A DNA stretch of 64,000 nucleotides from Chthoniobacteraceae bacterium (GCA_037190965.1 JBBCKI010000004.1:1-64000); one strand, 5' to 3'. Positions 1-64,000 are shown, numbered from the stretch's first letter. Notes: a model not told the origin generated them from the sequence alone. Program-made: numbers and translations.

Positions 1-129
1 GTATGCTCGATTCTGAAAAACTCCGACGCTCATATTTGCCCTACACGGCCTGTTTCGAAGGAGGGCAATGATTTATCATTCCCAAAAATCGAGCATTTTA
101 CGACGAAATTAGAGTTTTCACACAGTCTG
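1..129. mobile_element. Right part of a putative MITE or IS end, truncated by the window start and abutting a broken REP palindrome
   Basis: Nested inverted repeats ATGCTCGATT 3-12/AATCGAGCAT 87-96 and TTGCCCT 36-42/AGGGCAA 62-68. Ends in GAGTTTTCACACAGTCTG (112-129), which from recall resembles IS1182-family termini, immediately before the half-palindrome TCTGTTTGGGA. Confidence 0.45.
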
Positions 130-273
130 TCTGTTTGGGAACGCCCATGTCTTCGAAACTCCAGTTTCGCAACCCTTATCCGGTTCCGGCACCCTGCACG
201 AGATGACAAGGTTTTCGAATCTGGAGATTCGGGGACAATGGCATTACCAATCTGGAGATTGGTAACGAGGAAA
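130..273. repeat. Composite palindromic REP-like repeat, copy 1 (left end truncated)
   Basis: Hairpins CGAAACTCCAGTTTCG 154-169, CGAATCTGGAGATTCG 216-231 and TTACCAATCTGGAGATTGGTAA 244-265. Aligns as the reverse complement of 9497-9638. Confidence 0.85.
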
Positions 274-318
274 TTCTTTCTTTCCGGTTTCCGCTTTCCG
301 GTCTTTCTGTCCGGGGGA

Positions 319-353
319 TTGACAATCGTTTCCTCACGCGATACATCGTTTCC
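319..353 (+). promoter_or_regulatory. Putative sigma70 promoter overlapped by a direct-repeat operator
   Basis: TTGACA 319-324, 17 bp spacer, weak -10 TACATC 342-347. ATCGTTTCC occurs at 325-333 and 345-353, just upstream of the XRE gene. Confidence 0.5.
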
Positions 354-362
354 CGCAAGACA

Positions 363-917
363 ATGGACGAACGAACCATCGGCGCGAATATTCGGAAGGT
401 CCGGTTGGCGAAGGAAGCCAGCCTGACCGAGGTGGCGAAGCGTGCCGGGATCACCAAAGGGACGCTTTCCAAGATTGAAACCGGGCAGACCTCTTCGCCC
501 ATTTCGACGCTTCTTTCCATTGCCTCCGCCCTCGGCGTTCACCTGTCGGATTTCGTTCGCGAGGAGACCCCGGCGAAGCGGTACACCCTGACCCGCAAGG
601 GACAGGGGCGGCTCGTGGTGCGTGACGGTTCCAAATTCGGCTATGCTTACGAAGGGCTTGCCGTCGATTTTCCAAACCGGCTCGCCGAACCGTTCGTTTT
701 CACCATTCGCCCGGGCGATGAGATCGGCAAGTTTCAGCACGACGGCCAGGAGTTCATCTACGTGCTCTCCGGCCATGTGGAAATCACGGTCGGCTCCGAC
801 GCTTTTGAAATGAAAGAGGGCGACTTCATTTACTTCGACCCGACGCAGACCCACCAGACCCGGCTGCTCGGTGACGAACCCGCCCGGTTTCTCTGCTGCT
901 TCATCGAAAAACACTAG
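363..917 (+). CDS. XRE-family HTH + cupin transcriptional regulator (PuuR/SutR-like)
   Basis: N-terminal IGANIRKVR..SLTEVAKRAGITKGTLSKIETG..P HTH; C-terminal cupin HDGQEFIYVLSG..EGDFIYFD...H. Confidence 0.92.
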   Translation: MDERTIGANIRKVRLAKEASLTEVAKRAGITKGTLSKIETGQTSSPISTLLSIASALGVHLSDFVREETPAKRYTLTRKGQGRLVVRDGSKFGYAYEGLAVDFPNRLAEPFVFTIRPGDEIGKFQHDGQEFIYVLSGHVEITVGSDAFEMKEGDFIYFDPTQTHQTRLLGDEPARFLCCFIEKH

Positions 918-937
918 TCTCGTTCAATCCTTCGTTT

Positions 938-1807
938 ATGACCTCCCCCACCCTGTTTGTCGCCGGAGCCGGTTTCATGGGCCACGGCATTGCCCAGACA
1001 GCCGCCAGCGCGGGCTGTTCCGTGATCCTCTACGATCTCACGATTGAGAACGCCGCCAAAGGCATTGACCGCATTCGTGGCTCCCTGGAGAAGCTGAAAA
1101 CCAAAGCGCCGGATACCGCTCCCGAGCCCGCCACGGTGTTGGCCCGCATTCGCCCCTCTGCCGATTTGGCGGACGCCGCCGAGGCCGCCTTCGTGATCGA
1201 AGCCATCGCGGAAAACGCCACGCTCAAGGAGGAGCTCTTTTGTCGTCTCGATAAGGTTTCCCCTGATGAAACGGTGTTTTGTTCAAACAGCTCCGCCATC
1301 CCGATCAGCCGCCTCGCCGCCGCGACGCGACGCCCCGATCGCTTCTGCGGGATGCACTTCTTCAGCCCCGTGGTTCTGATGAAACTGGTGGAAGTCATTC
1401 GCGGGCTCGCTACCAGCGATGAAACGATTGCCCGCGTGATGGCGCTCGCCCGCCAATTCGGCAAGGAGCCGGTGGAAGTCCGCCGCGACATCGCCGGGTT
1501 TGTCGTCAACCGCATCCTGATTGCCGCCATTCTGGAGGCCGTCCGCGTGGTGGAGTCGGGGACCGCCGATGCCGCATCCATCGATCTGGCAATGCGCCTC
1601 GGGTGCGGTCACAAAATGGGGCCGCTCGAAACCGCCGACCTCTCCGGGCTCGATGTGTTTCTCAACGCCTCCAACGCGATCTACGAAGACACCGGCGACG
1701 CGAAATACAAACCGCCCACGCTCCTCGCCCGTCTTGTTGCATCCGGTCATCTCGGCAGGAAGAGCGGCAGGGGGTTCTATGACTATTCACAGAATCACGC
1801 GAAATGA
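938..1807 (+). CDS. 3-hydroxyacyl(butyryl)-CoA dehydrogenase
   Basis: GAGFMGHGIAQ Rossmann motif, VIEAIAE, SNSS, GMHFFSP catalytic His, GFVVNR, MGPLETAD, GRKSGRGFYDY. Confidence 0.93.
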   Translation: MTSPTLFVAGAGFMGHGIAQTAASAGCSVILYDLTIENAAKGIDRIRGSLEKLKTKAPDTAPEPATVLARIRPSADLADAAEAAFVIEAIAENATLKEELFCRLDKVSPDETVFCSNSSAIPISRLAAATRRPDRFCGMHFFSPVVLMKLVEVIRGLATSDETIARVMALARQFGKEPVEVRRDIAGFVVNRILIAAILEAVRVVESGTADAASIDLAMRLGCGHKMGPLETADLSGLDVFLNASNAIYEDTGDAKYKPPTLLARLVASGHLGRKSGRGFYDYSQNHAK

Positions 1808-2565
1808 AAGCCATCGACCTTTCCGGAAAAGTCGCCCTGGTCACCGGCTCCAGCCAGGGCCTGGGAGCCGCCATCGCCCGTGCGCTGCACGAAGCGGGGG
1901 CTTCACTAGCGATCAACTACTTCCCCGATTCGGCGGGCATCAATGAAGCCAATGCCCGGCGCCTCGCCGACAGTCTTGATACCGATTGCAAGCGGGCGGC
2001 CATTTTTGCGGGCGACGTTAGCGATCCCGCGTCGGCGGAGGGTCTCTGCCGCGAGGCTCATGGGCATTTCGGCGCGCTCGACATCGCGGTCAACAACGCG
2101 GGAATCGCGCGTGACCGCACGCTGGCGAAGATGAGCGACGAGGATTGGCACGCGGTCATTGGCACCAATCTGACCGGCACGTTCCATATCTGCCGTGCCG
2201 CCGCGCCGCTGCTTCGCGAAGGGGGACGCATCGTCAACGTCGCGTCGATCTCCGCGCTGGTGGGCCTCTTCGGCCAAGCCAACTACGCCGCCGCCAAGGC
2301 AGGCGTCATCGGCCTCACCCGGACATTGAGCCGCGAACTGGCGCGCCGGGCGATCACGGTCAATGCCGTCGCCCCCGGTCTCGTTCTCACCGAACTTGGG
2401 AAAACCGTTCCGGAAACCATCCGCGAACAATGGATCCCATCCATCCCCCTCGGCCGCTTCGGCGAGCCGGAGGAAATCGCAAATGCGGTCCTCTTCCTCT
2501 CCAGCCCTCTTGCTTCCTATATCACAGGCCAGACGTTGCAGGTCAACGGCGGCTGGCATGCCTAG
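1804..2565 (+). CDS. fabG: FabG/PhaB-like short-chain dehydrogenase (3-oxoacyl-ACP/CoA reductase)
   Basis: TGSSQGLG, NNAGIARD, GQANYAAAKAG (YxxxK), NAVAPG, YITGQTLQVNGG. ATGA overlap with the upstream gene. Confidence 0.85.
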   Translation: MKAIDLSGKVALVTGSSQGLGAAIARALHEAGASLAINYFPDSAGINEANARRLADSLDTDCKRAAIFAGDVSDPASAEGLCREAHGHFGALDIAVNNAGIARDRTLAKMSDEDWHAVIGTNLTGTFHICRAAAPLLREGGRIVNVASISALVGLFGQANYAAAKAGVIGLTRTLSRELARRAITVNAVAPGLVLTELGKTVPETIREQWIPSIPLGRFGEPEEIANAVLFLSSPLASYITGQTLQVNGGWHA

Positions 2566-2590
2566 TCCTTTTTTCAACCTTCTTTTATTT

Positions 2591-3751
2591 ATGAGCACCT
2601 CCCCTGATCCCATCGTCATCGTCGGCGCCAAGCGGACCCCCCAAGGCCGTCTGCTCGGCAAACTGGCGAACTATTCTGCCCTCGATCTCGCCGTGGCCGC
2701 CGGCAAGGCTGCGCTGGGAGAAATTCCCGCCTCGGCAATCGACATGACGATTGTCGGCAACGTGCTTCCGCCGATCATCAACGTCAGCCGCCAGATGAGC
2801 CTGCTGCTGGGCATCCGCGAAGAAGCCGTCTCCTTTACCGTCAATATGGCATGCGCTTCGGGCCTCAAAGCAACCACCCTCGCCGCCAACGCCCTGCAAC
2901 TCGGCGAAGCGGAAGTGGTGCTCTGCGGCGGGACGGAGTCGATGTCCAATGCGCCGCACTTCCTGCCGCGCGCCCGGGCAGGCTATCGCCTTGGCGACGC
3001 GACCGTTGTCGATTCGCTGATGCTGGGATTGTCCGACCCGAGCATCGGCGAAAGTATGCCGCAGACGGCCCAACGGCTTGCGGAGCGTTTTCAGATTTCC
3101 CGCGAAGATCAGGATCGGTTCGCTCTCGCCAGCCAGCAGAAAGCGGTGACGGCACAGAATGAAAATCTCTTCGCAGATGAATTGGTCGCGCTTCCGGAAC
3201 TGGACCGCGATGAGCATCCCCGGGCGGACACCACGCTGGAACGCCTCGCCTCACTCAAGCCCGTGCTCGGCGCAGGGACCAGCGTGACGGCGGGGAACGC
3301 CTCCGGCATCAACGATGGCGCGGCCATGCTGGTGCTCTGCAAACTAAGCACAGCCGCCCGCAACGGCTGGAAACCTCTGGCCCGACTCTCAGGCTATACC
3401 GACATCGGATGCGACCCCAAAGTCATGGGCGAAGGCCCGGTGCATGCCATCCGCAAGTTGCTCGCACGGCAACGCCGGGAGCTGACACAATTCGACGCCA
3501 TCGAAATCAACGAAGCGTTTGCCGCCCAGGCGCTCGCCTGCCTGCGACAGTTGGAGATCGACGACTGCGACCCCCGCGTCAACCGGCATGGCAGCGGCAT
3601 CGCCCTCGGCCATCCGATCGGCGCAAGCGGCGCGCGTCTCGCCGTGCATCTCGCGCATCGGGCCGCGCAGGGACGCATCGAAAGCGGCATTGCCTCCCTC
3701 TGCGTCGGAGGGGGAATGGGGATCGCGGCCATCATCGAACCCGTTCGCTAG
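2591..3751 (+). CDS. Acetyl-CoA C-acyltransferase (thiolase); start re-chosen at ATG 2591
   Basis: NMACASG (catalytic Cys), GGTESMS, VTAGNASGINDGA, NEAFA, GHPIGASG, CVGGGMG. Confidence 0.93.
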   Translation: MSTSPDPIVIVGAKRTPQGRLLGKLANYSALDLAVAAGKAALGEIPASAIDMTIVGNVLPPIINVSRQMSLLLGIREEAVSFTVNMACASGLKATTLAANALQLGEAEVVLCGGTESMSNAPHFLPRARAGYRLGDATVVDSLMLGLSDPSIGESMPQTAQRLAERFQISREDQDRFALASQQKAVTAQNENLFADELVALPELDRDEHPRADTTLERLASLKPVLGAGTSVTAGNASGINDGAAMLVLCKLSTAARNGWKPLARLSGYTDIGCDPKVMGEGPVHAIRKLLARQRRELTQFDAIEINEAFAAQALACLRQLEIDDCDPRVNRHGSGIALGHPIGASGARLAVHLAHRAAQGRIESGIASLCVGGGMGIAAIIEPVR

Positions 3752-3797
3752 TCATCCAGTTACCCCGATCTAGTCATTTCATTCGGACTCCCCCATT

Positions 3798-5363
3798 ATG
3801 ACTGCATCCGTTCATCCAGGCATCCCCAAGGTCCTTTCGCCCTCCGACGCCGCCGCGCTGATCTTTGATGGCGCAAAAATCGCCGTCACCGGCTTCGGCT
3901 CCGTCGGGCTGGCCCAAGCCGTGATGGAAGCGATGATCGCCCGCCATCGCACCGATGGTTCCCCTTCGAACCTGACGCTCTATCATGCCGCAGGCCATGC
4001 CACAAACTGGGGGTGCGACCTCATGGCCCAGGCCGGTTTGATCAGCAAGGTCGTCGGCGGCCATTGGGGGATGATGCACGAGTTGCGGCGCAAGATGATG
4101 GATAACGAGATCGAAGCGCACAACTGGCCGCAAGGGATGATCGTGCGCGCGTTCCGCGAAATGGCGCGCGGCGTCAAATGGGGCTTCACCAGTACTGTCG
4201 GGCTTGGCACCTACATCGACCCGCGCGGCTGGGGTGGTTGCATGAATGAGAAGGCGAGGGCCACCGGCAGCATGATTCGGCTGGAGACCGCCCCCGACGG
4301 TTCCGAAGTGCTGCGCTACGCGCCTCTTCCCATCGATTTCTCGCTCATCCGGGGGTGGACGGCCGATGCCTACGGCAACGTCAGCATGGGTAAGGAGGCG
4401 CTCAGCCTCTCCCCCCTCGAGATCGCGCTTGCCGCGCGGGCGCAAGGCGGGAAGGTGATCTGCCAGGTGCGCCACCACGAGCCGAACCGCCGCTTTTCCG
4501 CCAACGAAATCGCGATCCCCGGGTTCCTGATCGATCATCTCGTCGTCGCCGACAACCCCTCGCGCAATCATCGGCAGTGTGAACACTATGATGAAGACCC
4601 GATCCTCCTTGGCGGGGTAGCCACCGACGAAACCAATGCGCTCCCTCCGGTTCCCGAAGGCCCTCGCGGCTGGATCGGGAGACGGGCCGCGCTGGAGATT
4701 CGCCCGGGGGATGTTTTCAACCTGGGCATCGGGATTCCCGGCGACTCGGTCACGCCCGCGCTTGCGGAGTCAGGCCGTCTGCAGGAGGCAATCCCCACCC
4801 TGGAATCCGGCGTGGTCGGCGGCGTGGGGGTGGCCGGCAACAGCTTTGGCGTCGCGGTCTGCCCGCTTTCGCGAATAGATCAAGCCGCCATGTTCGACTT
4901 CTACCATGGCGGAGGACTCGACATCACCGTCATGGGCGCGGCGGAGATCGGTGCGAACGGCGACATCAACGTCAGCCTCTTCAATGGCAGGCCGACCGGC
5001 TGCGGCGGCTTTATCGACATCACCCAGAACGCACGGCGCATCGTCTTTTGCAGCACGCTCACCGCCGGTTCGCTGGAGATCGTTTACGAAGCGGGACGCG
5101 TTCGCGTTCTTGCGGAAGGCAAGCATCGCAAGTTCGTTTCCGAGGTCCAACAGGTTACCTTCGGCGCGCGGCAAGCACTGGCGCGCGGCCTGGAGGTGAT
5201 GCTGGTCACGGAACGTTGCGTCCTAAAGCTGGAAGAAGGCGGCTGGGTGCTCACCGAAGTGGCTCCGGGGATTGACCTGGAGACGGAAATCCTTTCTCAA
5301 ATGGAATTCCGCCCCCGGATCTCTCCCGAGCTTCGCGAGATGAATCCCTGCTGCTTCCGGTAG
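3798..5363 (+). CDS. Family I acyl-CoA:acetate/propionate CoA-transferase, single-chain YdiF/Pct type
   Basis: EAHNWPQG, VGLGTYIDPR, NLGIGIP, ESGVVGG (ExGxxG catalytic Glu), FDFYHGGGLD, GCGGFIDITQNA, VTERCV. Confidence 0.9.
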   Translation: MTASVHPGIPKVLSPSDAAALIFDGAKIAVTGFGSVGLAQAVMEAMIARHRTDGSPSNLTLYHAAGHATNWGCDLMAQAGLISKVVGGHWGMMHELRRKMMDNEIEAHNWPQGMIVRAFREMARGVKWGFTSTVGLGTYIDPRGWGGCMNEKARATGSMIRLETAPDGSEVLRYAPLPIDFSLIRGWTADAYGNVSMGKEALSLSPLEIALAARAQGGKVICQVRHHEPNRRFSANEIAIPGFLIDHLVVADNPSRNHRQCEHYDEDPILLGGVATDETNALPPVPEGPRGWIGRRAALEIRPGDVFNLGIGIPGDSVTPALAESGRLQEAIPTLESGVVGGVGVAGNSFGVAVCPLSRIDQAAMFDFYHGGGLDITVMGAAEIGANGDINVSLFNGRPTGCGGFIDITQNARRIVFCSTLTAGSLEIVYEAGRVRVLAEGKHRKFVSEVQQVTFGARQALARGLEVMLVTERCVLKLEEGGWVLTEVAPGIDLETEILSQMEFRPRISPELREMNPCCFR

Positions 5364-5392
5364 CTTTAGAAAGGAAATGGTGCGCCAGCACC

Positions 5393-5537
5393 GGTAGCCC
5401 GCTCGCGCCGTCGAGCGCGGGTATCGGCTCCCGTGGCTTTACAAGGGCGCATCCCAGCACCAGCGGCCCGTCTTGGGGGGATGAGCGCCAAGCGCGACTC
5501 TTCACTAATCCCGCGCTCTCGGCGAGAGCGGGCTACC
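5393..5537. repeat. Inverted pair of GTAG-type REP units between convergent genes
   Basis: GGTAGCCCGCTCGCGCCGTCGAGCGCGGG 5393-5421 and its near reverse complement CCCGCGCTCTCGGCGAGAGCGGGCTACC 5510-5537. Confidence 0.75.
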
Positions 5538-5561
5538 TTGGTCACTTTTCCGTCACACGAT

Positions 5562-6557
5562 TCACCGTTCTCCGGCAAGGATCGGCGCGGCGTTGAGCAG
5601 GAAGTTCGCTCCCATGGCGATACAACCGTCGCCATCGGGATGGAGCTGGTCGGGCATGCGATCATGCAAGGTGTGATCGGCGATCTTCAACCCGCTCAGG
5701 TAATGGACGTTCCTGTCGCCGTTCTCCCGGAGAAGCTGGACCGCCTCTTCAACTGCGGTGCGGTAGTCGCCCAGCGTCCACCCTTGGGGGTTGGGCGTTT
5801 CTTCGCGCGGGGCGCTGTAGATGGGCGAAATCAGCAGCAGCGGCGTTTCCCGATGCTTCTCCCGAAGGATCTGGACGAACCCGATCAACGAGGAACGAAA
5901 GGTGCGTTCGTTCAGGGTAGGCTTTCCGTAAATATTGATCCCGGCGCAGATTGAAAGGTAGTCGGCAGGCATGTCCCGCATCATTCGTGCAATCTGAATA
6001 TCAAGATGGCATTGCCCGCCATAGCCGAGACAGGTCAGGTTCCAGCTCCGCTCGCGGGCCACGATGGCGGGCCAGGTTTTCGAAGGGGAATGAGCGCTGC
6101 CGCAATGGGTGATCGAACTGCCGTAAGTGATCCACTTGGGGCGCCGGTCTTCATAAGGCCGCAAGGTGGCGTCATCATCGATCTGAAGATGCTCCAGGGC
6201 AAAATCACCCCGCTGCGGCAACCAGAGTTCAATCAGTTTCTCCTCCCTGCCCAAACCTTCGAAACGGAACTCCGTCTGATTCGCCAGATCTGCCGTCGCC
6301 ACGAAGCAGCCATCCACGAACAAGTCCAGATTCTGGTTCTCGGCAAGCGGTAAAATCCGCCCCGCCACCTGCCCGGTGGAACTATGAAACGCCAGCCGTA
6401 CGCCGGCCTGGGTGGCACCCCTGGCGGCCAGCATCGGGTAATACAGAGAGCGCTGCTCGAAGAGAATTCGCCATGGCCGACTATAAGTGGCCGTCTGCTC
6501 CATCGAAACCGCCCCATGCCAGGAAAGGCGGGGGTCCGCGTGAGAAATAAGCGTCAT
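5562..6557 (-). CDS. SGNH/GDSL hydrolase with N-terminal beta domain (SsfX3-like)
   Basis: YGSSITH (block I), LGYGGQC, GIN, DQLHP (DxxH). Confidence 0.85.
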   Translation of the reverse strand: MTLISHADPRLSWHGAVSMEQTATYSRPWRILFEQRSLYYPMLAARGATQAGVRLAFHSSTGQVAGRILPLAENQNLDLFVDGCFVATADLANQTEFRFEGLGREEKLIELWLPQRGDFALEHLQIDDDATLRPYEDRRPKWITYGSSITHCGSAHSPSKTWPAIVARERSWNLTCLGYGGQCHLDIQIARMMRDMPADYLSICAGINIYGKPTLNERTFRSSLIGFVQILREKHRETPLLLISPIYSAPREETPNPQGWTLGDYRTAVEEAVQLLRENGDRNVHYLSGLKIADHTLHDRMPDQLHPDGDGCIAMGANFLLNAAPILAGER

Positions 6558-6610
6558 CGCTGTTTTATCGGGTCTGAAAATGAATGGGTAAAGAATTGTG
6601 TCGTAAAAAA

Positions 6611-7492
6611 TTACAGAGGGAAAGGTGCTCCCGCCCGTTGAAGGCGGCGAAACTCCAGCGGAGAGTGATCGCTATTCTTTTTGAACCAGTGGGTAAAATG
6701 CTCGGGGGCGGAAAATCCGAAGTGATACGCAATCGCCTTGATACTCTCATTGCTGTTAAGCAACTGCGACTTGGCGGCCCCAAGCTTGCGGCGATTCCAT
6801 AAGGAGGCGGGCGTGGAACCCGTCTGCGCGGCAAAGAGCTTGTTCAACTGGCTGACACTGCACCCGGAGGCACGGGCCAGTTCGCTTTCCCTGAAAGGAA
6901 CTGCAAGTGACTGGGTTTCAATGATCTGAAGCGCGAGACGGACCTTGTCATCGAGTTGTTCAAGGGTGTTCACCGGCACTCCGTGCGCGGATAGCGCGGC
7001 ATAATAGGCCGCAATCCATCGCATGAACACCGGTTGAAGGCCGAGGTATTGATCGAAGCCGCCCTCCATCTCCTGCGAGAGCAAGATCCCGGGGAACTGT
7101 TCCTGCACATGCGCAACGAGGGCCTCCGCGCACGCCGTCAGTTCCCGAGTGTCCTTTTGAGGCAGGACCACGGTTTTCGAACGGTCGAAGAGAGGCGTTC
7201 CATAAGACCATTCCGCCTGAAAACGGAGGGAGATGATCCGGGTTCCGCTGGAAAATTCCTGCATTCCCTCCTCCTCCCGGGGGAAGATCCAGGAACCGGG
7301 GCCGAATTGTTCCGAGCCGGATGCAAACCGAAGCGTGACCGAGCCGCTGCGAATCAGCCAGGCGGCGGCTGGATAAATCACATAAGGCCATGCCTTTGGA
7401 CCGCTCTCCACAAGCAGGCGATCGTAAGCCCATCTCAACTGGGAACGAAAGAGACTCCAGTGAGCCAGAGGAATGGTCTGTTTGAGGTTCAT
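6611..7492 (-). CDS. AraC-family transcriptional regulator; start re-chosen at ATG 7492
   Basis: C-terminal ELARASGCSVSQLNKLF...SIKAIAYHFGFSAPEHFTHWFKK...SPLEFR. Confidence 0.88.
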   Translation of the reverse strand: MNLKQTIPLAHWSLFRSQLRWAYDRLLVESGPKAWPYVIYPAAAWLIRSGSVTLRFASGSEQFGPGSWIFPREEEGMQEFSSGTRIISLRFQAEWSYGTPLFDRSKTVVLPQKDTRELTACAEALVAHVQEQFPGILLSQEMEGGFDQYLGLQPVFMRWIAAYYAALSAHGVPVNTLEQLDDKVRLALQIIETQSLAVPFRESELARASGCSVSQLNKLFAAQTGSTPASLWNRRKLGAAKSQLLNSNESIKAIAYHFGFSAPEHFTHWFKKNSDHSPLEFRRLQRAGAPFPL

Positions 7493-7606
7493 AGCCGGAG
7501 GGCTTATTTGAGCGGATTGCACAGGATTTCGAGCAAATCGCGCAAGCCTATTCCTTTGAGCCAAAGCGCAGGAAGGGGGAAGCTGACGCCTTACTCACCC
7601 CATTCT

Positions 7607-9454
7607 ATGTCAGACCTCTTCGAGACTCAAACCCTGCAATGCGACATCCTCATCGCGGGAGGCGGCCCTGCGGGCGTCCCCGCCGCCATCGCGGCCGCGC
7701 GCGCGGGCTCCAAGGTAATTCTCTGCCACGACCGCCCCGTGCTTGGAGGCAACGCCAGCAGCGAAGTGCGGATGCACGTGGTCGGCGCCAACGCAGGACG
7801 GCAAACCGAGACATGGTTTCTCGAAGCTCGCGAAACCGGCATCATCGAAGAAATCCGGCTGGAGAATGCCGTGCGCAATCCGCAGCGCTCCCCCTCCATG
7901 TTCGACCTGATTCTCTACGAGAAATGCCGGGCCGAAGCGAACTTGCAGCTCTTCCTCAATACGAGCGTCATCGGCGCGAAGGTCGAGAACAACACCATCA
8001 CGGAGGCTCACGCCATCAGAGCCTCGACTGAAGACCGCTTCACGATCCATGCCAGGATCTATCTGGATTGCACCGGCGATGGCACCCTGGGCGCGGCAGC
8101 CGGGGCCGAATTTGTCCGGGGCCGTGAAGCCGGCGAAACCTATGGCGAAACGTTGGCTCCCGAGTTGGCCGACGGGAAGACCCTCGGCTCGACGCTCCTG
8201 TTCATGGCGCGGAGGCACGACCGCCCGATGCCATTCTCCGCACCGCCCTGGGCGCGCCGCTTTACCCGCGAGAGCTTTCGCAATCGCGCTGCCTTCTGGT
8301 CAGGGAGCGAACAAGAGTATGAATATGGTTACTGGTGGCTCGAATGGGGCGGCCAACTCGACACCATCAAGGATAACGAAGAGATTCGCGATGAACTCCT
8401 CGCCATCCTGCTTGGCGTGTGGGACTTCATCAAGAACGAGGGCGAGCACGGCGCCGACCACTGGGCGCTGGACTGGTTCGGTTTCCTCCCCGGCAAGCGG
8501 GAGAGCCGCCGCTTTGTCGGGCAGCATCTTCTCACCGAGGGCGACCTGATGGAGGCAAGGCCGTTCCCGGACGCCATTGCCTACGGAGGCTGGCCAATCG
8601 ATACCCATCCCCCCGAGGGCATCGACCGACCGGAGGAAAAGCCGTGCGTTCAGACTCCCGTTCCATTCCTGTTCGAGATTCCGTTGCGGTCGTGCGTGTC
8701 GAAGAACATCACCAACCTGATGTTCGCCGGGCGGAATATCTCGGCGACCCATATCGCCTTTGCCTCCACCCGGGTAATGGCGACCTGCGCTCTGATAGGC
8801 GAAGGCGTGGGTGTCGCGGCGGCCTATGCAGTGCGGGACCACCTCTCGCCGCAAGAGCTGGCTGGAAACCCCGAGGTGATGGAGCAGATTCGGCAGCATC
8901 TCCTGCGCGAAGACGCCTTCCTGATCGGAGCCACGGAACGCAGCGAATGTGACCTCGCCCGTGCGGCCCGCGTCAGCGCGTCGAGCGAACAACCCGAAGG
9001 CCCCGCCATTAACGTCCTGTCGGGCCAGAATCGGAGCGCCCAAGGCGAACGCGGTGTCCGCCCCGACCGTCTCATTCCGGGCTCCCACCGTTGGATGAGC
9101 GATCCCGCCCAAGGTCTTCCGGCCTGGCTGGAACTCCGGTGGGACACCCCCGTTACGATCGGGAAGCTGGAGTTGACCTTCGACACCGGACTTTCCCGTT
9201 ACCTCACCCTGACCAATTCCGATGCCTATCACAGCAGGATGATCTGGGGCTGCCAGCCCGAGACCGTCAAAGCATTCTCCGTCGAGATCGAAACGGAGGA
9301 AGGATGGCGCGAAGTTGAGCGGGTAACCGATAACTGGCGGCGGAGGCATAGCACGACCCTCTCCGCGGGAACCACCGCCCGCGCTTTGAGAATCAAGGTG
9401 GATGAGACCTGCGGCCTCGATCACGCGAGGATCGTTCGGGTAGCGGTCTATTAA
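7607..9454 (+). CDS. FAD-dependent oxidoreductase (FAD_oxidored type) with C-terminal discoidin/F5-8-like domain; true start likely ATG 7607
   Basis: DILIAGGGPAG, LGGNASSE, DCTGDG, GKRESRR, AGRNISATH, STRVMATC; C-terminal ARVSASSE...RWMSD...WLELRW...RALRI. Confidence 0.85.
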   Translation: MSDLFETQTLQCDILIAGGGPAGVPAAIAAARAGSKVILCHDRPVLGGNASSEVRMHVVGANAGRQTETWFLEARETGIIEEIRLENAVRNPQRSPSMFDLILYEKCRAEANLQLFLNTSVIGAKVENNTITEAHAIRASTEDRFTIHARIYLDCTGDGTLGAAAGAEFVRGREAGETYGETLAPELADGKTLGSTLLFMARRHDRPMPFSAPPWARRFTRESFRNRAAFWSGSEQEYEYGYWWLEWGGQLDTIKDNEEIRDELLAILLGVWDFIKNEGEHGADHWALDWFGFLPGKRESRRFVGQHLLTEGDLMEARPFPDAIAYGGWPIDTHPPEGIDRPEEKPCVQTPVPFLFEIPLRSCVSKNITNLMFAGRNISATHIAFASTRVMATCALIGEGVGVAAAYAVRDHLSPQELAGNPEVMEQIRQHLLREDAFLIGATERSECDLARAARVSASSEQPEGPAINVLSGQNRSAQGERGVRPDRLIPGSHRWMSDPAQGLPAWLELRWDTPVTIGKLELTFDTGLSRYLTLTNSDAYHSRMIWGCQPETVKAFSVEIETEEGWREVERVTDNWRRRHSTTLSAGTTARALRIKVDETCGLDHARIVRVAVY

Positions 9455-9469
9455 CGCCAGGAATCGAAG

Positions 9470-9499
9470 GTAGGGCGCTCACCCTCAAGCGCCTTTTTT
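9470..9499 (+). terminator. GTAG-led hairpin with T tract; REP-like unit and possible intrinsic terminator
   Basis: GTAG-GGCGCT-caccctca-AGCGCC-TTTTTT, 15 bp after the stop of the FAD oxidoreductase. Confidence 0.5.
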
Positions 9500-9647
9500 C
9501 CTCGTTACCAATCTCCAGATTGGTAATGCCCCTGCCCCCGAATCTCTGATTCGAAAAACTTCCAATTCCGTGCAGGGTGCCGGTACGGACAAGGGCTGCG
9601 AAACTGGAGTTTCGAAGACACAGGCGTCCCCAAACAGAGTTTGGGGA
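9497..9647. repeat. Composite palindromic REP-like repeat, copy 2 (complete, inverted relative to copy 1)
   Basis: TTACCAATCTCCAGATTGGTAA 9505-9526, CGAAACTGGAGTTTCG 9599-9614, TCCCCAAACAGAGTTTGGGGA 9627-9647. Confidence 0.85.
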
Positions 9648-9655
9648 TTGCCGTT

Positions 9656-11011
9656 CTACGGTTTGTCGGGGTCCGAAAGAATCCGATGAACGGCGGCTTC
9701 CAGATCGGCAACGACGGGAAATTGTCGGGAACACTCAGCGGCGCTTGCCTCTTTCCCGAGCCCGGTAAGGACCAGCATTCCGCGGATTCCAGCCTGCTCT
9801 CCGGCTTCGATGTCACTCACCCGGTCTCCCACGATCCACGCGCCGGAGAGATCGAGCGCCAATTCCCGGGCAGCTTTTAAAATCAGCCCGGACTTTGCGG
9901 TGGGCAGCGATTTCATCGAAGGGATCACGGATGCCTCACCTGCCCCGGAAGTATAGTAGACGGCATCAACGCAAGCGCCCTCTCTCGCCAAAAGCTCGCT
10001 CATCCGCTCAATCACCATCCGGACTACCTCTTCGGGGACGTACCCCAGGCCAATGGCTGATTGCGAAGTGACGACAACGACACGAACTCCCCGGTCGTTC
10101 AACATGCGAATGGCTCGGGCAGCCCCCGGGATCAACCGCATTTCCTCGGGCCCGCTGGTGTAGCTGGCGAGATCATTGATCACTCCGTCACGATCAAGAA
10201 AAACCACCGGCGAGGGATCGACGTCGGAAGGAGCGGCAGAGCGCTCATCCGATAGAATCTCCGATCCGTTGATCGTGTAGATTCTCCAGCGGTAGGGTGC
10301 CTCACAGAAAGCAGGACCGGCTGTATACGCGGTGCCATCCTGCGTGACAAGCGGCGTCCCGGCGTGATAATGGCCGCTCAAGGAAAGAACGACTTTACCG
10401 GCTTCCGCTATTTTCGCCCGCAAGAACTCGCACTCTTCGTAATGAAAAGGATAGCTTGCATGATCGACAGGATGCAGCAAGTAGTGCTGAAGATGAATCT
10501 GGGGAGTGGGATCGGAATCGGAGAGGACTTGCTCGAAACTGTCACGCGACGGGACGAAGCGGCGCGGCACATTCCCCTGATGCTCGAAATCCACAAACTC
10601 GACAATCCGGAAGTCTTGGTGCCGCCGATCCGGGTTCTCTGATCCAAAGACTTCGGCGAAGAGGCCTGCATCGTCATGATTCCCGGGAACAACCCTGTAC
10701 GGGAGGCCACAATGCTCCAATGCCTGCTTGATCTTCGCATAGTCGGCCCGGATGGCCTTCATCCAATAATTCGCCGGATCAGCGCGATCGAACTCCGGCA
10801 TCGTGAACCCTTTGGGAACCCCATCGACGACAAACGAGGGGACGTCAAGGAGATCCCCTGTAATGACAACCAGATCAACCTCGGCTGCCTTGGCTTGGAC
10901 GAGCGCCTTCTCAAAGAAGGAGAAGATTTCCCGGGCTCGCCGCAATTCGTGCGATGCCGTGCCAGGAATGGCGTGCCTAAGGTGAAGATCCGTAAAATGA
11001 GCAATTTTCAT
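9656..11011 (-). CDS. Fusion of calcineurin-like metallophosphoesterase and HAD-IIIA (GmhB/HisB-like) phosphatase
   Basis: N-terminal TDLH, TGDL, PGNHD, SGHYH; C-terminal FLDRDGVIN, VVTSQS, IVGDRVSDIEAG. Confidence 0.85.
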   Translation of the reverse strand: MKIAHFTDLHLRHAIPGTASHELRRAREIFSFFEKALVQAKAAEVDLVVITGDLLDVPSFVVDGVPKGFTMPEFDRADPANYWMKAIRADYAKIKQALEHCGLPYRVVPGNHDDAGLFAEVFGSENPDRRHQDFRIVEFVDFEHQGNVPRRFVPSRDSFEQVLSDSDPTPQIHLQHYLLHPVDHASYPFHYEECEFLRAKIAEAGKVVLSLSGHYHAGTPLVTQDGTAYTAGPAFCEAPYRWRIYTINGSEILSDERSAAPSDVDPSPVVFLDRDGVINDLASYTSGPEEMRLIPGAARAIRMLNDRGVRVVVVTSQSAIGLGYVPEEVVRMVIERMSELLAREGACVDAVYYTSGAGEASVIPSMKSLPTAKSGLILKAARELALDLSGAWIVGDRVSDIEAGEQAGIRGMLVLTGLGKEASAAECSRQFPVVADLEAAVHRILSDPDKP

Positions 11012-11201
11012 AAAAAGTCGTCCCGAGGACCATACTTAACACTTGATCAAAAGTTCCAATGGCAAAATGAAAAGCCCTCCGCCGCGAAAAAAACGGCTAT
11101 AGATGGCAGTCAACACGCGGATTTCCCCCCTCAGATTGAGCTTGAGACGGGTCTTTCCTGCGCCGTAATTTACCCAGCTCTGGGGTGAACCCTGGAATTC
11201 T

Positions 11202-12062
11202 ATGAAGGTGGTGATCAACCTTTCTGCCAAAGAACCCGTCTTGCCTCAGTTTCCCTCTTACGGGATCTGCATCCTGGAGAGTCGCCATCTTCCGGGTTTC
11301 CAGATGCCTCGCAGCCGCTACGATTTCTCCGAGGTGATGCTGATTCTCGATGGGGAAGGATGGGTGATCACCGGGGATGTTAGACACCCTGTGTGCAAAG
11401 GAGATTTGGTGATCGTGCCGGCCCAAGAACCGTATTCCTTTGAGGATAACCCGGGATCGCCCCTGGCGATGTTTTGCCTTTGCATCAAGCCGCAAAAAGA
11501 GCAGCGAGAGATCTTCGCCCCGGTGCTCCCCACACGCTTTGCGGTAATTCGGAACTTCGGGCTGTCCCGAGAAGTCTCGTCTCATTTGCGGACGATCTTT
11601 CATGAACAATCCCAGGTTCGCCTCGGAACTCCCAGCGTTGTGATCGGGCAGACTCTGCTCCTTTTGAGTAAAATTGCCCGACGCCAGGAACCGTCGGGTG
11701 AGGAAAAAACCTCCAACGAAGTCGAACTTCTCGTACGAGTGCGGGATTATGTCGCGAAATTGGAAACGACCTTTCATGAAATGGAAACCATCGCTTCAGC
11801 CGCCAGTCGGCTCGGGATGAGTTCGCGCAGCCTCACGCATCATTTCCGGGCCGTCACCGGGGTGTCGAGGCAACAGTACCTCCAGGATCTACGATTGGGG
11901 GAGGCGCGGCGTCTGCTTGCGGAGTCAGAAGAATCGATCACCTCCATTGCATTCGCCTGCGGGTTCGAAGATTTATCCAACTTCTTCCGCGCTTTTCGCG
12001 CACAGGAAAAAGTCAGTCCCACTCAATGGAGGAAAAACAACGCCCCACAAGGACCTCACTAG
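11202..12062 (+). CDS. AraC-family regulator with cupin sensor domain
   Basis: C-terminal SITSIAFACGFEDLSNFFRAFR...SPTQWR. Confidence 0.9.
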   Translation: MKVVINLSAKEPVLPQFPSYGICILESRHLPGFQMPRSRYDFSEVMLILDGEGWVITGDVRHPVCKGDLVIVPAQEPYSFEDNPGSPLAMFCLCIKPQKEQREIFAPVLPTRFAVIRNFGLSREVSSHLRTIFHEQSQVRLGTPSVVIGQTLLLLSKIARRQEPSGEEKTSNEVELLVRVRDYVAKLETTFHEMETIASAASRLGMSSRSLTHHFRAVTGVSRQQYLQDLRLGEARRLLAESEESITSIAFACGFEDLSNFFRAFRAQEKVSPTQWRKNNAPQGPH

Positions 12063-12101
12063 CGTTGTCTTTCGAAGAATTTAATATTAAGACGGAAATA
12101 T

Positions 12102-13004
12102 ATGGCAGCCTCCCCTTCTCGAATTATCGATTCCCACCAACATGTCTTCTGGCATGGCCGCGATGATCGTGGCTTGATCGCGGATATGGATGATCACGCC
12201 ATCGAAACCGCGTGGCTTCTTTCCTGGGAAATTCCTCCCTTTGAGGATAACAAGGCGTATCATGGAATCCTTAATCCGATTCACCTCCGGCCTGACGGGA
12301 CCCATGGAGGGATTCCCTTGAGCGACTTGATCTTGACAAGAGATCGCTATCCTGACCGCTTTGTCCTCGGGTATTGCCCTCACCCTGCCTTGGGCAATGC
12401 TCCGGAGGTTCTCCGCTCAGCGGTGAAAATTCATGGAGTGCGCGTCTGCGGCGAATGGAAATTCCGCATCCCGTTTGATGATCCCCGCTCTCTGGAGGTC
12501 TTCCACGTGGCCGGAGAACTCGGCCTGCCCGTGGTGCTTCATCTCGATGTCCCTTACCTGATACAGGAGAATCGGCGAACCTACCAACCGGCTTGGTATG
12601 GAGGGACGGTTGAAAATCTTGAGAGGGCGCTGAAGGCTTGCCCCGAGACGATATTCATCGGTCACGCGCCTGGATTCTGGCGGGAAATCAGTGCAGATGC
12701 GCAGAATGATCCCTCGCTCTATCCGCGTGGGCCGCTCGCAGAGGGAAAAGGGCGTCTTTATCAACTCTTCCACGATCACCCAAACCTGATGGCGGATCTC
12801 AGCGCCGGCTCCGGTCTCGCGGCGTTACGACGCGATCCTGCTCATGCTGTTTGTTTCCTCACCGAATTTTCCGACCGCCTTCTTTTTGCCCGGGATTATT
12901 ACGGGCGAGAACTGCATGAGTTTCTGCAAACCCTGGATCTTAGCCAGGAGGTGGTGGATCGAATCTACTACCGCAATGCGGAGCGGCTGCTAACCGGGCG
13001 ATAG
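12102..13004 (+). CDS. Amidohydrolase family 2 protein
   Basis: IIDSHQH, GEWK, LPVVLH, FIGHAP, ADLSA, DRLLFARD, IYYRNAERL. Confidence 0.85.
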   Translation: MAASPSRIIDSHQHVFWHGRDDRGLIADMDDHAIETAWLLSWEIPPFEDNKAYHGILNPIHLRPDGTHGGIPLSDLILTRDRYPDRFVLGYCPHPALGNAPEVLRSAVKIHGVRVCGEWKFRIPFDDPRSLEVFHVAGELGLPVVLHLDVPYLIQENRRTYQPAWYGGTVENLERALKACPETIFIGHAPGFWREISADAQNDPSLYPRGPLAEGKGRLYQLFHDHPNLMADLSAGSGLAALRRDPAHAVCFLTEFSDRLLFARDYYGRELHEFLQTLDLSQEVVDRIYYRNAERLLTGR

Positions 13005-13189
13005 CCGAAAATCGTTATGATTTCGGGAGGTCTCAGCGTTTCAGCCTTCCCCCAATTGCTTATCGCCAAAAGGTCCAAAAAGGCGAAGCCTTCTCGCCCA
13101 GCAATTTTCCGATTACACAGAACGAAAGCACCATCTTTCAAGTTGAGCGAAATCGCCTTTTCAGATCCCCCGAATACATCCAACACAGC

Positions 13190-15325
13190 TCAGTTCGTCA
13201 GGCTCGTCCTGGGCGTCTTTCTTCGCCCGGAACGGTGGCCGAATAAGATTGCGAGGGCGATCAAACCCAGAGCATAGGTGGAGGGTTCAGGAATAACAGA
13301 GAGGAGTGTGAATTGGAGGACGTCGCCATTGTATAAAAACTCTCCGTTGAAACCGCCGCCATTCGTGAACCCAAAATGATCGAGTTCGACCGTCCCGGAA
13401 GTGAAACTGAGAAGGCTGTAGGTCTTTCCTTCAACCCAGCCGTTATCGACGAAGGTGAATCGAAGCAGGTCGCTGGTGGCGATCAGTTCACCAAGTTCCA
13501 GAAAATCTGAGGAGGCGTCATCGGCTCCCAGATCGAAGGCGATCACGCCATCGCCCCAGGCGAGGCTGTTCGCGCGCAACCGTCCGGGCGAATTCCCCGG
13601 CGCGAGCATCCCGCCACTGAGCTTGATCGACCCGAAGACCCCCTTTCCCCCGAGGGTGCCGCCCTCGACAGTGACCTCTCCGGTAAGATATCCGTCGACG
13701 ATCAGATTGCCAGCCCGCACGAACGTTCCCCCTGTGTGGGTGTTGTTGCCACTGAGAATGGTGGTTCCCGTCCCTCGTTGTATGACGCTGCCCTTGCCAC
13801 TGATGTACGCTGCAAACGTGGTGGTATCGGTCTGGTTGAAATTGATGGTACCGCTCCCGGTTCCGAACACGACGGTACTGGCTTCGAGCTTTCCTGCTTT
13901 GGTTGCGTGCCCGAGATCATACGCCCCTATATTGAGAATGCCCCGGGAACCGGCTTCCGTGCCGATGTATAGCGTCCCCACTCCGTTGCGGACCCGGGCA
14001 ATCCCTCCTTCTTCAAGGGTCAGTGTGCCACTGCCTCTCTGGCCGATGGTGATTTTGCTATCCGGGTTCTGGCCAGCTTCCAAAAGTGAAGCGACGCTGC
14101 CTTCCGCGTGAACGCCCGTGACGGTAATGCTTCCCTCGGAGCCGGCTTCCAGCCCGATGGTAGTCGTTTTGCTTTGGGATACGCCACCATTCGAAACCAA
14201 CAGCGCGCCGCTTCCGCTGTACCCCACTGTCAGAGTGCCGGGTGTTGAGGTGAGATATCCGCTAAGCAGCAGGGCGCCCGTTCCCGTGACAACTGCAGAC
14301 CCGTGCGCTCCGGCTGCGTTCCCGATGATCGTTTGGTCCGATTTGAACTTTCCGCCAGCCTCCAGGCGGAAGGTTGCTTCATCGCCCGCGGCATCGCCGA
14401 CCCTTAGCACCCCATAGTCGCTATAGAAATTGCCTCCTTCAACGGTGAGAGTTCCTTCTTTGACGATGGTTCCCCCGGTATAGTTGCCAGTTCCTGAGAG
14501 GGTAAGGGTGCCCTCTCCGATTTTGGTGAGAGCTCCGCCGCCGTAGAGTAAGACCGAGCTGGTGATGCCGACATCAAATCCGTTGGTATCAATGAAAGCG
14601 CCGCCGGCACGGAGGTCCAGATACCCCGGCGTGAAGTTCCTCAGGAAATCGCTCTCGTTGCCCTTGGCGCGCAAGATTCCTCCGTCGATATAAAGCCGGA
14701 CGTTCGTGCTGCTTCCCTGTTCAATGTGCCCGGCCTCCAGGACCCCTCTGTTCCCCTCAACCCCATTCAGATAAATTCCTCCATACCCATTTGATTGCGC
14801 ACCCAGGACGACCGTGTCGAAAGAGACGGTGGCACTATTGTGAATGAGGACTTCTCCCACGCCGTTGTCTCCCAAAACCAGACTGGCCCCGGAAAGGCCA
14901 CTTACCGATGATGAGGAGCCTGAAACTTCCAGAAATCCTCCATCGTAGTATAAGGGCCCTGAAGTACTCCCCAAGGTGAGACGGCTACCGACTGTCAGTG
15001 ACCCGCTGGTGACGTTCAGTATAACCGGGTCATCTCCATCGGGGGTGTATTTTCCGTCGAGTGTCAGGGAAAGAGCCTCTGCCGCTTCGCCTGTAGCGAT
15101 CTCGATGACCGCGCCAGGCTCCGTGATGGAGATGTCATCCATACCCGATGGCGCGTTGTTGGTCGACCAGTTGCCGGGGGCAAACCAGTTCCCCGTGCCG
15201 CCGCCGGTCCATGAGGGGCTCTGTGCCTGGGCAAGGAGGGGAAGGCCAACGATGGTCGCACCGACAAGCCTTGAAAAGCAACGCAGAGAAGCGAAGGCTT
15301 TAATCAGCGGTTCCTTAAGAGTCAT
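13190..15325 (-). CDS. PEP-CTERM surface protein with autotransporter-associated beta-strand and T5SS/PEP-CTERM-type repeats; start re-chosen at ATG 15325
   Basis: Signal-like ..LPLLAQA; LTKIGEGTLTLSGTGNYTGGTIVKEGTL and GTGTTILSGNNTHTGGTFVRAGNL; LAPGNSPG; C-terminal IPEPSTYALGLIALAILFGHRSGRRK. Confidence 0.9.
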   Translation of the reverse strand: MTLKEPLIKAFASLRCFSRLVGATIVGLPLLAQAQSPSWTGGGTGNWFAPGNWSTNNAPSGMDDISITEPGAVIEIATGEAAEALSLTLDGKYTPDGDDPVILNVTSGSLTVGSRLTLGSTSGPLYYDGGFLEVSGSSSSVSGLSGASLVLGDNGVGEVLIHNSATVSFDTVVLGAQSNGYGGIYLNGVEGNRGVLEAGHIEQGSSTNVRLYIDGGILRAKGNESDFLRNFTPGYLDLRAGGAFIDTNGFDVGITSSVLLYGGGALTKIGEGTLTLSGTGNYTGGTIVKEGTLTVEGGNFYSDYGVLRVGDAAGDEATFRLEAGGKFKSDQTIIGNAAGAHGSAVVTGTGALLLSGYLTSTPGTLTVGYSGSGALLVSNGGVSQSKTTTIGLEAGSEGSITVTGVHAEGSVASLLEAGQNPDSKITIGQRGSGTLTLEEGGIARVRNGVGTLYIGTEAGSRGILNIGAYDLGHATKAGKLEASTVVFGTGSGTINFNQTDTTTFAAYISGKGSVIQRGTGTTILSGNNTHTGGTFVRAGNLIVDGYLTGEVTVEGGTLGGKGVFGSIKLSGGMLAPGNSPGRLRANSLAWGDGVIAFDLGADDASSDFLELGELIATSDLLRFTFVDNGWVEGKTYSLLSFTSGTVELDHFGFTNGGGFNGEFLYNGDVLQFTLLSVIPEPSTYALGLIALAILFGHRSGRRKTPRTSLTN

Positions 15326-15391
15326 GGGATTAAGAAGATTTGGAAGACGCAGGAACCCGGTTGTGAACCGTTTCGGCGCAAAGGCAAAAAC

Positions 15392-15427
15392 TCTGTGACC
15401 AAGCGGTCTGAATCTGTGATCAAGCAG
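15392..15427. promoter_or_regulatory. Putative LytTR binding site (direct repeat, 21-bp period)
   Basis: TCTGTGACCAAGCGG 15392-15406 and TCTGTGATCAAGCAG 15413-15427, between the divergent PEP-CTERM and lytS/lytR-like genes. Confidence 0.65.
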
Positions 15428-15539
15428 CTCTCCGGAAAATTTTTCCTGATCAATTTCTTCGCTTGTCGGCATTCGCCCGTCTAGATTCTACTTCGCCACT
15501 GCCGAACCCCGGAACCTGTCGATCGGAAAGAAAGAGCGC

Positions 15540-16580
15540 TTGCCAAACTCTGCCCCATCCATTCCTTTTTTTCAGCGCTTCTGGCTATTGCAGTGCGTCG
15601 GCTGGGGTTTAACCGCTTTTGCCTCGTTTCCCTTGAAACTCTACTTTCTGGGGAGTTGGCAGTCGGCGTTCATCGCCACCCTCGTCCGTGAAACCGTTGG
15701 CTTTTTGCTGACCATTGGGCTGCGTTCAATTTACCGGCGCTTTTCTCATCGTGCCCCCACACCGCGGAGCACATGGAAGATGGCTCTGCTCATCCTTACA
15801 GCCTCCCTCTCGGCAACATTGATCGACTCTTTCTGCATCCTGGGCGTCGATTGCTACGCCCAATCTCCAGTCCTGCGGGACACATCCTTGCTGATCAGCA
15901 CCTTTTGCTACCGCTTTTTGATCTTCTGCTTTTGGAGCCTGCTTTACTTCGGAATCAAGGAAATGCAGGAAAACCAAAAGCGGGCTCTGGCCTTGCGTGA
16001 TGCCGAACTGAAGATGTTGCGGGCACAGATCTATCCGCACTTCTTCTTCAACGCCCTGAATACGATTCAAGCCGGGATTGGCAAGGATCCACACGCCCTT
16101 ACCGAGTTGGTGCAAAACCTCGCGGGTTATCTTCGTTACACTTTGAAGTTCCGGACTTCCACGCTCGTCCCTTTGGTTGAGGAGTATGAGGCAGCGCTCA
16201 ACTATCTTGCTGTGGAGAAGGCCCGTTTTCGGGATGGTATCGAGATCGAAAGTTGTCTGGACCCTGCGGCCAACCATGTGCTAGTGCCTGGAGTGATCCT
16301 CCAGCCGCTTTTGGAAAATGCCGTTAAACATGGGTACCGCACCTCTCCCCGGCCGCTTCGCGTCAGCCTTCGGGTTGAATGCCCGTCGCCAAAGTTGTTG
16401 GAGGTCGTCGTTGTCAATACAGGGCGCTGGGAGCCGGTCCCGCGCGAAAGCGACCCGGCGGCCGGGGTCGGGCTGGAAAACCTGCGCCACCGGCTCGGTC
16501 TCATCTATCCCAGGGGCGAATGTATCACCACCTGCGAACGGGACGGGCGGGTGATCGTTTCATTGCGAATCCCGGTTTGA
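15540..16580 (+). CDS. LytS/YehU-family membrane sensor histidine kinase
   Basis: About 4 TM segments, LRAQIYPHFFFNALNTI, YLAVEKARF, LQPLLENAVKHG, GVGLENLRHRL. Confidence 0.92.
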   Translation: MPNSAPSIPFFQRFWLLQCVGWGLTAFASFPLKLYFLGSWQSAFIATLVRETVGFLLTIGLRSIYRRFSHRAPTPRSTWKMALLILTASLSATLIDSFCILGVDCYAQSPVLRDTSLLISTFCYRFLIFCFWSLLYFGIKEMQENQKRALALRDAELKMLRAQIYPHFFFNALNTIQAGIGKDPHALTELVQNLAGYLRYTLKFRTSTLVPLVEEYEAALNYLAVEKARFRDGIEIESCLDPAANHVLVPGVILQPLLENAVKHGYRTSPRPLRVSLRVECPSPKLLEVVVVNTGRWEPVPRESDPAAGVGLENLRHRLGLIYPRGECITTCERDGRVIVSLRIPV

Positions 16581-16616
16581 GGCAGATATAGTGGCCATAT
16601 TATTTGAAACGCTCTT

Positions 16617-17312
16617 ATGCGAGTGCTCATCATCGACGACGAACCTCCCGCCCGGGAACTGCTTGCCTTCATGCTGGGAGCGCACCGGCAGGTTGAAATC
16701 GTGGGCGAAGCCGGCCATCTTGAAGAAGCGCGCGCCCTTTGTCAGAAGCATCACCCTGCCGTCTTGTTTCTCGACATCGAGATGGGTGTGGAAAACGGCT
16801 TCTCCCTGCTTGATGGATTGGAATCGCCGCGGCCGGTGGTGGTCTTTGTGACCGCTCACGATGATTTCACCATCGCGGCGTTTGACGCTGATGCTGTGGA
16901 TTACCTGCTCAAACCCGTCAACCCTGCGCGGTTGGCCCAGACCATTGAGAAGCTGAAACGTTATCTCGGATTGGAGCAGGCGGATGAAACCCTCTCCGTT
17001 CGTACCGACAAAGGTTTCGCTACTTTTTCTCTACGTTCGATCACTCACATCGAAGCGGATGAAAACTATACCCGCGTCTATTTGGGGAACGGCGAGACTC
17101 TTTACGTTCGGCGAACGGTGCAAACCTGGGAATCCCTGCTGCCGCCCGAACGCTTCGTACGGGTGCATCGTTCGTTGATCATCAATCTGAACGCGGTGGC
17201 AACCTTGCGCAATGACTCCCGGGATATAGGAGAAGTGGCGTTGGCGGGATGCGATACCCCAATCCCCCTGGCGCGACGGGCGCTGCAGAGGCTGCGGCGA
17301 TTGTTGTCGTAG
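16617..17312 (+). CDS. LytR/AlgR-family response regulator (REC + LytTR)
   Basis: IIDDEP, FLDIEM, FVTAHD, DYLLKP, FVRVHRSLIINL. Confidence 0.93.
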   Translation: MRVLIIDDEPPARELLAFMLGAHRQVEIVGEAGHLEEARALCQKHHPAVLFLDIEMGVENGFSLLDGLESPRPVVVFVTAHDDFTIAAFDADAVDYLLKPVNPARLAQTIEKLKRYLGLEQADETLSVRTDKGFATFSLRSITHIEADENYTRVYLGNGETLYVRRTVQTWESLLPPERFVRVHRSLIINLNAVATLRNDSRDIGEVALAGCDTPIPLARRALQRLRRLLS

Positions 17313-17419
17313 GCCTGGCTTCTGCTATTGGGTGGGTTACATTCGCTCTTCCAAAAACTTCCCCCCTCGCCTGACGGAGTGTTTTTTATGAAATGTTAGA
17401 CGGCTCATCCTTCTGTTGA

Positions 17420-17554
17420 AGGAGGACCGGAGTTCGTCACGTAGAGAGCGGGGATCTCAAGCCGACACTTTATACCTTGCTCAAGATGGCGGACGCCTTG
17501 AACCTGGATTTGGGCTTTCTGATTTGGGAGGCTCAAAATTGCCCCAAAAGATAG
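17420..17554 (+). pseudogene. Remnant of a Cro/XRE HTH gene (C-terminal half only)
   Basis: Manual translation RRTGVRHVESGDLKPTLYTLLKMADALNLDLGFLIWEAQNCPKR*. Preceded in frame by TGA 17417-17419, with no start ahead of the HTH helices. Confidence 0.6.
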
Positions 17555-17701
17555 AGCCGGTTGGAAAAATAGGCATGATCTTTGCCGCGTATATCAACCG
17601 ATTGCGCTTCTGCCTACATGGGAAGCTTTGAGATCTTCTACCGAGCTGTTAGCTCAAATCTGTCACTCACAACAAAAGGCAGCTTCTTCAAGACAGCGGC
17701 T

Positions 17702-18409
17702 CTACCGATGTCTCATCAAAGTATTCCAGATGGCCTTTGCTGATAACTGATGGCCTCGGAGGTCGGGGTGATTCAACCCGTTTGCGAGCCAACTGTTCAG
17801 ATCCACTCCATCTTTATCAAGGCGCTCCCACTCGGCATAGATATCGGCAAGGAGGACGCCTTCATAGGCGGCAACCTCCCGAAGCCGTTGGGCGTAAGCA
17901 GCCAGGGTGCCGCTGGTTTGCGTACGAATAATGAGATCAGCCACTTCGGCATGCTGCTGATGAATGCGAGCCGTTCTCGCCGTCGCCATGAACGGGGGAG
18001 TTAAAACGATGATCGTTGTATTCCCAAGCGCTTTCACACCGCCAATTACTTTACGAATCGCTTTATCAAACTCCGGCAACCCTTCTTCGCCGAGGGTAGA
18101 GTCATTCAGGCCAAAAGCGATCAACAGCAGGTCGGGATGATAGTTCAAAACATCCCTTTCCAAGCGATTGAGGCCCTGCGGCGCCGTGTCCCCGGAGATT
18201 CCCGAGTTGATGACATTGATCGTGGATGTCGGATAGAATGCTTCGAGATCTTTCTGAAGCAAGCGATGATAAGTTTCGTCCGGGTTCATTCGCCCGAGTT
18301 CCATTACTCCTTGAGTAACGCTGTCTCCAAAGGCCACGATCTGAATCGCCCTGCGCCCCGGATTCCTGTCGTTCAACCGCTGGAAAAAGTGATTTCTCCC
18401 TTCAGGCAT
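17702..18409 (-). CDS. SGNH/GDSL esterase
   Basis: AFGDSVT, NSGISG, FGLND, GLNHP. Confidence 0.88.
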   Translation of the reverse strand: MPEGRNHFFQRLNDRNPGRRAIQIVAFGDSVTQGVMELGRMNPDETYHRLLQKDLEAFYPTSTINVINSGISGDTAPQGLNRLERDVLNYHPDLLLIAFGLNDSTLGEEGLPEFDKAIRKVIGGVKALGNTTIIVLTPPFMATARTARIHQQHAEVADLIIRTQTSGTLAAYAQRLREVAAYEGVLLADIYAEWERLDKDGVDLNSWLANGLNHPDLRGHQLSAKAIWNTLMRHR

Positions 18410-19400
18410 GGCGACCTCCGAAGATCAATTCCCTCATCCAACGGTTTGAACAGGTAGCATCTCCAGATGCGATCAGGGTACGCATTTCCTGTTTCCTTTG
18501 ATCTGTCATCAGTCGCTCCACGCTCTGCAGGAACGCCACGCTCTCCCCAACAGCGGCGGCACCATCCTCGCGATAGGGATATTGATCCATCGAGTACCAG
18601 CCCGCGTAACCTGTCTCGGAGAGCCAGAAAAGAAGCTCAAAATATTCAACGGTGTGAAGGGAACCTACAATCATGTCATCATCCCAAGAGCGATAATTGT
18701 CATTGAAGTGCATATGGAAGAGACGATTCTCTTCCTGAAGAATCACCGCTGCTTCCGCAACGTTCTCACCGGCCATAAACGAGTGTCCGACATCAATGCA
18801 AACGCCCACATTGTCGCACTTCGTTGCAAGCGCCATCAAAAGGGTATCCGCTGCCCTCGCTTGGAAGGAATGCGTGCGAGGCTCCTTTGGCTTGTATTCG
18901 AGCGCGAACTTCAGCTCGGGGAACTCCTGTGCAATCTTCTGGATTCCTTCAACCATGTAGCCACGCTGACGGCGATAGTCAGCAGTCAGCGGATAGTCAT
19001 AGCCATCCTGTCCAAGCCAAAGATTAATGAGAGGACACCCGAGATAGCGGGCAATCCGAGCGGCTCTCCGGGTTTCCTCCAGAGCTTCATACCGAATGCC
19101 GGAATCCTTTGCACTAAAGCTTCCGTCCCTCCACCGCTTCTGGGAGAAGAGATCAGGGATGAGCGAGACGCACTCCAGCCGATTGTCCAAAAGCGCCTGC
19201 CGCATCTCCTGTTGGTTTTCTTCAGTGATATCCCAAGTGCCCACCAGTTCCACTCCCGCCACTCCTGGGATAGCGGCGGCTTGGCGCAGAAGCTCCGGTT
19301 TCGGAAGATTCTCCTTGTAACCGGTTGGCAAAAACCGGTCACACGTATTGCCCAGGTTTCCTAGAATAACGGAGTAACGAAGCGAAGCGCGGTTGCTCAT
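18402..19400 (-). CDS. Xylose/rhamnose isomerase-like sugar isomerase (TIM barrel)
   Basis: WLGQDGYDYP, EYKPKEPR, DVGHS, HFNDN..WDDD, MDQYP metal-binding pattern. Confidence 0.85.
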   Translation of the reverse strand: MSNRASLRYSVILGNLGNTCDRFLPTGYKENLPKPELLRQAAAIPGVAGVELVGTWDITEENQQEMRQALLDNRLECVSLIPDLFSQKRWRDGSFSAKDSGIRYEALEETRRAARIARYLGCPLINLWLGQDGYDYPLTADYRRQRGYMVEGIQKIAQEFPELKFALEYKPKEPRTHSFQARAADTLLMALATKCDNVGVCIDVGHSFMAGENVAEAAVILQEENRLFHMHFNDNYRSWDDDMIVGSLHTVEYFELLFWLSETGYAGWYSMDQYPYREDGAAAVGESVAFLQSVERLMTDQRKQEMRTLIASGDATCSNRWMRELIFGGRHA

Positions 19401-19483
19401 AGGGCATGCATCCCAAATCTGACCATTTCAGTTCTCAGGAAGCGGAATTCAACTCCACCGCCCGTCTGTAAAGAATCGCTGAT

Positions 19484-20455
19484 CTACTTGGTGCCACTCT
19501 GGCTCCCAGCGCCGATTTTGCTGCCGAGCTTCGCAATCCCGAAGGATAGCAACGTGACCCCCGCAAGGCTGGCGATGGACGGTTCGGGAATGGCCGAGGC
19601 TTCCATTGTAAAGCCCTGCATTGCAAATCGCGCCCAGCCGTCGCCGTCGTAGGCACGGGACTCCAAACCGTAGGAATCAAAAAACATTCCCACCGCCTGG
19701 ATGTTGGAGAAGGTATGAGTCGCGTATCCCTCGTCAGGGGCGGCATTATAAGTACCGTCAGAGTAAGGGTCAAAACTGGCCCAGAGGGCACTGTTAGGAT
19801 TCGCCAGAGACATGGTGAACACGGTGTTGTAGGTGCCTACACCTTGGACACTGGAAACGTACCAAGTGTCGCCATCCTGAATCACCCAACGTACGTTGGG
19901 ACCAAAGTTCCCATCGGAAATCCCGGAAAACGAGAGCGAGGAGTTTTCGTCAAACGCGACCGTCGCGCTGTTCAAGTCGTTCAGGAAATCACTCTTCGAG
20001 AAATAAACCATTCCCCGAAGACGGGCCTGATATCTCGAGACTGCGATGTTGATCCGGTTCGACCAGATGGCGCGGCTATTCAGCGAACCTTCGAGCGGGG
20101 AGTCGATACCGGGATGCACACTGCCCGGGATGGTGACCGACGACGTAGCATCGGGGGTGCTGGCCATCCAGCCGCCCCAGAAGGTTGCGCTTTTTCCCTC
20201 CGGAGCGGTGTATCCCGATGTAGGGGTCAGGTTTCTGGGGCCATCGTTGAGGATGCTGGCGCTTGCGTAGATTCCGCTACCATAAGTGGTTGTAAAATCC
20301 TCGGCGGCCGCATTGCCGAAAGCTTGCCCCTCTCCATAGTCACCGCCCCAGTCTACGGCAACTGCGGCACCGGACTTCCCAGTCGTGAAAGATACCAGGG
20401 TCATGCACGACAAAACGCAAACCAATGCTCGCTTGTGAGATAGTAATCTATTCAT
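19484..20455 (-). CDS. Secreted PEP-CTERM protein of unknown function
   Basis: N-terminal signal peptide; C-terminal IPEPSIASLAGVTLLSFGIAK; aromatic/Gly-rich body. Confidence 0.8.
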   Translation of the reverse strand: MNRLLSHKRALVCVLSCMTLVSFTTGKSGAAVAVDWGGDYGEGQAFGNAAAEDFTTTYGSGIYASASILNDGPRNLTPTSGYTAPEGKSATFWGGWMASTPDATSSVTIPGSVHPGIDSPLEGSLNSRAIWSNRINIAVSRYQARLRGMVYFSKSDFLNDLNSATVAFDENSSLSFSGISDGNFGPNVRWVIQDGDTWYVSSVQGVGTYNTVFTMSLANPNSALWASFDPYSDGTYNAAPDEGYATHTFSNIQAVGMFFDSYGLESRAYDGDGWARFAMQGFTMEASAIPEPSIASLAGVTLLSFGIAKLGSKIGAGSQSGTK

Positions 20456-20536
20456 AATTTTAATTTATCTTAATCGCAGTTTCCCAAACAATTTAGCTCC
20501 GGCAGTTATAATCCCGTTCCATCGGAATAGCCCAAT

Positions 20537-22783
20537 CTATATATTCCCGCGTTCCAGTCTCGCGAGCAGACTCTCGCAGTTGAGAATCTTCTCGGCCAGG
20601 TCAAACCGGATAAATCCATAGTGATTGGTGGCCTCAAACCCAAGGCGCGAGTCGACGGCGGCGAGATCGAAGAGCTCCCGCGCCAGATTCATCTCGCTTC
20701 GTACGATTGCGGCCGCAGCGGCATGATCGGAACCGCGAGCACGGACGAAGCGAATCTGATTGATCGCGCTTTCGAAGAGGAGGAGCGCGGCTTTGCTATT
20801 GCGCCACTCGTCCTCAATCGCGCTGGAGGGATTGGCGTGGCGTAAGGTATCAAGGAGTTCGACTCCAGGTTTCCAGAGCTGCGCAAGTTTTTCAAACTGG
20901 CCCTGCAATGTTTCCACTGAATAGGGGCCTCGCCATTTCTCCAGATCGTCAAAGGGAAAAGTAACCATAGTGGCCCGGAATCCGGACGGCTCCAGATATA
21001 GCAGATTCGCCGGGCCTAGTGCCTGAGGGCCGTTGTAACAGACGGCGGCATCAAAGGGATACTCTTCAAAGGCATCACTAAAGTGGTTCCATGCCTTCAC
21101 GATTTCTTCAGATACGGCGACACCAAACCGGCGCCGTGCGACCGCGTGCATTGCCTCGTCGACGCTTTGTCCCGGATTGCAGACAAACTCTGCGACCAGT
21201 TCCAAGTTCGGAGAGGGCGATCCGCCGTTGGTCCACCCCAGCAGAAGGGCATCAATGCCCTCTGCGGCGACATTAAAAAGATGCTCACCGACTAGACGCA
21301 AAGCGGGGATATATGGAATGGTAGGGAGTTCCCATGTGCTAACGGCAGCAATCTTAGCCGCTGTTTTTAAGCCGCGCCGACGCGCCGACGCCCACTGCCT
21401 GCGACTCTTCTCGCTCGGCCCCACAGCGGAGATCGAGTATTCGTTAACCGTTCCCGAATAATCGCCTCGTGTGAACGGGAGGCCAAACTCGCTAACGCAC
21501 AGAACCGACGCACGCTCTGTAATTTCTTCAATGATCCCCGGAATCCATTGCTCCAGGGTAGTCCAGACGTAGGACAACAGCTTTCCATCGGAACCCGCCA
21601 GGCGCATTCCCTGTTCAAGCAGGGTGTAGACCTCTGCATGAACAGATTCCGCGCTGCGCTTTTGGCAACGAGGGCATGTATTCCCGTTGCGCCCCCTTGA
21701 ATAACAGTTCGTCAGATTTTCGCTGAAGGTAATGCTGAAGATCCCCCCAAGATCGGGGACATTTTCAAAGACATGACGGACAGAGTTAACGAGGAAGGCC
21801 TGCCCGGCAGGAGTGCTTGTGCAAAGCCCAACGACATCGGGCAAGTGATCCTTGCCCTCGGGGATCTCATCGATCCCGCGTAATTCAGGATATTTCTCAT
21901 AGAACGACCGCGACAGGGCTCGCGGCTCGTTCAGGTAAAGGAAAACGTCGATGCCGTACGCGCGACACCGCTTGACAAGCCTGCGCAAATTCGCCAATCG
22001 CTCCTCCCATCCGACGGAAAGCTCGGGCGCGAGATCCCAGGGGGCCAAAGTGTTGAGCAACCCTTGAAGCCAGACGGCATTGACGCCGCTGGCGGCAAGC
22101 TCCGCAAGATAGCCCTCGGGGATATCGTCGATCCCCTCCCCCCTCAAAGGATCGCCATACCGGAGAAAGTATGGATAGACCATGCGAATCTGAAACCCTC
22201 CAGACGCCGGTGCGATAGCCTCAACCTTGGTTTCCCTGAATCGGTCGATAAAGCCAAACAACGGCTCGCTCGGAAGATGAAGCGCATTGCCAAACTTCTC
22301 CTCCATGATCCGCGCGATCTCCCTGGCCCGGGCCTGGGTCGCCGCATTGGGAGTACAATAATGAACAGGCGGGCATTCGGGTTTATAGCCGCCCAGCTTG
22401 CTCCACATGAAATCGTCTTCATTCAAGTAGAACTGCATGGTCGGCACATCCCAGCCCAGAAGCTGGCAAAGTTGCGGATAGGAAAGCAAATGCCAATTGC
22501 GGTGAAGCACGGTCATATAGTTCCTCCTCAGTTCCCCTGGGGGAATAGTGCGTTGAGCAGGGAGGCCCATCGACACGGCAATCGCCGTAATCTGCTCCGG
22601 GGTGCCGTGCAAGACTTCCGCCAACCGGTTCACCGAGATGACGTCCCAGTTCCGCCAGATGATCGTGTGTAAAGTATCGGGGAAATGCGGCACCGCAACG
22701 GGTTGCGGTGCGCATCCCACCGGGAGCGAGCGATAACTTTCGTCCGTATTGATCATCTTCAGCTTTCTACCGGTTGCCGTCAC
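20537..22783 (-). CDS. Large hypothetical protein, putative glycoside-hydrolase-like TIM barrel (alternative start 22756)
   Basis: 748-aa ORF in operon; LAELAASGVNAVWL, YGIDVFLYLNEP, LCTS, CPRC; no signal peptide. Function is inferred from context only. Confidence 0.65.
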   Translation of the reverse strand: MTATGRKLKMINTDESYRSLPVGCAPQPVAVPHFPDTLHTIIWRNWDVISVNRLAEVLHGTPEQITAIAVSMGLPAQRTIPPGELRRNYMTVLHRNWHLLSYPQLCQLLGWDVPTMQFYLNEDDFMWSKLGGYKPECPPVHYCTPNAATQARAREIARIMEEKFGNALHLPSEPLFGFIDRFRETKVEAIAPASGGFQIRMVYPYFLRYGDPLRGEGIDDIPEGYLAELAASGVNAVWLQGLLNTLAPWDLAPELSVGWEERLANLRRLVKRCRAYGIDVFLYLNEPRALSRSFYEKYPELRGIDEIPEGKDHLPDVVGLCTSTPAGQAFLVNSVRHVFENVPDLGGIFSITFSENLTNCYSRGRNGNTCPRCQKRSAESVHAEVYTLLEQGMRLAGSDGKLLSYVWTTLEQWIPGIIEEITERASVLCVSEFGLPFTRGDYSGTVNEYSISAVGPSEKSRRQWASARRRGLKTAAKIAAVSTWELPTIPYIPALRLVGEHLFNVAAEGIDALLLGWTNGGSPSPNLELVAEFVCNPGQSVDEAMHAVARRRFGVAVSEEIVKAWNHFSDAFEEYPFDAAVCYNGPQALGPANLLYLEPSGFRATMVTFPFDDLEKWRGPYSVETLQGQFEKLAQLWKPGVELLDTLRHANPSSAIEDEWRNSKAALLLFESAINQIRFVRARGSDHAAAAAIVRSEMNLARELFDLAAVDSRLGFEATNHYGFIRFDLAEKILNCESLLARLERGNI

Positions 22784-22788
22784 CCCGT

Positions 22789-23985
22789 CTAATCAACCTT
22801 CAGGAGAACGCCTTCAATGTAGGTATTATTCGCGGTCCCGAGCTTGGCGTCGGCTCCATAATAGGTCAGATAGGCGTGATTCTCATCAATCACCACGAGG
22901 GAATGGGAGCCACCATTATTACCATCGGGAACGCCATTGGTCCGGGTATAGGGGGCGGTCCCGCCAAACTTGAAGTCGTATCCGTCGCGACTGGTGTAAT
23001 AGTAGGTTGTCCGGGAGGGCTTCGAATGCCGATTGCCACAGACCATCAGGTAGCGATCGTCCGCAAGCCGTACAATGGCAGGAAAAAGCCCGCCTATATT
23101 GGTCTCCTTCGGTTCGCTCCACGTGGCTCCATGATCAGTGGACTCCACTACCCAAAGGTTGTTCCCGTCGACCGGCCAGACTGCCTTCTGATTTCCCACG
23201 TCCAACGCTGTATCCTTCCTTTCGGAATCGATGCGGGCATAGGCAATCACCGTTCCATTCTTGTTCAGAAAATAGGCAGCCTCATTGAATCCGAGTGGAT
23301 TCTCCCGTCCTTCGACCGGGTCCTTAAAGGCAACCTCCATGCGCCCCCACGTCTTGCCCCCGTCCCGGCTTCTGAAAAAGCCGCTCCCATACTGAAATCC
23401 CTCTTCTCTCGGGGAAACACCAGGATACTGGAACCCGGGCATGATCAAGTCGCCATTGGCCAGCACCACCACCGTCCCCATGATTCCGGCGGAACACTTC
23501 TTCGGAAGCGGAAGCACGCCGTCATCCACAAAGGTCTTCCCGCCATCAGTGCTTCGCTCCAGCTTAAACTGGGTGGTGTGCCCCTTGAACACCGCATCCC
23601 AGGTGGGATCATCACTAAGATAGGTTTCCACCATTTTCGTCAGCAAGAGATCTCCATTCGGAAGGGAGGCAATAGCGATCGCCGTTCCGACATTGGGCAA
23701 ATCCGACTTCATGGTATGAAACGGCTTGGACCAAGTTTTCCCCAGATCCGTACTCCGCACCAGATACCCTGCGCTTCCGGGCTTTATGTCGACCCCGTCA
23801 ATAAAGGCGGCTATCAGTTCCTTCTCACCCACCCGCACAACTCCCATTGGGAGCATTGAGTTTGGGATAAAGGTATTAACAATGGCGGTACGCACTGCCC
23901 GAACCTTGGGTGCCTCCGACTCATTAGCTGTTCCTTGGGCGGCGAATGCAATCGCGGCCATCGTGGTGAGGATTAGTAGTTTCAT
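22789..23985 (-). CDS. Secreted BNR/Asp-box beta-propeller (sialidase-fold) protein
   Basis: Signal MKLLILTTMAAIAFAA; Asp boxes STDLGKTW, STDGGKTF, SRDGGKTW, STDHGATW, SRDGYDF. Confidence 0.85.
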   Translation of the reverse strand: MKLLILTTMAAIAFAAQGTANESEAPKVRAVRTAIVNTFIPNSMLPMGVVRVGEKELIAAFIDGVDIKPGSAGYLVRSTDLGKTWSKPFHTMKSDLPNVGTAIAIASLPNGDLLLTKMVETYLSDDPTWDAVFKGHTTQFKLERSTDGGKTFVDDGVLPLPKKCSAGIMGTVVVLANGDLIMPGFQYPGVSPREEGFQYGSGFFRSRDGGKTWGRMEVAFKDPVEGRENPLGFNEAAYFLNKNGTVIAYARIDSERKDTALDVGNQKAVWPVDGNNLWVVESTDHGATWSEPKETNIGGLFPAIVRLADDRYLMVCGNRHSKPSRTTYYYTSRDGYDFKFGGTAPYTRTNGVPDGNNGGSHSLVVIDENHAYLTYYGADAKLGTANNTYIEGVLLKVD

Positions 23986-24125
23986 GCGCAAAAGTTTTAC
24001 AGAAGAGAAAAGAAAGGGCAGCGGGAATCCGGCGCTGTTCTTGTTTGTCCAGCAGTTCGGAATGACTAAGGGGGGCTGACGGCTAAGGTATGTCCGATGC
24101 CATGGTTCTCAATTAATTTATACTG

Positions 24126-24140
24126 GTAATAATTTATGAC
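24126..24140. promoter_or_regulatory. Putative operator, imperfect palindrome GTAATAATTTATGAC (site 1)
   Basis: 12-bp identity with 33833-33844; lies in the divergent promoter region next to the GntR gene. Confidence 0.55.
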
Positions 24141-24299
24141 ATCAGACTTCCCGCCCGTTTCGGAGTTCCTGACAGAGGGAGGGGCCTTGACTCCAAAACC
24201 TTACCCGGATAAAATCGGTCAGTTTCAGTTGTGGAAGCCTCGCTTGTAGTGCGTGATCATCATTGCTCCGGTTGAGAGCGAAACCGACAAAGATAGCTT

Positions 24300-25472
24300 A
24301 TGAAAAGACGCACACCAAAGCCAAAGGCCTCGCCCTCACCGCGGGCGCAAGACAAGGAGCATCGGGCGTCTTCATCCCAGACGCTCATGCCAGCCCCCCC
24401 CGCCTTTCCAACGCCGGAACGTCGCTCTCTCATCGATCAGACGCTACAAGCCATTCGAAGCCGAATCGAGGCCAGGGTTTGGGATGACAAACTGCCGGGC
24501 GAACGATATTTTTGTGAGCTCCTTCAAGTGAGCCGGCCAACCGTCCGCTCGGCTCTGGCAATTCTCGAGAAAGAGGGAGTGATCTCCGTCGCCCGAGGAA
24601 CGAATCGGGCTCTTAATCACGTGGCACCGTCCTCCAAACGGCGCCTTGAAAGCGATCGTCACGTCATTGTTTTGAGCCCGGATTCCCGCCACCAAATGCA
24701 TCCGACGGCAATCTATCTTGTAGATGAGATTCATACCCATCTCGAAAAGGTAGGTTTCAGGCTCTCCGTCGAATCACCCGCCTGGCTCAGCTATCAGGAC
24801 CCCACGCCATACCTTGAGAAATACGTGGCCGAAAACCCTGCGGCTTGCTGGGCCCTGTTCTCAGTCTCGGAAGCGGTGCAGAGGTGGTTCTCGAAGAAGC
24901 GGGTGCCCGCATTAGTCTCGGGCTCATGTTATGAATTTGTCGCGCTCCCTAGTTTGGACTTCGACTATGTCCCCGTCACCAATCATGCCGTGGCTACGTT
25001 CCTGAACAAAGGCTGCAAAAGCATCTCGCTGCTTGTTGGAGGAAAACTTCGTCCGGGAGACATTGCCACGATGACGGCGTTTAATGAGGCTATGCTGCGC
25101 CACTCGGAGACCAGCTCCTCCATTATACGGGTGGCCGCAGAAAAGATCGCGTTCGAGCAACAACTCGACGCCACAATGCGCGCCTCCAGCGGAAAGCAGG
25201 GGCTCTTCGTGTTTGACGCCTTGGTTACGCTCCATACTGTCACCTATCTGCTCCAGAAGAACTGCCGAATCGGCACCGATTTCGCGATCATTTCACGCGA
25301 TGAAGACTTCTACCTCGATCATCTGGTCCCATCGCCAGCCCGTTACCGGATCGATAAGAAGAATTTCGCCAGCAAGTTCTGCAGAAAGCTCCTCCAACTT
25401 GCCCAAACGGGAAATCTGGGCACCAAGAACACACTCATCATTCCCGACTTTTACCCTGGAGAAACGCTCTGA
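24300..25472 (+). CDS. GntR winged-HTH regulator with LacI-type periplasmic-binding-fold effector domain
   Basis: LPGERYFCELLQVSRPTVRSALAILEKEG; C-terminal PSLDFDY, FAIISRD, PSPARY. Confidence 0.85.
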   Translation: MKRRTPKPKASPSPRAQDKEHRASSSQTLMPAPPAFPTPERRSLIDQTLQAIRSRIEARVWDDKLPGERYFCELLQVSRPTVRSALAILEKEGVISVARGTNRALNHVAPSSKRRLESDRHVIVLSPDSRHQMHPTAIYLVDEIHTHLEKVGFRLSVESPAWLSYQDPTPYLEKYVAENPAACWALFSVSEAVQRWFSKKRVPALVSGSCYEFVALPSLDFDYVPVTNHAVATFLNKGCKSISLLVGGKLRPGDIATMTAFNEAMLRHSETSSSIIRVAAEKIAFEQQLDATMRASSGKQGLFVFDALVTLHTVTYLLQKNCRIGTDFAIISRDEDFYLDHLVPSPARYRIDKKNFASKFCRKLLQLAQTGNLGTKNTLIIPDFYPGETL

Positions 25473-25475
25473 ATG

Positions 25476-25639
25476 CTAGTGTCCTGTCAGATAAATCCTT
25501 TAAACAAGTCCGAGGCGATTTTTCGAATCTCCAAGGCGCGAGCAAGGGCGATATCCAAAGATACCGGCCGCGCGAGCAACGCCGGAGATTCGGAAAAGCG
25601 CCCGGAATTATGACAAGGATTTGGCTGACAGGACACTAG
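25476..25639. mobile_element. 164-bp MITE with CTAG ends
   Basis: Perfect 15-bp TIR CTAGTGTCCTGTCAG 25476-25490/CTGACAGGACACTAG 25625-25639, extended by AAATCCTT/AAGGATTT; internal CGAATCTCC/GGAGATTCG stem; non-coding. Confidence 0.8.
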
Positions 25640-28080
25640 GTCACTTCGGAGTCAACCTTGTCTTGGGCCAAGTATTCAACCCGGTGCACGCCCGCCCCAT
25701 AACTGCGTCCGTCGGGTGCCTCGGCACACACGCCCGGAGGAATTCGCATCTTCAGAGTCATCCCCGCTCCCTCCCGACTCCACTCGATCTCCAGGTTTCC
25801 ACCCGGTGTCGGCACGGCGCCCTTGGCATAAGACAAACCAAGCGAATGAGGCAGCACTCTACAGCGCGCGAAGCCCGGGCTTGTAGGCCGCACTCCCAGG
25901 ATCGTGCCTTGAAGAAAATCAATGGGCGCTGTGGAAAAGCCGTGACAGATGCTCCCGGCTCCATTGTAGGCGGACTTTCCATGCTGATGCACCCCGCATT
26001 CCCAGATCGTCCTGGAGCCAGAAAGAACGATTCTTCCCCATAGCTTCCTCACCGACTCAAGCGCCTCTTCAGGTTTCCCAGCCTCAACCAGCGCGCGGAG
26101 AATGAAATGCTGCATGTAGAGCTCCGGCGCGAGTAGATCCTCTCTCGATAGCGCTTCCCGGAGCCGCGCAAATCGTGCTTCCGGGAACCGCTTGGATAGC
26201 AAGGCGGCCGCGTGAGAAAGCTGACTCGATAGCCCTTTCTGGCCCTCTCCAAGCACTTCTTTATCGGTCCACTCCCTGTAACACGCCTGCGAATCATTCC
26301 AGAAAACGCGGTCCACCGACTGCGATACCGACCGCGCCTTGGTAGCCCAATCCGCCTGCCCCTCGCTGGAGCCGCCCAAATGCTGGTAGAGACGGACGAG
26401 GCTATCAATCGCCTGAACATAGAACCAGTTAAAGACTGCGGTGTTGCGCCCCGTTAACGAAATGTCATTAAGTTCATAGGACCAATCGATGAAATTCCAG
26501 AATTTCGCCGGGGGATGGACAAGACCATTCCCATCCTCCCATTGGCAAAAACGCTTCACCCCCCCTTCTGCAATCGCGATCAGTTCGGCGACCAACTCCC
26601 CATCGCCGGTGTAGAGCAGGTATTCCTCCAGCATCTGGGGGAGGAACAAGCTGGCGGAAGGCAAGGTCAACGTGTCGACGGACTCTTCCTCTTCTTTTCC
26701 CGGCAAAAGCCCGGCAGGCACTGGAGCGGGAATCAGTCCATCCGCACGCACCTGAGATGCCGCAAGACGAAAGCACCGCGCATTGAATCTGGGATCCCCA
26801 AACGCCTGCAGGGAAGTCACATTCTCGACCACCAAATCGTTCACGTAGAACGCGTTTTCACGCCACGGACAATCGACAAAGGTATCCGTCGAACAAGCAT
26901 TGATGGTGTCTGCACACACCTTCCAGATCCCGTTGAGAAGAGCGTCGGAACTGTAAAATGTCCCTCTGCCGATAAAGGGATAAGTGCGATCAACAGCACG
27001 AGCCGAAACAATCTTCACCGGCCGATCAAAATTCCTGATTACAACCTGAACCATTCTGAATCCGCGCTCCGCAAAGACATTCCCGACGAGCTGTCTGCCA
27101 CTCCCCAGAACGTATCGATCGGCAAAGCCGTACGAGTTAACAATCACAGGCAGCCGTTCGTTCCCCAGACCTTCATCATAAGCAATATCAACAATGGCAC
27201 CCTCCACCCCTTCGAGATCAAGCTCGATCGCCCCGTTGATCTCCCGGCCGAAGTCAAAAATGATCGCCACCCCGTTGCCATCATCTGAAGGATCCAAAAC
27301 AGCCGCTTGCCCCCCTCCCATCAAAAGCCGGGAGATGGAGGCACTCCCCATAAACGGCGCATGAGATTCCTCATTCATCCTTTTGGCGACGAGAGGGTTG
27401 GCTGGATCATCCAGCTTTGGAACCAGCGCCATGACCGGGATTGCTACCGGATCAACCCTCTCCTCCCTCAAGCCCGGAATATCACGGGCCCGCAATTCTC
27501 TTCCATCAAGGTTCTCGTCAACGCTGATGACGCACGCCTTTTGCCATTCAGACGCATCGCCGCCAACCTGCCAGCGGAGGGGCTCCCGCGAAAGATCCTG
27601 CCACTCCATAAATCCAATCTGGAAAGTGTATAAACCAACATCCTGCCGCCAGGACGATGCAACCTGCACCTGCCAGAAATCGCCGCTAGCAACCTGACCG
27701 CCACCATCCAACTGCACAAGAACGCCCGGTTGCGAGGGAGCAGCCTTGAAGGTAGGCACATTAGCGCATTGGACAGCTACCGCGATCCAGTTATCGCCCG
27801 GCGTGAGCAGCCGTGCGATCTCATAGCTATCGAAGAACAGAACCGCCCGCGTTCCGCGAACCGGCCCCAGGCCCACCTCCACCCCGTTGACGTAGAGTCG
27901 ATACCGGCTCTCAGCGGCGACATGCAGGATGCTGGTGTGGGGGACTTCATCCAGACGCCATCTGTATCTGGCCCGAAAGAAGACATTCTTCTGAGCGGCA
28001 ACTCCGCCCGGAGCGATCCAACGCGCCTGCCAACCGGGGATTTCATCCAGCGGCCATTTCCTGAAATCTTCGCTTCTCAT
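25636..28080 (-). CDS. GH78-family alpha-L-rhamnosidase-like glycoside hydrolase
   Basis: AESRYRLYVNG, FDFGRE, GFRMVQV, DCPWRE, FIDWS, TIWE, SICHGFS, GAVPTPGG. Confidence 0.88.
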   Translation of the reverse strand: MRSEDFRKWPLDEIPGWQARWIAPGGVAAQKNVFFRARYRWRLDEVPHTSILHVAAESRYRLYVNGVEVGLGPVRGTRAVLFFDSYEIARLLTPGDNWIAVAVQCANVPTFKAAPSQPGVLVQLDGGGQVASGDFWQVQVASSWRQDVGLYTFQIGFMEWQDLSREPLRWQVGGDASEWQKACVISVDENLDGRELRARDIPGLREERVDPVAIPVMALVPKLDDPANPLVAKRMNEESHAPFMGSASISRLLMGGGQAAVLDPSDDGNGVAIIFDFGREINGAIELDLEGVEGAIVDIAYDEGLGNERLPVIVNSYGFADRYVLGSGRQLVGNVFAERGFRMVQVVIRNFDRPVKIVSARAVDRTYPFIGRGTFYSSDALLNGIWKVCADTINACSTDTFVDCPWRENAFYVNDLVVENVTSLQAFGDPRFNARCFRLAASQVRADGLIPAPVPAGLLPGKEEEESVDTLTLPSASLFLPQMLEEYLLYTGDGELVAELIAIAEGGVKRFCQWEDGNGLVHPPAKFWNFIDWSYELNDISLTGRNTAVFNWFYVQAIDSLVRLYQHLGGSSEGQADWATKARSVSQSVDRVFWNDSQACYREWTDKEVLGEGQKGLSSQLSHAAALLSKRFPEARFARLREALSREDLLAPELYMQHFILRALVEAGKPEEALESVRKLWGRIVLSGSRTIWECGVHQHGKSAYNGAGSICHGFSTAPIDFLQGTILGVRPTSPGFARCRVLPHSLGLSYAKGAVPTPGGNLEIEWSREGAGMTLKMRIPPGVCAEAPDGRSYGAGVHRVEYLAQDKVDSEVT

Positions 28081-28086
28081 AAAGTC

Positions 28087-29946
28087 TTATTTCTCAACCG
28101 GGATGACGATGCCTTTCATAATCACATTCTGGCACAGAATAAACACGACAAGGGTCGGGATTGCCGCAATCACCAGTGCGGCGAAAACGATTGGTGCGTT
28201 ATAATCTTGTTGCATCTGATAGATATAAACCATCAGCGTCCACATCGATTCATCCTGACAAACAAGTAGGGCAAACATGAACGACCCATAAGCCGCAGTA
28301 AATGCGCCAAGGGCAATGACGGCCAGAATCGGCGCAGAAAGAGGCATCGTGATACTGAAGAAAGTGCGCAACTCTCCGCAGCCATCGATGGTTGCAGCCT
28401 CATAAAGTTCGGACGGCAAGCTATCGAAGAACCCCTTCAGTAGAAAGATCGAATAGCCATTCGCGGCAGCAGGGATAACGAGTGCGGCAAAGGTATTGAG
28501 CATGTTGAGATCCCGCAGGAGAAGAAAGGAAGGAATCTGGGTAACTTCCCCGGGGAACGCCATGGTCGCCATCAAAACAAAGAGGGCACCCTGGCCCCAC
28601 CCCGGCTGGAACCGGGAAAGGGCGTACGCGGCCAGAGGATTGACGATCAGCGCTGTGACCACATTGAGCAGACAGAAGATCGTTGTATTCTTAAGGCCAT
28701 GGCCGTTGGAAACAATCTGCCCCCAGGCAAAGCGGTAGTTACGCGTTAAAAAATCAGAAATAATCGCGGCCTTGTTCTGCTTCATGAGCAAGTAGTCATG
28801 AGCAAGCGTCGGCATCAAGATTTCATCAAAATCTGAATATTGACTTTCCCAGGCGTCGTTCAGCCTGCCGATATCGGCGTAATCAGCGCGAAGGGCTTCA
28901 CGCCACTCGAAATCGGGGGAATGAATGGTCACCCCTGATAGGTCGGAGAGAGACCGGATATAGAGATCGGCATCGGCAAAAGCCGAAGCTGAGGCAGCAC
29001 CCGAGGGGAACGGCACGCCCGCCCAGGAGTCAAAACGAGTCCCATAAACCTTATTGAGCGAGGCGATGTTGGTATACTTTTCCTCCAGAAAAGTCCGGTA
29101 GCCTGGCAACCGGATTTCATCCAGGGAAATGAACCGGGAGGAGAGGTAATTACGGACAAAGTCGCTCCAACTCGCGCGTTCAGCCGCGTTTTCCGGCAGA
29201 GTTGGGCTCAGGCGAACATCCAACGTTGAACGGTAATCAGTAGACCACTCGCGATTCAACCGCTCAACGGCGGAAGCATCGGTGCCGTAACTGATCCCGA
29301 TCGTCTTCACGGCATAAGTTCCTTCGATAGAGATCGGGTAGAAATACCGCGGGGAGATGGACCCGCGCAAATCCCGGTAGACCCCTGCGTAAGGCCCTTG
29401 GGGAAGTTGATAATAGCGGTTGTTCCATTCCTCGGGCACGATGGGCGCGACTGTCTCTTGGGCGGAGACATTGGGAAACGCCTCGCGGATGGCGTGGCTA
29501 AACTTAAAGCCAATTTCGGTAACGCTTCTGTGCCCGTAGGCGTGCCCCATCGAAAGATAATGGGCAGGCCATTTATGACGGACAGCCTCCAGAAAGGATT
29601 GCCAATCTTTCATCTCGCGGTCCGACGGCATTTGCGGCGTGGCCATATCCCCGAACGAGTAGTAGCGATCCCCCTTCTCGTCCCGGGCGCGCGTCATGGC
29701 GGTGGCCAAGTCAACCTTGCCGTAGCGCTCCTGGCTGAACTTCCTGAAGAGCGCCGTCTCGTCAAAAAGATAGCTGGGGATGATATCCATCTGCCGGGAG
29801 TCAACCTCAGACTTGACCGAACCGCTAACCATGAGGAGAAACGGATAGACCATCCAGACCGCTCCGAAGGATAGGATGACATAGAAAAAAAGAAGAAGAA
29901 TCCGGCCAGGAAGCGAGCGTTGCTGAATGCGGTTGAGAATGGCCAT
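28087..29946 (-). CDS. Carbohydrate ABC permease (MalG-type) with ~350-aa extracytoplasmic insert
   Basis: N-terminal TM ..YPFLLMVSGS; AAYALSR, LLKGFFDSLPSELYEAATIDG (EAA loop), PLSAPILA. Confidence 0.9.
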   Translation of the reverse strand: MAILNRIQQRSLPGRILLLFFYVILSFGAVWMVYPFLLMVSGSVKSEVDSRQMDIIPSYLFDETALFRKFSQERYGKVDLATAMTRARDEKGDRYYSFGDMATPQMPSDREMKDWQSFLEAVRHKWPAHYLSMGHAYGHRSVTEIGFKFSHAIREAFPNVSAQETVAPIVPEEWNNRYYQLPQGPYAGVYRDLRGSISPRYFYPISIEGTYAVKTIGISYGTDASAVERLNREWSTDYRSTLDVRLSPTLPENAAERASWSDFVRNYLSSRFISLDEIRLPGYRTFLEEKYTNIASLNKVYGTRFDSWAGVPFPSGAASASAFADADLYIRSLSDLSGVTIHSPDFEWREALRADYADIGRLNDAWESQYSDFDEILMPTLAHDYLLMKQNKAAIISDFLTRNYRFAWGQIVSNGHGLKNTTIFCLLNVVTALIVNPLAAYALSRFQPGWGQGALFVLMATMAFPGEVTQIPSFLLLRDLNMLNTFAALVIPAAANGYSIFLLKGFFDSLPSELYEAATIDGCGELRTFFSITMPLSAPILAVIALGAFTAAYGSFMFALLVCQDESMWTLMVYIYQMQQDYNAPIVFAALVIAAIPTLVVFILCQNVIMKGIVIPVEK

Positions 29947-29951
29947 GGCGT

Positions 29952-32381
29952 TTACTTCTGGGTGGTGCGGAACTCCACCCGTGCGAGAATGCGCATTTGA
30001 TACGCGGTGAACGAAAGCAGGATGAGGCCCAGAATCCAGGCCATCGCGGTTCCCTGCCCGAATTTAAGGAAAAGGAAAGTCCGCTGCCATATCTCGTAGC
30101 CGACGACCTGAGTCGCGCCATTCGGGCCGCCCCCCGTCATGGCCAGGATAGCGTCGCCCGACTTGAACCCATAGATCGTAGCGCCGACGGCGTTGATGAC
30201 CAGAAGAGGCTTCATGTAGGGAAGGACGACATAACGCAGCTTATCGAAGAACGCTGCTCCATCAATGTCGGAGGCTTCGTAAAGCTCATCCGGGATGCCC
30301 TTGAGCGCGGCGAGATAAATAATACTGGAAGGCCCAAGCCCCGCCCATGCAAGCGGGAAAACAACGCAGATCATCGCCAGGTTCGGGTCTTGGAGCCACT
30401 GCTGGGCGGATCCGCCGAAGAATGAAATGATCCGGTTGAGGATGCCATCGGGCGAAGGATCATAGATTGCCCGCCACATGAAGAGAATGACGACCCCGGA
30501 CACGACCGCGGGGATGTAAAACAGGACTCGAAACATCACCCGGCCAAGCGGGATTTCCTGGAGGATAACCGCCAGCGCCACCGGCGGGGCAAAGCCAAAA
30601 ATCATCCAGAGGGCGCAAAAATAGAAGGCATTCTTAAGCGAACTCCAAAACTGGATGTCAAAAAGAACGTCGGCAAAGTTATTGATCCCCACCCATTGCG
30701 AAGCCCCCATCAAGTTGTAGTCCTGAAATGCCATCAGCGAGCCGCGTGCAAGCGGGTAATACTGCCAGACTAGAATGAGAAACAGCGCCGGTAGAATGAA
30801 GATGCCAGCCAGCACGGATTGGTGCCGGTTTCTCCCGGATGAGGCCGTTAGCTCCTTGGACATCCACTTGAATACAAACCCGATGAAGACCACGAAAACG
30901 GTGCCGGTGATTGCCGCGATGGCCCAAGCCGTTGTGTTGCGCTTCGTCCTCGCTTCGGGCGGGATGTGGCCAAGCATGCGCTCATTCGTCTTCTGCACCG
31001 CCTCGACAAGCGTCCTCTTGATGATGGCATCGCGCTCGGCATCGCTCACGCCGTTAAACTTCGTGTAGGACAACCTTTCGAGCGGGGCGCTCATATAGGT
31101 ATAAACGAACTGACAGTTCCTCCCGAATGGCTCGAGGATCCCGTCCCTGACTGCGGCGCGATAGATATCAATCAGCCCAACCGGGGCCAGACGCGCGAGT
31201 TCCGGATAGCCAAACTCCTCCAGCCAGACGGGATTGATCATGTGGGCGGCGCCGAGTTCGACCATCGTTCGGGTATAGATGCGATGAGCCTCCTCACTAT
31301 TGGAGAACTTGATATACTTCCACGCCGCGTCCCGTGTCCGCTTATCCTTAACGCCAGCATAAATTCCGAGCATCCGGGCATTGATCTGGGGAATGGAGCG
31401 GCCCGTCGGCCCTTTGGGGATAGGAGCGGTACCGAGCACCTCGGGGTCAAACGCTGTCAGGTTAGATTCACTTAATTCTGTGAAGAACATGCCTACTTTG
31501 CCCGCCAATATCTTGCTCCAGCCATCGGCCCCAACATAGGCGAGAGCCCCCGTCACTCCCCCCTTGGTGACGGTGGACTGCATCAAACGGATGGCAAACC
31601 CATAGCCGGCGATGGCTTCAGGCGTATCAAAGTGAGCTTTCCACCGGCCATCCGGCAATTGCACCACCGCCTTGGCCCCAGCGCTGGAGAGATAAGGAGA
31701 GATACCGTGGGAGGCATTCGCCCCCGTGTGAAACACCAGACCGTAAACACCGGCCCCCGGATCGGCGATCTTCCGCGCAGCCTCCTCCAACTCCTTCCAA
31801 TCCGTGGGCGGCTTTCGCGGGTCAAGCCCGGCCCTCGCAAAAAGATCTTTGCGAAAGAGGAGAACCGGAGCGACAATCTCCTTCGGCATCGCCCAATAAT
31901 GACTCTGCCCGTCAGGCCCCTCACGATAGATGACTGGCTTAATGGATGGGGGAATCCGCTCGACCAGCTCCTCGGGGGAGAGTTCGTTGATGTACTCGTC
32001 GAGCGGATAAAGAAATCCCTGGCTTATATAGGTATCGGACTGGCGGAAATTGACATAAATAATGTCCGGCGAAGTCCCCGCCGCGATCGCCATGAGAGGG
32101 GCCGCATCCATCACATCGCCCTCTATCTTCAGCGTGGTCGAGCTCTCCAATCGGACATCGGGGTGGAGTTCCAGAAAGCGTTGCATGACCTTGTAAGCCG
32201 CAACGTTGGAGGCCTCCGTATTCCCTTTCTGCGGAAGCGAGAAAACCTTAACAGTAACAACCGCGTCAGCCCTTTCGACGCCAACGGAATGCTCCGGCAC
32301 GAGCCAGAGGATGACCGCAGCCACCATGAAGATGAACCGGAGCATCGTCACTTTTGCCGGGTTATAAAATGCGGATTTCAT
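29952..32381 (-). CDS. Fused sugar solute-binding protein + MalF-type ABC permease (start uncertain: 32345/32381/32432)
   Basis: AAGTSPDII, FRKDLFARAGLDP..PPTDWKEL, RDAAWKYIKF; then TM, LPALFLILVWQYYP, WVGINNF, YLAALKGIPDELYEASDIDGA, MTGGGP. Confidence 0.9.
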   Translation of the reverse strand: MKSAFYNPAKVTMLRFIFMVAAVILWLVPEHSVGVERADAVVTVKVFSLPQKGNTEASNVAAYKVMQRFLELHPDVRLESSTTLKIEGDVMDAAPLMAIAAGTSPDIIYVNFRQSDTYISQGFLYPLDEYINELSPEELVERIPPSIKPVIYREGPDGQSHYWAMPKEIVAPVLLFRKDLFARAGLDPRKPPTDWKELEEAARKIADPGAGVYGLVFHTGANASHGISPYLSSAGAKAVVQLPDGRWKAHFDTPEAIAGYGFAIRLMQSTVTKGGVTGALAYVGADGWSKILAGKVGMFFTELSESNLTAFDPEVLGTAPIPKGPTGRSIPQINARMLGIYAGVKDKRTRDAAWKYIKFSNSEEAHRIYTRTMVELGAAHMINPVWLEEFGYPELARLAPVGLIDIYRAAVRDGILEPFGRNCQFVYTYMSAPLERLSYTKFNGVSDAERDAIIKRTLVEAVQKTNERMLGHIPPEARTKRNTTAWAIAAITGTVFVVFIGFVFKWMSKELTASSGRNRHQSVLAGIFILPALFLILVWQYYPLARGSLMAFQDYNLMGASQWVGINNFADVLFDIQFWSSLKNAFYFCALWMIFGFAPPVALAVILQEIPLGRVMFRVLFYIPAVVSGVVILFMWRAIYDPSPDGILNRIISFFGGSAQQWLQDPNLAMICVVFPLAWAGLGPSSIIYLAALKGIPDELYEASDIDGAAFFDKLRYVVLPYMKPLLVINAVGATIYGFKSGDAILAMTGGGPNGATQVVGYEIWQRTFLFLKFGQGTAMAWILGLILLSFTAYQMRILARVEFRTTQK

Positions 32382-32511
32382 CGTGTGGGCGGACAAACCC
32401 TGAAAACAACGCGCTGCGCTACGGATCTTCATGCGTGTCTCAAGGAACAGTCTGATAAGATTGCTCACATCGTTTGCTTTCCGGTCTCCATCTGCAAGCT
32501 CCCAACCCGAT

Positions 32512-33783
32512 TTACACAACTTCCGACACTTGTTCCACCAGTTTCAGCCCTTCATCTTCACCAAAGATCTCGCGCCGCATCGCGACAACATCCACGGGCG
32601 TCCCCAACCGTTTCGATTGCTCCACTGCAATCCCGACCAACGAAGCCTCGATGCCTTCCCTGATACCGGCCATACTCCGGACTTCACCCCCACTTGCCGC
32701 GTCCCAGAATGCGTCATTTAAGACACTATCAGCCCCGTGATGCCCGCTGTCATCAGCACAAATATTGTGGATGATCGTTTCGGCCCCCAGATGTTTCTCA
32801 AATGGAATGTCCTGAATGATCGTCCCCCGATCGATGTCGCCCTCCAGGGAGCCATTGGAGCCGAAAAGCCGAATCCGACGGGTCGCACGAGGCTGGGCGA
32901 GGCAGGCCATAAAGTTTACCAGCGTTCCATCCTCAAACTCGATCATGACCGCCTGATGATCCGGCACATCGCCGATGTCTGTGTAGACCGACTCATCGGA
33001 AGTCTCCTCGAAGATCTTCTTGATATGAATATCTCCATAGTCGAGGGCAATCTCCCTGATATATTCCGGATCAAAGCGCCGATGTTGCTCCTCCCGCGGG
33101 CGGCCAATGAAATGAGTCCGCTTGGCCATCGAAAAGACGCGCGTCACCCGGGAGCCGGTCAACATATGGAGAATGTCAAAATCATGGCAGCACTTCTCAA
33201 CCATAAATCCTCCCGTTACTCTGTCATCACGCCGCCATGCGCGGAGAAAGAGCGAGGAAAGCGATTGGGATAGATTCTCATCGGCATCAATGGCTAATAA
33301 CTGGCCAATCGTCTTCCGGTCAAGGAACTCCCGGAGCTGACGATAGAACGGCGCATAGCGTAAAACAAAGCCGATGAATACCCGTTCATTTCCGGCCTTC
33401 TTGAATTCCTGCCATAACCGGCGGCATTGCTCAACCGATGTGGCCACCGGCTTTTCGAGGAGAATGGCCGCGCCGGTCTTGAAAGCCTTTATCGCATAAT
33501 CCGCATGCGTGGTATTGTAGGAACCGATAATTAAAACATCAAATGACGCCTTCTCCAGTAGTTCGTCTCCGTCCTCATACTGATCGGGCGCTCCCCATTG
33601 GGCGAACCGTTCCATTAGCATCTTACGTCTCTTCTCGTTTGGGTCCGCAACTGCGACGAGCTGGATACGCGAACGGATCGCCTCAGGCACATTGGTCAGG
33701 TAGGAAACGGCGCGGATTCCTGCCCCGATCACTGCAACGCGAATCTCATCGGCCCCAGCCTGATTCAATAGGGAATTTCTCAT
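32512..33783 (-). CDS. Gfo/Idh/MocA NAD-dependent oxidoreductase
   Basis: AVIGAG, LLEKPVA, GFVLRY, GGFMVEKCCHDFD, SGHHGAD. Confidence 0.9.
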   Translation of the reverse strand: MRNSLLNQAGADEIRVAVIGAGIRAVSYLTNVPEAIRSRIQLVAVADPNEKRRKMLMERFAQWGAPDQYEDGDELLEKASFDVLIIGSYNTTHADYAIKAFKTGAAILLEKPVATSVEQCRRLWQEFKKAGNERVFIGFVLRYAPFYRQLREFLDRKTIGQLLAIDADENLSQSLSSLFLRAWRRDDRVTGGFMVEKCCHDFDILHMLTGSRVTRVFSMAKRTHFIGRPREEQHRRFDPEYIREIALDYGDIHIKKIFEETSDESVYTDIGDVPDHQAVMIEFEDGTLVNFMACLAQPRATRRIRLFGSNGSLEGDIDRGTIIQDIPFEKHLGAETIIHNICADDSGHHGADSVLNDAFWDAASGGEVRSMAGIREGIEASLVGIAVEQSKRLGTPVDVVAMRREIFGEDEGLKLVEQVSEVV

Positions 33784-33832
33784 GCCGGAGACCATTGAAT
33801 GAGCCGCACCCAACCTGAAGCATAATCCAGAT

Positions 33833-33847
33833 GTAATAATTTATTGC
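33833..33847. promoter_or_regulatory. Putative operator, imperfect palindrome GTAATAATTTATTGC (site 2)
   Basis: 12-bp identity with 24126-24137; lies between the divergent Gfo-ABC-GH78 operon and the pilin-like gene. Confidence 0.55.
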
Positions 33848-33896
33848 CACTAGAATCAAATTGTCGCATTCATGGGCCGATGAGACAGCTTCTGCC

Positions 33897-34652
33897 ATGA
33901 CAAACGTGCTAACTTCTGAAAAGCCCCCCCTCAGGAAAAGCATGGCGTGCGGCGGTTCCTCTATCTTTCCTCAGCTGGCATTCACGCTGGTGGAACTCCT
34001 CATCACCATTGCCATCATTGCGGTTCTTGTCGCCTTCGCTCTGCCTACTTTGGGACGAGTTCGTGCATCGGCTGCGAGCACCAGGTGTATGGCGCAAATC
34101 AAACAGGTTGGTAGCGCCTTTTTCGCCTATGCCGCCGATCATCATGGGGTTCTTCCAACAGCCTGGAAAAACGACACGGGATATCGGGAAAACTGGAACT
34201 ATTATCTCGCGCCGTACCTCGGCCTCCAGGAAGGCGAAGAAATTAGCCTGAGTCCAACCGCGTTGTCTTGCCCGGCCCCGAGCAGCTTCGGCCTTCCCTA
34301 TTCCGCTTATTGTGTGAATTACAATATTGTGATCAGTTTGGAGCCTGGGACGTCCGGCATCCCGTGGATCGATACCGGCGCGAGGCGTCTTACTAGTGAC
34401 ATCGATCCGGGAACGTTTATCCTGGCGGATGGGCAGGGCCTCCTAATCAATTCTCCGATCCATTGGAAGATGACGACTGATCACGATGGAGATGGGGTCG
34501 TGGACTCCTTCGCCGGAGTTCCCTTTAATGGCGTCGATTTCCGGCACGCGGGAAAAGCGAACTTCTTTCTTCGCGATGGCTCGGTAGTCGCTCTCTCTTC
34601 CCGTCAATGGGCGACGAACCATAATAACGTCTGGGGAGCAAGCATAGATTAG
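33897..34652 (+). CDS. Prepilin-type N-terminal cleavage/methylation protein with C-terminal H-X9-DG motif (DUF1559-like); start uncertain
   Basis: A|FTLVELLITIAIIAVLVAFALP, CMAQIKQVG, YAADH, CP, RHAGKANFFLRDG. Confidence 0.9.
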   Translation: MTNVLTSEKPPLRKSMACGGSSIFPQLAFTLVELLITIAIIAVLVAFALPTLGRVRASAASTRCMAQIKQVGSAFFAYAADHHGVLPTAWKNDTGYRENWNYYLAPYLGLQEGEEISLSPTALSCPAPSSFGLPYSAYCVNYNIVISLEPGTSGIPWIDTGARRLTSDIDPGTFILADGQGLLINSPIHWKMTTDHDGDGVVDSFAGVPFNGVDFRHAGKANFFLRDGSVVALSSRQWATNHNNVWGASID

Positions 34653-34810
34653 CAACGGGAAGTGCGCAAACCATTCCGCCCAAGCGGAAATCCGAACCCT
34701 TCGTTGGCAGCATTCGGCTTTTAATTGAGGAGCACAGCCAATGGCATGACTGGAGCGTCCAGCATGCCCGCTCGTATTCTGATTCCATTCCCCAACGAAC
34801 CATAGGGCAG

Positions 34811-35239
34811 TTTGGACGGCGAAAAAAATATGGCTGGGAGCACCATCCTGAAGCGTATCACATCTACAAAATCGATTGTGATATTATCAGTTTTTTTACT
34901 TTCGAACATGAAAGAATCGACCCTGAGGATGCCAAGAAGATGTTCACCACGATTCTCCGAAGGACGTTTGATCTGAACATCCTCTATTTCCCGAATGCCG
35001 TCTCGCTCCGGTGTTTCGAGTACGGAGCCCGGCATGACATTCCTCCTCACATTCACTTTCTAATCGCAGACATCCGGCATTGTTGGACAGGATTTCTGCG
35101 ATCCTACGTGCTCTACGGCGGCCCAAAAACGACTTATGCGGCGCGTTAGAAGAGAAATGGGCGTTTAGCATCCGGACTCGATATCCGAGCGGCGTGAAAT
35201 TCAGTCATCAAATTTTTCGTTTGCTCATCTACCACAGAT
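34811..35239 (+). pseudogene. Putative decayed HUH rolling-circle replication initiator-like gene
   Basis: Stop-free frame 34628-35149 with no canonical start before 34940: ...PEAYHIYKIDCDIISFFTF...AKKMFTTILRR...LRCFEYGARHDIPPHIHFLIA...YAAR*. The same frame continues EEKWAFS...IYHR* after the stop. Confidence 0.4.
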
Positions 35240-35473
35240 AACTATAGGCGTATCCGCAGAACGTCGGAACTTTGAGTTTCCTTGCAGGCTGGAATTCAGC
35301 CGCCCGCACCAAGGGTGCGCAGCAGCTGAAACCACCTGGCGAATTTACCATTCTCGAATACGCCCTTGATTCGAGCGTAGCCCCAACCCGTTCGGCTTCC
35401 AGCGAAACGCCCTGTCCGCCGCCCTCCTGCAGGGCTCTGTCAAAAGCCCGGCGACTGCAGGCCGCGCATGCGG

Positions 35474-36394
35474 TCAGAACACCGGGCCCGGGACGAAGTT
35501 CCCTCCCCGGCACCGTTGCAGGTAGTGAAGGGCGTGAACCTGCCCTGTCATCTCCAGCTCCCCCTTGTAAACCGGGTCGTGCCACCCTTCGATGTCGATC
35601 GTTCCGGAGTAGTTCGCAGCGCGGAGGATGGAGATGATGTCCGTCCAGTTGGAATCTCCGAACCCGGGATGGCGGTGCTCCGCGATCGGCTTGTTTGAAT
35701 GGATACCGTGTCTCGCGATCACATCGCGGTAAACACTCGCATCCTTGCCGTGAAGGTGAAAGATCTTGTGAACCCATTGGCGAAGCTGCGGGATCGGGTC
35801 AATGAGCTGGCAGAGTTGATGGCACGGCTCCCACTCCAGCCCGACGTTCGGCGCCGGGAGAACATCGAACAGAAGCTCCCAGGCATCGGGGTTGAAGGCG
35901 AGATTCCAATCGCCCGAGTTCCAATCGCCATTCATTGGGCAGTTTTCAAAGGCAATCCGAACTCCGCGCGCCGCCGCCCGCTCAGCCAGCGGCTCCCAGA
36001 CCTCCTTGAAGCGAGGGAGGGAACTGGGAACCGGCTCGCCCCGGACCCGTCCGGTGAACCCACAGACCAAGTCACACCCAAAGTGCGGCGCGGCATCAAT
36101 CGCTTTCTGCAACGCCTCCCGGGTGGCCTTGTCGGCTTCCTCTTCTCCGAGCGGATTCCCAAACACCCCGAGCGAAGAGACGATGGGGCGCTCCGCGGTT
36201 TCCCCCGCCTCCACCAGAACCGCCGCCACTTCATCTGCCAAACGGCAAAGGTCGACTCCCTCCAATGTACGCCAAAACTGAATCTGGAACGACTCGAAAC
36301 CGAGCGGAATCAGGTAACGAAGATAGTCGGGCGTCCGATTTCCTTTTCCGGCCATCGTCCCGATCCGAATCATATGATCTAAATGACTATTCAT
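35474..36394 (-). CDS. Sugar phosphate isomerase/epimerase (AP endonuclease 2 TIM barrel)
   Basis: RIAFENCPM, GLEWEPCH, FHLHGKD, RHPGFGD, IDIEG. Confidence 0.88.
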   Translation of the reverse strand: MNSHLDHMIRIGTMAGKGNRTPDYLRYLIPLGFESFQIQFWRTLEGVDLCRLADEVAAVLVEAGETAERPIVSSLGVFGNPLGEEEADKATREALQKAIDAAPHFGCDLVCGFTGRVRGEPVPSSLPRFKEVWEPLAERAAARGVRIAFENCPMNGDWNSGDWNLAFNPDAWELLFDVLPAPNVGLEWEPCHQLCQLIDPIPQLRQWVHKIFHLHGKDASVYRDVIARHGIHSNKPIAEHRHPGFGDSNWTDIISILRAANYSGTIDIEGWHDPVYKGELEMTGQVHALHYLQRCRGGNFVPGPVF

Positions 36395-37448
36395 AAAAAA
36401 AAGATTGTACCAAAACCGGGCAGCCTTCGTTCTCGGCGCTCTGTACCGCGCCCGCCACCATCACCAGACTTTGAAGGTTATCCTCGGCGCAAGTCTGAGG
36501 CACGCTGGCGGCATCAAGCGCATCCAGAAACTCGCCGATGTTTCCGGCATGGCCAAGCTGCGCCTCAGTGAGAAGCTCGAGCGGAATCTCGAGCCGTTCC
36601 ACCGGTTGAGAGAAAGCCGTGCCATCCCAGGAACCCAGCACCCGCTCCACGGTGACGATTTGATCCCCGTCCCACAAAAGCGTCCCGCTTTCCCCGATAA
36701 TGCGCCACGAAGCATTCCAGTTCGTCGGGTGCCCCTGCGCGCACCAGCTTCCCCGGTAGGTAAACAGTGTCTCATTCGTCATCTCGAACAGCGCCACAGC
36801 GCTTGCCCCTTGGGAGAACCAAGATCCGGGCGGGTTGAACTCGTGGCAACTCACCCGAACGGGGTCGAAGCCGCTCAGAAACCGGGCTTCATCAAAGGTA
36901 TGAATCGCCATGTCGAGAAGGAGCGGGTGCTCCATCGTTGCCCGGAACCCGCCGAAGCGCGGCCCGAGAAAAAAATCCGCATGGATCGTATGGATACGGC
37001 CAATCGCACCGCCCGCAAGAGCATTCTTGGTGGCAACCGCCCCAGGATGATAACGCCGGTTCTGGATAACCGCCAGCCGCTTTCCCGTTCTGGCGGCCAA
37101 TGCCGCCAGTTCCCGAGCTTCGGCTAAGTTGGATGCGAGCGGCTTTTCCACCAGCACATCGCATCCCGCGCGCAGGGCTGCCCCGCAGGTGGAAGCGTGC
37201 GCCTCGGGGATGGTACAGTTGAACACGATGTCGGGCCGGATCTCGGCCAGCATAGCTTCCAGCGAGGTGCCGGTTGGAAGATCAGACCCGGGGTAGAACT
37301 TGCCAGCAACGGCGCGGGCATTCTCCTCGCGAAGATCGACAAACCCTGCGGGTTCAAGGCGGTCGGCGAAGTGATCCTGGATGGCGGCAAGCCAGCTATG
37401 ACTGATCCCTCCACATCCGGCTAACACAAAACGGCGTTTCTTTGGCAT
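36387..37448 (-). CDS. Gfo/Idh/MocA oxidoreductase; start re-chosen at ATG 37448
   Basis: LAGCGGIS, VLVEKPLA, QNRRY, LLDMAIHTFD. Confidence 0.9.
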   Translation of the reverse strand: MPKKRRFVLAGCGGISHSWLAAIQDHFADRLEPAGFVDLREENARAVAGKFYPGSDLPTGTSLEAMLAEIRPDIVFNCTIPEAHASTCGAALRAGCDVLVEKPLASNLAEARELAALAARTGKRLAVIQNRRYHPGAVATKNALAGGAIGRIHTIHADFFLGPRFGGFRATMEHPLLLDMAIHTFDEARFLSGFDPVRVSCHEFNPPGSWFSQGASAVALFEMTNETLFTYRGSWCAQGHPTNWNASWRIIGESGTLLWDGDQIVTVERVLGSWDGTAFSQPVERLEIPLELLTEAQLGHAGNIGEFLDALDAASVPQTCAEDNLQSLVMVAGAVQSAENEGCPVLVQSFFYE

Positions 37449-37521
37449 GAAATATAAAAAGGAATAAAAAGCGATCTCGACGAGCCCAAAATGGGATCCG
37501 ATAATGGTCCGACGGTAAAAT

Positions 37522-38469
37522 ATGAAGCGCGACACGACAATTCATCGCCGTAGCAGGAAACCGGCATTAATAAGACAAAACCGGCTTGATCGGATGTTGT
37601 CCTGCGCTGATCTTCGCGTGGCCCATTATCTTCGCATCGTGGAACGTCGGATCGGGGAAGTGGAGGCGGGAGAGTTCAGCCTCAAGGTGCCGCGCCTTCG
37701 TGGGCTCCGTCTCCGTCTGCCAGGCAAACCGTTTCATGCCACGCCTGAGCTGTTTCTTCAGGAGCAGGGGGACCTGGACTTCGAGTTCCCGGAAGAGCGT
37801 CTTTCCCTGTTGGCCGGAGAGACGTGCATCGTCCCGAGCGGGATGCCACACCTCGAACGATGGCATGCGAGAGGCGCGCCCTTTCTCAACATGATCGTCA
37901 TGTTCCAGCGAGATGGAATCGCCATTCACCACGGTTACGGGGGCGGGTGCATCCGGGTGGGGCCGCTTGATCGTTTTACGCTCCCCGGCCACCTCAAAAT
38001 CGTGGAGCATGCTGACGAAATCAGCGGACGACTTGACGGCGGCATGACCCCCAGAGAGCCTGTGACAAGGGGGCTCTACCTCGCGCTACTGGGACGACTC
38101 AGGGAGGGACTCCTTTCGCGTCCGGTCGATTCGCCCGAGATTCACCCGGTGTTGCGCCGCTGCCATGCGTTGCTCGAAACCGACTTCACACGGCCCGACT
38201 TTTCGGTCGAGGGAGTGGCCGCGAAGCTCGGTTGTTCGGCCGATCACCTTTCACGGACCTTCCGCAAACACTCCGGGCGGCGGCTGATCGAATATGTGCT
38301 TCAAAAACGGATCGACTACGCAAGGCACCTGCTCAAAGAGTCCCGCTTCAACATCGCCGAGGTTGCGTGGGCGTGCGGCTTTGCCAACACCTCATATTTC
38401 AACCGCGTCTTTCGTTCATTGACTGCAATGACTCCAGGAGCGTTCCGGAAAAAGCAGGGGATGCTGTAG
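37522..38469 (+). CDS. AraC-family regulator
   Basis: FHATPELF cupin; VAAKLGCSADHLSRTFRK..NIAEVAWACGFANTSYFNRVF. Confidence 0.88.
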   Translation: MKRDTTIHRRSRKPALIRQNRLDRMLSCADLRVAHYLRIVERRIGEVEAGEFSLKVPRLRGLRLRLPGKPFHATPELFLQEQGDLDFEFPEERLSLLAGETCIVPSGMPHLERWHARGAPFLNMIVMFQRDGIAIHHGYGGGCIRVGPLDRFTLPGHLKIVEHADEISGRLDGGMTPREPVTRGLYLALLGRLREGLLSRPVDSPEIHPVLRRCHALLETDFTRPDFSVEGVAAKLGCSADHLSRTFRKHSGRRLIEYVLQKRIDYARHLLKESRFNIAEVAWACGFANTSYFNRVFRSLTAMTPGAFRKKQGML

Positions 38470-38650
38470 GAGCCGCTCCATCAGCAAATCACTAGTCGCG
38501 CGAACTGCTTGGCTACGCGGTGCACGGATTCTCCCTTAGGCGACAGGAGGGCATTGTGCGGCCCTTCAAGCCGGGCGGTATTGGCACCCATCCAGCCGCG
38601 CCGCTTAAAAAAGACGCCCACCAGCCCCGGAGCGCTCGCAAAATCAACGG

Positions 38651-39661
38651 CTACATCGATCTTTCAAACGCTCTAATATCGACGCTCTTACCGGAGGCCA
38701 GGCTCTCTGTTGCGGCGATACACACTTCAAGGCTTTGAGTTGCATCGGCATAGCTAGATCGCAGCAGACCTTGATCCCCGCACTGCACCGCGTTTACGAA
38801 CCCTTTCAGTTCTTCGAGATAGGAATTTGCCTTGGCGCTTTCGTCAATCACCGCGTCTCCGACTGTCCCAAACAGCCGCGCCTTCCCGATCTGCCAGGTA
38901 AGATCGAGATCTTCCCCCACAACCTGAATCTCAAGCAGATGCTTCTTATGCGACCAATTATGGAGATGGGTGGACAGCATTCCAGACTCGTGTTGCAACA
39001 GATATCCCGTTGTTTCTTCGCAATCTCTCCCCGGAACGGCAACAAGGCTGCCCAGATCGGCGATGGTCTGCACCTTAACCGGTTCGTCTCCTGTAATATA
39101 TCGCAACACGTCCTGGAAGTGAATCGCCTGCTCAATTAATGGGCCACCGCATCCATCCTTCCTGTAAAGCCATTTTGAAGCCCAGCCTTTGGCCACCCAA
39201 TCGAATACGGGCCATGCGACGACCGATCTTGCCAACAAACGATGATGGCCTTCCAGCAGTTGCCGCATTCGGCTGGCCAAGGGATCCCAGCGATACATGA
39301 AGCCGGTCGTATTGAGGATTCCGGCCCGTTCAATCATTGTCCGAATCTCCCCGGCAGATTCGCGCGTCATGGCCGGCGGCTTCTCGCAGAACAGGGCAAT
39401 ACCCCGCTCGCAAACGGCGGCAATCGGGTCGCGACGCACCATGGCCGGGGTCGCGAGAATGAGTGCATCCAACTCGCGTTCCCCCTCCAGCAGTTCTTTC
39501 CAACCCGAATAAGGCCGCGCCCCATAGTTACCGGCCGCTTTGGCAACCAGCGCCGGGTCCAGATCGGCAACCGCCACCACGCTTGCATCCGGAATGGAAG
39601 CAAGATTCTTGAGATGCATTGCTCCAACACCGAGCCCCACCACGGCAATTTTTACAGACAT
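38651..39661 (-). CDS. Gfo/Idh/MocA oxidoreductase; start re-chosen at ATG 39661
   Basis: IAVVGLG, LFCEKPP, GFMYRW, GGPLIEQAIHFQD. Confidence 0.9.
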   Translation of the reverse strand: MSVKIAVVGLGVGAMHLKNLASIPDASVVAVADLDPALVAKAAGNYGARPYSGWKELLEGERELDALILATPAMVRRDPIAAVCERGIALFCEKPPAMTRESAGEIRTMIERAGILNTTGFMYRWDPLASRMRQLLEGHHRLLARSVVAWPVFDWVAKGWASKWLYRKDGCGGPLIEQAIHFQDVLRYITGDEPVKVQTIADLGSLVAVPGRDCEETTGYLLQHESGMLSTHLHNWSHKKHLLEIQVVGEDLDLTWQIGKARLFGTVGDAVIDESAKANSYLEELKGFVNAVQCGDQGLLRSSYADATQSLEVCIAATESLASGKSVDIRAFERSM

Positions 39662-40494
39662 GTAATTTCCCCCAGTTGTTTTTCTAGTTCTTTCAAAGAG
39701 CAGGAGAGCCGCGACATCACCTCGCTGGCGTCCATTTTCCAAATGCCCCGGTCGTAAAGCTCGACGCTGTAATATCCTCTATACCCGAACCGATGAAGGG
39801 CTCTCATCATGTTTGGGACATCGATGCGCCCTTCGCCGGGGAAACAGCGGCGCTCGCTCGAAAGCCTCTCCATGGGCAAACGAGATGAATCATCGATATG
39901 AACCATGAATAGCTTCTCTGAAGGCAAAAGCGTCAATTCCTCCAGATGACTCGCCGATGTATAATAGTGGCAGAGATCAAACAGTAATCCACACGCAGGG
40001 TGATCGACTTGATTGATCAGTTCAATGCAAGATCCCAGCGTTCCATTGATGCCATACCCGCCGAGAAATTCCAGACACAGCCGGATGTCGCGGGAAGCGG
40101 CCATCTCAGAGGCTTTGCGAAGCTTCTCCGCCACACAAGCGTAATCTTTTGCAATATCCTCCTGCACCTCGCCAAGAATGATCACCGCGAGGGCGGGAGC
40201 GCCGAGGGCTACCGCCATCTCCAGCCTCTTGCCGAGGGCATCCATCTCCCTCTGGGTTTGTTCGGGATCATTGGAGGTAGATAGGCTTGCGAACGCCAAG
40301 CCGACAACCGTCACTCCGGCCTCCCCCAGTTGCCGCCTCATCTGCTCATACGTCCCGCCTGTTGCCAGGAAAGCGTCGACCTTCGAGGCCCAAACTTCGA
40401 CGTGACTGATCTTGAATTCCTTCCAGAGGTCAAGCTCTTCACTCCACGAAGAGTTCATCACCGTCGCACTATTTAATGCCCATTTGATGCTCAT
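39652..40494 (-). CDS. Sugar phosphate isomerase/epimerase (IolE/IolI-like TIM barrel); start re-chosen at ATG 40494
   Basis: LCLEFLG, LLFDLCHY, VHIDD, RCFPGEG, YSVELY. Confidence 0.88.
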   Translation of the reverse strand: MSIKWALNSATVMNSSWSEELDLWKEFKISHVEVWASKVDAFLATGGTYEQMRRQLGEAGVTVVGLAFASLSTSNDPEQTQREMDALGKRLEMAVALGAPALAVIILGEVQEDIAKDYACVAEKLRKASEMAASRDIRLCLEFLGGYGINGTLGSCIELINQVDHPACGLLFDLCHYYTSASHLEELTLLPSEKLFMVHIDDSSRLPMERLSSERRCFPGEGRIDVPNMMRALHRFGYRGYYSVELYDRGIWKMDASEVMSRLSCSLKELEKQLGEITCL

Positions 40495-40625
40495 AAATGA
40501 TGTCTGAAATGCCCCTTTGTCCCACCGATACAATGGTTACTTCGGATGCAGGGCGGCAAGTCTCAATGACGAAAGCAAGCTATCAAGATCCGGCTTGTGG
40601 AGTAATAGCGCGGAATGCTAGAAAC

Positions 40626-41483
40626 ATGGAATATCGCGCTATGCCGCTTCCACGCACTGAGTCCCCCCAGCCGCCTTCCCAACCGATCACTATTGGTTCC
40701 TTCTCGTGCAAGAGCAGACACTTTGCATGGAGAACCAATGGAACCGGCGATTGGCAGATTCTCTACACCGAGAGCGGCTATGGCCGCTTTGGAACCTGCC
40801 AAGGAGATCTGCAATCGAAGAAAGGAGATCTGGTGCTTCTTTGTCCTCGTACCCCCCATGACTATGGTGCCTCCTCCCCGAACCGGAGCTGGAAAGTTCG
40901 GTGGGCTCATTTCATCCCCGATGACCGATGGCTACCATGGCTGCGCTGGCCCGAATTTTCACCCGGCGTTCTCCGGCTCGAACTGGATGACCTGCAGTTG
41001 CACCGCACGATGGTGGAGAGGTTTGCGGTGATGGAGCAGTATTCGAGAAGCCCGGCTCGCCATGGAGAGGCCCTCGCGCAAACGGTTCTTCAGGAAATCC
41101 TCCTTCACTGCGATGCCCACAATCCCCACACGCGGGAGTCCTTGATGGACGCCCGGATCAGGAAGGTTGTCGAGTCCATGGCAGGAAGTCTCGCCCAGCG
41201 GATAAAACTCGAAAGAATGGCCGCTTCCTGTGGACTCTCCGCTTCGCGGTTCTCCCATCTTTTCCAAAAAGAAATCGGAAAGAGCCCCCTGCACTATCTT
41301 GAAGATCGCCGCATGCTGCGCGCCCGGCAAATGATGGAGAGTACAGGCCATTCCATTTCGGAGATCGCCTACGATCTGGGCTACGATGATCCTTTGTATT
41401 TCAGCAAGCGATTCAAGGCTTACACCGGTTTCAGCCCGCGCGATTTTCGCAGGAAGCTGAGCGTGGAACCTCGCCGCCTTTAG
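40626..41483 (+). CDS. AraC-family regulator (arabinose-binding-like N-domain); start re-chosen
   Basis: RTNGTGDW, PHDYG, WAHF; GLSASRFSHLF..SISEIAYDLGYDDPLYFSKRFK..SPRDFR. Confidence 0.9.
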   Translation: MEYRAMPLPRTESPQPPSQPITIGSFSCKSRHFAWRTNGTGDWQILYTESGYGRFGTCQGDLQSKKGDLVLLCPRTPHDYGASSPNRSWKVRWAHFIPDDRWLPWLRWPEFSPGVLRLELDDLQLHRTMVERFAVMEQYSRSPARHGEALAQTVLQEILLHCDAHNPHTRESLMDARIRKVVESMAGSLAQRIKLERMAASCGLSASRFSHLFQKEIGKSPLHYLEDRRMLRARQMMESTGHSISEIAYDLGYDDPLYFSKRFKAYTGFSPRDFRRKLSVEPRRL

Positions 41484-41524
41484 AGCAGTTCAACTAATTC
41501 TGTAGCCAAGACGAATACGCATAT

Positions 41525-43204
41525 TCACTTTTCCGTGGGAATAATCGTCCCCCGCAGGATCAATCGCTGGCAAAAGACAAAAACCAACAAGGTGGGGACG
41601 GAGGCGATTACGAATGCCGCCATGCCGAGCCATGGCCTGGCGGAGTAATTCATCTGAAACTGAAATAGCCACACCATCAGCGTCCACATTTTCGAGTCCT
41701 GACAGACAAGCAACGCCCACATGTAGCCGCTGTAGGCCGCGGTAAACGAGCCCAGCGCAGTCACGGCAAGAATCGGAGCGGAAAGGGGCAATGCGACATG
41801 CCAGAACATTTGAGCATCCCCGGCACCATCGACCTTTGCAGACTCGAAGAGCTCTTCGGGAAGTCCATCGAAGAAGCCTTTCAACAGAAAAATGCTGAAG
41901 CCCGATGCCGCGCCGGGAAGCACCAGGGCGGCGAATGTATTCAGCATATTCAAGTCCCTCAACAGGAGGAAACTGGGAATCATGGCCACCTCGGCCGGGA
42001 AGGCGATGGTCAAGACGAGAAACATCAAGGTAAGGCGGCCATGCCTGCCTTGATATCGGCTGATACCATAGGCTGCGAGAGGGTTGATGATGAGGGCCAC
42101 CAATATAGATAATATGACCAAGATGACAGTATTGAATACCGCATCGCTTTGCTGGGTGAGGAATTTTCCGACAATGCGGTAGTTCGCCACCATCATTTCC
42201 AGACGAAGCGAGGTTTCGTTTCCGACAAACAGGGCTGAGTCTTCAGTGCGATAAAGCAAGGGGGCTGTGTTCAGTTTGAGGGTGGGATCGCCCCAGGCGG
42301 AGGTCAGCGCTGTATCCGATCCATACTTAGCCGAAAGAAAGTCTCGCCACTCAGATTCCGCGCAGATCAACTCGTTGCCCTTCGTCAAACTCTCGGGCCA
42401 AGTCGTGCTCAAAAATCTCTCCCATAGCTCCTTCGCCTTTGGATCTGTCGGCCCTTCGGGGCGAAACTCTTCTCTATTTGGCAGCTCTCCTTCGGAGACC
42501 TGATTCTTTAGCCACTCCCTCCAAATGAAGTCCCCGCTCACGGGCAAAAGGCTTTGCGGCGGAAGCAGCAAAAGGAACTCTTGATAGTCGGAATAAATGG
42601 GATCGTCGGGGTCATCAAGCTGGCGCCCGAGCTTCCATGGCGGCAGGGGCACGAAGCTCATCTCTTGCTCAGCCAGATGATAAGTGCGGTTGAGGCGCTC
42701 GATTGGTTTGAGTTCGGCCCATTCGGCGATCTTCGTTCCCCGGACCACCGCTCCGTCAAACCGGAGGGCCAGGAAATCATGATAACGAGACTCTGCATCC
42801 GCTTCGTCAGCCACACGCAGGTAGGTACGATTTGCCTTGGTGCTTAAGAATTGGCGCCAATCCCTGAGGGGCTGCAAGGGTGGCTGACCGGTTGGGGCGG
42901 AAATCCGCCCCTTCAGATCAGACGCACGAACGACTCCCTCCACTTCATAGATATCGGCAAGCAGGCGAAAGTCGCCGTATCTTTTGAGAAGGAATTTCTC
43001 AAAAAGAGCATCTCGCTCAAAAAGATAACGCGGAACCAGCCCTCTGTTCCTGAAGTCGTGATCGTCGGACAAGGAACCCGTCAACATCATCCAGAATGGA
43101 TAGATCATCGTCAACCCGCCGAGGGTCAGGAGGATGTAGAAGCCCGTCAGCAGCCAACGCGCTTCTCGATACATTTTGGGGTTACCTACTAAACCAGCGC
43201 TCAC
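41525..43204 (-). CDS. Carbohydrate ABC permease (MalG-type) with large extracytoplasmic insert; paralog of 28087-29946
   Basis: GTG start at 43204 overlaps the upstream TGA (GTGA), with AGGAGG 6 nt upstream; YPFWMMLTGS, AAYGISR, LLKGFFDGLPEELFESAKVDG. Confidence 0.9.
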   Translation of the reverse strand: MSAGLVGNPKMYREARWLLTGFYILLTLGGLTMIYPFWMMLTGSLSDDHDFRNRGLVPRYLFERDALFEKFLLKRYGDFRLLADIYEVEGVVRASDLKGRISAPTGQPPLQPLRDWRQFLSTKANRTYLRVADEADAESRYHDFLALRFDGAVVRGTKIAEWAELKPIERLNRTYHLAEQEMSFVPLPPWKLGRQLDDPDDPIYSDYQEFLLLLPPQSLLPVSGDFIWREWLKNQVSEGELPNREEFRPEGPTDPKAKELWERFLSTTWPESLTKGNELICAESEWRDFLSAKYGSDTALTSAWGDPTLKLNTAPLLYRTEDSALFVGNETSLRLEMMVANYRIVGKFLTQQSDAVFNTVILVILSILVALIINPLAAYGISRYQGRHGRLTLMFLVLTIAFPAEVAMIPSFLLLRDLNMLNTFAALVLPGAASGFSIFLLKGFFDGLPEELFESAKVDGAGDAQMFWHVALPLSAPILAVTALGSFTAAYSGYMWALLVCQDSKMWTLMVWLFQFQMNYSARPWLGMAAFVIASVPTLLVFVFCQRLILRGTIIPTEK

Positions 43205-45897
43205 TTGTCCCCTCCTTTCCTGAAGTCCACGCTCCGCATCAACTTGATCTGCCAGACCACAAAACCGATCAGCATTGCGCCCAACATCCACGCCTGCGCG
43301 GTCGCCATTCCAAATCGCAAAAAGACGAATGAGTTCATCCAAATTTCAAGCGCGGCGACTTGCGTTGAGAGATCCGGCCCTCCTCCCGTCATAATAAAAA
43401 TATTAGTCCATCCATGGGCGGAACCGATAAGAGCTCCAACCAGATTGATCATCAGAAGAGGCTTGAGATAGGGGAGGGTGACGTTCCATAGCTTTCTCCA
43501 GAATCCGGCGCCGTCGATCTCCGACGCTTCGTAAAGATCGGGGCTCACGCTCTGCAAGGCGGCGAGATAGATCAGGCACCCTGTTCCCATTGCCGCCCAA
43601 ATGCCAGGAATGATGACGCAAAGCATCGCTAACCTTGGGTCCTGGAGCCACCGTATCGGCCACTCCACGCGAAGAACCGCGGGAGCAATGCTGTTCCATA
43701 GCCCGATGAGGGGATCGAGAATTTGGTTGAGAACTCCATCTGGCGTCGGTTCGTAAAGAGTCACCCAGAGCAGCATGATCACCAACCCGCTGGTAACCGC
43801 GGGGAGAAAGAAAAGGGTGCGAAAGAGGTATTTGCCTCGCGGGATTTCGTGCAACAGAACGGCCAGCGCGATTGGCGCAAAGAAGCCCAACGCCACGGTC
43901 ATTCCGATAAACTTGAAGCTATTCCAGAGCGTGTACCAAAATCGGGGGCTCCACACCCCCTCCACAAAGTTAGCCAGCCCGACCCATTTAACCTCGCCGC
44001 TGAGCCGATAATCTTGAAAGGCCAGGAGGAGCCCGCGAACTGCCGGATAGTAACTCCAGAGCAATACACTCAACAGCGCAGGCAGGACCAAAAGCCAGAA
44101 TCCCAACTTCAGACCCGTGGCACGTTGCCGCCCTATCGAAGGATTAAGAGATCCTTTGGGCACCCCGATAGCGGCACGGATCCCCCACCCCATCGCGATC
44201 ACAGACCCAACAATGACCAACGACGCGACCCCCTTCTCCAACCACCCCTTGCCCGTTCCCGGTGCGCGCAAGATCCGTTGCTCGATGTCGCGCTGTACAA
44301 AATTCATCGCGGCGGGGATGTCGATCTCCGGACTTTCGGAGATTTTCCGAACCGTCCGGGCAAAAAACTCCGTCTGCGCCTGATGAAAGCCGGAAAAGTA
44401 AGGAATGACCCGCGGATTCCTTGTCGCCAGCCTGCTTAAGTTCACCCAGTTCGGCGACATCTTTGCCAATGCGTCAACATGCCCAAAGCGCTCCACATCG
44501 ACGGGAGAAGCAACATCAAGATGGCGATGCTGAACGAGGTAGTCGGTGCAAATCCGCGCCCAATCGGGACCGCATTGGAAAGCGAGAAAATCCCATCCCG
44601 CCTTGAGTTTTTCTCCGTTCAGATCGTTGTTCAACCCGAAAAGCATTGGAATGCAGCCCAAGCCTGGCTCGCTACCGGGGTCAAGCGCGGGCGGCGGCGC
44701 AAAGTCGTAGAACCCAGAAGATCGACCGAAGGCGGCGGCATTGTTGTTCTGAAGCATCATGAAGGCCAATTCACCGCTCATCAATTTGTCGATATTATCT
44801 CTATCTCCGGACAAATTCTGGGATGGCTGACAAATCCCTCTTTGGATCCCTCCAGGCACCGTCGTCAGGTCGATCAGCTTTCCTGTACCGGGAGAGCGGA
44901 TAGAGGCCCCTTTGACTTCAGCTTCGCTGAGATTGAGCGGTTCCCCCGTATGGGGATCTACAATCCACGGCTGCCAGCAGAGCTTCCAGATGGCCTCGAG
45001 AGCCCTCCGGGTGGGCTCTCCGTCGAACACGGTCCTCCACTTGACGGTGACTTCGCCTGGTTTGACGCCTAGTTCGCGGATCCGTTCGGCGACTTGATCT
45101 TCGGGTAGCACGCTGCCGAGGGTAACGCCATCGGAAGATCTGACGAGATCGCCCACTCCCGGCGTCCCTCCGGCCGACCAAAGAAAAGAGAAAAAGAGGG
45201 CATCCAGCTCCCGCGGCATGGCATAGATCCGCCTGCCATTGCTATTCCCACGGGTCTCACGATTCTTAAGGGAGAGCGCGCAAATCTTCTGCCCGGCGTA
45301 CAGAAATGACGCAAAGTCCTTCGGAAAATCATGCGGGGCCAGCCCAGCGGCCAAGAGGATATCGGGCCGGTAGACCATGACGCTAAACCAGTTACCCATG
45401 GGCAATGCATAGATATCGCTGCCTCGCATGCCCATCTGTCTAGACAAAGGAGGAATATCGAGCCACGGCTTCCAGCGGATTTCCTCCGGATCGAGCACCC
45501 CATCTCCATTCTCATCCTCGCCAATGAATTCATTCAGGCGCTTCAGAAAACCCTGGTCGACGAGAAACTGAAGCCGATGAACATAGGTAAAAGTCACATC
45601 CGGCGCCGACTTGGCCGCAAACGACATCAACTCCGAAGCGACGTCAAAGTCTCCCGGGACCCTGAAGCGGGACCACGGTTCAACGCCGATATTGGGATGC
45701 TGCTGCTGAAATGCAGCCAGCGCCTTGCCATTCGCCAGGCCCTCCGGCCACATTCCTACATCGAGCTTCTTGACTTTGAGCGTCGTCCGTCCGCTTCCCT
45801 CCTTTGCCGGCTTTGATCTTCCAAACATGAGCCATACGACGACAAACAAGAAGATCAGTGCCCCCGCTATTCTCAATGAACTCAACAGATTTCGCAT
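43201..45897 (-). CDS. Fused solute-binding protein + MalF-type ABC permease; paralog of 29952-32381
   Basis: N-terminal TM anchor, AAKSAPDV, IYALP, AGWDFLAF; LPALLSVLLWSYYP, WVGLANF, LYEASEIDGA, MTGGGP. Confidence 0.9.
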   Translation of the reverse strand: MRNLLSSLRIAGALIFLFVVVWLMFGRSKPAKEGSGRTTLKVKKLDVGMWPEGLANGKALAAFQQQHPNIGVEPWSRFRVPGDFDVASELMSFAAKSAPDVTFTYVHRLQFLVDQGFLKRLNEFIGEDENGDGVLDPEEIRWKPWLDIPPLSRQMGMRGSDIYALPMGNWFSVMVYRPDILLAAGLAPHDFPKDFASFLYAGQKICALSLKNRETRGNSNGRRIYAMPRELDALFFSFLWSAGGTPGVGDLVRSSDGVTLGSVLPEDQVAERIRELGVKPGEVTVKWRTVFDGEPTRRALEAIWKLCWQPWIVDPHTGEPLNLSEAEVKGASIRSPGTGKLIDLTTVPGGIQRGICQPSQNLSGDRDNIDKLMSGELAFMMLQNNNAAAFGRSSGFYDFAPPPALDPGSEPGLGCIPMLFGLNNDLNGEKLKAGWDFLAFQCGPDWARICTDYLVQHRHLDVASPVDVERFGHVDALAKMSPNWVNLSRLATRNPRVIPYFSGFHQAQTEFFARTVRKISESPEIDIPAAMNFVQRDIEQRILRAPGTGKGWLEKGVASLVIVGSVIAMGWGIRAAIGVPKGSLNPSIGRQRATGLKLGFWLLVLPALLSVLLWSYYPAVRGLLLAFQDYRLSGEVKWVGLANFVEGVWSPRFWYTLWNSFKFIGMTVALGFFAPIALAVLLHEIPRGKYLFRTLFFLPAVTSGLVIMLLWVTLYEPTPDGVLNQILDPLIGLWNSIAPAVLRVEWPIRWLQDPRLAMLCVIIPGIWAAMGTGCLIYLAALQSVSPDLYEASEIDGAGFWRKLWNVTLPYLKPLLMINLVGALIGSAHGWTNIFIMTGGGPDLSTQVAALEIWMNSFVFLRFGMATAQAWMLGAMLIGFVVWQIKLMRSVDFRKGGDK

Positions 45898-46126
45898 TTT
45901 GATAATCGCCGCAAATCCACGCCGAACAGCCTTACCGGCGGAGCGGCTCACAAACCGCTTTGCGCTTTCTGCGACAGTGGGCCCTTAACGCCCGCGCCTT
46001 CGCTAAAAGATAGCGAAGACGCAGGGAATACAGCGCCCCGATATTGATTGGCGTGTGAGAACGAGCCTCCGAAAATACCGGTCACGCATCCATCCTGAAA
46101 CGTCGGCGGCCCGGCCAATGATAAGC

Positions 46127-49100
46127 TTATAGTTTCTCCACCGCAGCCTTGTCGGACTTCAAAGTGCGATCCTTCAAGGAAATGCTCCCGGCGGCCCCCA
46201 GGCAAAGCACCTTTCGATTGCCCCGCATCTGAATAGATCCCACGGTCCCCGAGAAGGAAACATCGCCTTCCTTAAACTCAAAGGCATCGTTACTTAAAAA
46301 GACATAGTCGGTGCCTGCGGCGCTTTCCACCTTCACTCCCCTGCCATCTGCCAGTGAGGTAATCACGGGTGGATTCTCCGACTTAAGACGAGGATAGATG
46401 AGCGCACTAAACACTCGCCCCTTTCGCGCGGAAGCGATCACCCCCGTCTGGGTAAACGACGCCCCGGGAATTCCTCTTCCGCTCGGGTTCAACTCCGTGG
46501 CATGCCTTGTCTTGCTTTCGGTCGTCAGTTCCACGTTGCCCGGCAACAGGAACTGGATATCGGTATCGACATCATCAGCACCATGGACCAAGGCCCCTTT
46601 GGGAATGAGATCGACATTCTGACTAGCCAGCCACAATCTCCAGGTCGCCCGCTGGGTGGGGACGTCCGCCAGGGTGTCACAGATCAGAAAGTAATTCGGA
46701 GCGAGAGGATCTTCGTCCTTCACGAAAGTGATTTGACGGGTCCACCCCCCACATTCGCCGCGCAAGGCATCGAATGCCTCGCTGGTGAAGAACTCTTTCA
46801 CATGCATCAGAGGCCCGTTCAGGATAGACTCCAGCATGCTGTGGTCGCTGACCGGCTCTCGGCTTTCATACCCAAAGTCATCCGCTACGATTCGCCCCTT
46901 GCCCCAAATGGTGATACTTCCGGAATCGAAATCGTAGTGCTCAAAGTGTTTTCCCGCGATGAGGTGCAAGGATGTTTCCCTATCAGACGGGTATTTGTTC
47001 CGAAGAATCACGCCGGTTTCGGGAAACAACTCGCTCGTATAGGCAGGTGCCTTTTCCGGGATGCCGGGATCGATCAGCAGCTTCCTAAAGCCGTTAAGCC
47101 CTCCTGAGGCTTCCCTGGTGGAGGAGCCTTGCTGTCGAAACATCCATTGCATCTGCGATGCAAACTCCGGATCCTTTTCCTTCCACAGACTGGCAACAAG
47201 GCCGAATTGACCGAACGTTTCGTTGCGAAGAGTATTGCCTATCGGGGGCATATGCCGCAGACCGTAAAAACGGACATTGGGAGGAGTGGAAATTTTCGCA
47301 AACCACTCGATGACTTTCTTCATTTGTGGGTGGAGCACATACTCATCGAACCCGGCGTTGCGCGCCATCAGAAAGCTACTGAGGATCAGTTCATAGGAAA
47401 ACATGGCGTAGTGAGGCGCTTCCAACCATCCACCATTTACATCCGACCATTCAACGAGTTGCCTTTTGAGTTCAGCCAAGCCCGTTTCAACCCACTGGCG
47501 GGACAATGGATGAGAAGAGATCAAAAGACCCATGCCCACTTGATGCATGCTCACCACGGAGGTCATGTTTGGGTTGGCACGAAAACCGCGCTCCGGCGAC
47601 CAGTAATCCTTCCTTGCCAAAGTATATCCAAGAAACGCGGCTTGAGCCCGGACCTGTTCAATTCGCTCCTTCGGAACATCGCTGCTCACTGAAAGGTAAG
47701 CGTCCAGGTGATTCGGCAGATCCTGAAACGGATATTGACGATGCGGCATGGATCCAAACGAATAATGACTCTCCTGCTGAAAGAACTGATTGACCAGGTT
47801 CTGAAGACCTGTAACGGCCATGTTCAGATGACCTTGAAGGTACTGCGGATCAGCCCCGCTCAAGGCGTATCTCATCCTGCCATCAAGATCCAGCTTATGA
47901 GATTCGTCCTTGGGAAGAGCTGCCGGGAACTCCTCCTTCACGCGCTGAATGGCGGCAGTCGTCAGCAACATGTTCGGGCGCCGGTCTTCCCCCTCCCATT
48001 CCAGTACGTAGTCTTTGATCCGATTAAGAGGAAACTCGTACTTGATCACATATTTCTGAGGCAACGGCGCCTTACCTTTGTGTTCTTCCTTGAGAAGCGC
48101 CATACTCTCCTCCTTATCCAATGCGCCAATCATCCAGCGCCTCTCATTCTTTTGCAGCGGCAGTTCGACGAGAAGGTCATTGTCCCGATTAAGCACTTTA
48201 AGGGTGGCCCATTTAGGACGGAGGTTGGCAGGGTCCACCCAGACATCGGCATCCCGCGCCCCCAACATAACCAGATCCGAGTCGCGATCGTTGAAAACGG
48301 AGAACCATTTTCCGTTCCTGTTCTCCCACCAATGGGTCCATGGCGCCCAGGTAAAGACAGGTTCGTTCTGAGGAATCGATCCTATTTCCTCTCTGACAAC
48401 AGTCCTGCGTTTCGGTCCACTCCGATAAAAAACAGCCCCTGGCTCGAAGTTGCGCTTAAAGGAAAACATCCACTTTTTCTCCTCGGCCAGAGAGGAAGTT
48501 TCATCCACAAGCATAACGGGTTCACCCGCCTGAAGGCGGAACTTCATCTTCCACTCTTCACCCGCGGCAAATTTTCCGACACATTCAACCTCTGCAAATA
48601 CCGGGCCGCGCGTCACAACAGCAGCCCTCCATCCGCTAGGCGTCAAGCCCTCACTGAGTTGCGATCCTCCAATCCATTTCCCGGACTTAAGAAGAATCCC
48701 TTCAATCGGACCCTGCCTGCCGGAAACGTGCTTTCGCAAGCTGACGCCAGTGAGGCCATTGGTTAGCCGGATACTATCGGGCGTCTCTTCGATTTTGATT
48801 CCATTCTCATTGTTTGCTGCTTTCTGCGGATCAAACTTATAAGATCTTTTCTCAAAAGGCCCCAAGTTGGCAATGAAAGCGATTCTAGCTGGGTTCTTGT
48901 CGTTTCCTTCGATCAACTGATAGGGAATCCCATTCCCCTCGGGATCAACGAGAGCTTTGTTTCCCTTGGCAAGCGCCAACTGATCTTTGGAAAGAGGAAA
49001 CTCGACCAGTTCATTACGCCACTCTTGCTTCAGGTAGTCCTTCAATTGGAAGGCGGCTTCGTCCTTGGCGGCCAGTCGGGAAGGCTGCGCCAATAGCAAA

Positions 49101-49138
49101 CTTAGAGGCAGAAAAAAAATCCAACACCGTATCTTCAT
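46127..49138 (-). CDS. Large secreted protein, heparinase II/III-like (putative polysaccharide lyase)
   Basis: Signal peptide; NGGWLEAPHY, PPIGNT, FPETGVILR, HFEHYDFDSGSITIWGKG..ADDFGY, HS; beta-rich C-terminus. Confidence 0.65.
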   Translation of the reverse strand: MKIRCWIFFLPLSLLLAQPSRLAAKDEAAFQLKDYLKQEWRNELVEFPLSKDQLALAKGNKALVDPEGNGIPYQLIEGNDKNPARIAFIANLGPFEKRSYKFDPQKAANNENGIKIEETPDSIRLTNGLTGVSLRKHVSGRQGPIEGILLKSGKWIGGSQLSEGLTPSGWRAAVVTRGPVFAEVECVGKFAAGEEWKMKFRLQAGEPVMLVDETSSLAEEKKWMFSFKRNFEPGAVFYRSGPKRRTVVREEIGSIPQNEPVFTWAPWTHWWENRNGKWFSVFNDRDSDLVMLGARDADVWVDPANLRPKWATLKVLNRDNDLLVELPLQKNERRWMIGALDKEESMALLKEEHKGKAPLPQKYVIKYEFPLNRIKDYVLEWEGEDRRPNMLLTTAAIQRVKEEFPAALPKDESHKLDLDGRMRYALSGADPQYLQGHLNMAVTGLQNLVNQFFQQESHYSFGSMPHRQYPFQDLPNHLDAYLSVSSDVPKERIEQVRAQAAFLGYTLARKDYWSPERGFRANPNMTSVVSMHQVGMGLLISSHPLSRQWVETGLAELKRQLVEWSDVNGGWLEAPHYAMFSYELILSSFLMARNAGFDEYVLHPQMKKVIEWFAKISTPPNVRFYGLRHMPPIGNTLRNETFGQFGLVASLWKEKDPEFASQMQWMFRQQGSSTREASGGLNGFRKLLIDPGIPEKAPAYTSELFPETGVILRNKYPSDRETSLHLIAGKHFEHYDFDSGSITIWGKGRIVADDFGYESREPVSDHSMLESILNGPLMHVKEFFTSEAFDALRGECGGWTRQITFVKDEDPLAPNYFLICDTLADVPTQRATWRLWLASQNVDLIPKGALVHGADDVDTDIQFLLPGNVELTTESKTRHATELNPSGRGIPGASFTQTGVIASARKGRVFSALIYPRLKSENPPVITSLADGRGVKVESAAGTDYVFLSNDAFEFKEGDVSFSGTVGSIQMRGNRKVLCLGAAGSISLKDRTLKSDKAAVEKL

Positions 49139-49181
49139 ATTCAATCGTCCAATCTGTAAGCTCTATCGCAAAACCACCCAA

Positions 49182-52100
49182 TCAGCCGTTGACTCGCCTG
49201 GTTCTTCCAATCCATCCCAGCGTCAGCCCGAGTCCGGCGATCCATAGCACAGCAGAACCAGGTTCCGGCACCACGGTGAATTCACTCACATATCCATAAA
49301 CAGGGCCTCCGTCAAAATTCGCCATCTCGCGGACGGTATCAATCTTGAATGTAAGGAGACCGCCGTAGAGATCGTAGTTAACCTCATTATAGGTCACTTC
49401 ACCTTCTGGATTGAAGAGATAGAATGTGAACGCAGCGTTTTCGATCTGATCGAAGAAGGAGGCGTCGTTATCGGTGTAGAACCCACCCCTGAACGAATCT
49501 CCAAGACTCAAAGAACCGACGTTCAGATAGATGGCGACCGAGTTATTGGCACCCAGCGCGGTGGTGAATGGGGTTTCTCCCGTCAGTCGAAGAATATCGT
49601 TCACACTAGCGCTGCTATTACCGTAATTCGGGGAACCTGTGCCTGTGAACTCAAATGCATAGTCGAGGCCATCTTTCGAATCCGTCGCCGTCGCCGTCAG
49701 GATGCCAGGACTGTTGCCAGGACCGACAAGACCGCTTCCGCCGATCGTGCCAAGCCGCCCGCGCCCATTCAAAACACCGTTAACGGTGACGTTCGCCGAC
49801 GTATTAATGAATCCGTCGACCGTCAGAGTGGCTCCAGATGCCACTGAGACGCCCAAGGTCTGAGTTAAAGATCCGCTCACAAGCAACCGCCCCATCGTGA
49901 CCGTCGTGGTTCCGGTATAGTTATTGTTGTTGCCCGCGATGGAGAGTGTTCCGCTACCCGTCTTGACAAGACCACCCGCTCCACTCCCCAGATCAGATTT
50001 CATCACTGTGTTACCCGCCCCACCCACGGTCAACGTCCCGGTAAGCGCGACGGTGTTTCCTGCGGTTGCGATCGTGAGTGTCTGGCCCGCGGTCACCGTA
50101 TCGATACGCCCTCCACCTTCCTTTACAGAAAGCGCTCCATTGAGAGTCCCCGACAATCCCACGTAGTCGAGTCGCCCGGAACTGGAGGTAGTGCCCAACT
50201 GCACATTCCCACTGCTGCCGATATTGCTGCTTCCTCCACTAATGTCTACCGAAGAAACCCTCAAGACACCTTCCTCGATCAGAGTCGCCCCGATGTAGGT
50301 GTTTGCGCCGCTCAGTTCCAAAGTCCCCGCGCCTACCTTCTGCAGGGCGCTTCCCGCACGACCGGTGATAACTCCCGAGACATCGGCGTCCACAAGGGCG
50401 CTTCCGTTACTAACCTCCAACGTGCGTTGTAAGCCATTAAGATCAATCCCATTAACCCAGGTCACCTTGTGATCTGAGGTCACGGAACTTAAAAGCAAAC
50501 GTTGATAGGTCCGCAGAAAATTCGTTGTAGAACCCCAGATGTAACTGGCACCTGCCCCCCCTATATTGACGGTAGCATCAGCTCCATAGGCCCCAAAACC
50601 TCCAGAGGCCTCTTCCCATGCAACCTGCCCTTGTCCCGTACCCAAGGCGCGGGTAAACAGGGAATTCCCGGCACTGAGTTCCACCAAGCCTCTTCCTCCG
50701 AGACCGAAAATCAAGCTACCGGTGCCCAAGGCGTTGCTCCCAGCAAGCCGTAGCGTATTCTGACCAGCAAGAGTTGTGGCTCCGCTATAGCTGTTACTCC
50801 CTGAGAGCACCGTGATTCCAGTACCGATCAGTCTCAATCTGGTGTTCGTCCCCCCGCCGTTAGAGATATCACCAGTGATCCAAGTTTCTCCACTACCACC
50901 GATCGTCAAGGTATTATCATTCCCTGATGCGGACGCGCTAATAGGCCCACTGATGGTCAGCCTCTTTCCGGGTACTATATCATTGGTCAAGGCAACCTGC
51001 TTACTTCCTGTTGCCCCTGTGACAGTCATTCCGTTAGTAAACGTCAAACTGTGGCTTCCACTGAATGCTGCAATGATCGTGCCACCAGCGCTGGTGGCAA
51101 GATCAATAGTATTTGCAAAGGCTCGGTCTCCACCGCCTGCCTGAACAATGCCTCTATTGAATACCAGCAGCCCTCCCCCAGCCAGGGCATGATCGCTGGC
51201 TAGGACAAGGGTCGGCGCTGCTCCTCCGGCACCTACGGTTGTAGCGCCGGTGTAGCTATTACTCCCGGAAAACGTGACAATCCCGGCCCCCTGATGAAAT
51301 GTTACGCTGCTGTTAAGTCCACCGATGATGTTACCGCTTATCAAAGAATCACCAATGGCAGTTATCCTGAAGTCATTTGCGGCAGCGCCATTGGACATAT
51401 TGATGGTGCCGGAGATGGTCAGCAGTTTCCCCGGATCCAGCCTGTTGTTAAATCCTCCGGAGGTAGTGCCGGCGTCGAAGTTCACGCCGCCAGTGAAGGT
51501 CAGGCTGTTACTTCCACTAAACGTCGTACTGAATCCGCTACCGAAATCCAGGCCATTACTGAAGACACGATCAGCCCCGCCAGCCTGAACCACATTACCA
51601 GCACCCTGAAGGGAAAGACGAGCGTTTTTGCCAAGAGCATTATCACTGTTCAAGACTACCGTTCCCGCCCTCACGGTTAGAGAACCGGCGGAGGTGTCTC
51701 CGCTAAAAGCATTACTGCCAGACAGCGTTAGCGTTCCCGTTCCACTCTTAGCGAGGTTCTTAACTTGAATGCTGGAGGTGACGTCGATATTTCCGGCCCC
51801 GGTGAAGCTCAACACGTTGGTGGAATCAGGCCCCACAATATTTCCGCCGGCAATGGTTAGCGTCTGCCCCTCGGTCGTGACCTCGATAGTCTGGTCGCCG
51901 CTCCAGGCCATCGTGAATCCTCGGGTGAAAGTTGCGCTACTTCCAGTATAAGAAAAGGTTGCACGCCCGCCGCCGCCAAGAGTAACGGCGCTCGTTCCGC
52001 CTCCCAGGCTGGCGAGATTGGATAGTTCCAACTTGCCGGTCTTGATGTCTACATCCCCTGTGAAAGTATTGTTTCCAGAGAGAATCCATTTTCCACCGTT

Positions 52101-52709
52101 CGTTTTTACCAGCGAAGTCACATACCCGACGCCATCCGCTATGGTGCCCGCTACGGTGTTTTCGCCCGTGTTGCCGCCGCGCAGAGTAACCACCGTATTC
52201 GCTGTACTGGAGCCGGTGATATCACCCAAGGTAAGGGTGGCCGATGCGGTGCTGCTCGAACTGTCAAAAAACAGCGCATTCCCGCCAGCCTTGATCGCGC
52301 TATTAAAGCGTTGCGCCGCAGTCACGCCGCTGGCAATCGTAATGCCAGCATTTGCGGCCGTCGTATTGCTCAGATATAGCGGCCCTCCTCCAAAGATAAA
52401 AGCCCCTGCTCCTGCATCGAACCTAATCGCGCCCAGAGCGCGATTTCCATCAATCGTGATGGCGGTATTGGTGCCGTTGGCAAAGGTCGCCACGTCAGCG
52501 GTGGCTGAGGGTGTAAGATTCCCCGGAGTAGCGACATTCCAGTTAGAAGCTACGCCGAAGGTTCCGTCCGTTACACCTGTCCATGTCGCGCTTGCAGCAT
52601 GCAGATGCGACTGTGATGAAATCACGGGCAGTGCCAAAAGCAACGCCATGAATAGCTTGGAAGATGAACGACCTAAATGGTGGGGGGAAACGCCATGAAT
52701 AGGAGTCAT
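49182..52709 (-). CDS. Large PEP-CTERM protein with ~6 autotransporter-associated beta-strand repeats; start re-chosen at ATG 52709
   Basis: Repeats such as LQKVGAGTLELSGANTYIGATLIEEGVL; VGPGNSPG; C-terminal VPEPGSAVLWIAGLGLTLGWIGRTRR. Confidence 0.92.
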   Translation of the reverse strand: MTPIHGVSPHHLGRSSSKLFMALLLALPVISSQSHLHAASATWTGVTDGTFGVASNWNVATPGNLTPSATADVATFANGTNTAITIDGNRALGAIRFDAGAGAFIFGGGPLYLSNTTAANAGITIASGVTAAQRFNSAIKAGGNALFFDSSSSTASATLTLGDITGSSTANTVVTLRGGNTGENTVAGTIADGVGYVTSLVKTNGGKWILSGNNTFTGDVDIKTGKLELSNLASLGGGTSAVTLGGGGRATFSYTGSSATFTRGFTMAWSGDQTIEVTTEGQTLTIAGGNIVGPDSTNVLSFTGAGNIDVTSSIQVKNLAKSGTGTLTLSGSNAFSGDTSAGSLTVRAGTVVLNSDNALGKNARLSLQGAGNVVQAGGADRVFSNGLDFGSGFSTTFSGSNSLTFTGGVNFDAGTTSGGFNNRLDPGKLLTISGTINMSNGAAANDFRITAIGDSLISGNIIGGLNSSVTFHQGAGIVTFSGSNSYTGATTVGAGGAAPTLVLASDHALAGGGLLVFNRGIVQAGGGDRAFANTIDLATSAGGTIIAAFSGSHSLTFTNGMTVTGATGSKQVALTNDIVPGKRLTISGPISASASGNDNTLTIGGSGETWITGDISNGGGTNTRLRLIGTGITVLSGSNSYSGATTLAGQNTLRLAGSNALGTGSLIFGLGGRGLVELSAGNSLFTRALGTGQGQVAWEEASGGFGAYGADATVNIGGAGASYIWGSTTNFLRTYQRLLLSSVTSDHKVTWVNGIDLNGLQRTLEVSNGSALVDADVSGVITGRAGSALQKVGAGTLELSGANTYIGATLIEEGVLRVSSVDISGGSSNIGSSGNVQLGTTSSSGRLDYVGLSGTLNGALSVKEGGGRIDTVTAGQTLTIATAGNTVALTGTLTVGGAGNTVMKSDLGSGAGGLVKTGSGTLSIAGNNNNYTGTTTVTMGRLLVSGSLTQTLGVSVASGATLTVDGFINTSANVTVNGVLNGRGRLGTIGGSGLVGPGNSPGILTATATDSKDGLDYAFEFTGTGSPNYGNSSASVNDILRLTGETPFTTALGANNSVAIYLNVGSLSLGDSFRGGFYTDNDASFFDQIENAAFTFYLFNPEGEVTYNEVNYDLYGGLLTFKIDTVREMANFDGGPVYGYVSEFTVVPEPGSAVLWIAGLGLTLGWIGRTRRVNG

Positions 52710-53026
52710 GCCTTCTTTTTTATTATGATTACACATTCGGTCAAGAAAATTTGTTCCCATTTATTTTAAACCTGCCGAATTTTTGAACCTTCATATCAAT
52801 GCAGCCCGCCCTTCTCAAAGATCACGGAACTGGGATTCACCGGGAACGAGAGTCACCCCCCCCCGGCCAACCTCCGGACTCTATCTCCAATTTGCGCAAG
52901 ACTTAGGGCAACTTCTTGATGATCGGCCATCTCGGGCCGATCCAGCGTTTTGAATTTCAAAGCCCTCATTCAACCTGTTTCATCAAAAGTATTGACAGAA
53001 TTTATACCCTATTGTTCCATACCCTA

Positions 53027-53665
53027 ATGCCACGATCTCCATTCCCCCTCACGATCTCCCTTCTTTTACTCGCCCTCTTCGGATCGCAGTCATGGGCCGC
53101 GGAAAACCTCTTCGAAATTGGCCTCGACGCCCCTGCCCAGACACTGATAGACGGCGTTCCTTTGGGCTGGATAGCGCGGCCCGCTGTTCCAGGATACATA
53201 CCCGCCAAGGAGTTTACGTTTACGGAGGATGCTGAAAAGTCAAAGGACAGCAAAAAGCCTTTCACGCGTCTAAACATCAAGGGCGAGGAAGGGTTCTTTG
53301 TTCTTGAGTCACACAAGATCGTGATTCCTGAACCCGGTGACTATCGGTTCTCAATGGAGCTCGATAGCGCATTTTCGACCTCTCTTGGCATCAATTTTCG
53401 TCGGCAGCCCCACGCTCAGGAAGAGCCCGTGATCATCTACGAGGCTCCCCGGGGAGTGAATGTTTATAAGTCGAAGTTTTCTGCCGAAATCATGAGATCA
53501 AGTTTTCCTCCCGGGGATTATCACGAGGTCGTTCTACACCTCACAGTGCCGCCTGGGGTGGAGTCGATCGTCATCAATCTCCGTTGCAGGGTCACCGAAA
53601 CGGATGGCAATACCCTCGCGTTCGGAAACGTCAAGTTGGAAAAGGAGACCGAAGAGGGACACTAG
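53027..53665 (+). CDS. Secreted hypothetical protein, possible beta-sandwich/CBM-like; start re-chosen at ATG 53027
   Basis: Signal ..LLLLALFGSQSWA|AENL; PGDYRFS, LTVPPGVESIVINL, FGNVKLE. Confidence 0.65.
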   Translation: MPRSPFPLTISLLLLALFGSQSWAAENLFEIGLDAPAQTLIDGVPLGWIARPAVPGYIPAKEFTFTEDAEKSKDSKKPFTRLNIKGEEGFFVLESHKIVIPEPGDYRFSMELDSAFSTSLGINFRRQPHAQEEPVIIYEAPRGVNVYKSKFSAEIMRSSFPPGDYHEVVLHLTVPPGVESIVINLRCRVTETDGNTLAFGNVKLEKETEEGH

Positions 53666-53728
53666 GGCACCACAGATTAAAGCAAGCGATGCCCCAAGCT
53701 GGTTATGCTCCATTCAGTCAGCGATTCC

Positions 53729-53767
53729 CTAGTGTCGTGTCAGGCTAATCCCTTAGCACGACACTAG
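53729..53767. mobile_element. 39-bp internally deleted relative of the CTAG MITE
   Basis: CTAGTGTCGTG 53729-53739/CACGACACTAG 53757-53767; left end matches the 25476 TIR at 14/15 positions. Confidence 0.6.
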
Positions 53768-54936
53768 CAGAAGCTATCCATAATCCTTCCCGCGACCAAT
53801 TCGGGCTCACTCAGGAGGGAGTCTTGCGTGATTTTCTTCGTAAAACGGCTCACCAGCTTTTTCGCGATCTCTTCCGAAGAGATTGCATATCGCGCGACTG
53901 GCAGCGCATAAAAGTGATCGAGCCCTTCGGTCGTCAGAACGATCATTTTTGGAGGTGCTTCTTTTGGACCCAGAGCCGTCTGGATGGCAGCCACAATGCC
54001 TCGGGTCATAATATCATCCTGCAAAATGATTCCGTCCGGAAAGTGCCGTTTGCGTCTCCACTGTTTAATGATAGGCACCATCGCTTGGTAAGCAGCGCGA
54101 TCGACGTGATGCCCGGAGAACTTCGGGTTGCTTGCCAGGTGACTGCCATTAACGATGGCACTGGCTGGAACGCGCAGCCCGGCATTGGAAACCACCTTTC
54201 GAAACTCTCCCAAATGGGCATCATAAGAACCTGCGTAGGAGAAATCACTATAGATAAATGCCAGCTTCTTCGCTCTTTGACGTAAAAGCCACTCAGCCGA
54301 TTCGCGGACAAACCGGGCATGATCAATCTGAACATCGATATCAGGTCGGGGAAAGCTGAATGTTACGTATGGCAGCGCCTGGTCGGCCCCAACTGAGGCA
54401 GGCACCTGGCCGCTGATGACAACGAAACCAATAAAACGCTGATAGCGGAGATCGTAGCTAAGTTCATTGATCGATCGTTCGCCCTCCCCGGATTTTAGGT
54501 CGACCAGACAATGATAAGTCCTGGGATTCAGTCCTGCGTCATTGACCTCATTCTTCACCGCCGTCGCAATGTAACGCGAGGCGTGGCTCTGCTCGGAGAG
54601 CAAGTTGGGTCCGACAAGGATACCCACTGAAGGCCTGGCTGACTTCAGCATTACAAAAGTCCCCCGCCGCGGGTGCCTGCTCACAAGGCCCTGTCCATCG
54701 AGAATCTCCATGGTTCTCTGAACACAGGTAATCGAGACCCCCAAAAGGCGCACCAAGTCCAAGGTCGGTGGCAACCGCTCCCCGTCACTGAACTTTCCCG
54801 CCCGGATAGCCCTTTCAATTTGCAGCGCGATCTGCTTGTGCAGAGGGACTGCAGAGCCGTTCGAAAGTTGAATATCTCGAAAAACTTTCTGAATCATCTG
54901 CCCCATCTTCGAGCAATCTGTCCGTTTTAGCAACAT
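53764..54936 (-). CDS. GntR winged-HTH regulator with periplasmic-binding-fold effector domain
   Basis: PLHKQIALQIERAIRAG..GERLPP..LGVS..VQR..L..QGLVSRHPRRGTFV; PDGIILQDD. Confidence 0.87.
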   Translation of the reverse strand: MLLKRTDCSKMGQMIQKVFRDIQLSNGSAVPLHKQIALQIERAIRAGKFSDGERLPPTLDLVRLLGVSITCVQRTMEILDGQGLVSRHPRRGTFVMLKSARPSVGILVGPNLLSEQSHASRYIATAVKNEVNDAGLNPRTYHCLVDLKSGEGERSINELSYDLRYQRFIGFVVISGQVPASVGADQALPYVTFSFPRPDIDVQIDHARFVRESAEWLLRQRAKKLAFIYSDFSYAGSYDAHLGEFRKVVSNAGLRVPASAIVNGSHLASNPKFSGHHVDRAAYQAMVPIIKQWRRKRHFPDGIILQDDIMTRGIVAAIQTALGPKEAPPKMIVLTTEGLDHFYALPVARYAISSEEIAKKLVSRFTKKITQDSLLSEPELVAGRIMDSFC

Positions 54937-55034
54937 CGAACCGACTGAACCAAACCCTTAATTCGGCAAAAATTATCGTTCGTTAACCCTTCGGCCTTTA
55001 GACGCGCATCGGCCATCGGCCCCAGTCAAGACTT

Positions 55035-56099
55035 CTATGAAGAAGCCGAGGCCCTCATCGAAGCCCCGGCACACATGAACGGCCCGATTTTGATTACGGT
55101 GCCGGTGCGTGATGCCTTCTCCGCGGCAAACACGGCAGCCACCGCCATCGCACCGTCAAAAAGCGAAGGACAGCGCATTTCCCCCGTGCGAACAGCCTCG
55201 TAGAAAGCCTTGATGTTTCCGGCATCATCGTTCGGCTCGAGAACTTCGACGGCCTCCCGAAATTCGACGCTGCCTTCAAAACCAACCCTCTGCTTCATTA
55301 TCCTAAACTCCCTATCGGGATGAAAGTCATCGCGATAAACGTTCATGCGCGTCCCATAAACGGAAAGTGTGTGCCGATAGGGAGTCACATGATACGCGCA
55401 GAGCATTCCAATCACCCCGGATTCGAAGGCTAGGTGACAGGTCGCCGCATCCGCCGTCCCTGTAGAATGCACGTCATAACGCAACCGGGCGGAAACCTCC
55501 GTCACCGGTCCGAAATAGTACATGAGTTCGTGAAGCGCATGGACCCCGCAATGAAAAAGCATCCCGCCGGGATTCTTGTCCGGATCCCCCCGCCAGTCGC
55601 CCGGGGCAATATTGAACCCTCCCGAATGGGCGGTGGTCTTTTCGAAAGCCACAATGTCACCCAACTCTCCTTTGTCGATCATCTGCTTGAGCGTTCTAGG
55701 CAACGCTTGCCGGCTCAAGTCCTCGTGCCCCACTCCTACGGGAAGCCCGGTCTCGCGCTGGAGTGCGAGAATTTCCATCAACTCTTCGTTCGTCGCACAC
55801 AATGGCTTCTCAACGAATACCGGAAGCCCATGTTTCAGTGCCTGGATAATCTGCTCCGCATGGAACTTTGCACCGGTCGAAATAAAAACCGCCTCCAAGC
55901 CGGGGGTTTCAAGCAGTTCCTGATAGGATCTGCATGCCCGCGCGGATTCTTCAACCGCCGCCTTCTTCAATTGAGATTCATTCCAATCGTAAAGCGCTAC
56001 GATATCGTATAGCCCCGAGTTCCGGAGGGTCGTGCGCCTCCAGCCTCCGAAGTTACCAACGCCGATCTGCCCCACCCGCAGAGGGGATGGCCTATTCAT
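55035..56099 (-). CDS. Gfo/Idh/MocA oxidoreductase
   Basis: GQIGVGNFG, VFVEKPL, WRGD..PGGMLFHCGVHALH. Confidence 0.9.
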   Translation of the reverse strand: MNRPSPLRVGQIGVGNFGGWRRTTLRNSGLYDIVALYDWNESQLKKAAVEESARACRSYQELLETPGLEAVFISTGAKFHAEQIIQALKHGLPVFVEKPLCATNEELMEILALQRETGLPVGVGHEDLSRQALPRTLKQMIDKGELGDIVAFEKTTAHSGGFNIAPGDWRGDPDKNPGGMLFHCGVHALHELMYYFGPVTEVSARLRYDVHSTGTADAATCHLAFESGVIGMLCAYHVTPYRHTLSVYGTRMNVYRDDFHPDREFRIMKQRVGFEGSVEFREAVEVLEPNDDAGNIKAFYEAVRTGEMRCPSLFDGAMAVAAVFAAEKASRTGTVIKIGPFMCAGASMRASASS

Positions 56100-56599
56100 T
56101 GTTCACCTTCCGAAAAAAGTTCGTCATCCCGTTATCGCTCCGCACCTTCGTCGAGGCAAGCCAACATCCATTCCTTAAAACAGGCTTCTTCTCAGGGAAA
56201 ATCCCGTCGGGGTTCATAGTTTTCAACATTGAGCTTCACCATTCCCATTTATTCTACCTCCTGACAAGCACCAAAAATAGCAAAACTCTTTTTTGCTCCT
56301 CTCCTCTCATTTCGTTAACACGACCTAGTCAAATTTCCATCTCACGCCGCAGGCGGCGGGAGATCCGACTGAAAGAACTTTTATTGACAAAGCCGCATCG
56401 AGCCGCCACCCTCACGCATAGCGAGCACCCTTTCTTGAGGTCCATTTTCAGTTATTCTAGGTTGTGTTTAGGAAGATGAAGCCGAGTCGTGATCGGCGGA
56501 TACGTTTTGGACGGCGAAATGGTGAGCTGTTAAAATTTCAGATCCGAGGAGGTCGCAAATAGTGATCACTAGGCGACGTCGAAAGATTGCATTACCCGA

Positions 56600-58798
56600 A
56601 TGGAGCCAGTAGCCAACATGATCCATCATTACACAATTGCACAGCACAAGGGGCGCCCGCTCCTCTTTGAGAACGACCAGCCACGCTCTTTGGTCATGTA
56701 TTGTCCCGGCAACGCTATCGGCAATCAGTCGCGGGAGGACGTGGATCGGTTCCTTGATGCTGGCATCACGGATTTCTATTTATGGATGGGGCGTCACGAG
56801 AAAGAACCCGATGGAATGACGACGCCGTTCTGGAAAGGGGCCGATGAACTTGGGGAACCTGTTTTTATCTCTCCGGAACGATTCTATTCTCTGCCCGAGA
56901 AAATCGCCTATATTGTGGAACGCTGCCCGGAAGCTCGATTTTTGCTCCGTTACTATGCGCATCCTACCAAACAGTGGAAGGCAAAGTACCGGGAAGAGAT
57001 GGCAGTCGATGAAACAGGATCGATTCTCGATGAGACATCGCTAGCCAGCGAAAGGTACGAGGATGATCACCGGCGTGTTCTGCTGCACATGATTCATTGG
57101 GTCGAGCAGCAGCCGTGGGCATGGCGCATCCTTGGATATATCTCCCTGCATGAGTTTGAAGGCACCACGGAAAATGGCTGTAAGGGGATGCTTTTCGATT
57201 ACAGCGAACCGATGCAGGCGGCCTTTCGCGAGTTTGCTCCGCAATGGGAGGGCGTCCCGCTCAACCGATTCGCCAGGCGCGATAAGGAGGAACTCAAACA
57301 TTGGCCCGATCCCGCAACCACATCGGCAGAGCGGGACTATTTCGAATTGCAGCGCCAGCTGTTTTTCCGGCGCTGTCAGCGGTTTTTGAGTACGGCCAGG
57401 GAAGCGCTCAACGGTCGCAGAGTCTTGCTGGGAATGGATGCATTGAAGCAGGGGATGCAGGGGTGGATCTGCTATCCCTTTTTCTCGGGTAAAGCACCGA
57501 GGGTACATTATGGGCATATACTTGCGGCATCCGGTTCGATCGGGGTGGATAAAGTCTTCGAAATTCCCGGGTTCAATACTCTCAACACACCGTATGATTA
57601 TACCTTCCGCCATATGGGAGGCTCGCCCGAACCGGAAGGGATTGTCGATAGCTGCGTGCTTCGCGGAAGAATGTTTCTGGTCGAGGATGACTGCCGCAGT
57701 TTCACGGCTAGCGAAAATGAAAGCTATGGCTACTTCCGGAACCAACAGGAAGCAGAAGCCGGTTTGTGGCGCAATGCGGCAGCAGCCATCGCGCGCGGCT
57801 ATCAGGCCTATTGGATGGACGTCACAGGTTTTCCTTCTCCCCGGGGCGGATATTTCCGCGATCCTGCGATCATGAATGTCATCAAGTCGATTGCGCCTGT
57901 CATGAGGGCGAGTATCGACTGGGAACATGCAGAGGTGCCGGGCATTGCGGTGGTGCTCGACGACCGAGCGGCGTTGTCGGAAAATTTTTCCGCGGATTTT
58001 CAAAATCTATCGGTGATGTGGCAGAGGTTGACAGGGCTGGCCCAGGCTGGCGTGCCCTATCGTGTTTATCTCTGGGAAGATCTTCTTATGGACAGCTTTC
58101 CCGACCATCGGCTCTTTATCTTTCCAAATCTTTTCCGGGTGGATCAGGAGCGATTCGACATCCTACGGGAGCGGGTCTGTCGCGATGGACGTGTGGTGCT
58201 TTGGGGACCGGGGACCGCAATCAGCGATGGGTGTCAGCTCGGCGCCGAGTGGGCCAGCAGGGTGACAGGAATACCGATGACCCTGTTTGGGGATTGTTTT
58301 TCGCGGCGCGTGGTATTGACGAAATTCGACCACCCAATTACCGAGCGATTGCACGGCTCGCTCTCTTATGGCGACGGCACTCCCTACGGGCCAACGCTGC
58401 TTCCGGAATGGGACCCTTCCCTCTCCGAACAAGGCATCGTGCTAACCGCGCGCGGAGTAAACCGTCCCGGTCTGGTCATCAAGGAACTGGGCGAAGGGAA
58501 CCAGCGCTGGACGAGCGTGTTTACAGCGGCGGTTCCGGTTCCCGCAGTCCTGATCCGAGAGATGGCACGTCATGCCGGCGCCAACATCTATTCAGAGGAA
58601 AATGACGTGATCCTCGCCTCCCGAAATTTCCTAGGTGTGCATTCTGTTCGTGCCGGACGGCGACGGATCAAGCTGCCGGAGGTTTCCGAAATCAGGGATG
58701 CCCTCTCGGGAGAGTTGATCAGCCCTGCCGCCGATGAGATCGAACTGGTGGTCACCCCGCCACAGACCCGTCTTTTCCGCATCAATCCGAAAGGGTAA
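56600..58798 (+). CDS. Putative glycoside hydrolase, GH42-like (TIM barrel + trimerisation domain)
   Basis: SLASE, DYSEPMQAAFR, TPYDY..R, EDDCRS; C-terminal IAVVLD..GVPYRVYL.EDL..RLFIFPN; no signal peptide. Confidence 0.65.
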   Translation: MEPVANMIHHYTIAQHKGRPLLFENDQPRSLVMYCPGNAIGNQSREDVDRFLDAGITDFYLWMGRHEKEPDGMTTPFWKGADELGEPVFISPERFYSLPEKIAYIVERCPEARFLLRYYAHPTKQWKAKYREEMAVDETGSILDETSLASERYEDDHRRVLLHMIHWVEQQPWAWRILGYISLHEFEGTTENGCKGMLFDYSEPMQAAFREFAPQWEGVPLNRFARRDKEELKHWPDPATTSAERDYFELQRQLFFRRCQRFLSTAREALNGRRVLLGMDALKQGMQGWICYPFFSGKAPRVHYGHILAASGSIGVDKVFEIPGFNTLNTPYDYTFRHMGGSPEPEGIVDSCVLRGRMFLVEDDCRSFTASENESYGYFRNQQEAEAGLWRNAAAAIARGYQAYWMDVTGFPSPRGGYFRDPAIMNVIKSIAPVMRASIDWEHAEVPGIAVVLDDRAALSENFSADFQNLSVMWQRLTGLAQAGVPYRVYLWEDLLMDSFPDHRLFIFPNLFRVDQERFDILRERVCRDGRVVLWGPGTAISDGCQLGAEWASRVTGIPMTLFGDCFSRRVVLTKFDHPITERLHGSLSYGDGTPYGPTLLPEWDPSLSEQGIVLTARGVNRPGLVIKELGEGNQRWTSVFTAAVPVPAVLIREMARHAGANIYSEENDVILASRNFLGVHSVRAGRRRIKLPEVSEIRDALSGELISPAADEIELVVTPPQTRLFRINPKG

Positions 58799-58832
58799 GG
58801 CCTCGACGTAAGGCATGCCGCTGAGCAAACGC

Positions 58833-58865
58833 TTGACGTTTTGCAATGTATCCATTTATTCTACC
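58833..58865 (+). promoter_or_regulatory. Putative sigma70 promoter of vccA, overlapped by the repeated motif CCATTTATTCTACC
   Basis: TTGACG 58833-58838, 18 bp spacer, TATTCT 58857-58862; the 14-mer 58852-58865 is identical to 56245-56258. Confidence 0.55.
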
Positions 58866-58874
58866 CCTCCAGCC

Positions 58875-61800
58875 ATGATTTATTTTAGGCAAGCTACTGC
58901 GACATGGAGGCGTTTTGTCCGAAGGAATCCCGCGCATCATAGACGACCGACTTTTCGCCAAAGAAAGAACCAGAAAGGTTGGGCGCTCTTTCTCATTCTG
59001 GTGGTACTTGCGATCCTCTCCGTGGTGATTCTCGCTTTCCTATCTTCGACGAGAACCGACCTCGCCATGAGTTCGGCTTATAACTACTCGAACCAATCAC
59101 GCATGACCGCCGAGAGCATCGGCAATCTTATTGTCGGACAGATTCGGCAGGCCACCTCCCAGCCCAAAGCGACGTGGATCACCCAACCCGGCCTCATCAG
59201 GACATTTCTGGAGGACGGTTCTGTAGGCCCTGCCTACAAGCTCTACTCTTCGAACGTCATGATCGCCGCGGGAGGCTTTGACCCCGAAGCAGCCCTCAAC
59301 ACAGAGGTTCCAGGCGATTGGCCTTCAAGGCCGGACCAGTTTTTTGATCTCAATCGGCCGATAAAGAATGCGACCGGCCAATGGATTTATCCCATTCTCA
59401 ATCCTGCGGCGGAAGGCGTGATCGAAGGGTTCAAGAATCTTAGCGCCGAAAAACAAATCGCTGCGGGCACGGCGCCCGCCTACACAGCTCCCAGTGCAAA
59501 GCCTTTGCCCATGCCAGTCCGGTGGCTCTATGAATTGGAAGACGGAACACTGGCCGCCCAAGGGGACGATGGCAAGATCCCAGGAACAAGCGCGTCCAAT
59601 CCGCCGGTTGCCCGGTTGGCTTTTTGGACGGATGATGAAACCTGCAAGATCAACCTGAATACCGCATCCTCGGGCATGTATTGGGACGCCCCGCGCGGGA
59701 GGGGGAACAACTTCGAAAAGGGGGACTTCGCTACCGGCGCGGCGGGAAGCGATCCCATTGTCGCCAAGACGGGGCTGGCCGCTTCTCCGCCCGGGCAGGG
59801 GGAATATAATCGCTATCCCGGGCACCCCGCGACCACTTCGCTCGACGTCGTCCTTTCCAATACCGCCTTCTTCACGACTATTCTTGACGATACAGAGAGG
59901 CGAAAAAAGATCCTCTCCTACTCTCCTCGGATCAGGTTTGGGGGTTCCAAGTTCGGATCGGCCTTCCCGCAGAAGAAAGACGCCATCGTACCGGGAAGCG
60001 AGAGACTCTACGCCACCATCGACGAGTACTTTTACTCGCCAAACCGATCGCCCAACAACGATGGAAAAAACGGCATCCTTGCGGACAAGCTCGATCTCGC
60101 CCGTTTCTTCCTGACGACCAATAGCCGCTCCCCGGAAGCGACGGTCTTTAATACCCCACGGGTCACCATCTGGCCCATGCCCCGCAACAAGGCAGATAGG
60201 ACCCCCTATGACACAACCATCGCCTTCTGCTCGAGCATCGGCGGACGGGAATACTTGTTCACCCGGGGAAAGTTTTTGGACGGCGCCTTTAGTCTGTCCA
60301 GCAACAACACCCTCACCGGCGCCAGCACCATTCCCGCTCTAAATCCCACCATGGATTTCACTACAACAAATAGTGAAATTTATGACTACCTATATCATGA
60401 GATGCAGCGTTCCATTCCGGGTTACGGCGCCTCGCTGCAAGACAAATTCCAGGGCGATACTTCCTCAATATTGACCCTCATCTACGATTACATCCGCTCG
60501 ACCAATCTCTACGACTTGAGCGCGCCAAATTCCGCTCCGTACACATCCCGGCCGTTCCTGCAAAATGAACTGGTCAAGTATCTCGGCGTGCCGACGGCAG
60601 GTGCGAGCCACTCCTCAACGGATATTGCTTCACTGGCAAGGCCCAGTTATAGCGATTCAAGTCCAGCAACCTATTATCATCACATCGGCAGCGCCTATGT
60701 CGGCCAGGTTGTCCCGATCAACATCACGCGCAACGGTAATACCACCCGCGGGTTGGGACGTTTTCCGGTCATCACCGGAGCCACCCTGGTCCTTTTCGCT
60801 ACTGATCCCGTCGACATGACCTTGAAATATGAAGACTGGAAGGACCCTCAAGATGAAACTTACGCCAAACACAAAGCTCCAACTGCCGTCCCCGAATTCG
60901 CCTCCTTTTCTCCGTCGCAAACGCCTCCCGTCCCTGCTCACCCGGCCTCAAAAATCCAGGCATTTCTGCTATTTTCTGTAGCCACCCCAAGCGCGGGCGC
61001 TTTAGGGCACGCATTCAGTTACGATCTGGAAGTCACAGGGCTCGATGGTGCCCAATTAACGACGGTGAACGAATTGGGGTCCCCGACAACCGTCCCGATG
61101 GGATTCCCACCGCTCGCGATCAATCGAGTTGCTTCCGGAATCCAAGGCACGATCGGACTGAGCGCCAACTTCGTGCAAATGAAGGGGGTTCCAAATTGGG
61201 GGAACCCCTTCACTTACGCCGCGATGAAAACACTGGGAGAGCCTTCCCTCTATAACATCAGATCAAAAACTGCCATTACCCCTGCCACGGGAGATAACGC
61301 CCACGTCTATCCATTTGTCAGCGCAATTCTCCCGATTAATGGCAGCCCTACCGTCAGCTTTGGCGACGTGACCATGAACGTTACCATCAAGGTCGACAAC
61401 AACTCACTCCAAACCTACACCATCAAACTCCCTGCCTTTACCGCACCCGCGCCGAAATGGGCCCTATTGGGAAAAGAAAAGATAAACTCAGATAACACAG
61501 TTATTCATCATTGGTACGACTCTCTCGTCTCGGGGCGAGACGCCAAGGAAAGGGGCCGTCTGCTCGGCCTCGGCGGCGATACGCGTTATAGCAACGGCAT
61601 GAATATCCCGTTTGCCGGCGAGGAGAGGAATCTTCCTACGTTAATCTTGCCCTATGACCTAGACGTGGTGCGTGGAGTCGAGCTTGTCCACGGCGACTTT
61701 CGTTTGATCGGAGGCACGCCCATCGTACCCGAAACTGAATACCAAAAGTGCGATGGCTATGATGACTCCTCCCGCTTCCAGGCCTGCAATCTTATTCTGC

Positions 61801-63011
61801 ATCCAAAGAGCAGCTTTGGGCGGTTAACCCCAGGCAATGCCCCTGAGGATATCCTACCCAAGCTGGGCCTGCCCAGCCGCTTGACTGCTGCCCTGCGTAA
61901 GGACGGAAAGCCGGGGGATTGGGATGCAGGCATGCCCTTTGTGAACGGCTATGGAGACGGATGGGCCGATTCCGGGCCCTATATCAACAAGGCCGACGAC
62001 GGAGCATTTGGCTACAGGGCAAATTCCACGGGCACGCCCGTTGTTCCCTATTTTCGCTCCGCAGCCTCGCTCGTCATGGAGCAGAACGCCTATACACCCA
62101 ATCGAATTCTGCCATCTGCCGTGATGTTCGGCTCGCTACCCGTTGGAGTGGTACGAGGTCTCCCCTGGCAGACCCTCCTCTTCCGGCCCGATTACCCGTC
62201 CCATCCCGGCGCGAGTTCTCCCCCCGATCATTTGGTGCTCGACCTCTTTGCAATGCCTACAGTCGAGCCCTACCCCATTAGCGAACCATTCTCTACCGAT
62301 GGCAAAGTCAACCTGAACTTTCAGATCGCTCCTTTTACCTACATCAAGCGGGACACCGCGCTCCGGGCCGTGCTGCACGCCACGCGCCTTTTTGCCGTCC
62401 CCGCAACGAACGCTTACCTGAATGTCTTTGATTACGCGGGCACTACAGCAGCCGCAGGAGTGAGATACAACTATCGCTATCCCATCAACAGGGACGCGAC
62501 TATGAAACTCTTCGAGGATCGCCTAGCCTCCAACAAGCCCTTCCTCACCGCCTCCGCCATTTGTGAGATGCCCCTCGTGCCTAAGCCCGAAAGCTTGGTG
62601 GCATCAGGAATCCAGCCACAATCCGATACTCCGTTTCAAGCAACCCTTTCCGACTCCGCATCGGTTTCGGTGATCGATACCTACCTCAAAAATTTCTGGG
62701 ACACTTGGGGTAACGGCACGGCTGACAACCTTCGGGAGCGGCCGTACACCACCATCTACCCTCGTGTCACCGCCCGATCGAATACCTTCACCGTGCACAT
62801 GTGTGTTCAGCGGCTGAAAAGATCACCAAGCTCGGAGGCTGATACTTTCAACAGCTCCAAAGGCGGCCAAATCACCAGCGAGTACCGCGGTTCAGTCAGC
62901 ATCGAGCGTTTCCTTGACGCCAACAACACCGATTTCGAAATTGACCAGGCAGGCAGCCAACTCGGGCCCTATTTGTTTAGAGTCACCAACTTCAGAGAGT
63001 TCTCCCCCTGA
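58875..63011 (+). CDS. vccA: Verru_Chthon cassette protein A; start re-chosen at ATG 58875
   Basis: KG|WALFLILVVLAILSVVILAF leader; AYKLYSS, PMPVRWLY, RLAFWTDDETCKINLNTA, YPGHPATTSL, PWQTLLFRP, PDHLVLDLF..VEPYPISEPFST.GKVNLN, ERPY..IYPRVT.RSNTFTVH. Confidence 0.92.
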   Translation: MIYFRQATATWRRFVRRNPAHHRRPTFRQRKNQKGWALFLILVVLAILSVVILAFLSSTRTDLAMSSAYNYSNQSRMTAESIGNLIVGQIRQATSQPKATWITQPGLIRTFLEDGSVGPAYKLYSSNVMIAAGGFDPEAALNTEVPGDWPSRPDQFFDLNRPIKNATGQWIYPILNPAAEGVIEGFKNLSAEKQIAAGTAPAYTAPSAKPLPMPVRWLYELEDGTLAAQGDDGKIPGTSASNPPVARLAFWTDDETCKINLNTASSGMYWDAPRGRGNNFEKGDFATGAAGSDPIVAKTGLAASPPGQGEYNRYPGHPATTSLDVVLSNTAFFTTILDDTERRKKILSYSPRIRFGGSKFGSAFPQKKDAIVPGSERLYATIDEYFYSPNRSPNNDGKNGILADKLDLARFFLTTNSRSPEATVFNTPRVTIWPMPRNKADRTPYDTTIAFCSSIGGREYLFTRGKFLDGAFSLSSNNTLTGASTIPALNPTMDFTTTNSEIYDYLYHEMQRSIPGYGASLQDKFQGDTSSILTLIYDYIRSTNLYDLSAPNSAPYTSRPFLQNELVKYLGVPTAGASHSSTDIASLARPSYSDSSPATYYHHIGSAYVGQVVPINITRNGNTTRGLGRFPVITGATLVLFATDPVDMTLKYEDWKDPQDETYAKHKAPTAVPEFASFSPSQTPPVPAHPASKIQAFLLFSVATPSAGALGHAFSYDLEVTGLDGAQLTTVNELGSPTTVPMGFPPLAINRVASGIQGTIGLSANFVQMKGVPNWGNPFTYAAMKTLGEPSLYNIRSKTAITPATGDNAHVYPFVSAILPINGSPTVSFGDVTMNVTIKVDNNSLQTYTIKLPAFTAPAPKWALLGKEKINSDNTVIHHWYDSLVSGRDAKERGRLLGLGGDTRYSNGMNIPFAGEERNLPTLILPYDLDVVRGVELVHGDFRLIGGTPIVPETEYQKCDGYDDSSRFQACNLILHPKSSFGRLTPGNAPEDILPKLGLPSRLTAALRKDGKPGDWDAGMPFVNGYGDGWADSGPYINKADDGAFGYRANSTGTPVVPYFRSAASLVMEQNAYTPNRILPSAVMFGSLPVGVVRGLPWQTLLFRPDYPSHPGASSPPDHLVLDLFAMPTVEPYPISEPFSTDGKVNLNFQIAPFTYIKRDTALRAVLHATRLFAVPATNAYLNVFDYAGTTAAAGVRYNYRYPINRDATMKLFEDRLASNKPFLTASAICEMPLVPKPESLVASGIQPQSDTPFQATLSDSASVSVIDTYLKNFWDTWGNGTADNLRERPYTTIYPRVTARSNTFTVHMCVQRLKRSPSSEADTFNSSKGGQITSEYRGSVSIERFLDANNTDFEIDQAGSQLGPYLFRVTNFREFSP

Positions 63012-63042
63012 TCTCCCAAGCGCCCCTCTACTCCTCCCCCCC

Positions 63043-63531
63043 ATGACTCCAAAGCACTTTGCCGAATATCAGCCCCCACCAGGCCGCTCTGCACACCGGG
63101 CGTCGGCCTTCTCATTGGTCGAAATCGTCCTCGCCCTCTCGATTCTTTCATTTGGACTAGTTGCCCTGCTGGGGCTCTTCCCGGTCGGGCTCGGAGCGTT
63201 CCGCAATTCCAAGGAGAAGGTCACTCATGGAGAAATCATCAAACTGCTTGCTTCCGAGCTCTCCTCCATGAGGTTTGATCAACTCGCTAGTGTCCGGGGC
63301 AAACCCTACTATTTTGCAGAGGATGGTTCCCCTGTGATCGATACCAACGAGTCATTCGTTTATCGCGTCGAGATCGACGTAGTTCAGCCGAACACCCCCC
63401 TGCCGACAGGCACCACGTCCCCAGCGTCTCTGTCCGATTGCAGCACCGTGCAGATCCGCATCGCTCACGCTCGGCCCGAGAACGCAACACCGTGGCGCTA
63501 CAATCTCATCATCGCCAACCGAGGCTTATGA
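63043..63531 (+). CDS. vccB: Verru_Chthon cassette protein B (pilin-like); start re-chosen at ATG 63043
   Basis: A|FSLVEIVLALSILSFGLVALLGLFPVGL; YFAEDG; follows vccA directly. Confidence 0.88.
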   Translation: MTPKHFAEYQPPPGRSAHRASAFSLVEIVLALSILSFGLVALLGLFPVGLGAFRNSKEKVTHGEIIKLLASELSSMRFDQLASVRGKPYYFAEDGSPVIDTNESFVYRVEIDVVQPNTPLPTGTTSPASLSDCSTVQIRIAHARPENATPWRYNLIIANRGL

Positions 63532-64000
63532 CCCGCCTGCCTACCATTTCGACATCGAGGAACAGGGCTTTCACGCTTGTGGAGTTGCTGGTCTCCCTGA
63601 CCGTGATGGTACTGCTCGCTGTCATTCTCGTTGGAATTCTCGATTCTGCCTCGCGCATCACCCAACAGACCCGAAATTCCATCGAATCGTTTCAAGCCGC
63701 ACGCGCGGCGTTTGAAACCATCACCAGCCGTCTGGCTCAAGCGACCCTCAACACCTACTATAGCTACGACGATCTGGCCAACCCCACTCTTTACCGCCGC
63801 CAATCCGAACTGCACTTTTTGACGGGCCAGGCGAAGGATATTTTGCCTTCCGACGTTTTGCAGAACCAACGTTTCGGACACGCCATTTTCTTCCAATACC
63901 CAGGTGGCTTCAACCCGGACCTGACGGGCCCTCTCCGCGAGTTGTTGAACGGATGTGGCTATTTCATCTCTTTCTGCAAGGAAGATGATGAGCGCCTTGG
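63528..64000 (+). CDS. vccC: Verru_Chthon cassette protein C (partial, runs off the window; not in the ORF track)
   Basis: ATGA overlap with vccB; manual translation MTRLPTISTSRNRA|FTLVELLVSL...FQAARAAFETITSRLAQATLNTY...YRRQSELHF...HAIFFQ.P...LLNGCGYF. Confidence 0.88.
   Translation, partial: MTRLPTISTSRNRAFTLVELLVSLTVMVLLAVILVGILDSASRITQQTRNSIESFQAARAAFETITSRLAQATLNTYYSYDDLANPTLYRRQSELHFLTGQAKDILPSDVLQNQRFGHAIFFQYPGGFNPDLTGPLRELLNGCGYFISFCKEDDERL

Follow-up and report, generated by a model that had tools for sequence, protein, structure and literature searches.

The stretch of DNA analysed here (the window, 64,000 nucleotides) carries two glycan-utilisation loci without SusC/SusD. Across the genome, the recurring unit was an H-X9-DG pilin together with a PEP-CTERM gene, and not the fused-importer parts list around which an initial annotation had built a single glycan-foraging system. 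We tentatively propose, with slightly less than even confidence, that locus-dedicated pilins (a single H-X9-DG pilin or a four-gene Vcc set) join a shared retractile type IV machinery and, with the PEP-CTERM binder, bring substrate across the outer membrane via a secretin.

Gene content of the two loci

The initial annotation had read the same parts in both loci (GntR regulator, PEP-CTERM gene, fused importer, insert-bearing MalG, Gfo dehydrogenase and pilin genes), and all were found in place. Locus 1 contained the following features.

17702..18409, minus strand: GDSL/SGNH esterase (Pfam PF13472, E 4.6e-25)
18402..19400, minus strand: xylose-isomerase-like TIM-barrel sugar isomerase (PF01261; TIGR02631/TIGR02635 below cut-off)
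19484..20455, minus strand: PEP-CTERM protein and candidate glycan binder with a predicted CBM-like beta-sandwich (PEP motif and hydrophobic tail at the C-terminus)
20537..22783, minus strand: 748-aa conserved protein without assigned family (no signal peptide seen)
22789..23991, minus strand: secreted BNR/Asp-box (sialidase-like) protein (PF13088, E 2e-14; signal-like N-terminus)
24126..24140, no strand: operator candidate, 15-bp near-palindrome, BNR/GntR intergenic region
24300..25472, plus strand: regulator 1, GntR HTH and periplasmic-binding-protein-like sensor (PF00392, PF13377)
25636..28080, minus strand: GH78 alpha-L-rhamnosidase-like protein (PF17389/PF17390/PF05592; no signal peptide seen)
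28087..29946, minus strand: MalG-type permease with a periplasmic insert of ~390 aa (PF00528; hydropathy)
29952..32519, minus strand: SBP-MalF fusion of a sugar-binding protein and a MalF-type permease (PF01547 and PF00528, single ORF)
32512..33813, minus strand: Gfo/Idh/MocA dehydrogenase
33833..33847, no strand: operator candidate, copy 2, Gfo/pilin intergenic region
33897..34652, plus strand: H-X9-DG-type prepilin (processing site before 33981; motif His at 34545)

The 748-aa protein had no match in Pfam or PDB; of 300 other genomes of the phylum, 44 had homologues. The pilin and PEP-CTERM genes of this locus are separated by 13 kb, beyond the genome's typical pair. PF07589 was present on 5 of 11 homologues of the PEP-CTERM protein, whose AF2 model (pLDDT 64) gave a predicted CBM-like beta-sandwich. 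In VIA this model matched a mannanase CBM with Z 9.1 (rmsd 3.2, 133 aligned), with a non-CBM fold tied at 8.8; CBM70 and CBM61 followed at Z 8.3, and many beta-sandwiches were among the matches.

The locus-1 pilin had a class III prepilin leader with Glu5 and exceeded the TIGR02532 cut-off (23.8 vs 16.3 bits). In its AF2 model a long alpha-1 helix spanned residues 31-81 and was joined to a globular beta-sheet head, the core had pLDDT >90 and the predicted fold was that of a type IV pilin, in line with the initial annotation. The 17 top VIA rows were pilins (best Z 5.7, rmsd 3.8 over 122), among them ComP at Z 4.8; Foldseek returned nothing at E<=0.001 with the same model. The fold matches of both models were middling, and they place the predicted CBM-like fold in the PEP-CTERM protein, not in the pilin. 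The H-X9-DG label held in part: a literal H-x9-DG lies near the C-terminus (His217 ... Asp227-Gly228), but the TIGR04294 score was below cut-off (14.4 vs 19 bits). The pilin aligned with paralogues that do exceed this cut-off, and a Cys pair and the DG were conserved across 23 paralogues, which combine a conserved pilin frame with heads that are hypervariable. The class III leader, length of ~250 aa, H-x9-DG motif, weak PF07596 match and many paralogues per genome are all shared with TIGR04294/DUF1559 (PF07596); the sub-threshold score is not. We know of no tested function for the H-X9-DG-CTERM family (TIGR04294). In the available portions of the literature, DUF1559 is called an expanded PVC solute-binding family, and those portions link it neither to PEP-CTERM proteins nor to the replacement of TonB receptors.

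Locus 2 contained the following features.

41525..43174, minus strand: MalG-type permease with periplasmic insert
43201..45951, minus strand: SBP-MalF fusion
46127..49144, minus strand: secreted 1005-aa protein, likely a heparinase II/III-like polysaccharide lyase
49182..52709, minus strand: large 1175-aa PATR/PEP-CTERM protein, autotransporter passenger-type beta repeats (PF12951 x5, TIGR02601; PEP motif and tail)
53027..53665, plus strand: small secreted protein (no family match)
53764..54936, minus strand: GntR regulator 2 (PF00392)
55035..56099, minus strand: Gfo/Idh/MocA dehydrogenase
56245..56258, no strand: 14-bp motif, copy 1
56600..58798, plus strand: 732-aa GH42-like protein (no signal peptide seen)
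58852..58865, no strand: 14-bp motif, copy 2 (10 bp before the likely vccA start)
58875..63011, plus strand: VccA, Verru_Chthon cassette protein A (TIGR02600, 771 bits vs 332)
63043..63531, plus strand: VccB (TIGR02598, 61.3 vs 51.4)
63528..64000, plus strand, continuing to C4:64589: VccC (TIGR02599, 268 vs 256.5)
C4:64562-65173, just beyond the window: VccD (TIGR02596, 88.9 vs 70)

Neither the 1005-aa nor the 732-aa protein had a match in Pfam or PDB. The Atlas feature neighbours of the former carried PF16889 (15% of members) and PF07940, and those of the latter beta-galactosidase/PF02449 (25% of members). No beta-barrel domain was matched in the 1175-aa protein in Pfam. A C-terminal PEP motif, with hydrophobic segment and basic tail, was seen in the PEP-CTERM proteins of both loci, yet neither protein matches PEP-CTERM models. 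The Verru_Chthon cassette was complete, with A-D adjacent and all four over NCBIfam cut-offs. VccA has conserved N- and C-terminal parts and a variable middle; its N-terminus was weakly GspK-like (NF037980, E 4.5e-4, below cut-off), and VccD was weakly GspH-like. According to the TIGRFAM comment, Verru_Chthon cassettes adjoin large autotransporter-repeat PEP-CTERM genes. The present cassette has all four genes of that family but is part of a glycan locus, in which a motif present twice precedes vccA.

The two loci, which the initial annotation had taken for one system present twice, were alike in roles but not in ancestry. Only three of eight part-by-part BLAST pairs aligned. The match was 48% over 285 aa for the MalGs, 35% over 569 aa for the fusions and 26% for the Gfo dehydrogenases; no BLAST alignment was obtained for regulators, PEP-CTERM proteins or enzymes. 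Neither locus has an ABC ATPase gene, and MalK-type ATPases are located elsewhere (C18:67690 and C45:39964). Both loci hold the SBP-MalF and MalG of a CUT1 importer, with which an orphan MalK presumably pairs. SBP_bac_1, MalF and MalG domains are those of CUT1 (MalEFGK), unlike which the SBP is fused to MalF and MalG bears a periplasmic insert of 300-450 aa; the fused importers are a PVC-wide family.

The claim that a locus-private motif precedes the pilin genes stood as far as presence and privacy go. The two intergenic copies of the 15-bp motif (24126 and 33833) were the only intergenic ones of four genome-wide matches at <=2 mismatches, and the 14-mer copies of locus 2 (56245 and 58852) were the only two genome matches at <=1 mismatch. 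However, each motif alone is modest evidence because control windows often share such words: a word of >=12 bases was common to intergenic regions in 41/172 20-kb windows, and one of >=14 bases in 25/172. The loci may be regulated via these motifs.

Most hydrolases of the window look cytoplasmic. The GH78, 748-aa and GH42-like proteins showed no signal peptide by inspection and therefore would act after import. SusC/SusD loci of Bacteroidota combine a regulator, a surface binder, secreted enzymes and an importer in one substrate-specific locus. The present loci likewise co-locate CAZymes with a regulator (GH78, BNR, GDSL and GntR; the lyase-like and GH42-like proteins are leads). They differ in that TonB receptor and SusD are absent, the surface proteins are of PEP-CTERM type instead of lipoproteins, a pilin takes the position of the receptor and the ABC importer is fused. 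The 46 window ORFs scanned yielded neither a TonB receptor nor a SusD family, in line with the initial annotation, and the genome (97% complete) has two receptors (contigs C62 and C45), both beside metal-uptake genes.

Genomic context of the pilins

The genome encodes 88 prepilin-leader ORFs, 15 VccA and about 30 H-X9-DG pilins, together with five secretin matches, five PilB/GspE-like ATPases, four PilT over cut-off and an exosortase (C42). Two T2SS-like operons carry GspG/H/I/J/K-like genes and secretins. Outside the window, contig C18 has a PilM-to-secretin operon with dephospho-CoA kinase and rho-like genes behind it (by inspection).

A strict PEP-CTERM gene was found within 5 genes of 25/30 H-X9-DG pilins against a background of 18.5%, and a GntR/LacI-type regulator near 17/30 against 10.6% (both p=0.0005, contig-matched permutation). 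Other non-cassette pilins had a PEP-CTERM gene nearby in 1/15 cases and a regulator in 0/15. Vcc cassettes, which had been put forward alongside them, were linked to PEP-CTERM genes and regulators in 11/15 cases within 10 genes (p=0.03), a weaker link than that of the H-X9-DG pilins. The neighbourhood enrichment expected in the initial annotation was seen for CAZymes, since CAZyme/CBM-like Pfam matches made up 30/146 pilin neighbours vs 7/94 controls (p=0.004) and occurred at 19/30 pilin vs 4/20 control loci, but not for fused importers. These lay near 3/30 H-X9-DG pilins (5 genes) and 1/15 VccA (10 genes), with permutation p of 0.07-0.79, and are no core partner of the pilins. There are eight SBP-MalF fusions in this genome; 44 of 151 phylum genomes have them, mostly once and often without pilins. 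At 40 single-copy fusion loci examined elsewhere, any prepilin was present at 13 and a full H-X9-DG pilin at 9.

Pilins at heme, zinc and B12 loci

The pilin and PEP-CTERM pair was also present at a heme locus (hemS-hmuTUV, C13), at a zinc locus (Fur-cobW, C71, with a choice-of-anchor-M PEP-CTERM protein) and behind a cobalamin (B12) riboswitch on C18. The module is not glycan-specific, contrary to the initial annotation. Among 12 hemS loci from 11 other genomes, an H-X9-DG pilin of one clade (support 100/99) was found at eight, two of them on short contigs (L070, L075). L072 and L077 lacked a pilin and had a TonB receptor that was confirmed in Pfam; the PEP-CTERM protein of this genome's heme locus still has a homologue at L072 (E 3e-19). 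One pilin locus, L073, also had a receptor nearby, and L074 and L076 had neither. The heme pilins stay one clade next to neighbours from three different surface-protein families. In another family, the zinc- and B12-locus pilins each had a clear best match (37% and 45%), and the PEP-CTERM proteins adjoining those matches matched too. Pilin clades, as judged from sequence, follow substrate and are kept across distant families.

Depletion of the pilins near TonB receptors, a further expectation of the initial annotation, was seen only at chance level. In four genomes with 8 to at least 10 receptors, 20 pilin loci had PEP-CTERM genes within 5 kb in 18 cases, mostly CAZyme neighbours and no receptor, where about 1-2 receptors would be expected, as estimated from receptor density. 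Pilin and receptor presence were not significantly anticorrelated over 12 families with at least four genomes (rho -0.25, p 0.43). Sharp alternation was seen in two lineages, f13 (20/24 vs 0/24) and f20 (12/14 vs 0/14), and f19, f29 and f30 had little of either.

Possible roles of the pilins

The import reading draws on gene identities, co-location, receptor scarcity, filament machinery, pilin clades and the alternation of pilin or receptor at heme loci, all of it genomic. In the glycan loci, the GntR repressor would leave its private candidate operator, the PEP-CTERM protein would bind glycan at the cell surface and the secreted BNR or lyase-like enzymes would cleave it. A pilin-bearing filament may then carry fragments through a secretin to the periplasm, from which the SBP-MalF/MalG importer with orphan MalK would bring them into the cytoplasm, where GH78, GH42-like, Gfo and isomerase proteins would complete breakdown. 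We infer that the PEP-CTERM protein sits at the surface and binds its ligand, that the pilin is incorporated into a filament and, above all, that import takes place. ComP, S. sanguinis PilC and the GspH-I-J-K tip act in DNA uptake, adhesion or export, with a single pilin or a few, and share with the present proteins the pilin fold and, weakly, GspK/GspH likeness (VccA/VccD). We know of no type 4 filament minor pilin that comes in a separate version for each nutrient, paired with a PEP-CTERM protein. Akkermansia proteomics is equivocal on surface display, more PEP-CTERM peptide having been detected in intracellular than in outer-membrane fractions in the available text of PMC4960237. A precedent is the MUL2 type IV-like pilus locus (amuc_1099-1102) of Akkermansiaceae, which PMC13174399 connects with the attachment and uptake of glycans. 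Both cases link a verrucomicrobial pilus to glycans, but MUL2 is one conserved locus, less conserved in Chthoniobacterales (PMC13174399), whereas here dozens of substrate-specific pilins are dispersed in catabolic loci.

It is possible, though unlikely, that the pilins are cargo-specific type II secretion pseudopilus adaptors that export the PEP-CTERM protein and large enzymes of the locus, with products entering by porins. Pilin and PEP-CTERM gene are indeed the most tightly linked, and cognate partners are inherited together; the two T2SS-like operons and the GspK- and GspH-like Vcc proteins would fit, and the 1175-aa protein, with passenger-type repeats and no barrel match, therefore needs another export route. 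However, an H-X9-DG pilin lay within 5 genes of just 25/86 loosely defined PEP-CTERM genes, L072 pairs this PEP-CTERM family with a TonB receptor and lacks a pilin, and the heme pilins form a single clade despite three neighbouring surface-protein families. An outer-membrane route for heme and B12 would still be required.

We consider it doubtful that the pilins are adhesin tips tethering the cell to polymer or particle near surface enzymes, with uptake by porins or other channels, since this does not account for the occurrence of the pair at loci for soluble substrates (heme, zinc and B12) or for the alternation of pilin and receptor in heme loci. The hypervariable heads and the variable middle of VccA would suit adhesion, which fits the Vcc set best, and precedents are the MUL2 attachment model (PMC13174399) and, in the available text of each source, the lectin minor pilin PilC (PMC9934059) and Fimbriiglobus pili adhering to chitin (PMC11131199). 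Improbable is the view that these are ordinary sugar ABC loci of Gram-positive style, supplied through porins, with pilins as co-regulated passengers in accessory islands: apparently cytoplasmic hydrolases, fusions without pilins and the many 20-kb windows of pilin-rich lineages that hold a pilin by chance favor it, but the enrichment withstands contig-matched permutation and other pilins do not show it, substrate-linked clades are retained across distant families and an operator-like motif directly precedes pilin and vccA.

No description of the pilin-linked import proposed here was found in the literature searched. If true, it would be an undescribed nutrient-uptake route, in which pilin and PEP-CTERM protein do surface capture in place of a receptor.

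Co-location of H-X9-DG pilins with PEP-CTERM proteins and regulators

The window (C4:1-64000) comes from a verrucomicrobial genome whose Vcc families make Chthoniobacterales its probable order. This genome was 4.2 Mb in size with a completeness of 97%, and a hexamer-scored ORF picker called 3394 genes. The census of pilin-type genes gave 88 ORFs with a prepilin leader, 15 VccA and approximately 30 H-X9-DG pilins; 77 strict PEP-CTERM genes were present, together with 8 SBP-MalF fusions, with an insert-bearing MalG after every one of them. Common machinery comprised five secretin matches, five PilB/GspE-like ATPases, four PilT above the cut-off, four PilC/GspF-like proteins and one exosortase. 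Only two TonB-dependent receptors were found in total; by inspection, one adjoined nikR/cbiMQO-like genes, and the other adjoined PepSY-like genes. At C28:92003-102636, inspection showed a PEP-CTERM gene and, after it, outer-membrane-barrel-, ExbB-, ExbD- and TonB-like genes, with no classical receptor; this may be another kind of energised uptake module.

A PEP-CTERM gene lay within 5 genes of 25 of the 30 H-X9-DG pilins (background 18.5%), and a GntR/LacI-type regulator within 5 genes of 17 of them (background 10.6%; contig-matched permutation p = 0.0005 for each). The pairing is real and recurrent. Among the other non-cassette pilins (n = 15), one had a PEP-CTERM neighbour and none a regulator. 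The fused importer was close to 3/30 H-X9-DG pilins (p = 0.07), and a pilin or VccA lay within 10 genes of 4/8 fusions (p = 0.44). From these co-location statistics we take regulator, PEP-CTERM protein and pilin as the core and the fused importer as an optional inner-membrane step, ruling it out as a core partner. Enrichment near SBP-permease fusions, a check proposed in the initial annotation, was therefore not significant in this genome. VccA had a PEP-CTERM gene within 10 genes in 11/15 cases (p = 0.03) and a nearby regulator in 9/15 (p = 0.09); the case for locus 2, which carries the Vcc set, is statistically weaker than that for the locus-1 pilin family.

The pilins of this genome were enriched near CAZyme-like genes: CAZyme/CBM-like families made up 30 of 146 neighbour proteins of 31 pilins outside the window versus 7 of 94 controls, in a tally read from Pfam names that includes DUF4838, DUF6259, BNR, beta-helix, GDSL and laminin-G, with control regions kept a minimum of 20 kb away from any pilin locus, a choice favouring the contrast. 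The most frequent large neighbours of H-X9-DG pilins (8/146) were DUF4838 proteins, many of which also carry a GH67N, CBM9 or GH2 sugar-binding domain; they are candidates for a new family of CAZymes or binders. A pilin on C53 was rejected as a liv operon partner, the genes lying on opposite strands.

Fetched loci with DUF4838 proteins
L001, L002, L004, L011, L017, L020, L024, L028, L225, L234

The two loci in the window

Every gene listed in the initial annotation for locus 1 (17702-34652) and locus 2 (from 41525) was located, with vccD directly beyond the window edge; all four Vcc proteins scored above their family cut-offs. The locus-1 pilin had a class III leader and a literal H-x9-DG, yet its TIGR04294 score was 14.4 against a cut-off of 19. 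Only 3 of 8 part pairs aligned between the loci, ruling out locus duplication as their origin; the two are alike in roles rather than ancestry. Inspection and hydropathy revealed signal-like N-termini in the BNR protein, the lyase-like protein, a 212-aa small protein and both PEP-CTERM proteins, and none in GH78, the 748-aa protein or the GH42-like protein. No ABC ATPase gene was found in either locus; MalK-type genes sit on C18 and C45.

As leads, Atlas neighbours of the 1005-aa protein were heparinase II/III-like and those of the 732-aa protein GH42-like; neither protein had a Pfam match, and a PDB sequence search with the 1005-, 732- and 748-aa proteins returned zero matches. The 1005-aa protein was found in 0 of 300 other genomes. 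The 748-aa protein (20537-22783) likewise lacked a Pfam match, and its relatives, 36-47% identical, occurred in 44/300 phylum genomes; its context suggests that it is likely an unclassified cytoplasmic glycosidase. The MalG partners (28087-29946 and 41525-43174; seven to eight paralogues) carry a 300-450-aa periplasmic insert that may substitute for the MalF P2 loop or serve as a second binding site. The only family match among these inserts was a weak one, to a fragment of GH42, in locus 1; a GH42-type repeat was rejected as their shared trait, the pattern being present in 1/8.

Each locus had a motif confined to itself. The GT...AC ends of the locus-1 motif match the consensus of GntR operators. 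Intergenic regions shared a word of at least 12 bases in 41/172 control windows and of at least 14 bases in 25/172, some of these words being genuine operators or repeats; because control windows so often share words too, the evidential weight of the private motifs is reduced. A 37-bp inverted repeat at 25476/25603 was rejected as an operator, being REP-like with 7 matches across 4 contigs.

Repeated elements in the window
24126 and 33833: locus-1 motif, 15-bp near-palindrome, both copies within divergent promoter regions
56245 and 58852: locus-2 motif, exact 14-mer, second copy 10 bp ahead of the likely vccA start
25476-25639: REP-like 15-bp element, inverted pair downstream of GntR1
53729-53743: REP-like 15-bp element, one copy downstream of GntR2; 7 matches across 4 contigs in all

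Between the loci (35474-41483) stood two AraC regulators, each adjoining a Gfo dehydrogenase and a sugar isomerase/epimerase; this stretch had neither motif. Immediately left of locus 1 (13190-17312) was a third PATR/PEP-CTERM protein (760-aa ORF) by a LytS/LytTR two-component pair, with no pilin of its own. Integrase-like and RHS-like ORFs straight after vccD (C4:65674-72000) marked the right island edge.

Heme, zinc and B12 loci and other genomes

The initial annotation proposed a glycan-foraging system. CAZyme-like neighbours agree with that scope, but the pilin/PEP-CTERM pair also occurred in heme, zinc and B12 loci, where diderms usually have a TonB-dependent receptor.

Non-glycan loci of the genome
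C13:60999-68143 (L026): heme locus, AraC, PEP-CTERM, H-X9-DG pilin, hemS, hmuTUV
C71:19226-22595 (L023): zinc-type locus, Fur, cobW, pilin, choice-of-anchor-M PEP-CTERM
C18:63641-65491 (L005:6448-8298): B12 locus, cobalamin riboswitch (Rfam) directly ahead of a PEP-CTERM gene and H-X9-DG pilin

In the heme locus, the pair stood ahead of hemS-hmuTUV and a TonB receptor was absent; this locus is the cleanest experimental model of the system. For the C18 locus, a flavin interpretation was rejected, as a cobalamin riboswitch precedes it. The zinc and B12 pilins had clear best matches in genome G123 (37%, 45%), and the neighbouring PEP-CTERM proteins matched likewise. Orthologous pairs of the zinc-type and C18 loci were seen in fetched loci L236 and L237, respectively, and an additional cobW-pilin-PEP-CTERM locus in L224.

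Among 300 other genomes of the phylum, a search found hemS in 11, giving 12 loci, 8 of which had an H-X9-DG pilin. Two (L072 and L077) had a TonB receptor and no pilin, one of the eight (L073) had both, and two (L074 and L076) had neither within the fetched stretch. L072 kept homologues of the surface proteins that partner the pilin in L026, L068 and L070. The heme pilins formed a single clade (100/99), including the C13 pilin and a C30 paralogue, in a tree with many long branches and an incompletely settled bootstrap. At C30:205-8360 (L015), this second heme-clade pilin adjoined a pair of large PEP-CTERM proteins, of 835 and 1552 aa, and hemS was absent. Heme-locus surface proteins of L067, L068, L070, L071, L073 and L075 had an InlB-like repeat and an ...LRLxxP-like ending rather than a PEP-CTERM tail; this C-terminal region as a whole may be a second sorting signal.

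Four genomes with 8 to at least 10 receptors yielded 77 pilin matches, and for the 20 taken (high-scoring, on long contigs) PEP-CTERM was present within 5 kb in 18, a regulator in 12 and a receptor in none. No receptor was found among 52 further large proteins scanned. Same-type loci of these four genomes include sodium-solute symporters. Five other receptor-rich genomes had 1-4 pilin matches, mainly partial. In a survey of 151 genomes, TIGR04294 occurred in 61 and PF00593 in 92; the two most pilin-rich families had a receptor in 0/24 and 0/14 genomes. However, the family-level correlation between pilin and receptor was non-significant, and related genomes are not independent.

The SBP-MalF fusion was present in 44/151 phylum genomes and 10/121 order genomes, own genome counted. 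Among 15 true-fusion loci, L082 repeated the window design (regulator, PEP-CTERM, pilin, Gfo, fusion, MalG) and L081 came close to it. Forty further fusion loci had a prepilin in 13, several from very pilin-rich genomes, and a receptor in 1. As for a glycan counterpart of the receptor/pilin swap, the 748-aa protein was not found in two receptor-rich families (f6, 0/21; f7, 0/26), and 20 loci fetched of its 61 matches outside the own genome had a pilin in 5 and a receptor in 0.

Proposed substrate transport and significance

The model of the locus-1 pilin (pLDDT 72.8) combined a helix of 50 residues with a beta-sheet head whose variable loops were disordered. In its VIA comparison, the 17 highest rows were all pilins (best Z 5.7), and Foldseek gave nothing at E ≤ 0.001. 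The locus-1 PEP-CTERM model was a beta-sandwich with mainly CBMs as best matches (Z 9.1, 8.3 and 8.3) and a non-CBM fold tied at 8.8.

We consider it plausible, at close to even chances, that substrate-dedicated pilins, together with a PEP-CTERM binder, use a common retractile machinery to bring substrate into the periplasm. The binder would act jointly with its pilin, which would plug into the machinery. A broader possibility, held more tentatively, is a PVC-wide, general third route of high-affinity nutrient uptake across the outer membrane that would carry glycans, heme, zinc and B12 via a secretin in place of TonB-dependent receptors; interchangeable pilins (H-X9-DG singles, Vcc tip sets), each with a PEP-CTERM binder, would share one retractile type IV machine. 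Pilins acting as export adaptors would account for the tight pilin/PEP-CTERM link; however, many PEP-CTERM genes are pilin-free (only 25/86 have a pilin within 5 genes) and L072 is left unexplained, making this role unlikely. Adhesion suits the Vcc set but fits zinc or B12 poorly, and we regard it as improbable. That the pilin genes are passengers is contradicted by the permutation and clade tests and is very improbable.

The H-X9-DG proteins and the Vcc cassettes form large families that have been catalogued but, to our knowledge, lack an assigned function. Many Verrucomicrobiota and Planctomycetota genomes have few or zero TonB receptors. Both phyla are major polysaccharide degraders that take glycans into the periplasm (PMC13174399, PMC11685898). 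In Akkermansiaceae, a single MUL2 type IV-like pilus locus is tied to glycan attachment and uptake (PMC13174399), and a minor pilin acting as a lectin has been shown (PMC9934059). No description of the pilin/PEP-CTERM pairing was found in the literature covered, which includes few subscription papers, nor in passages of PMC4807772, PMC2754498, PMC11131199, PMC11685898, PMC1569441, PMC4960237 and PMC12570417.

Compared with the initial annotation, the substrate range is broader and the core parts narrower, and the mechanism is a proposed one. It would give the H-X9-DG and Vcc families a concrete, falsifiable role. The heme locus offers a simple test case: hemS-hmuTUV reveal its substrate, and pilin and TonB receptor alternate there. 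Regulator, PEP-CTERM protein and pilin together provide a genomic marker of substrate-specific loci where SusC/D-based PUL callers find nothing.
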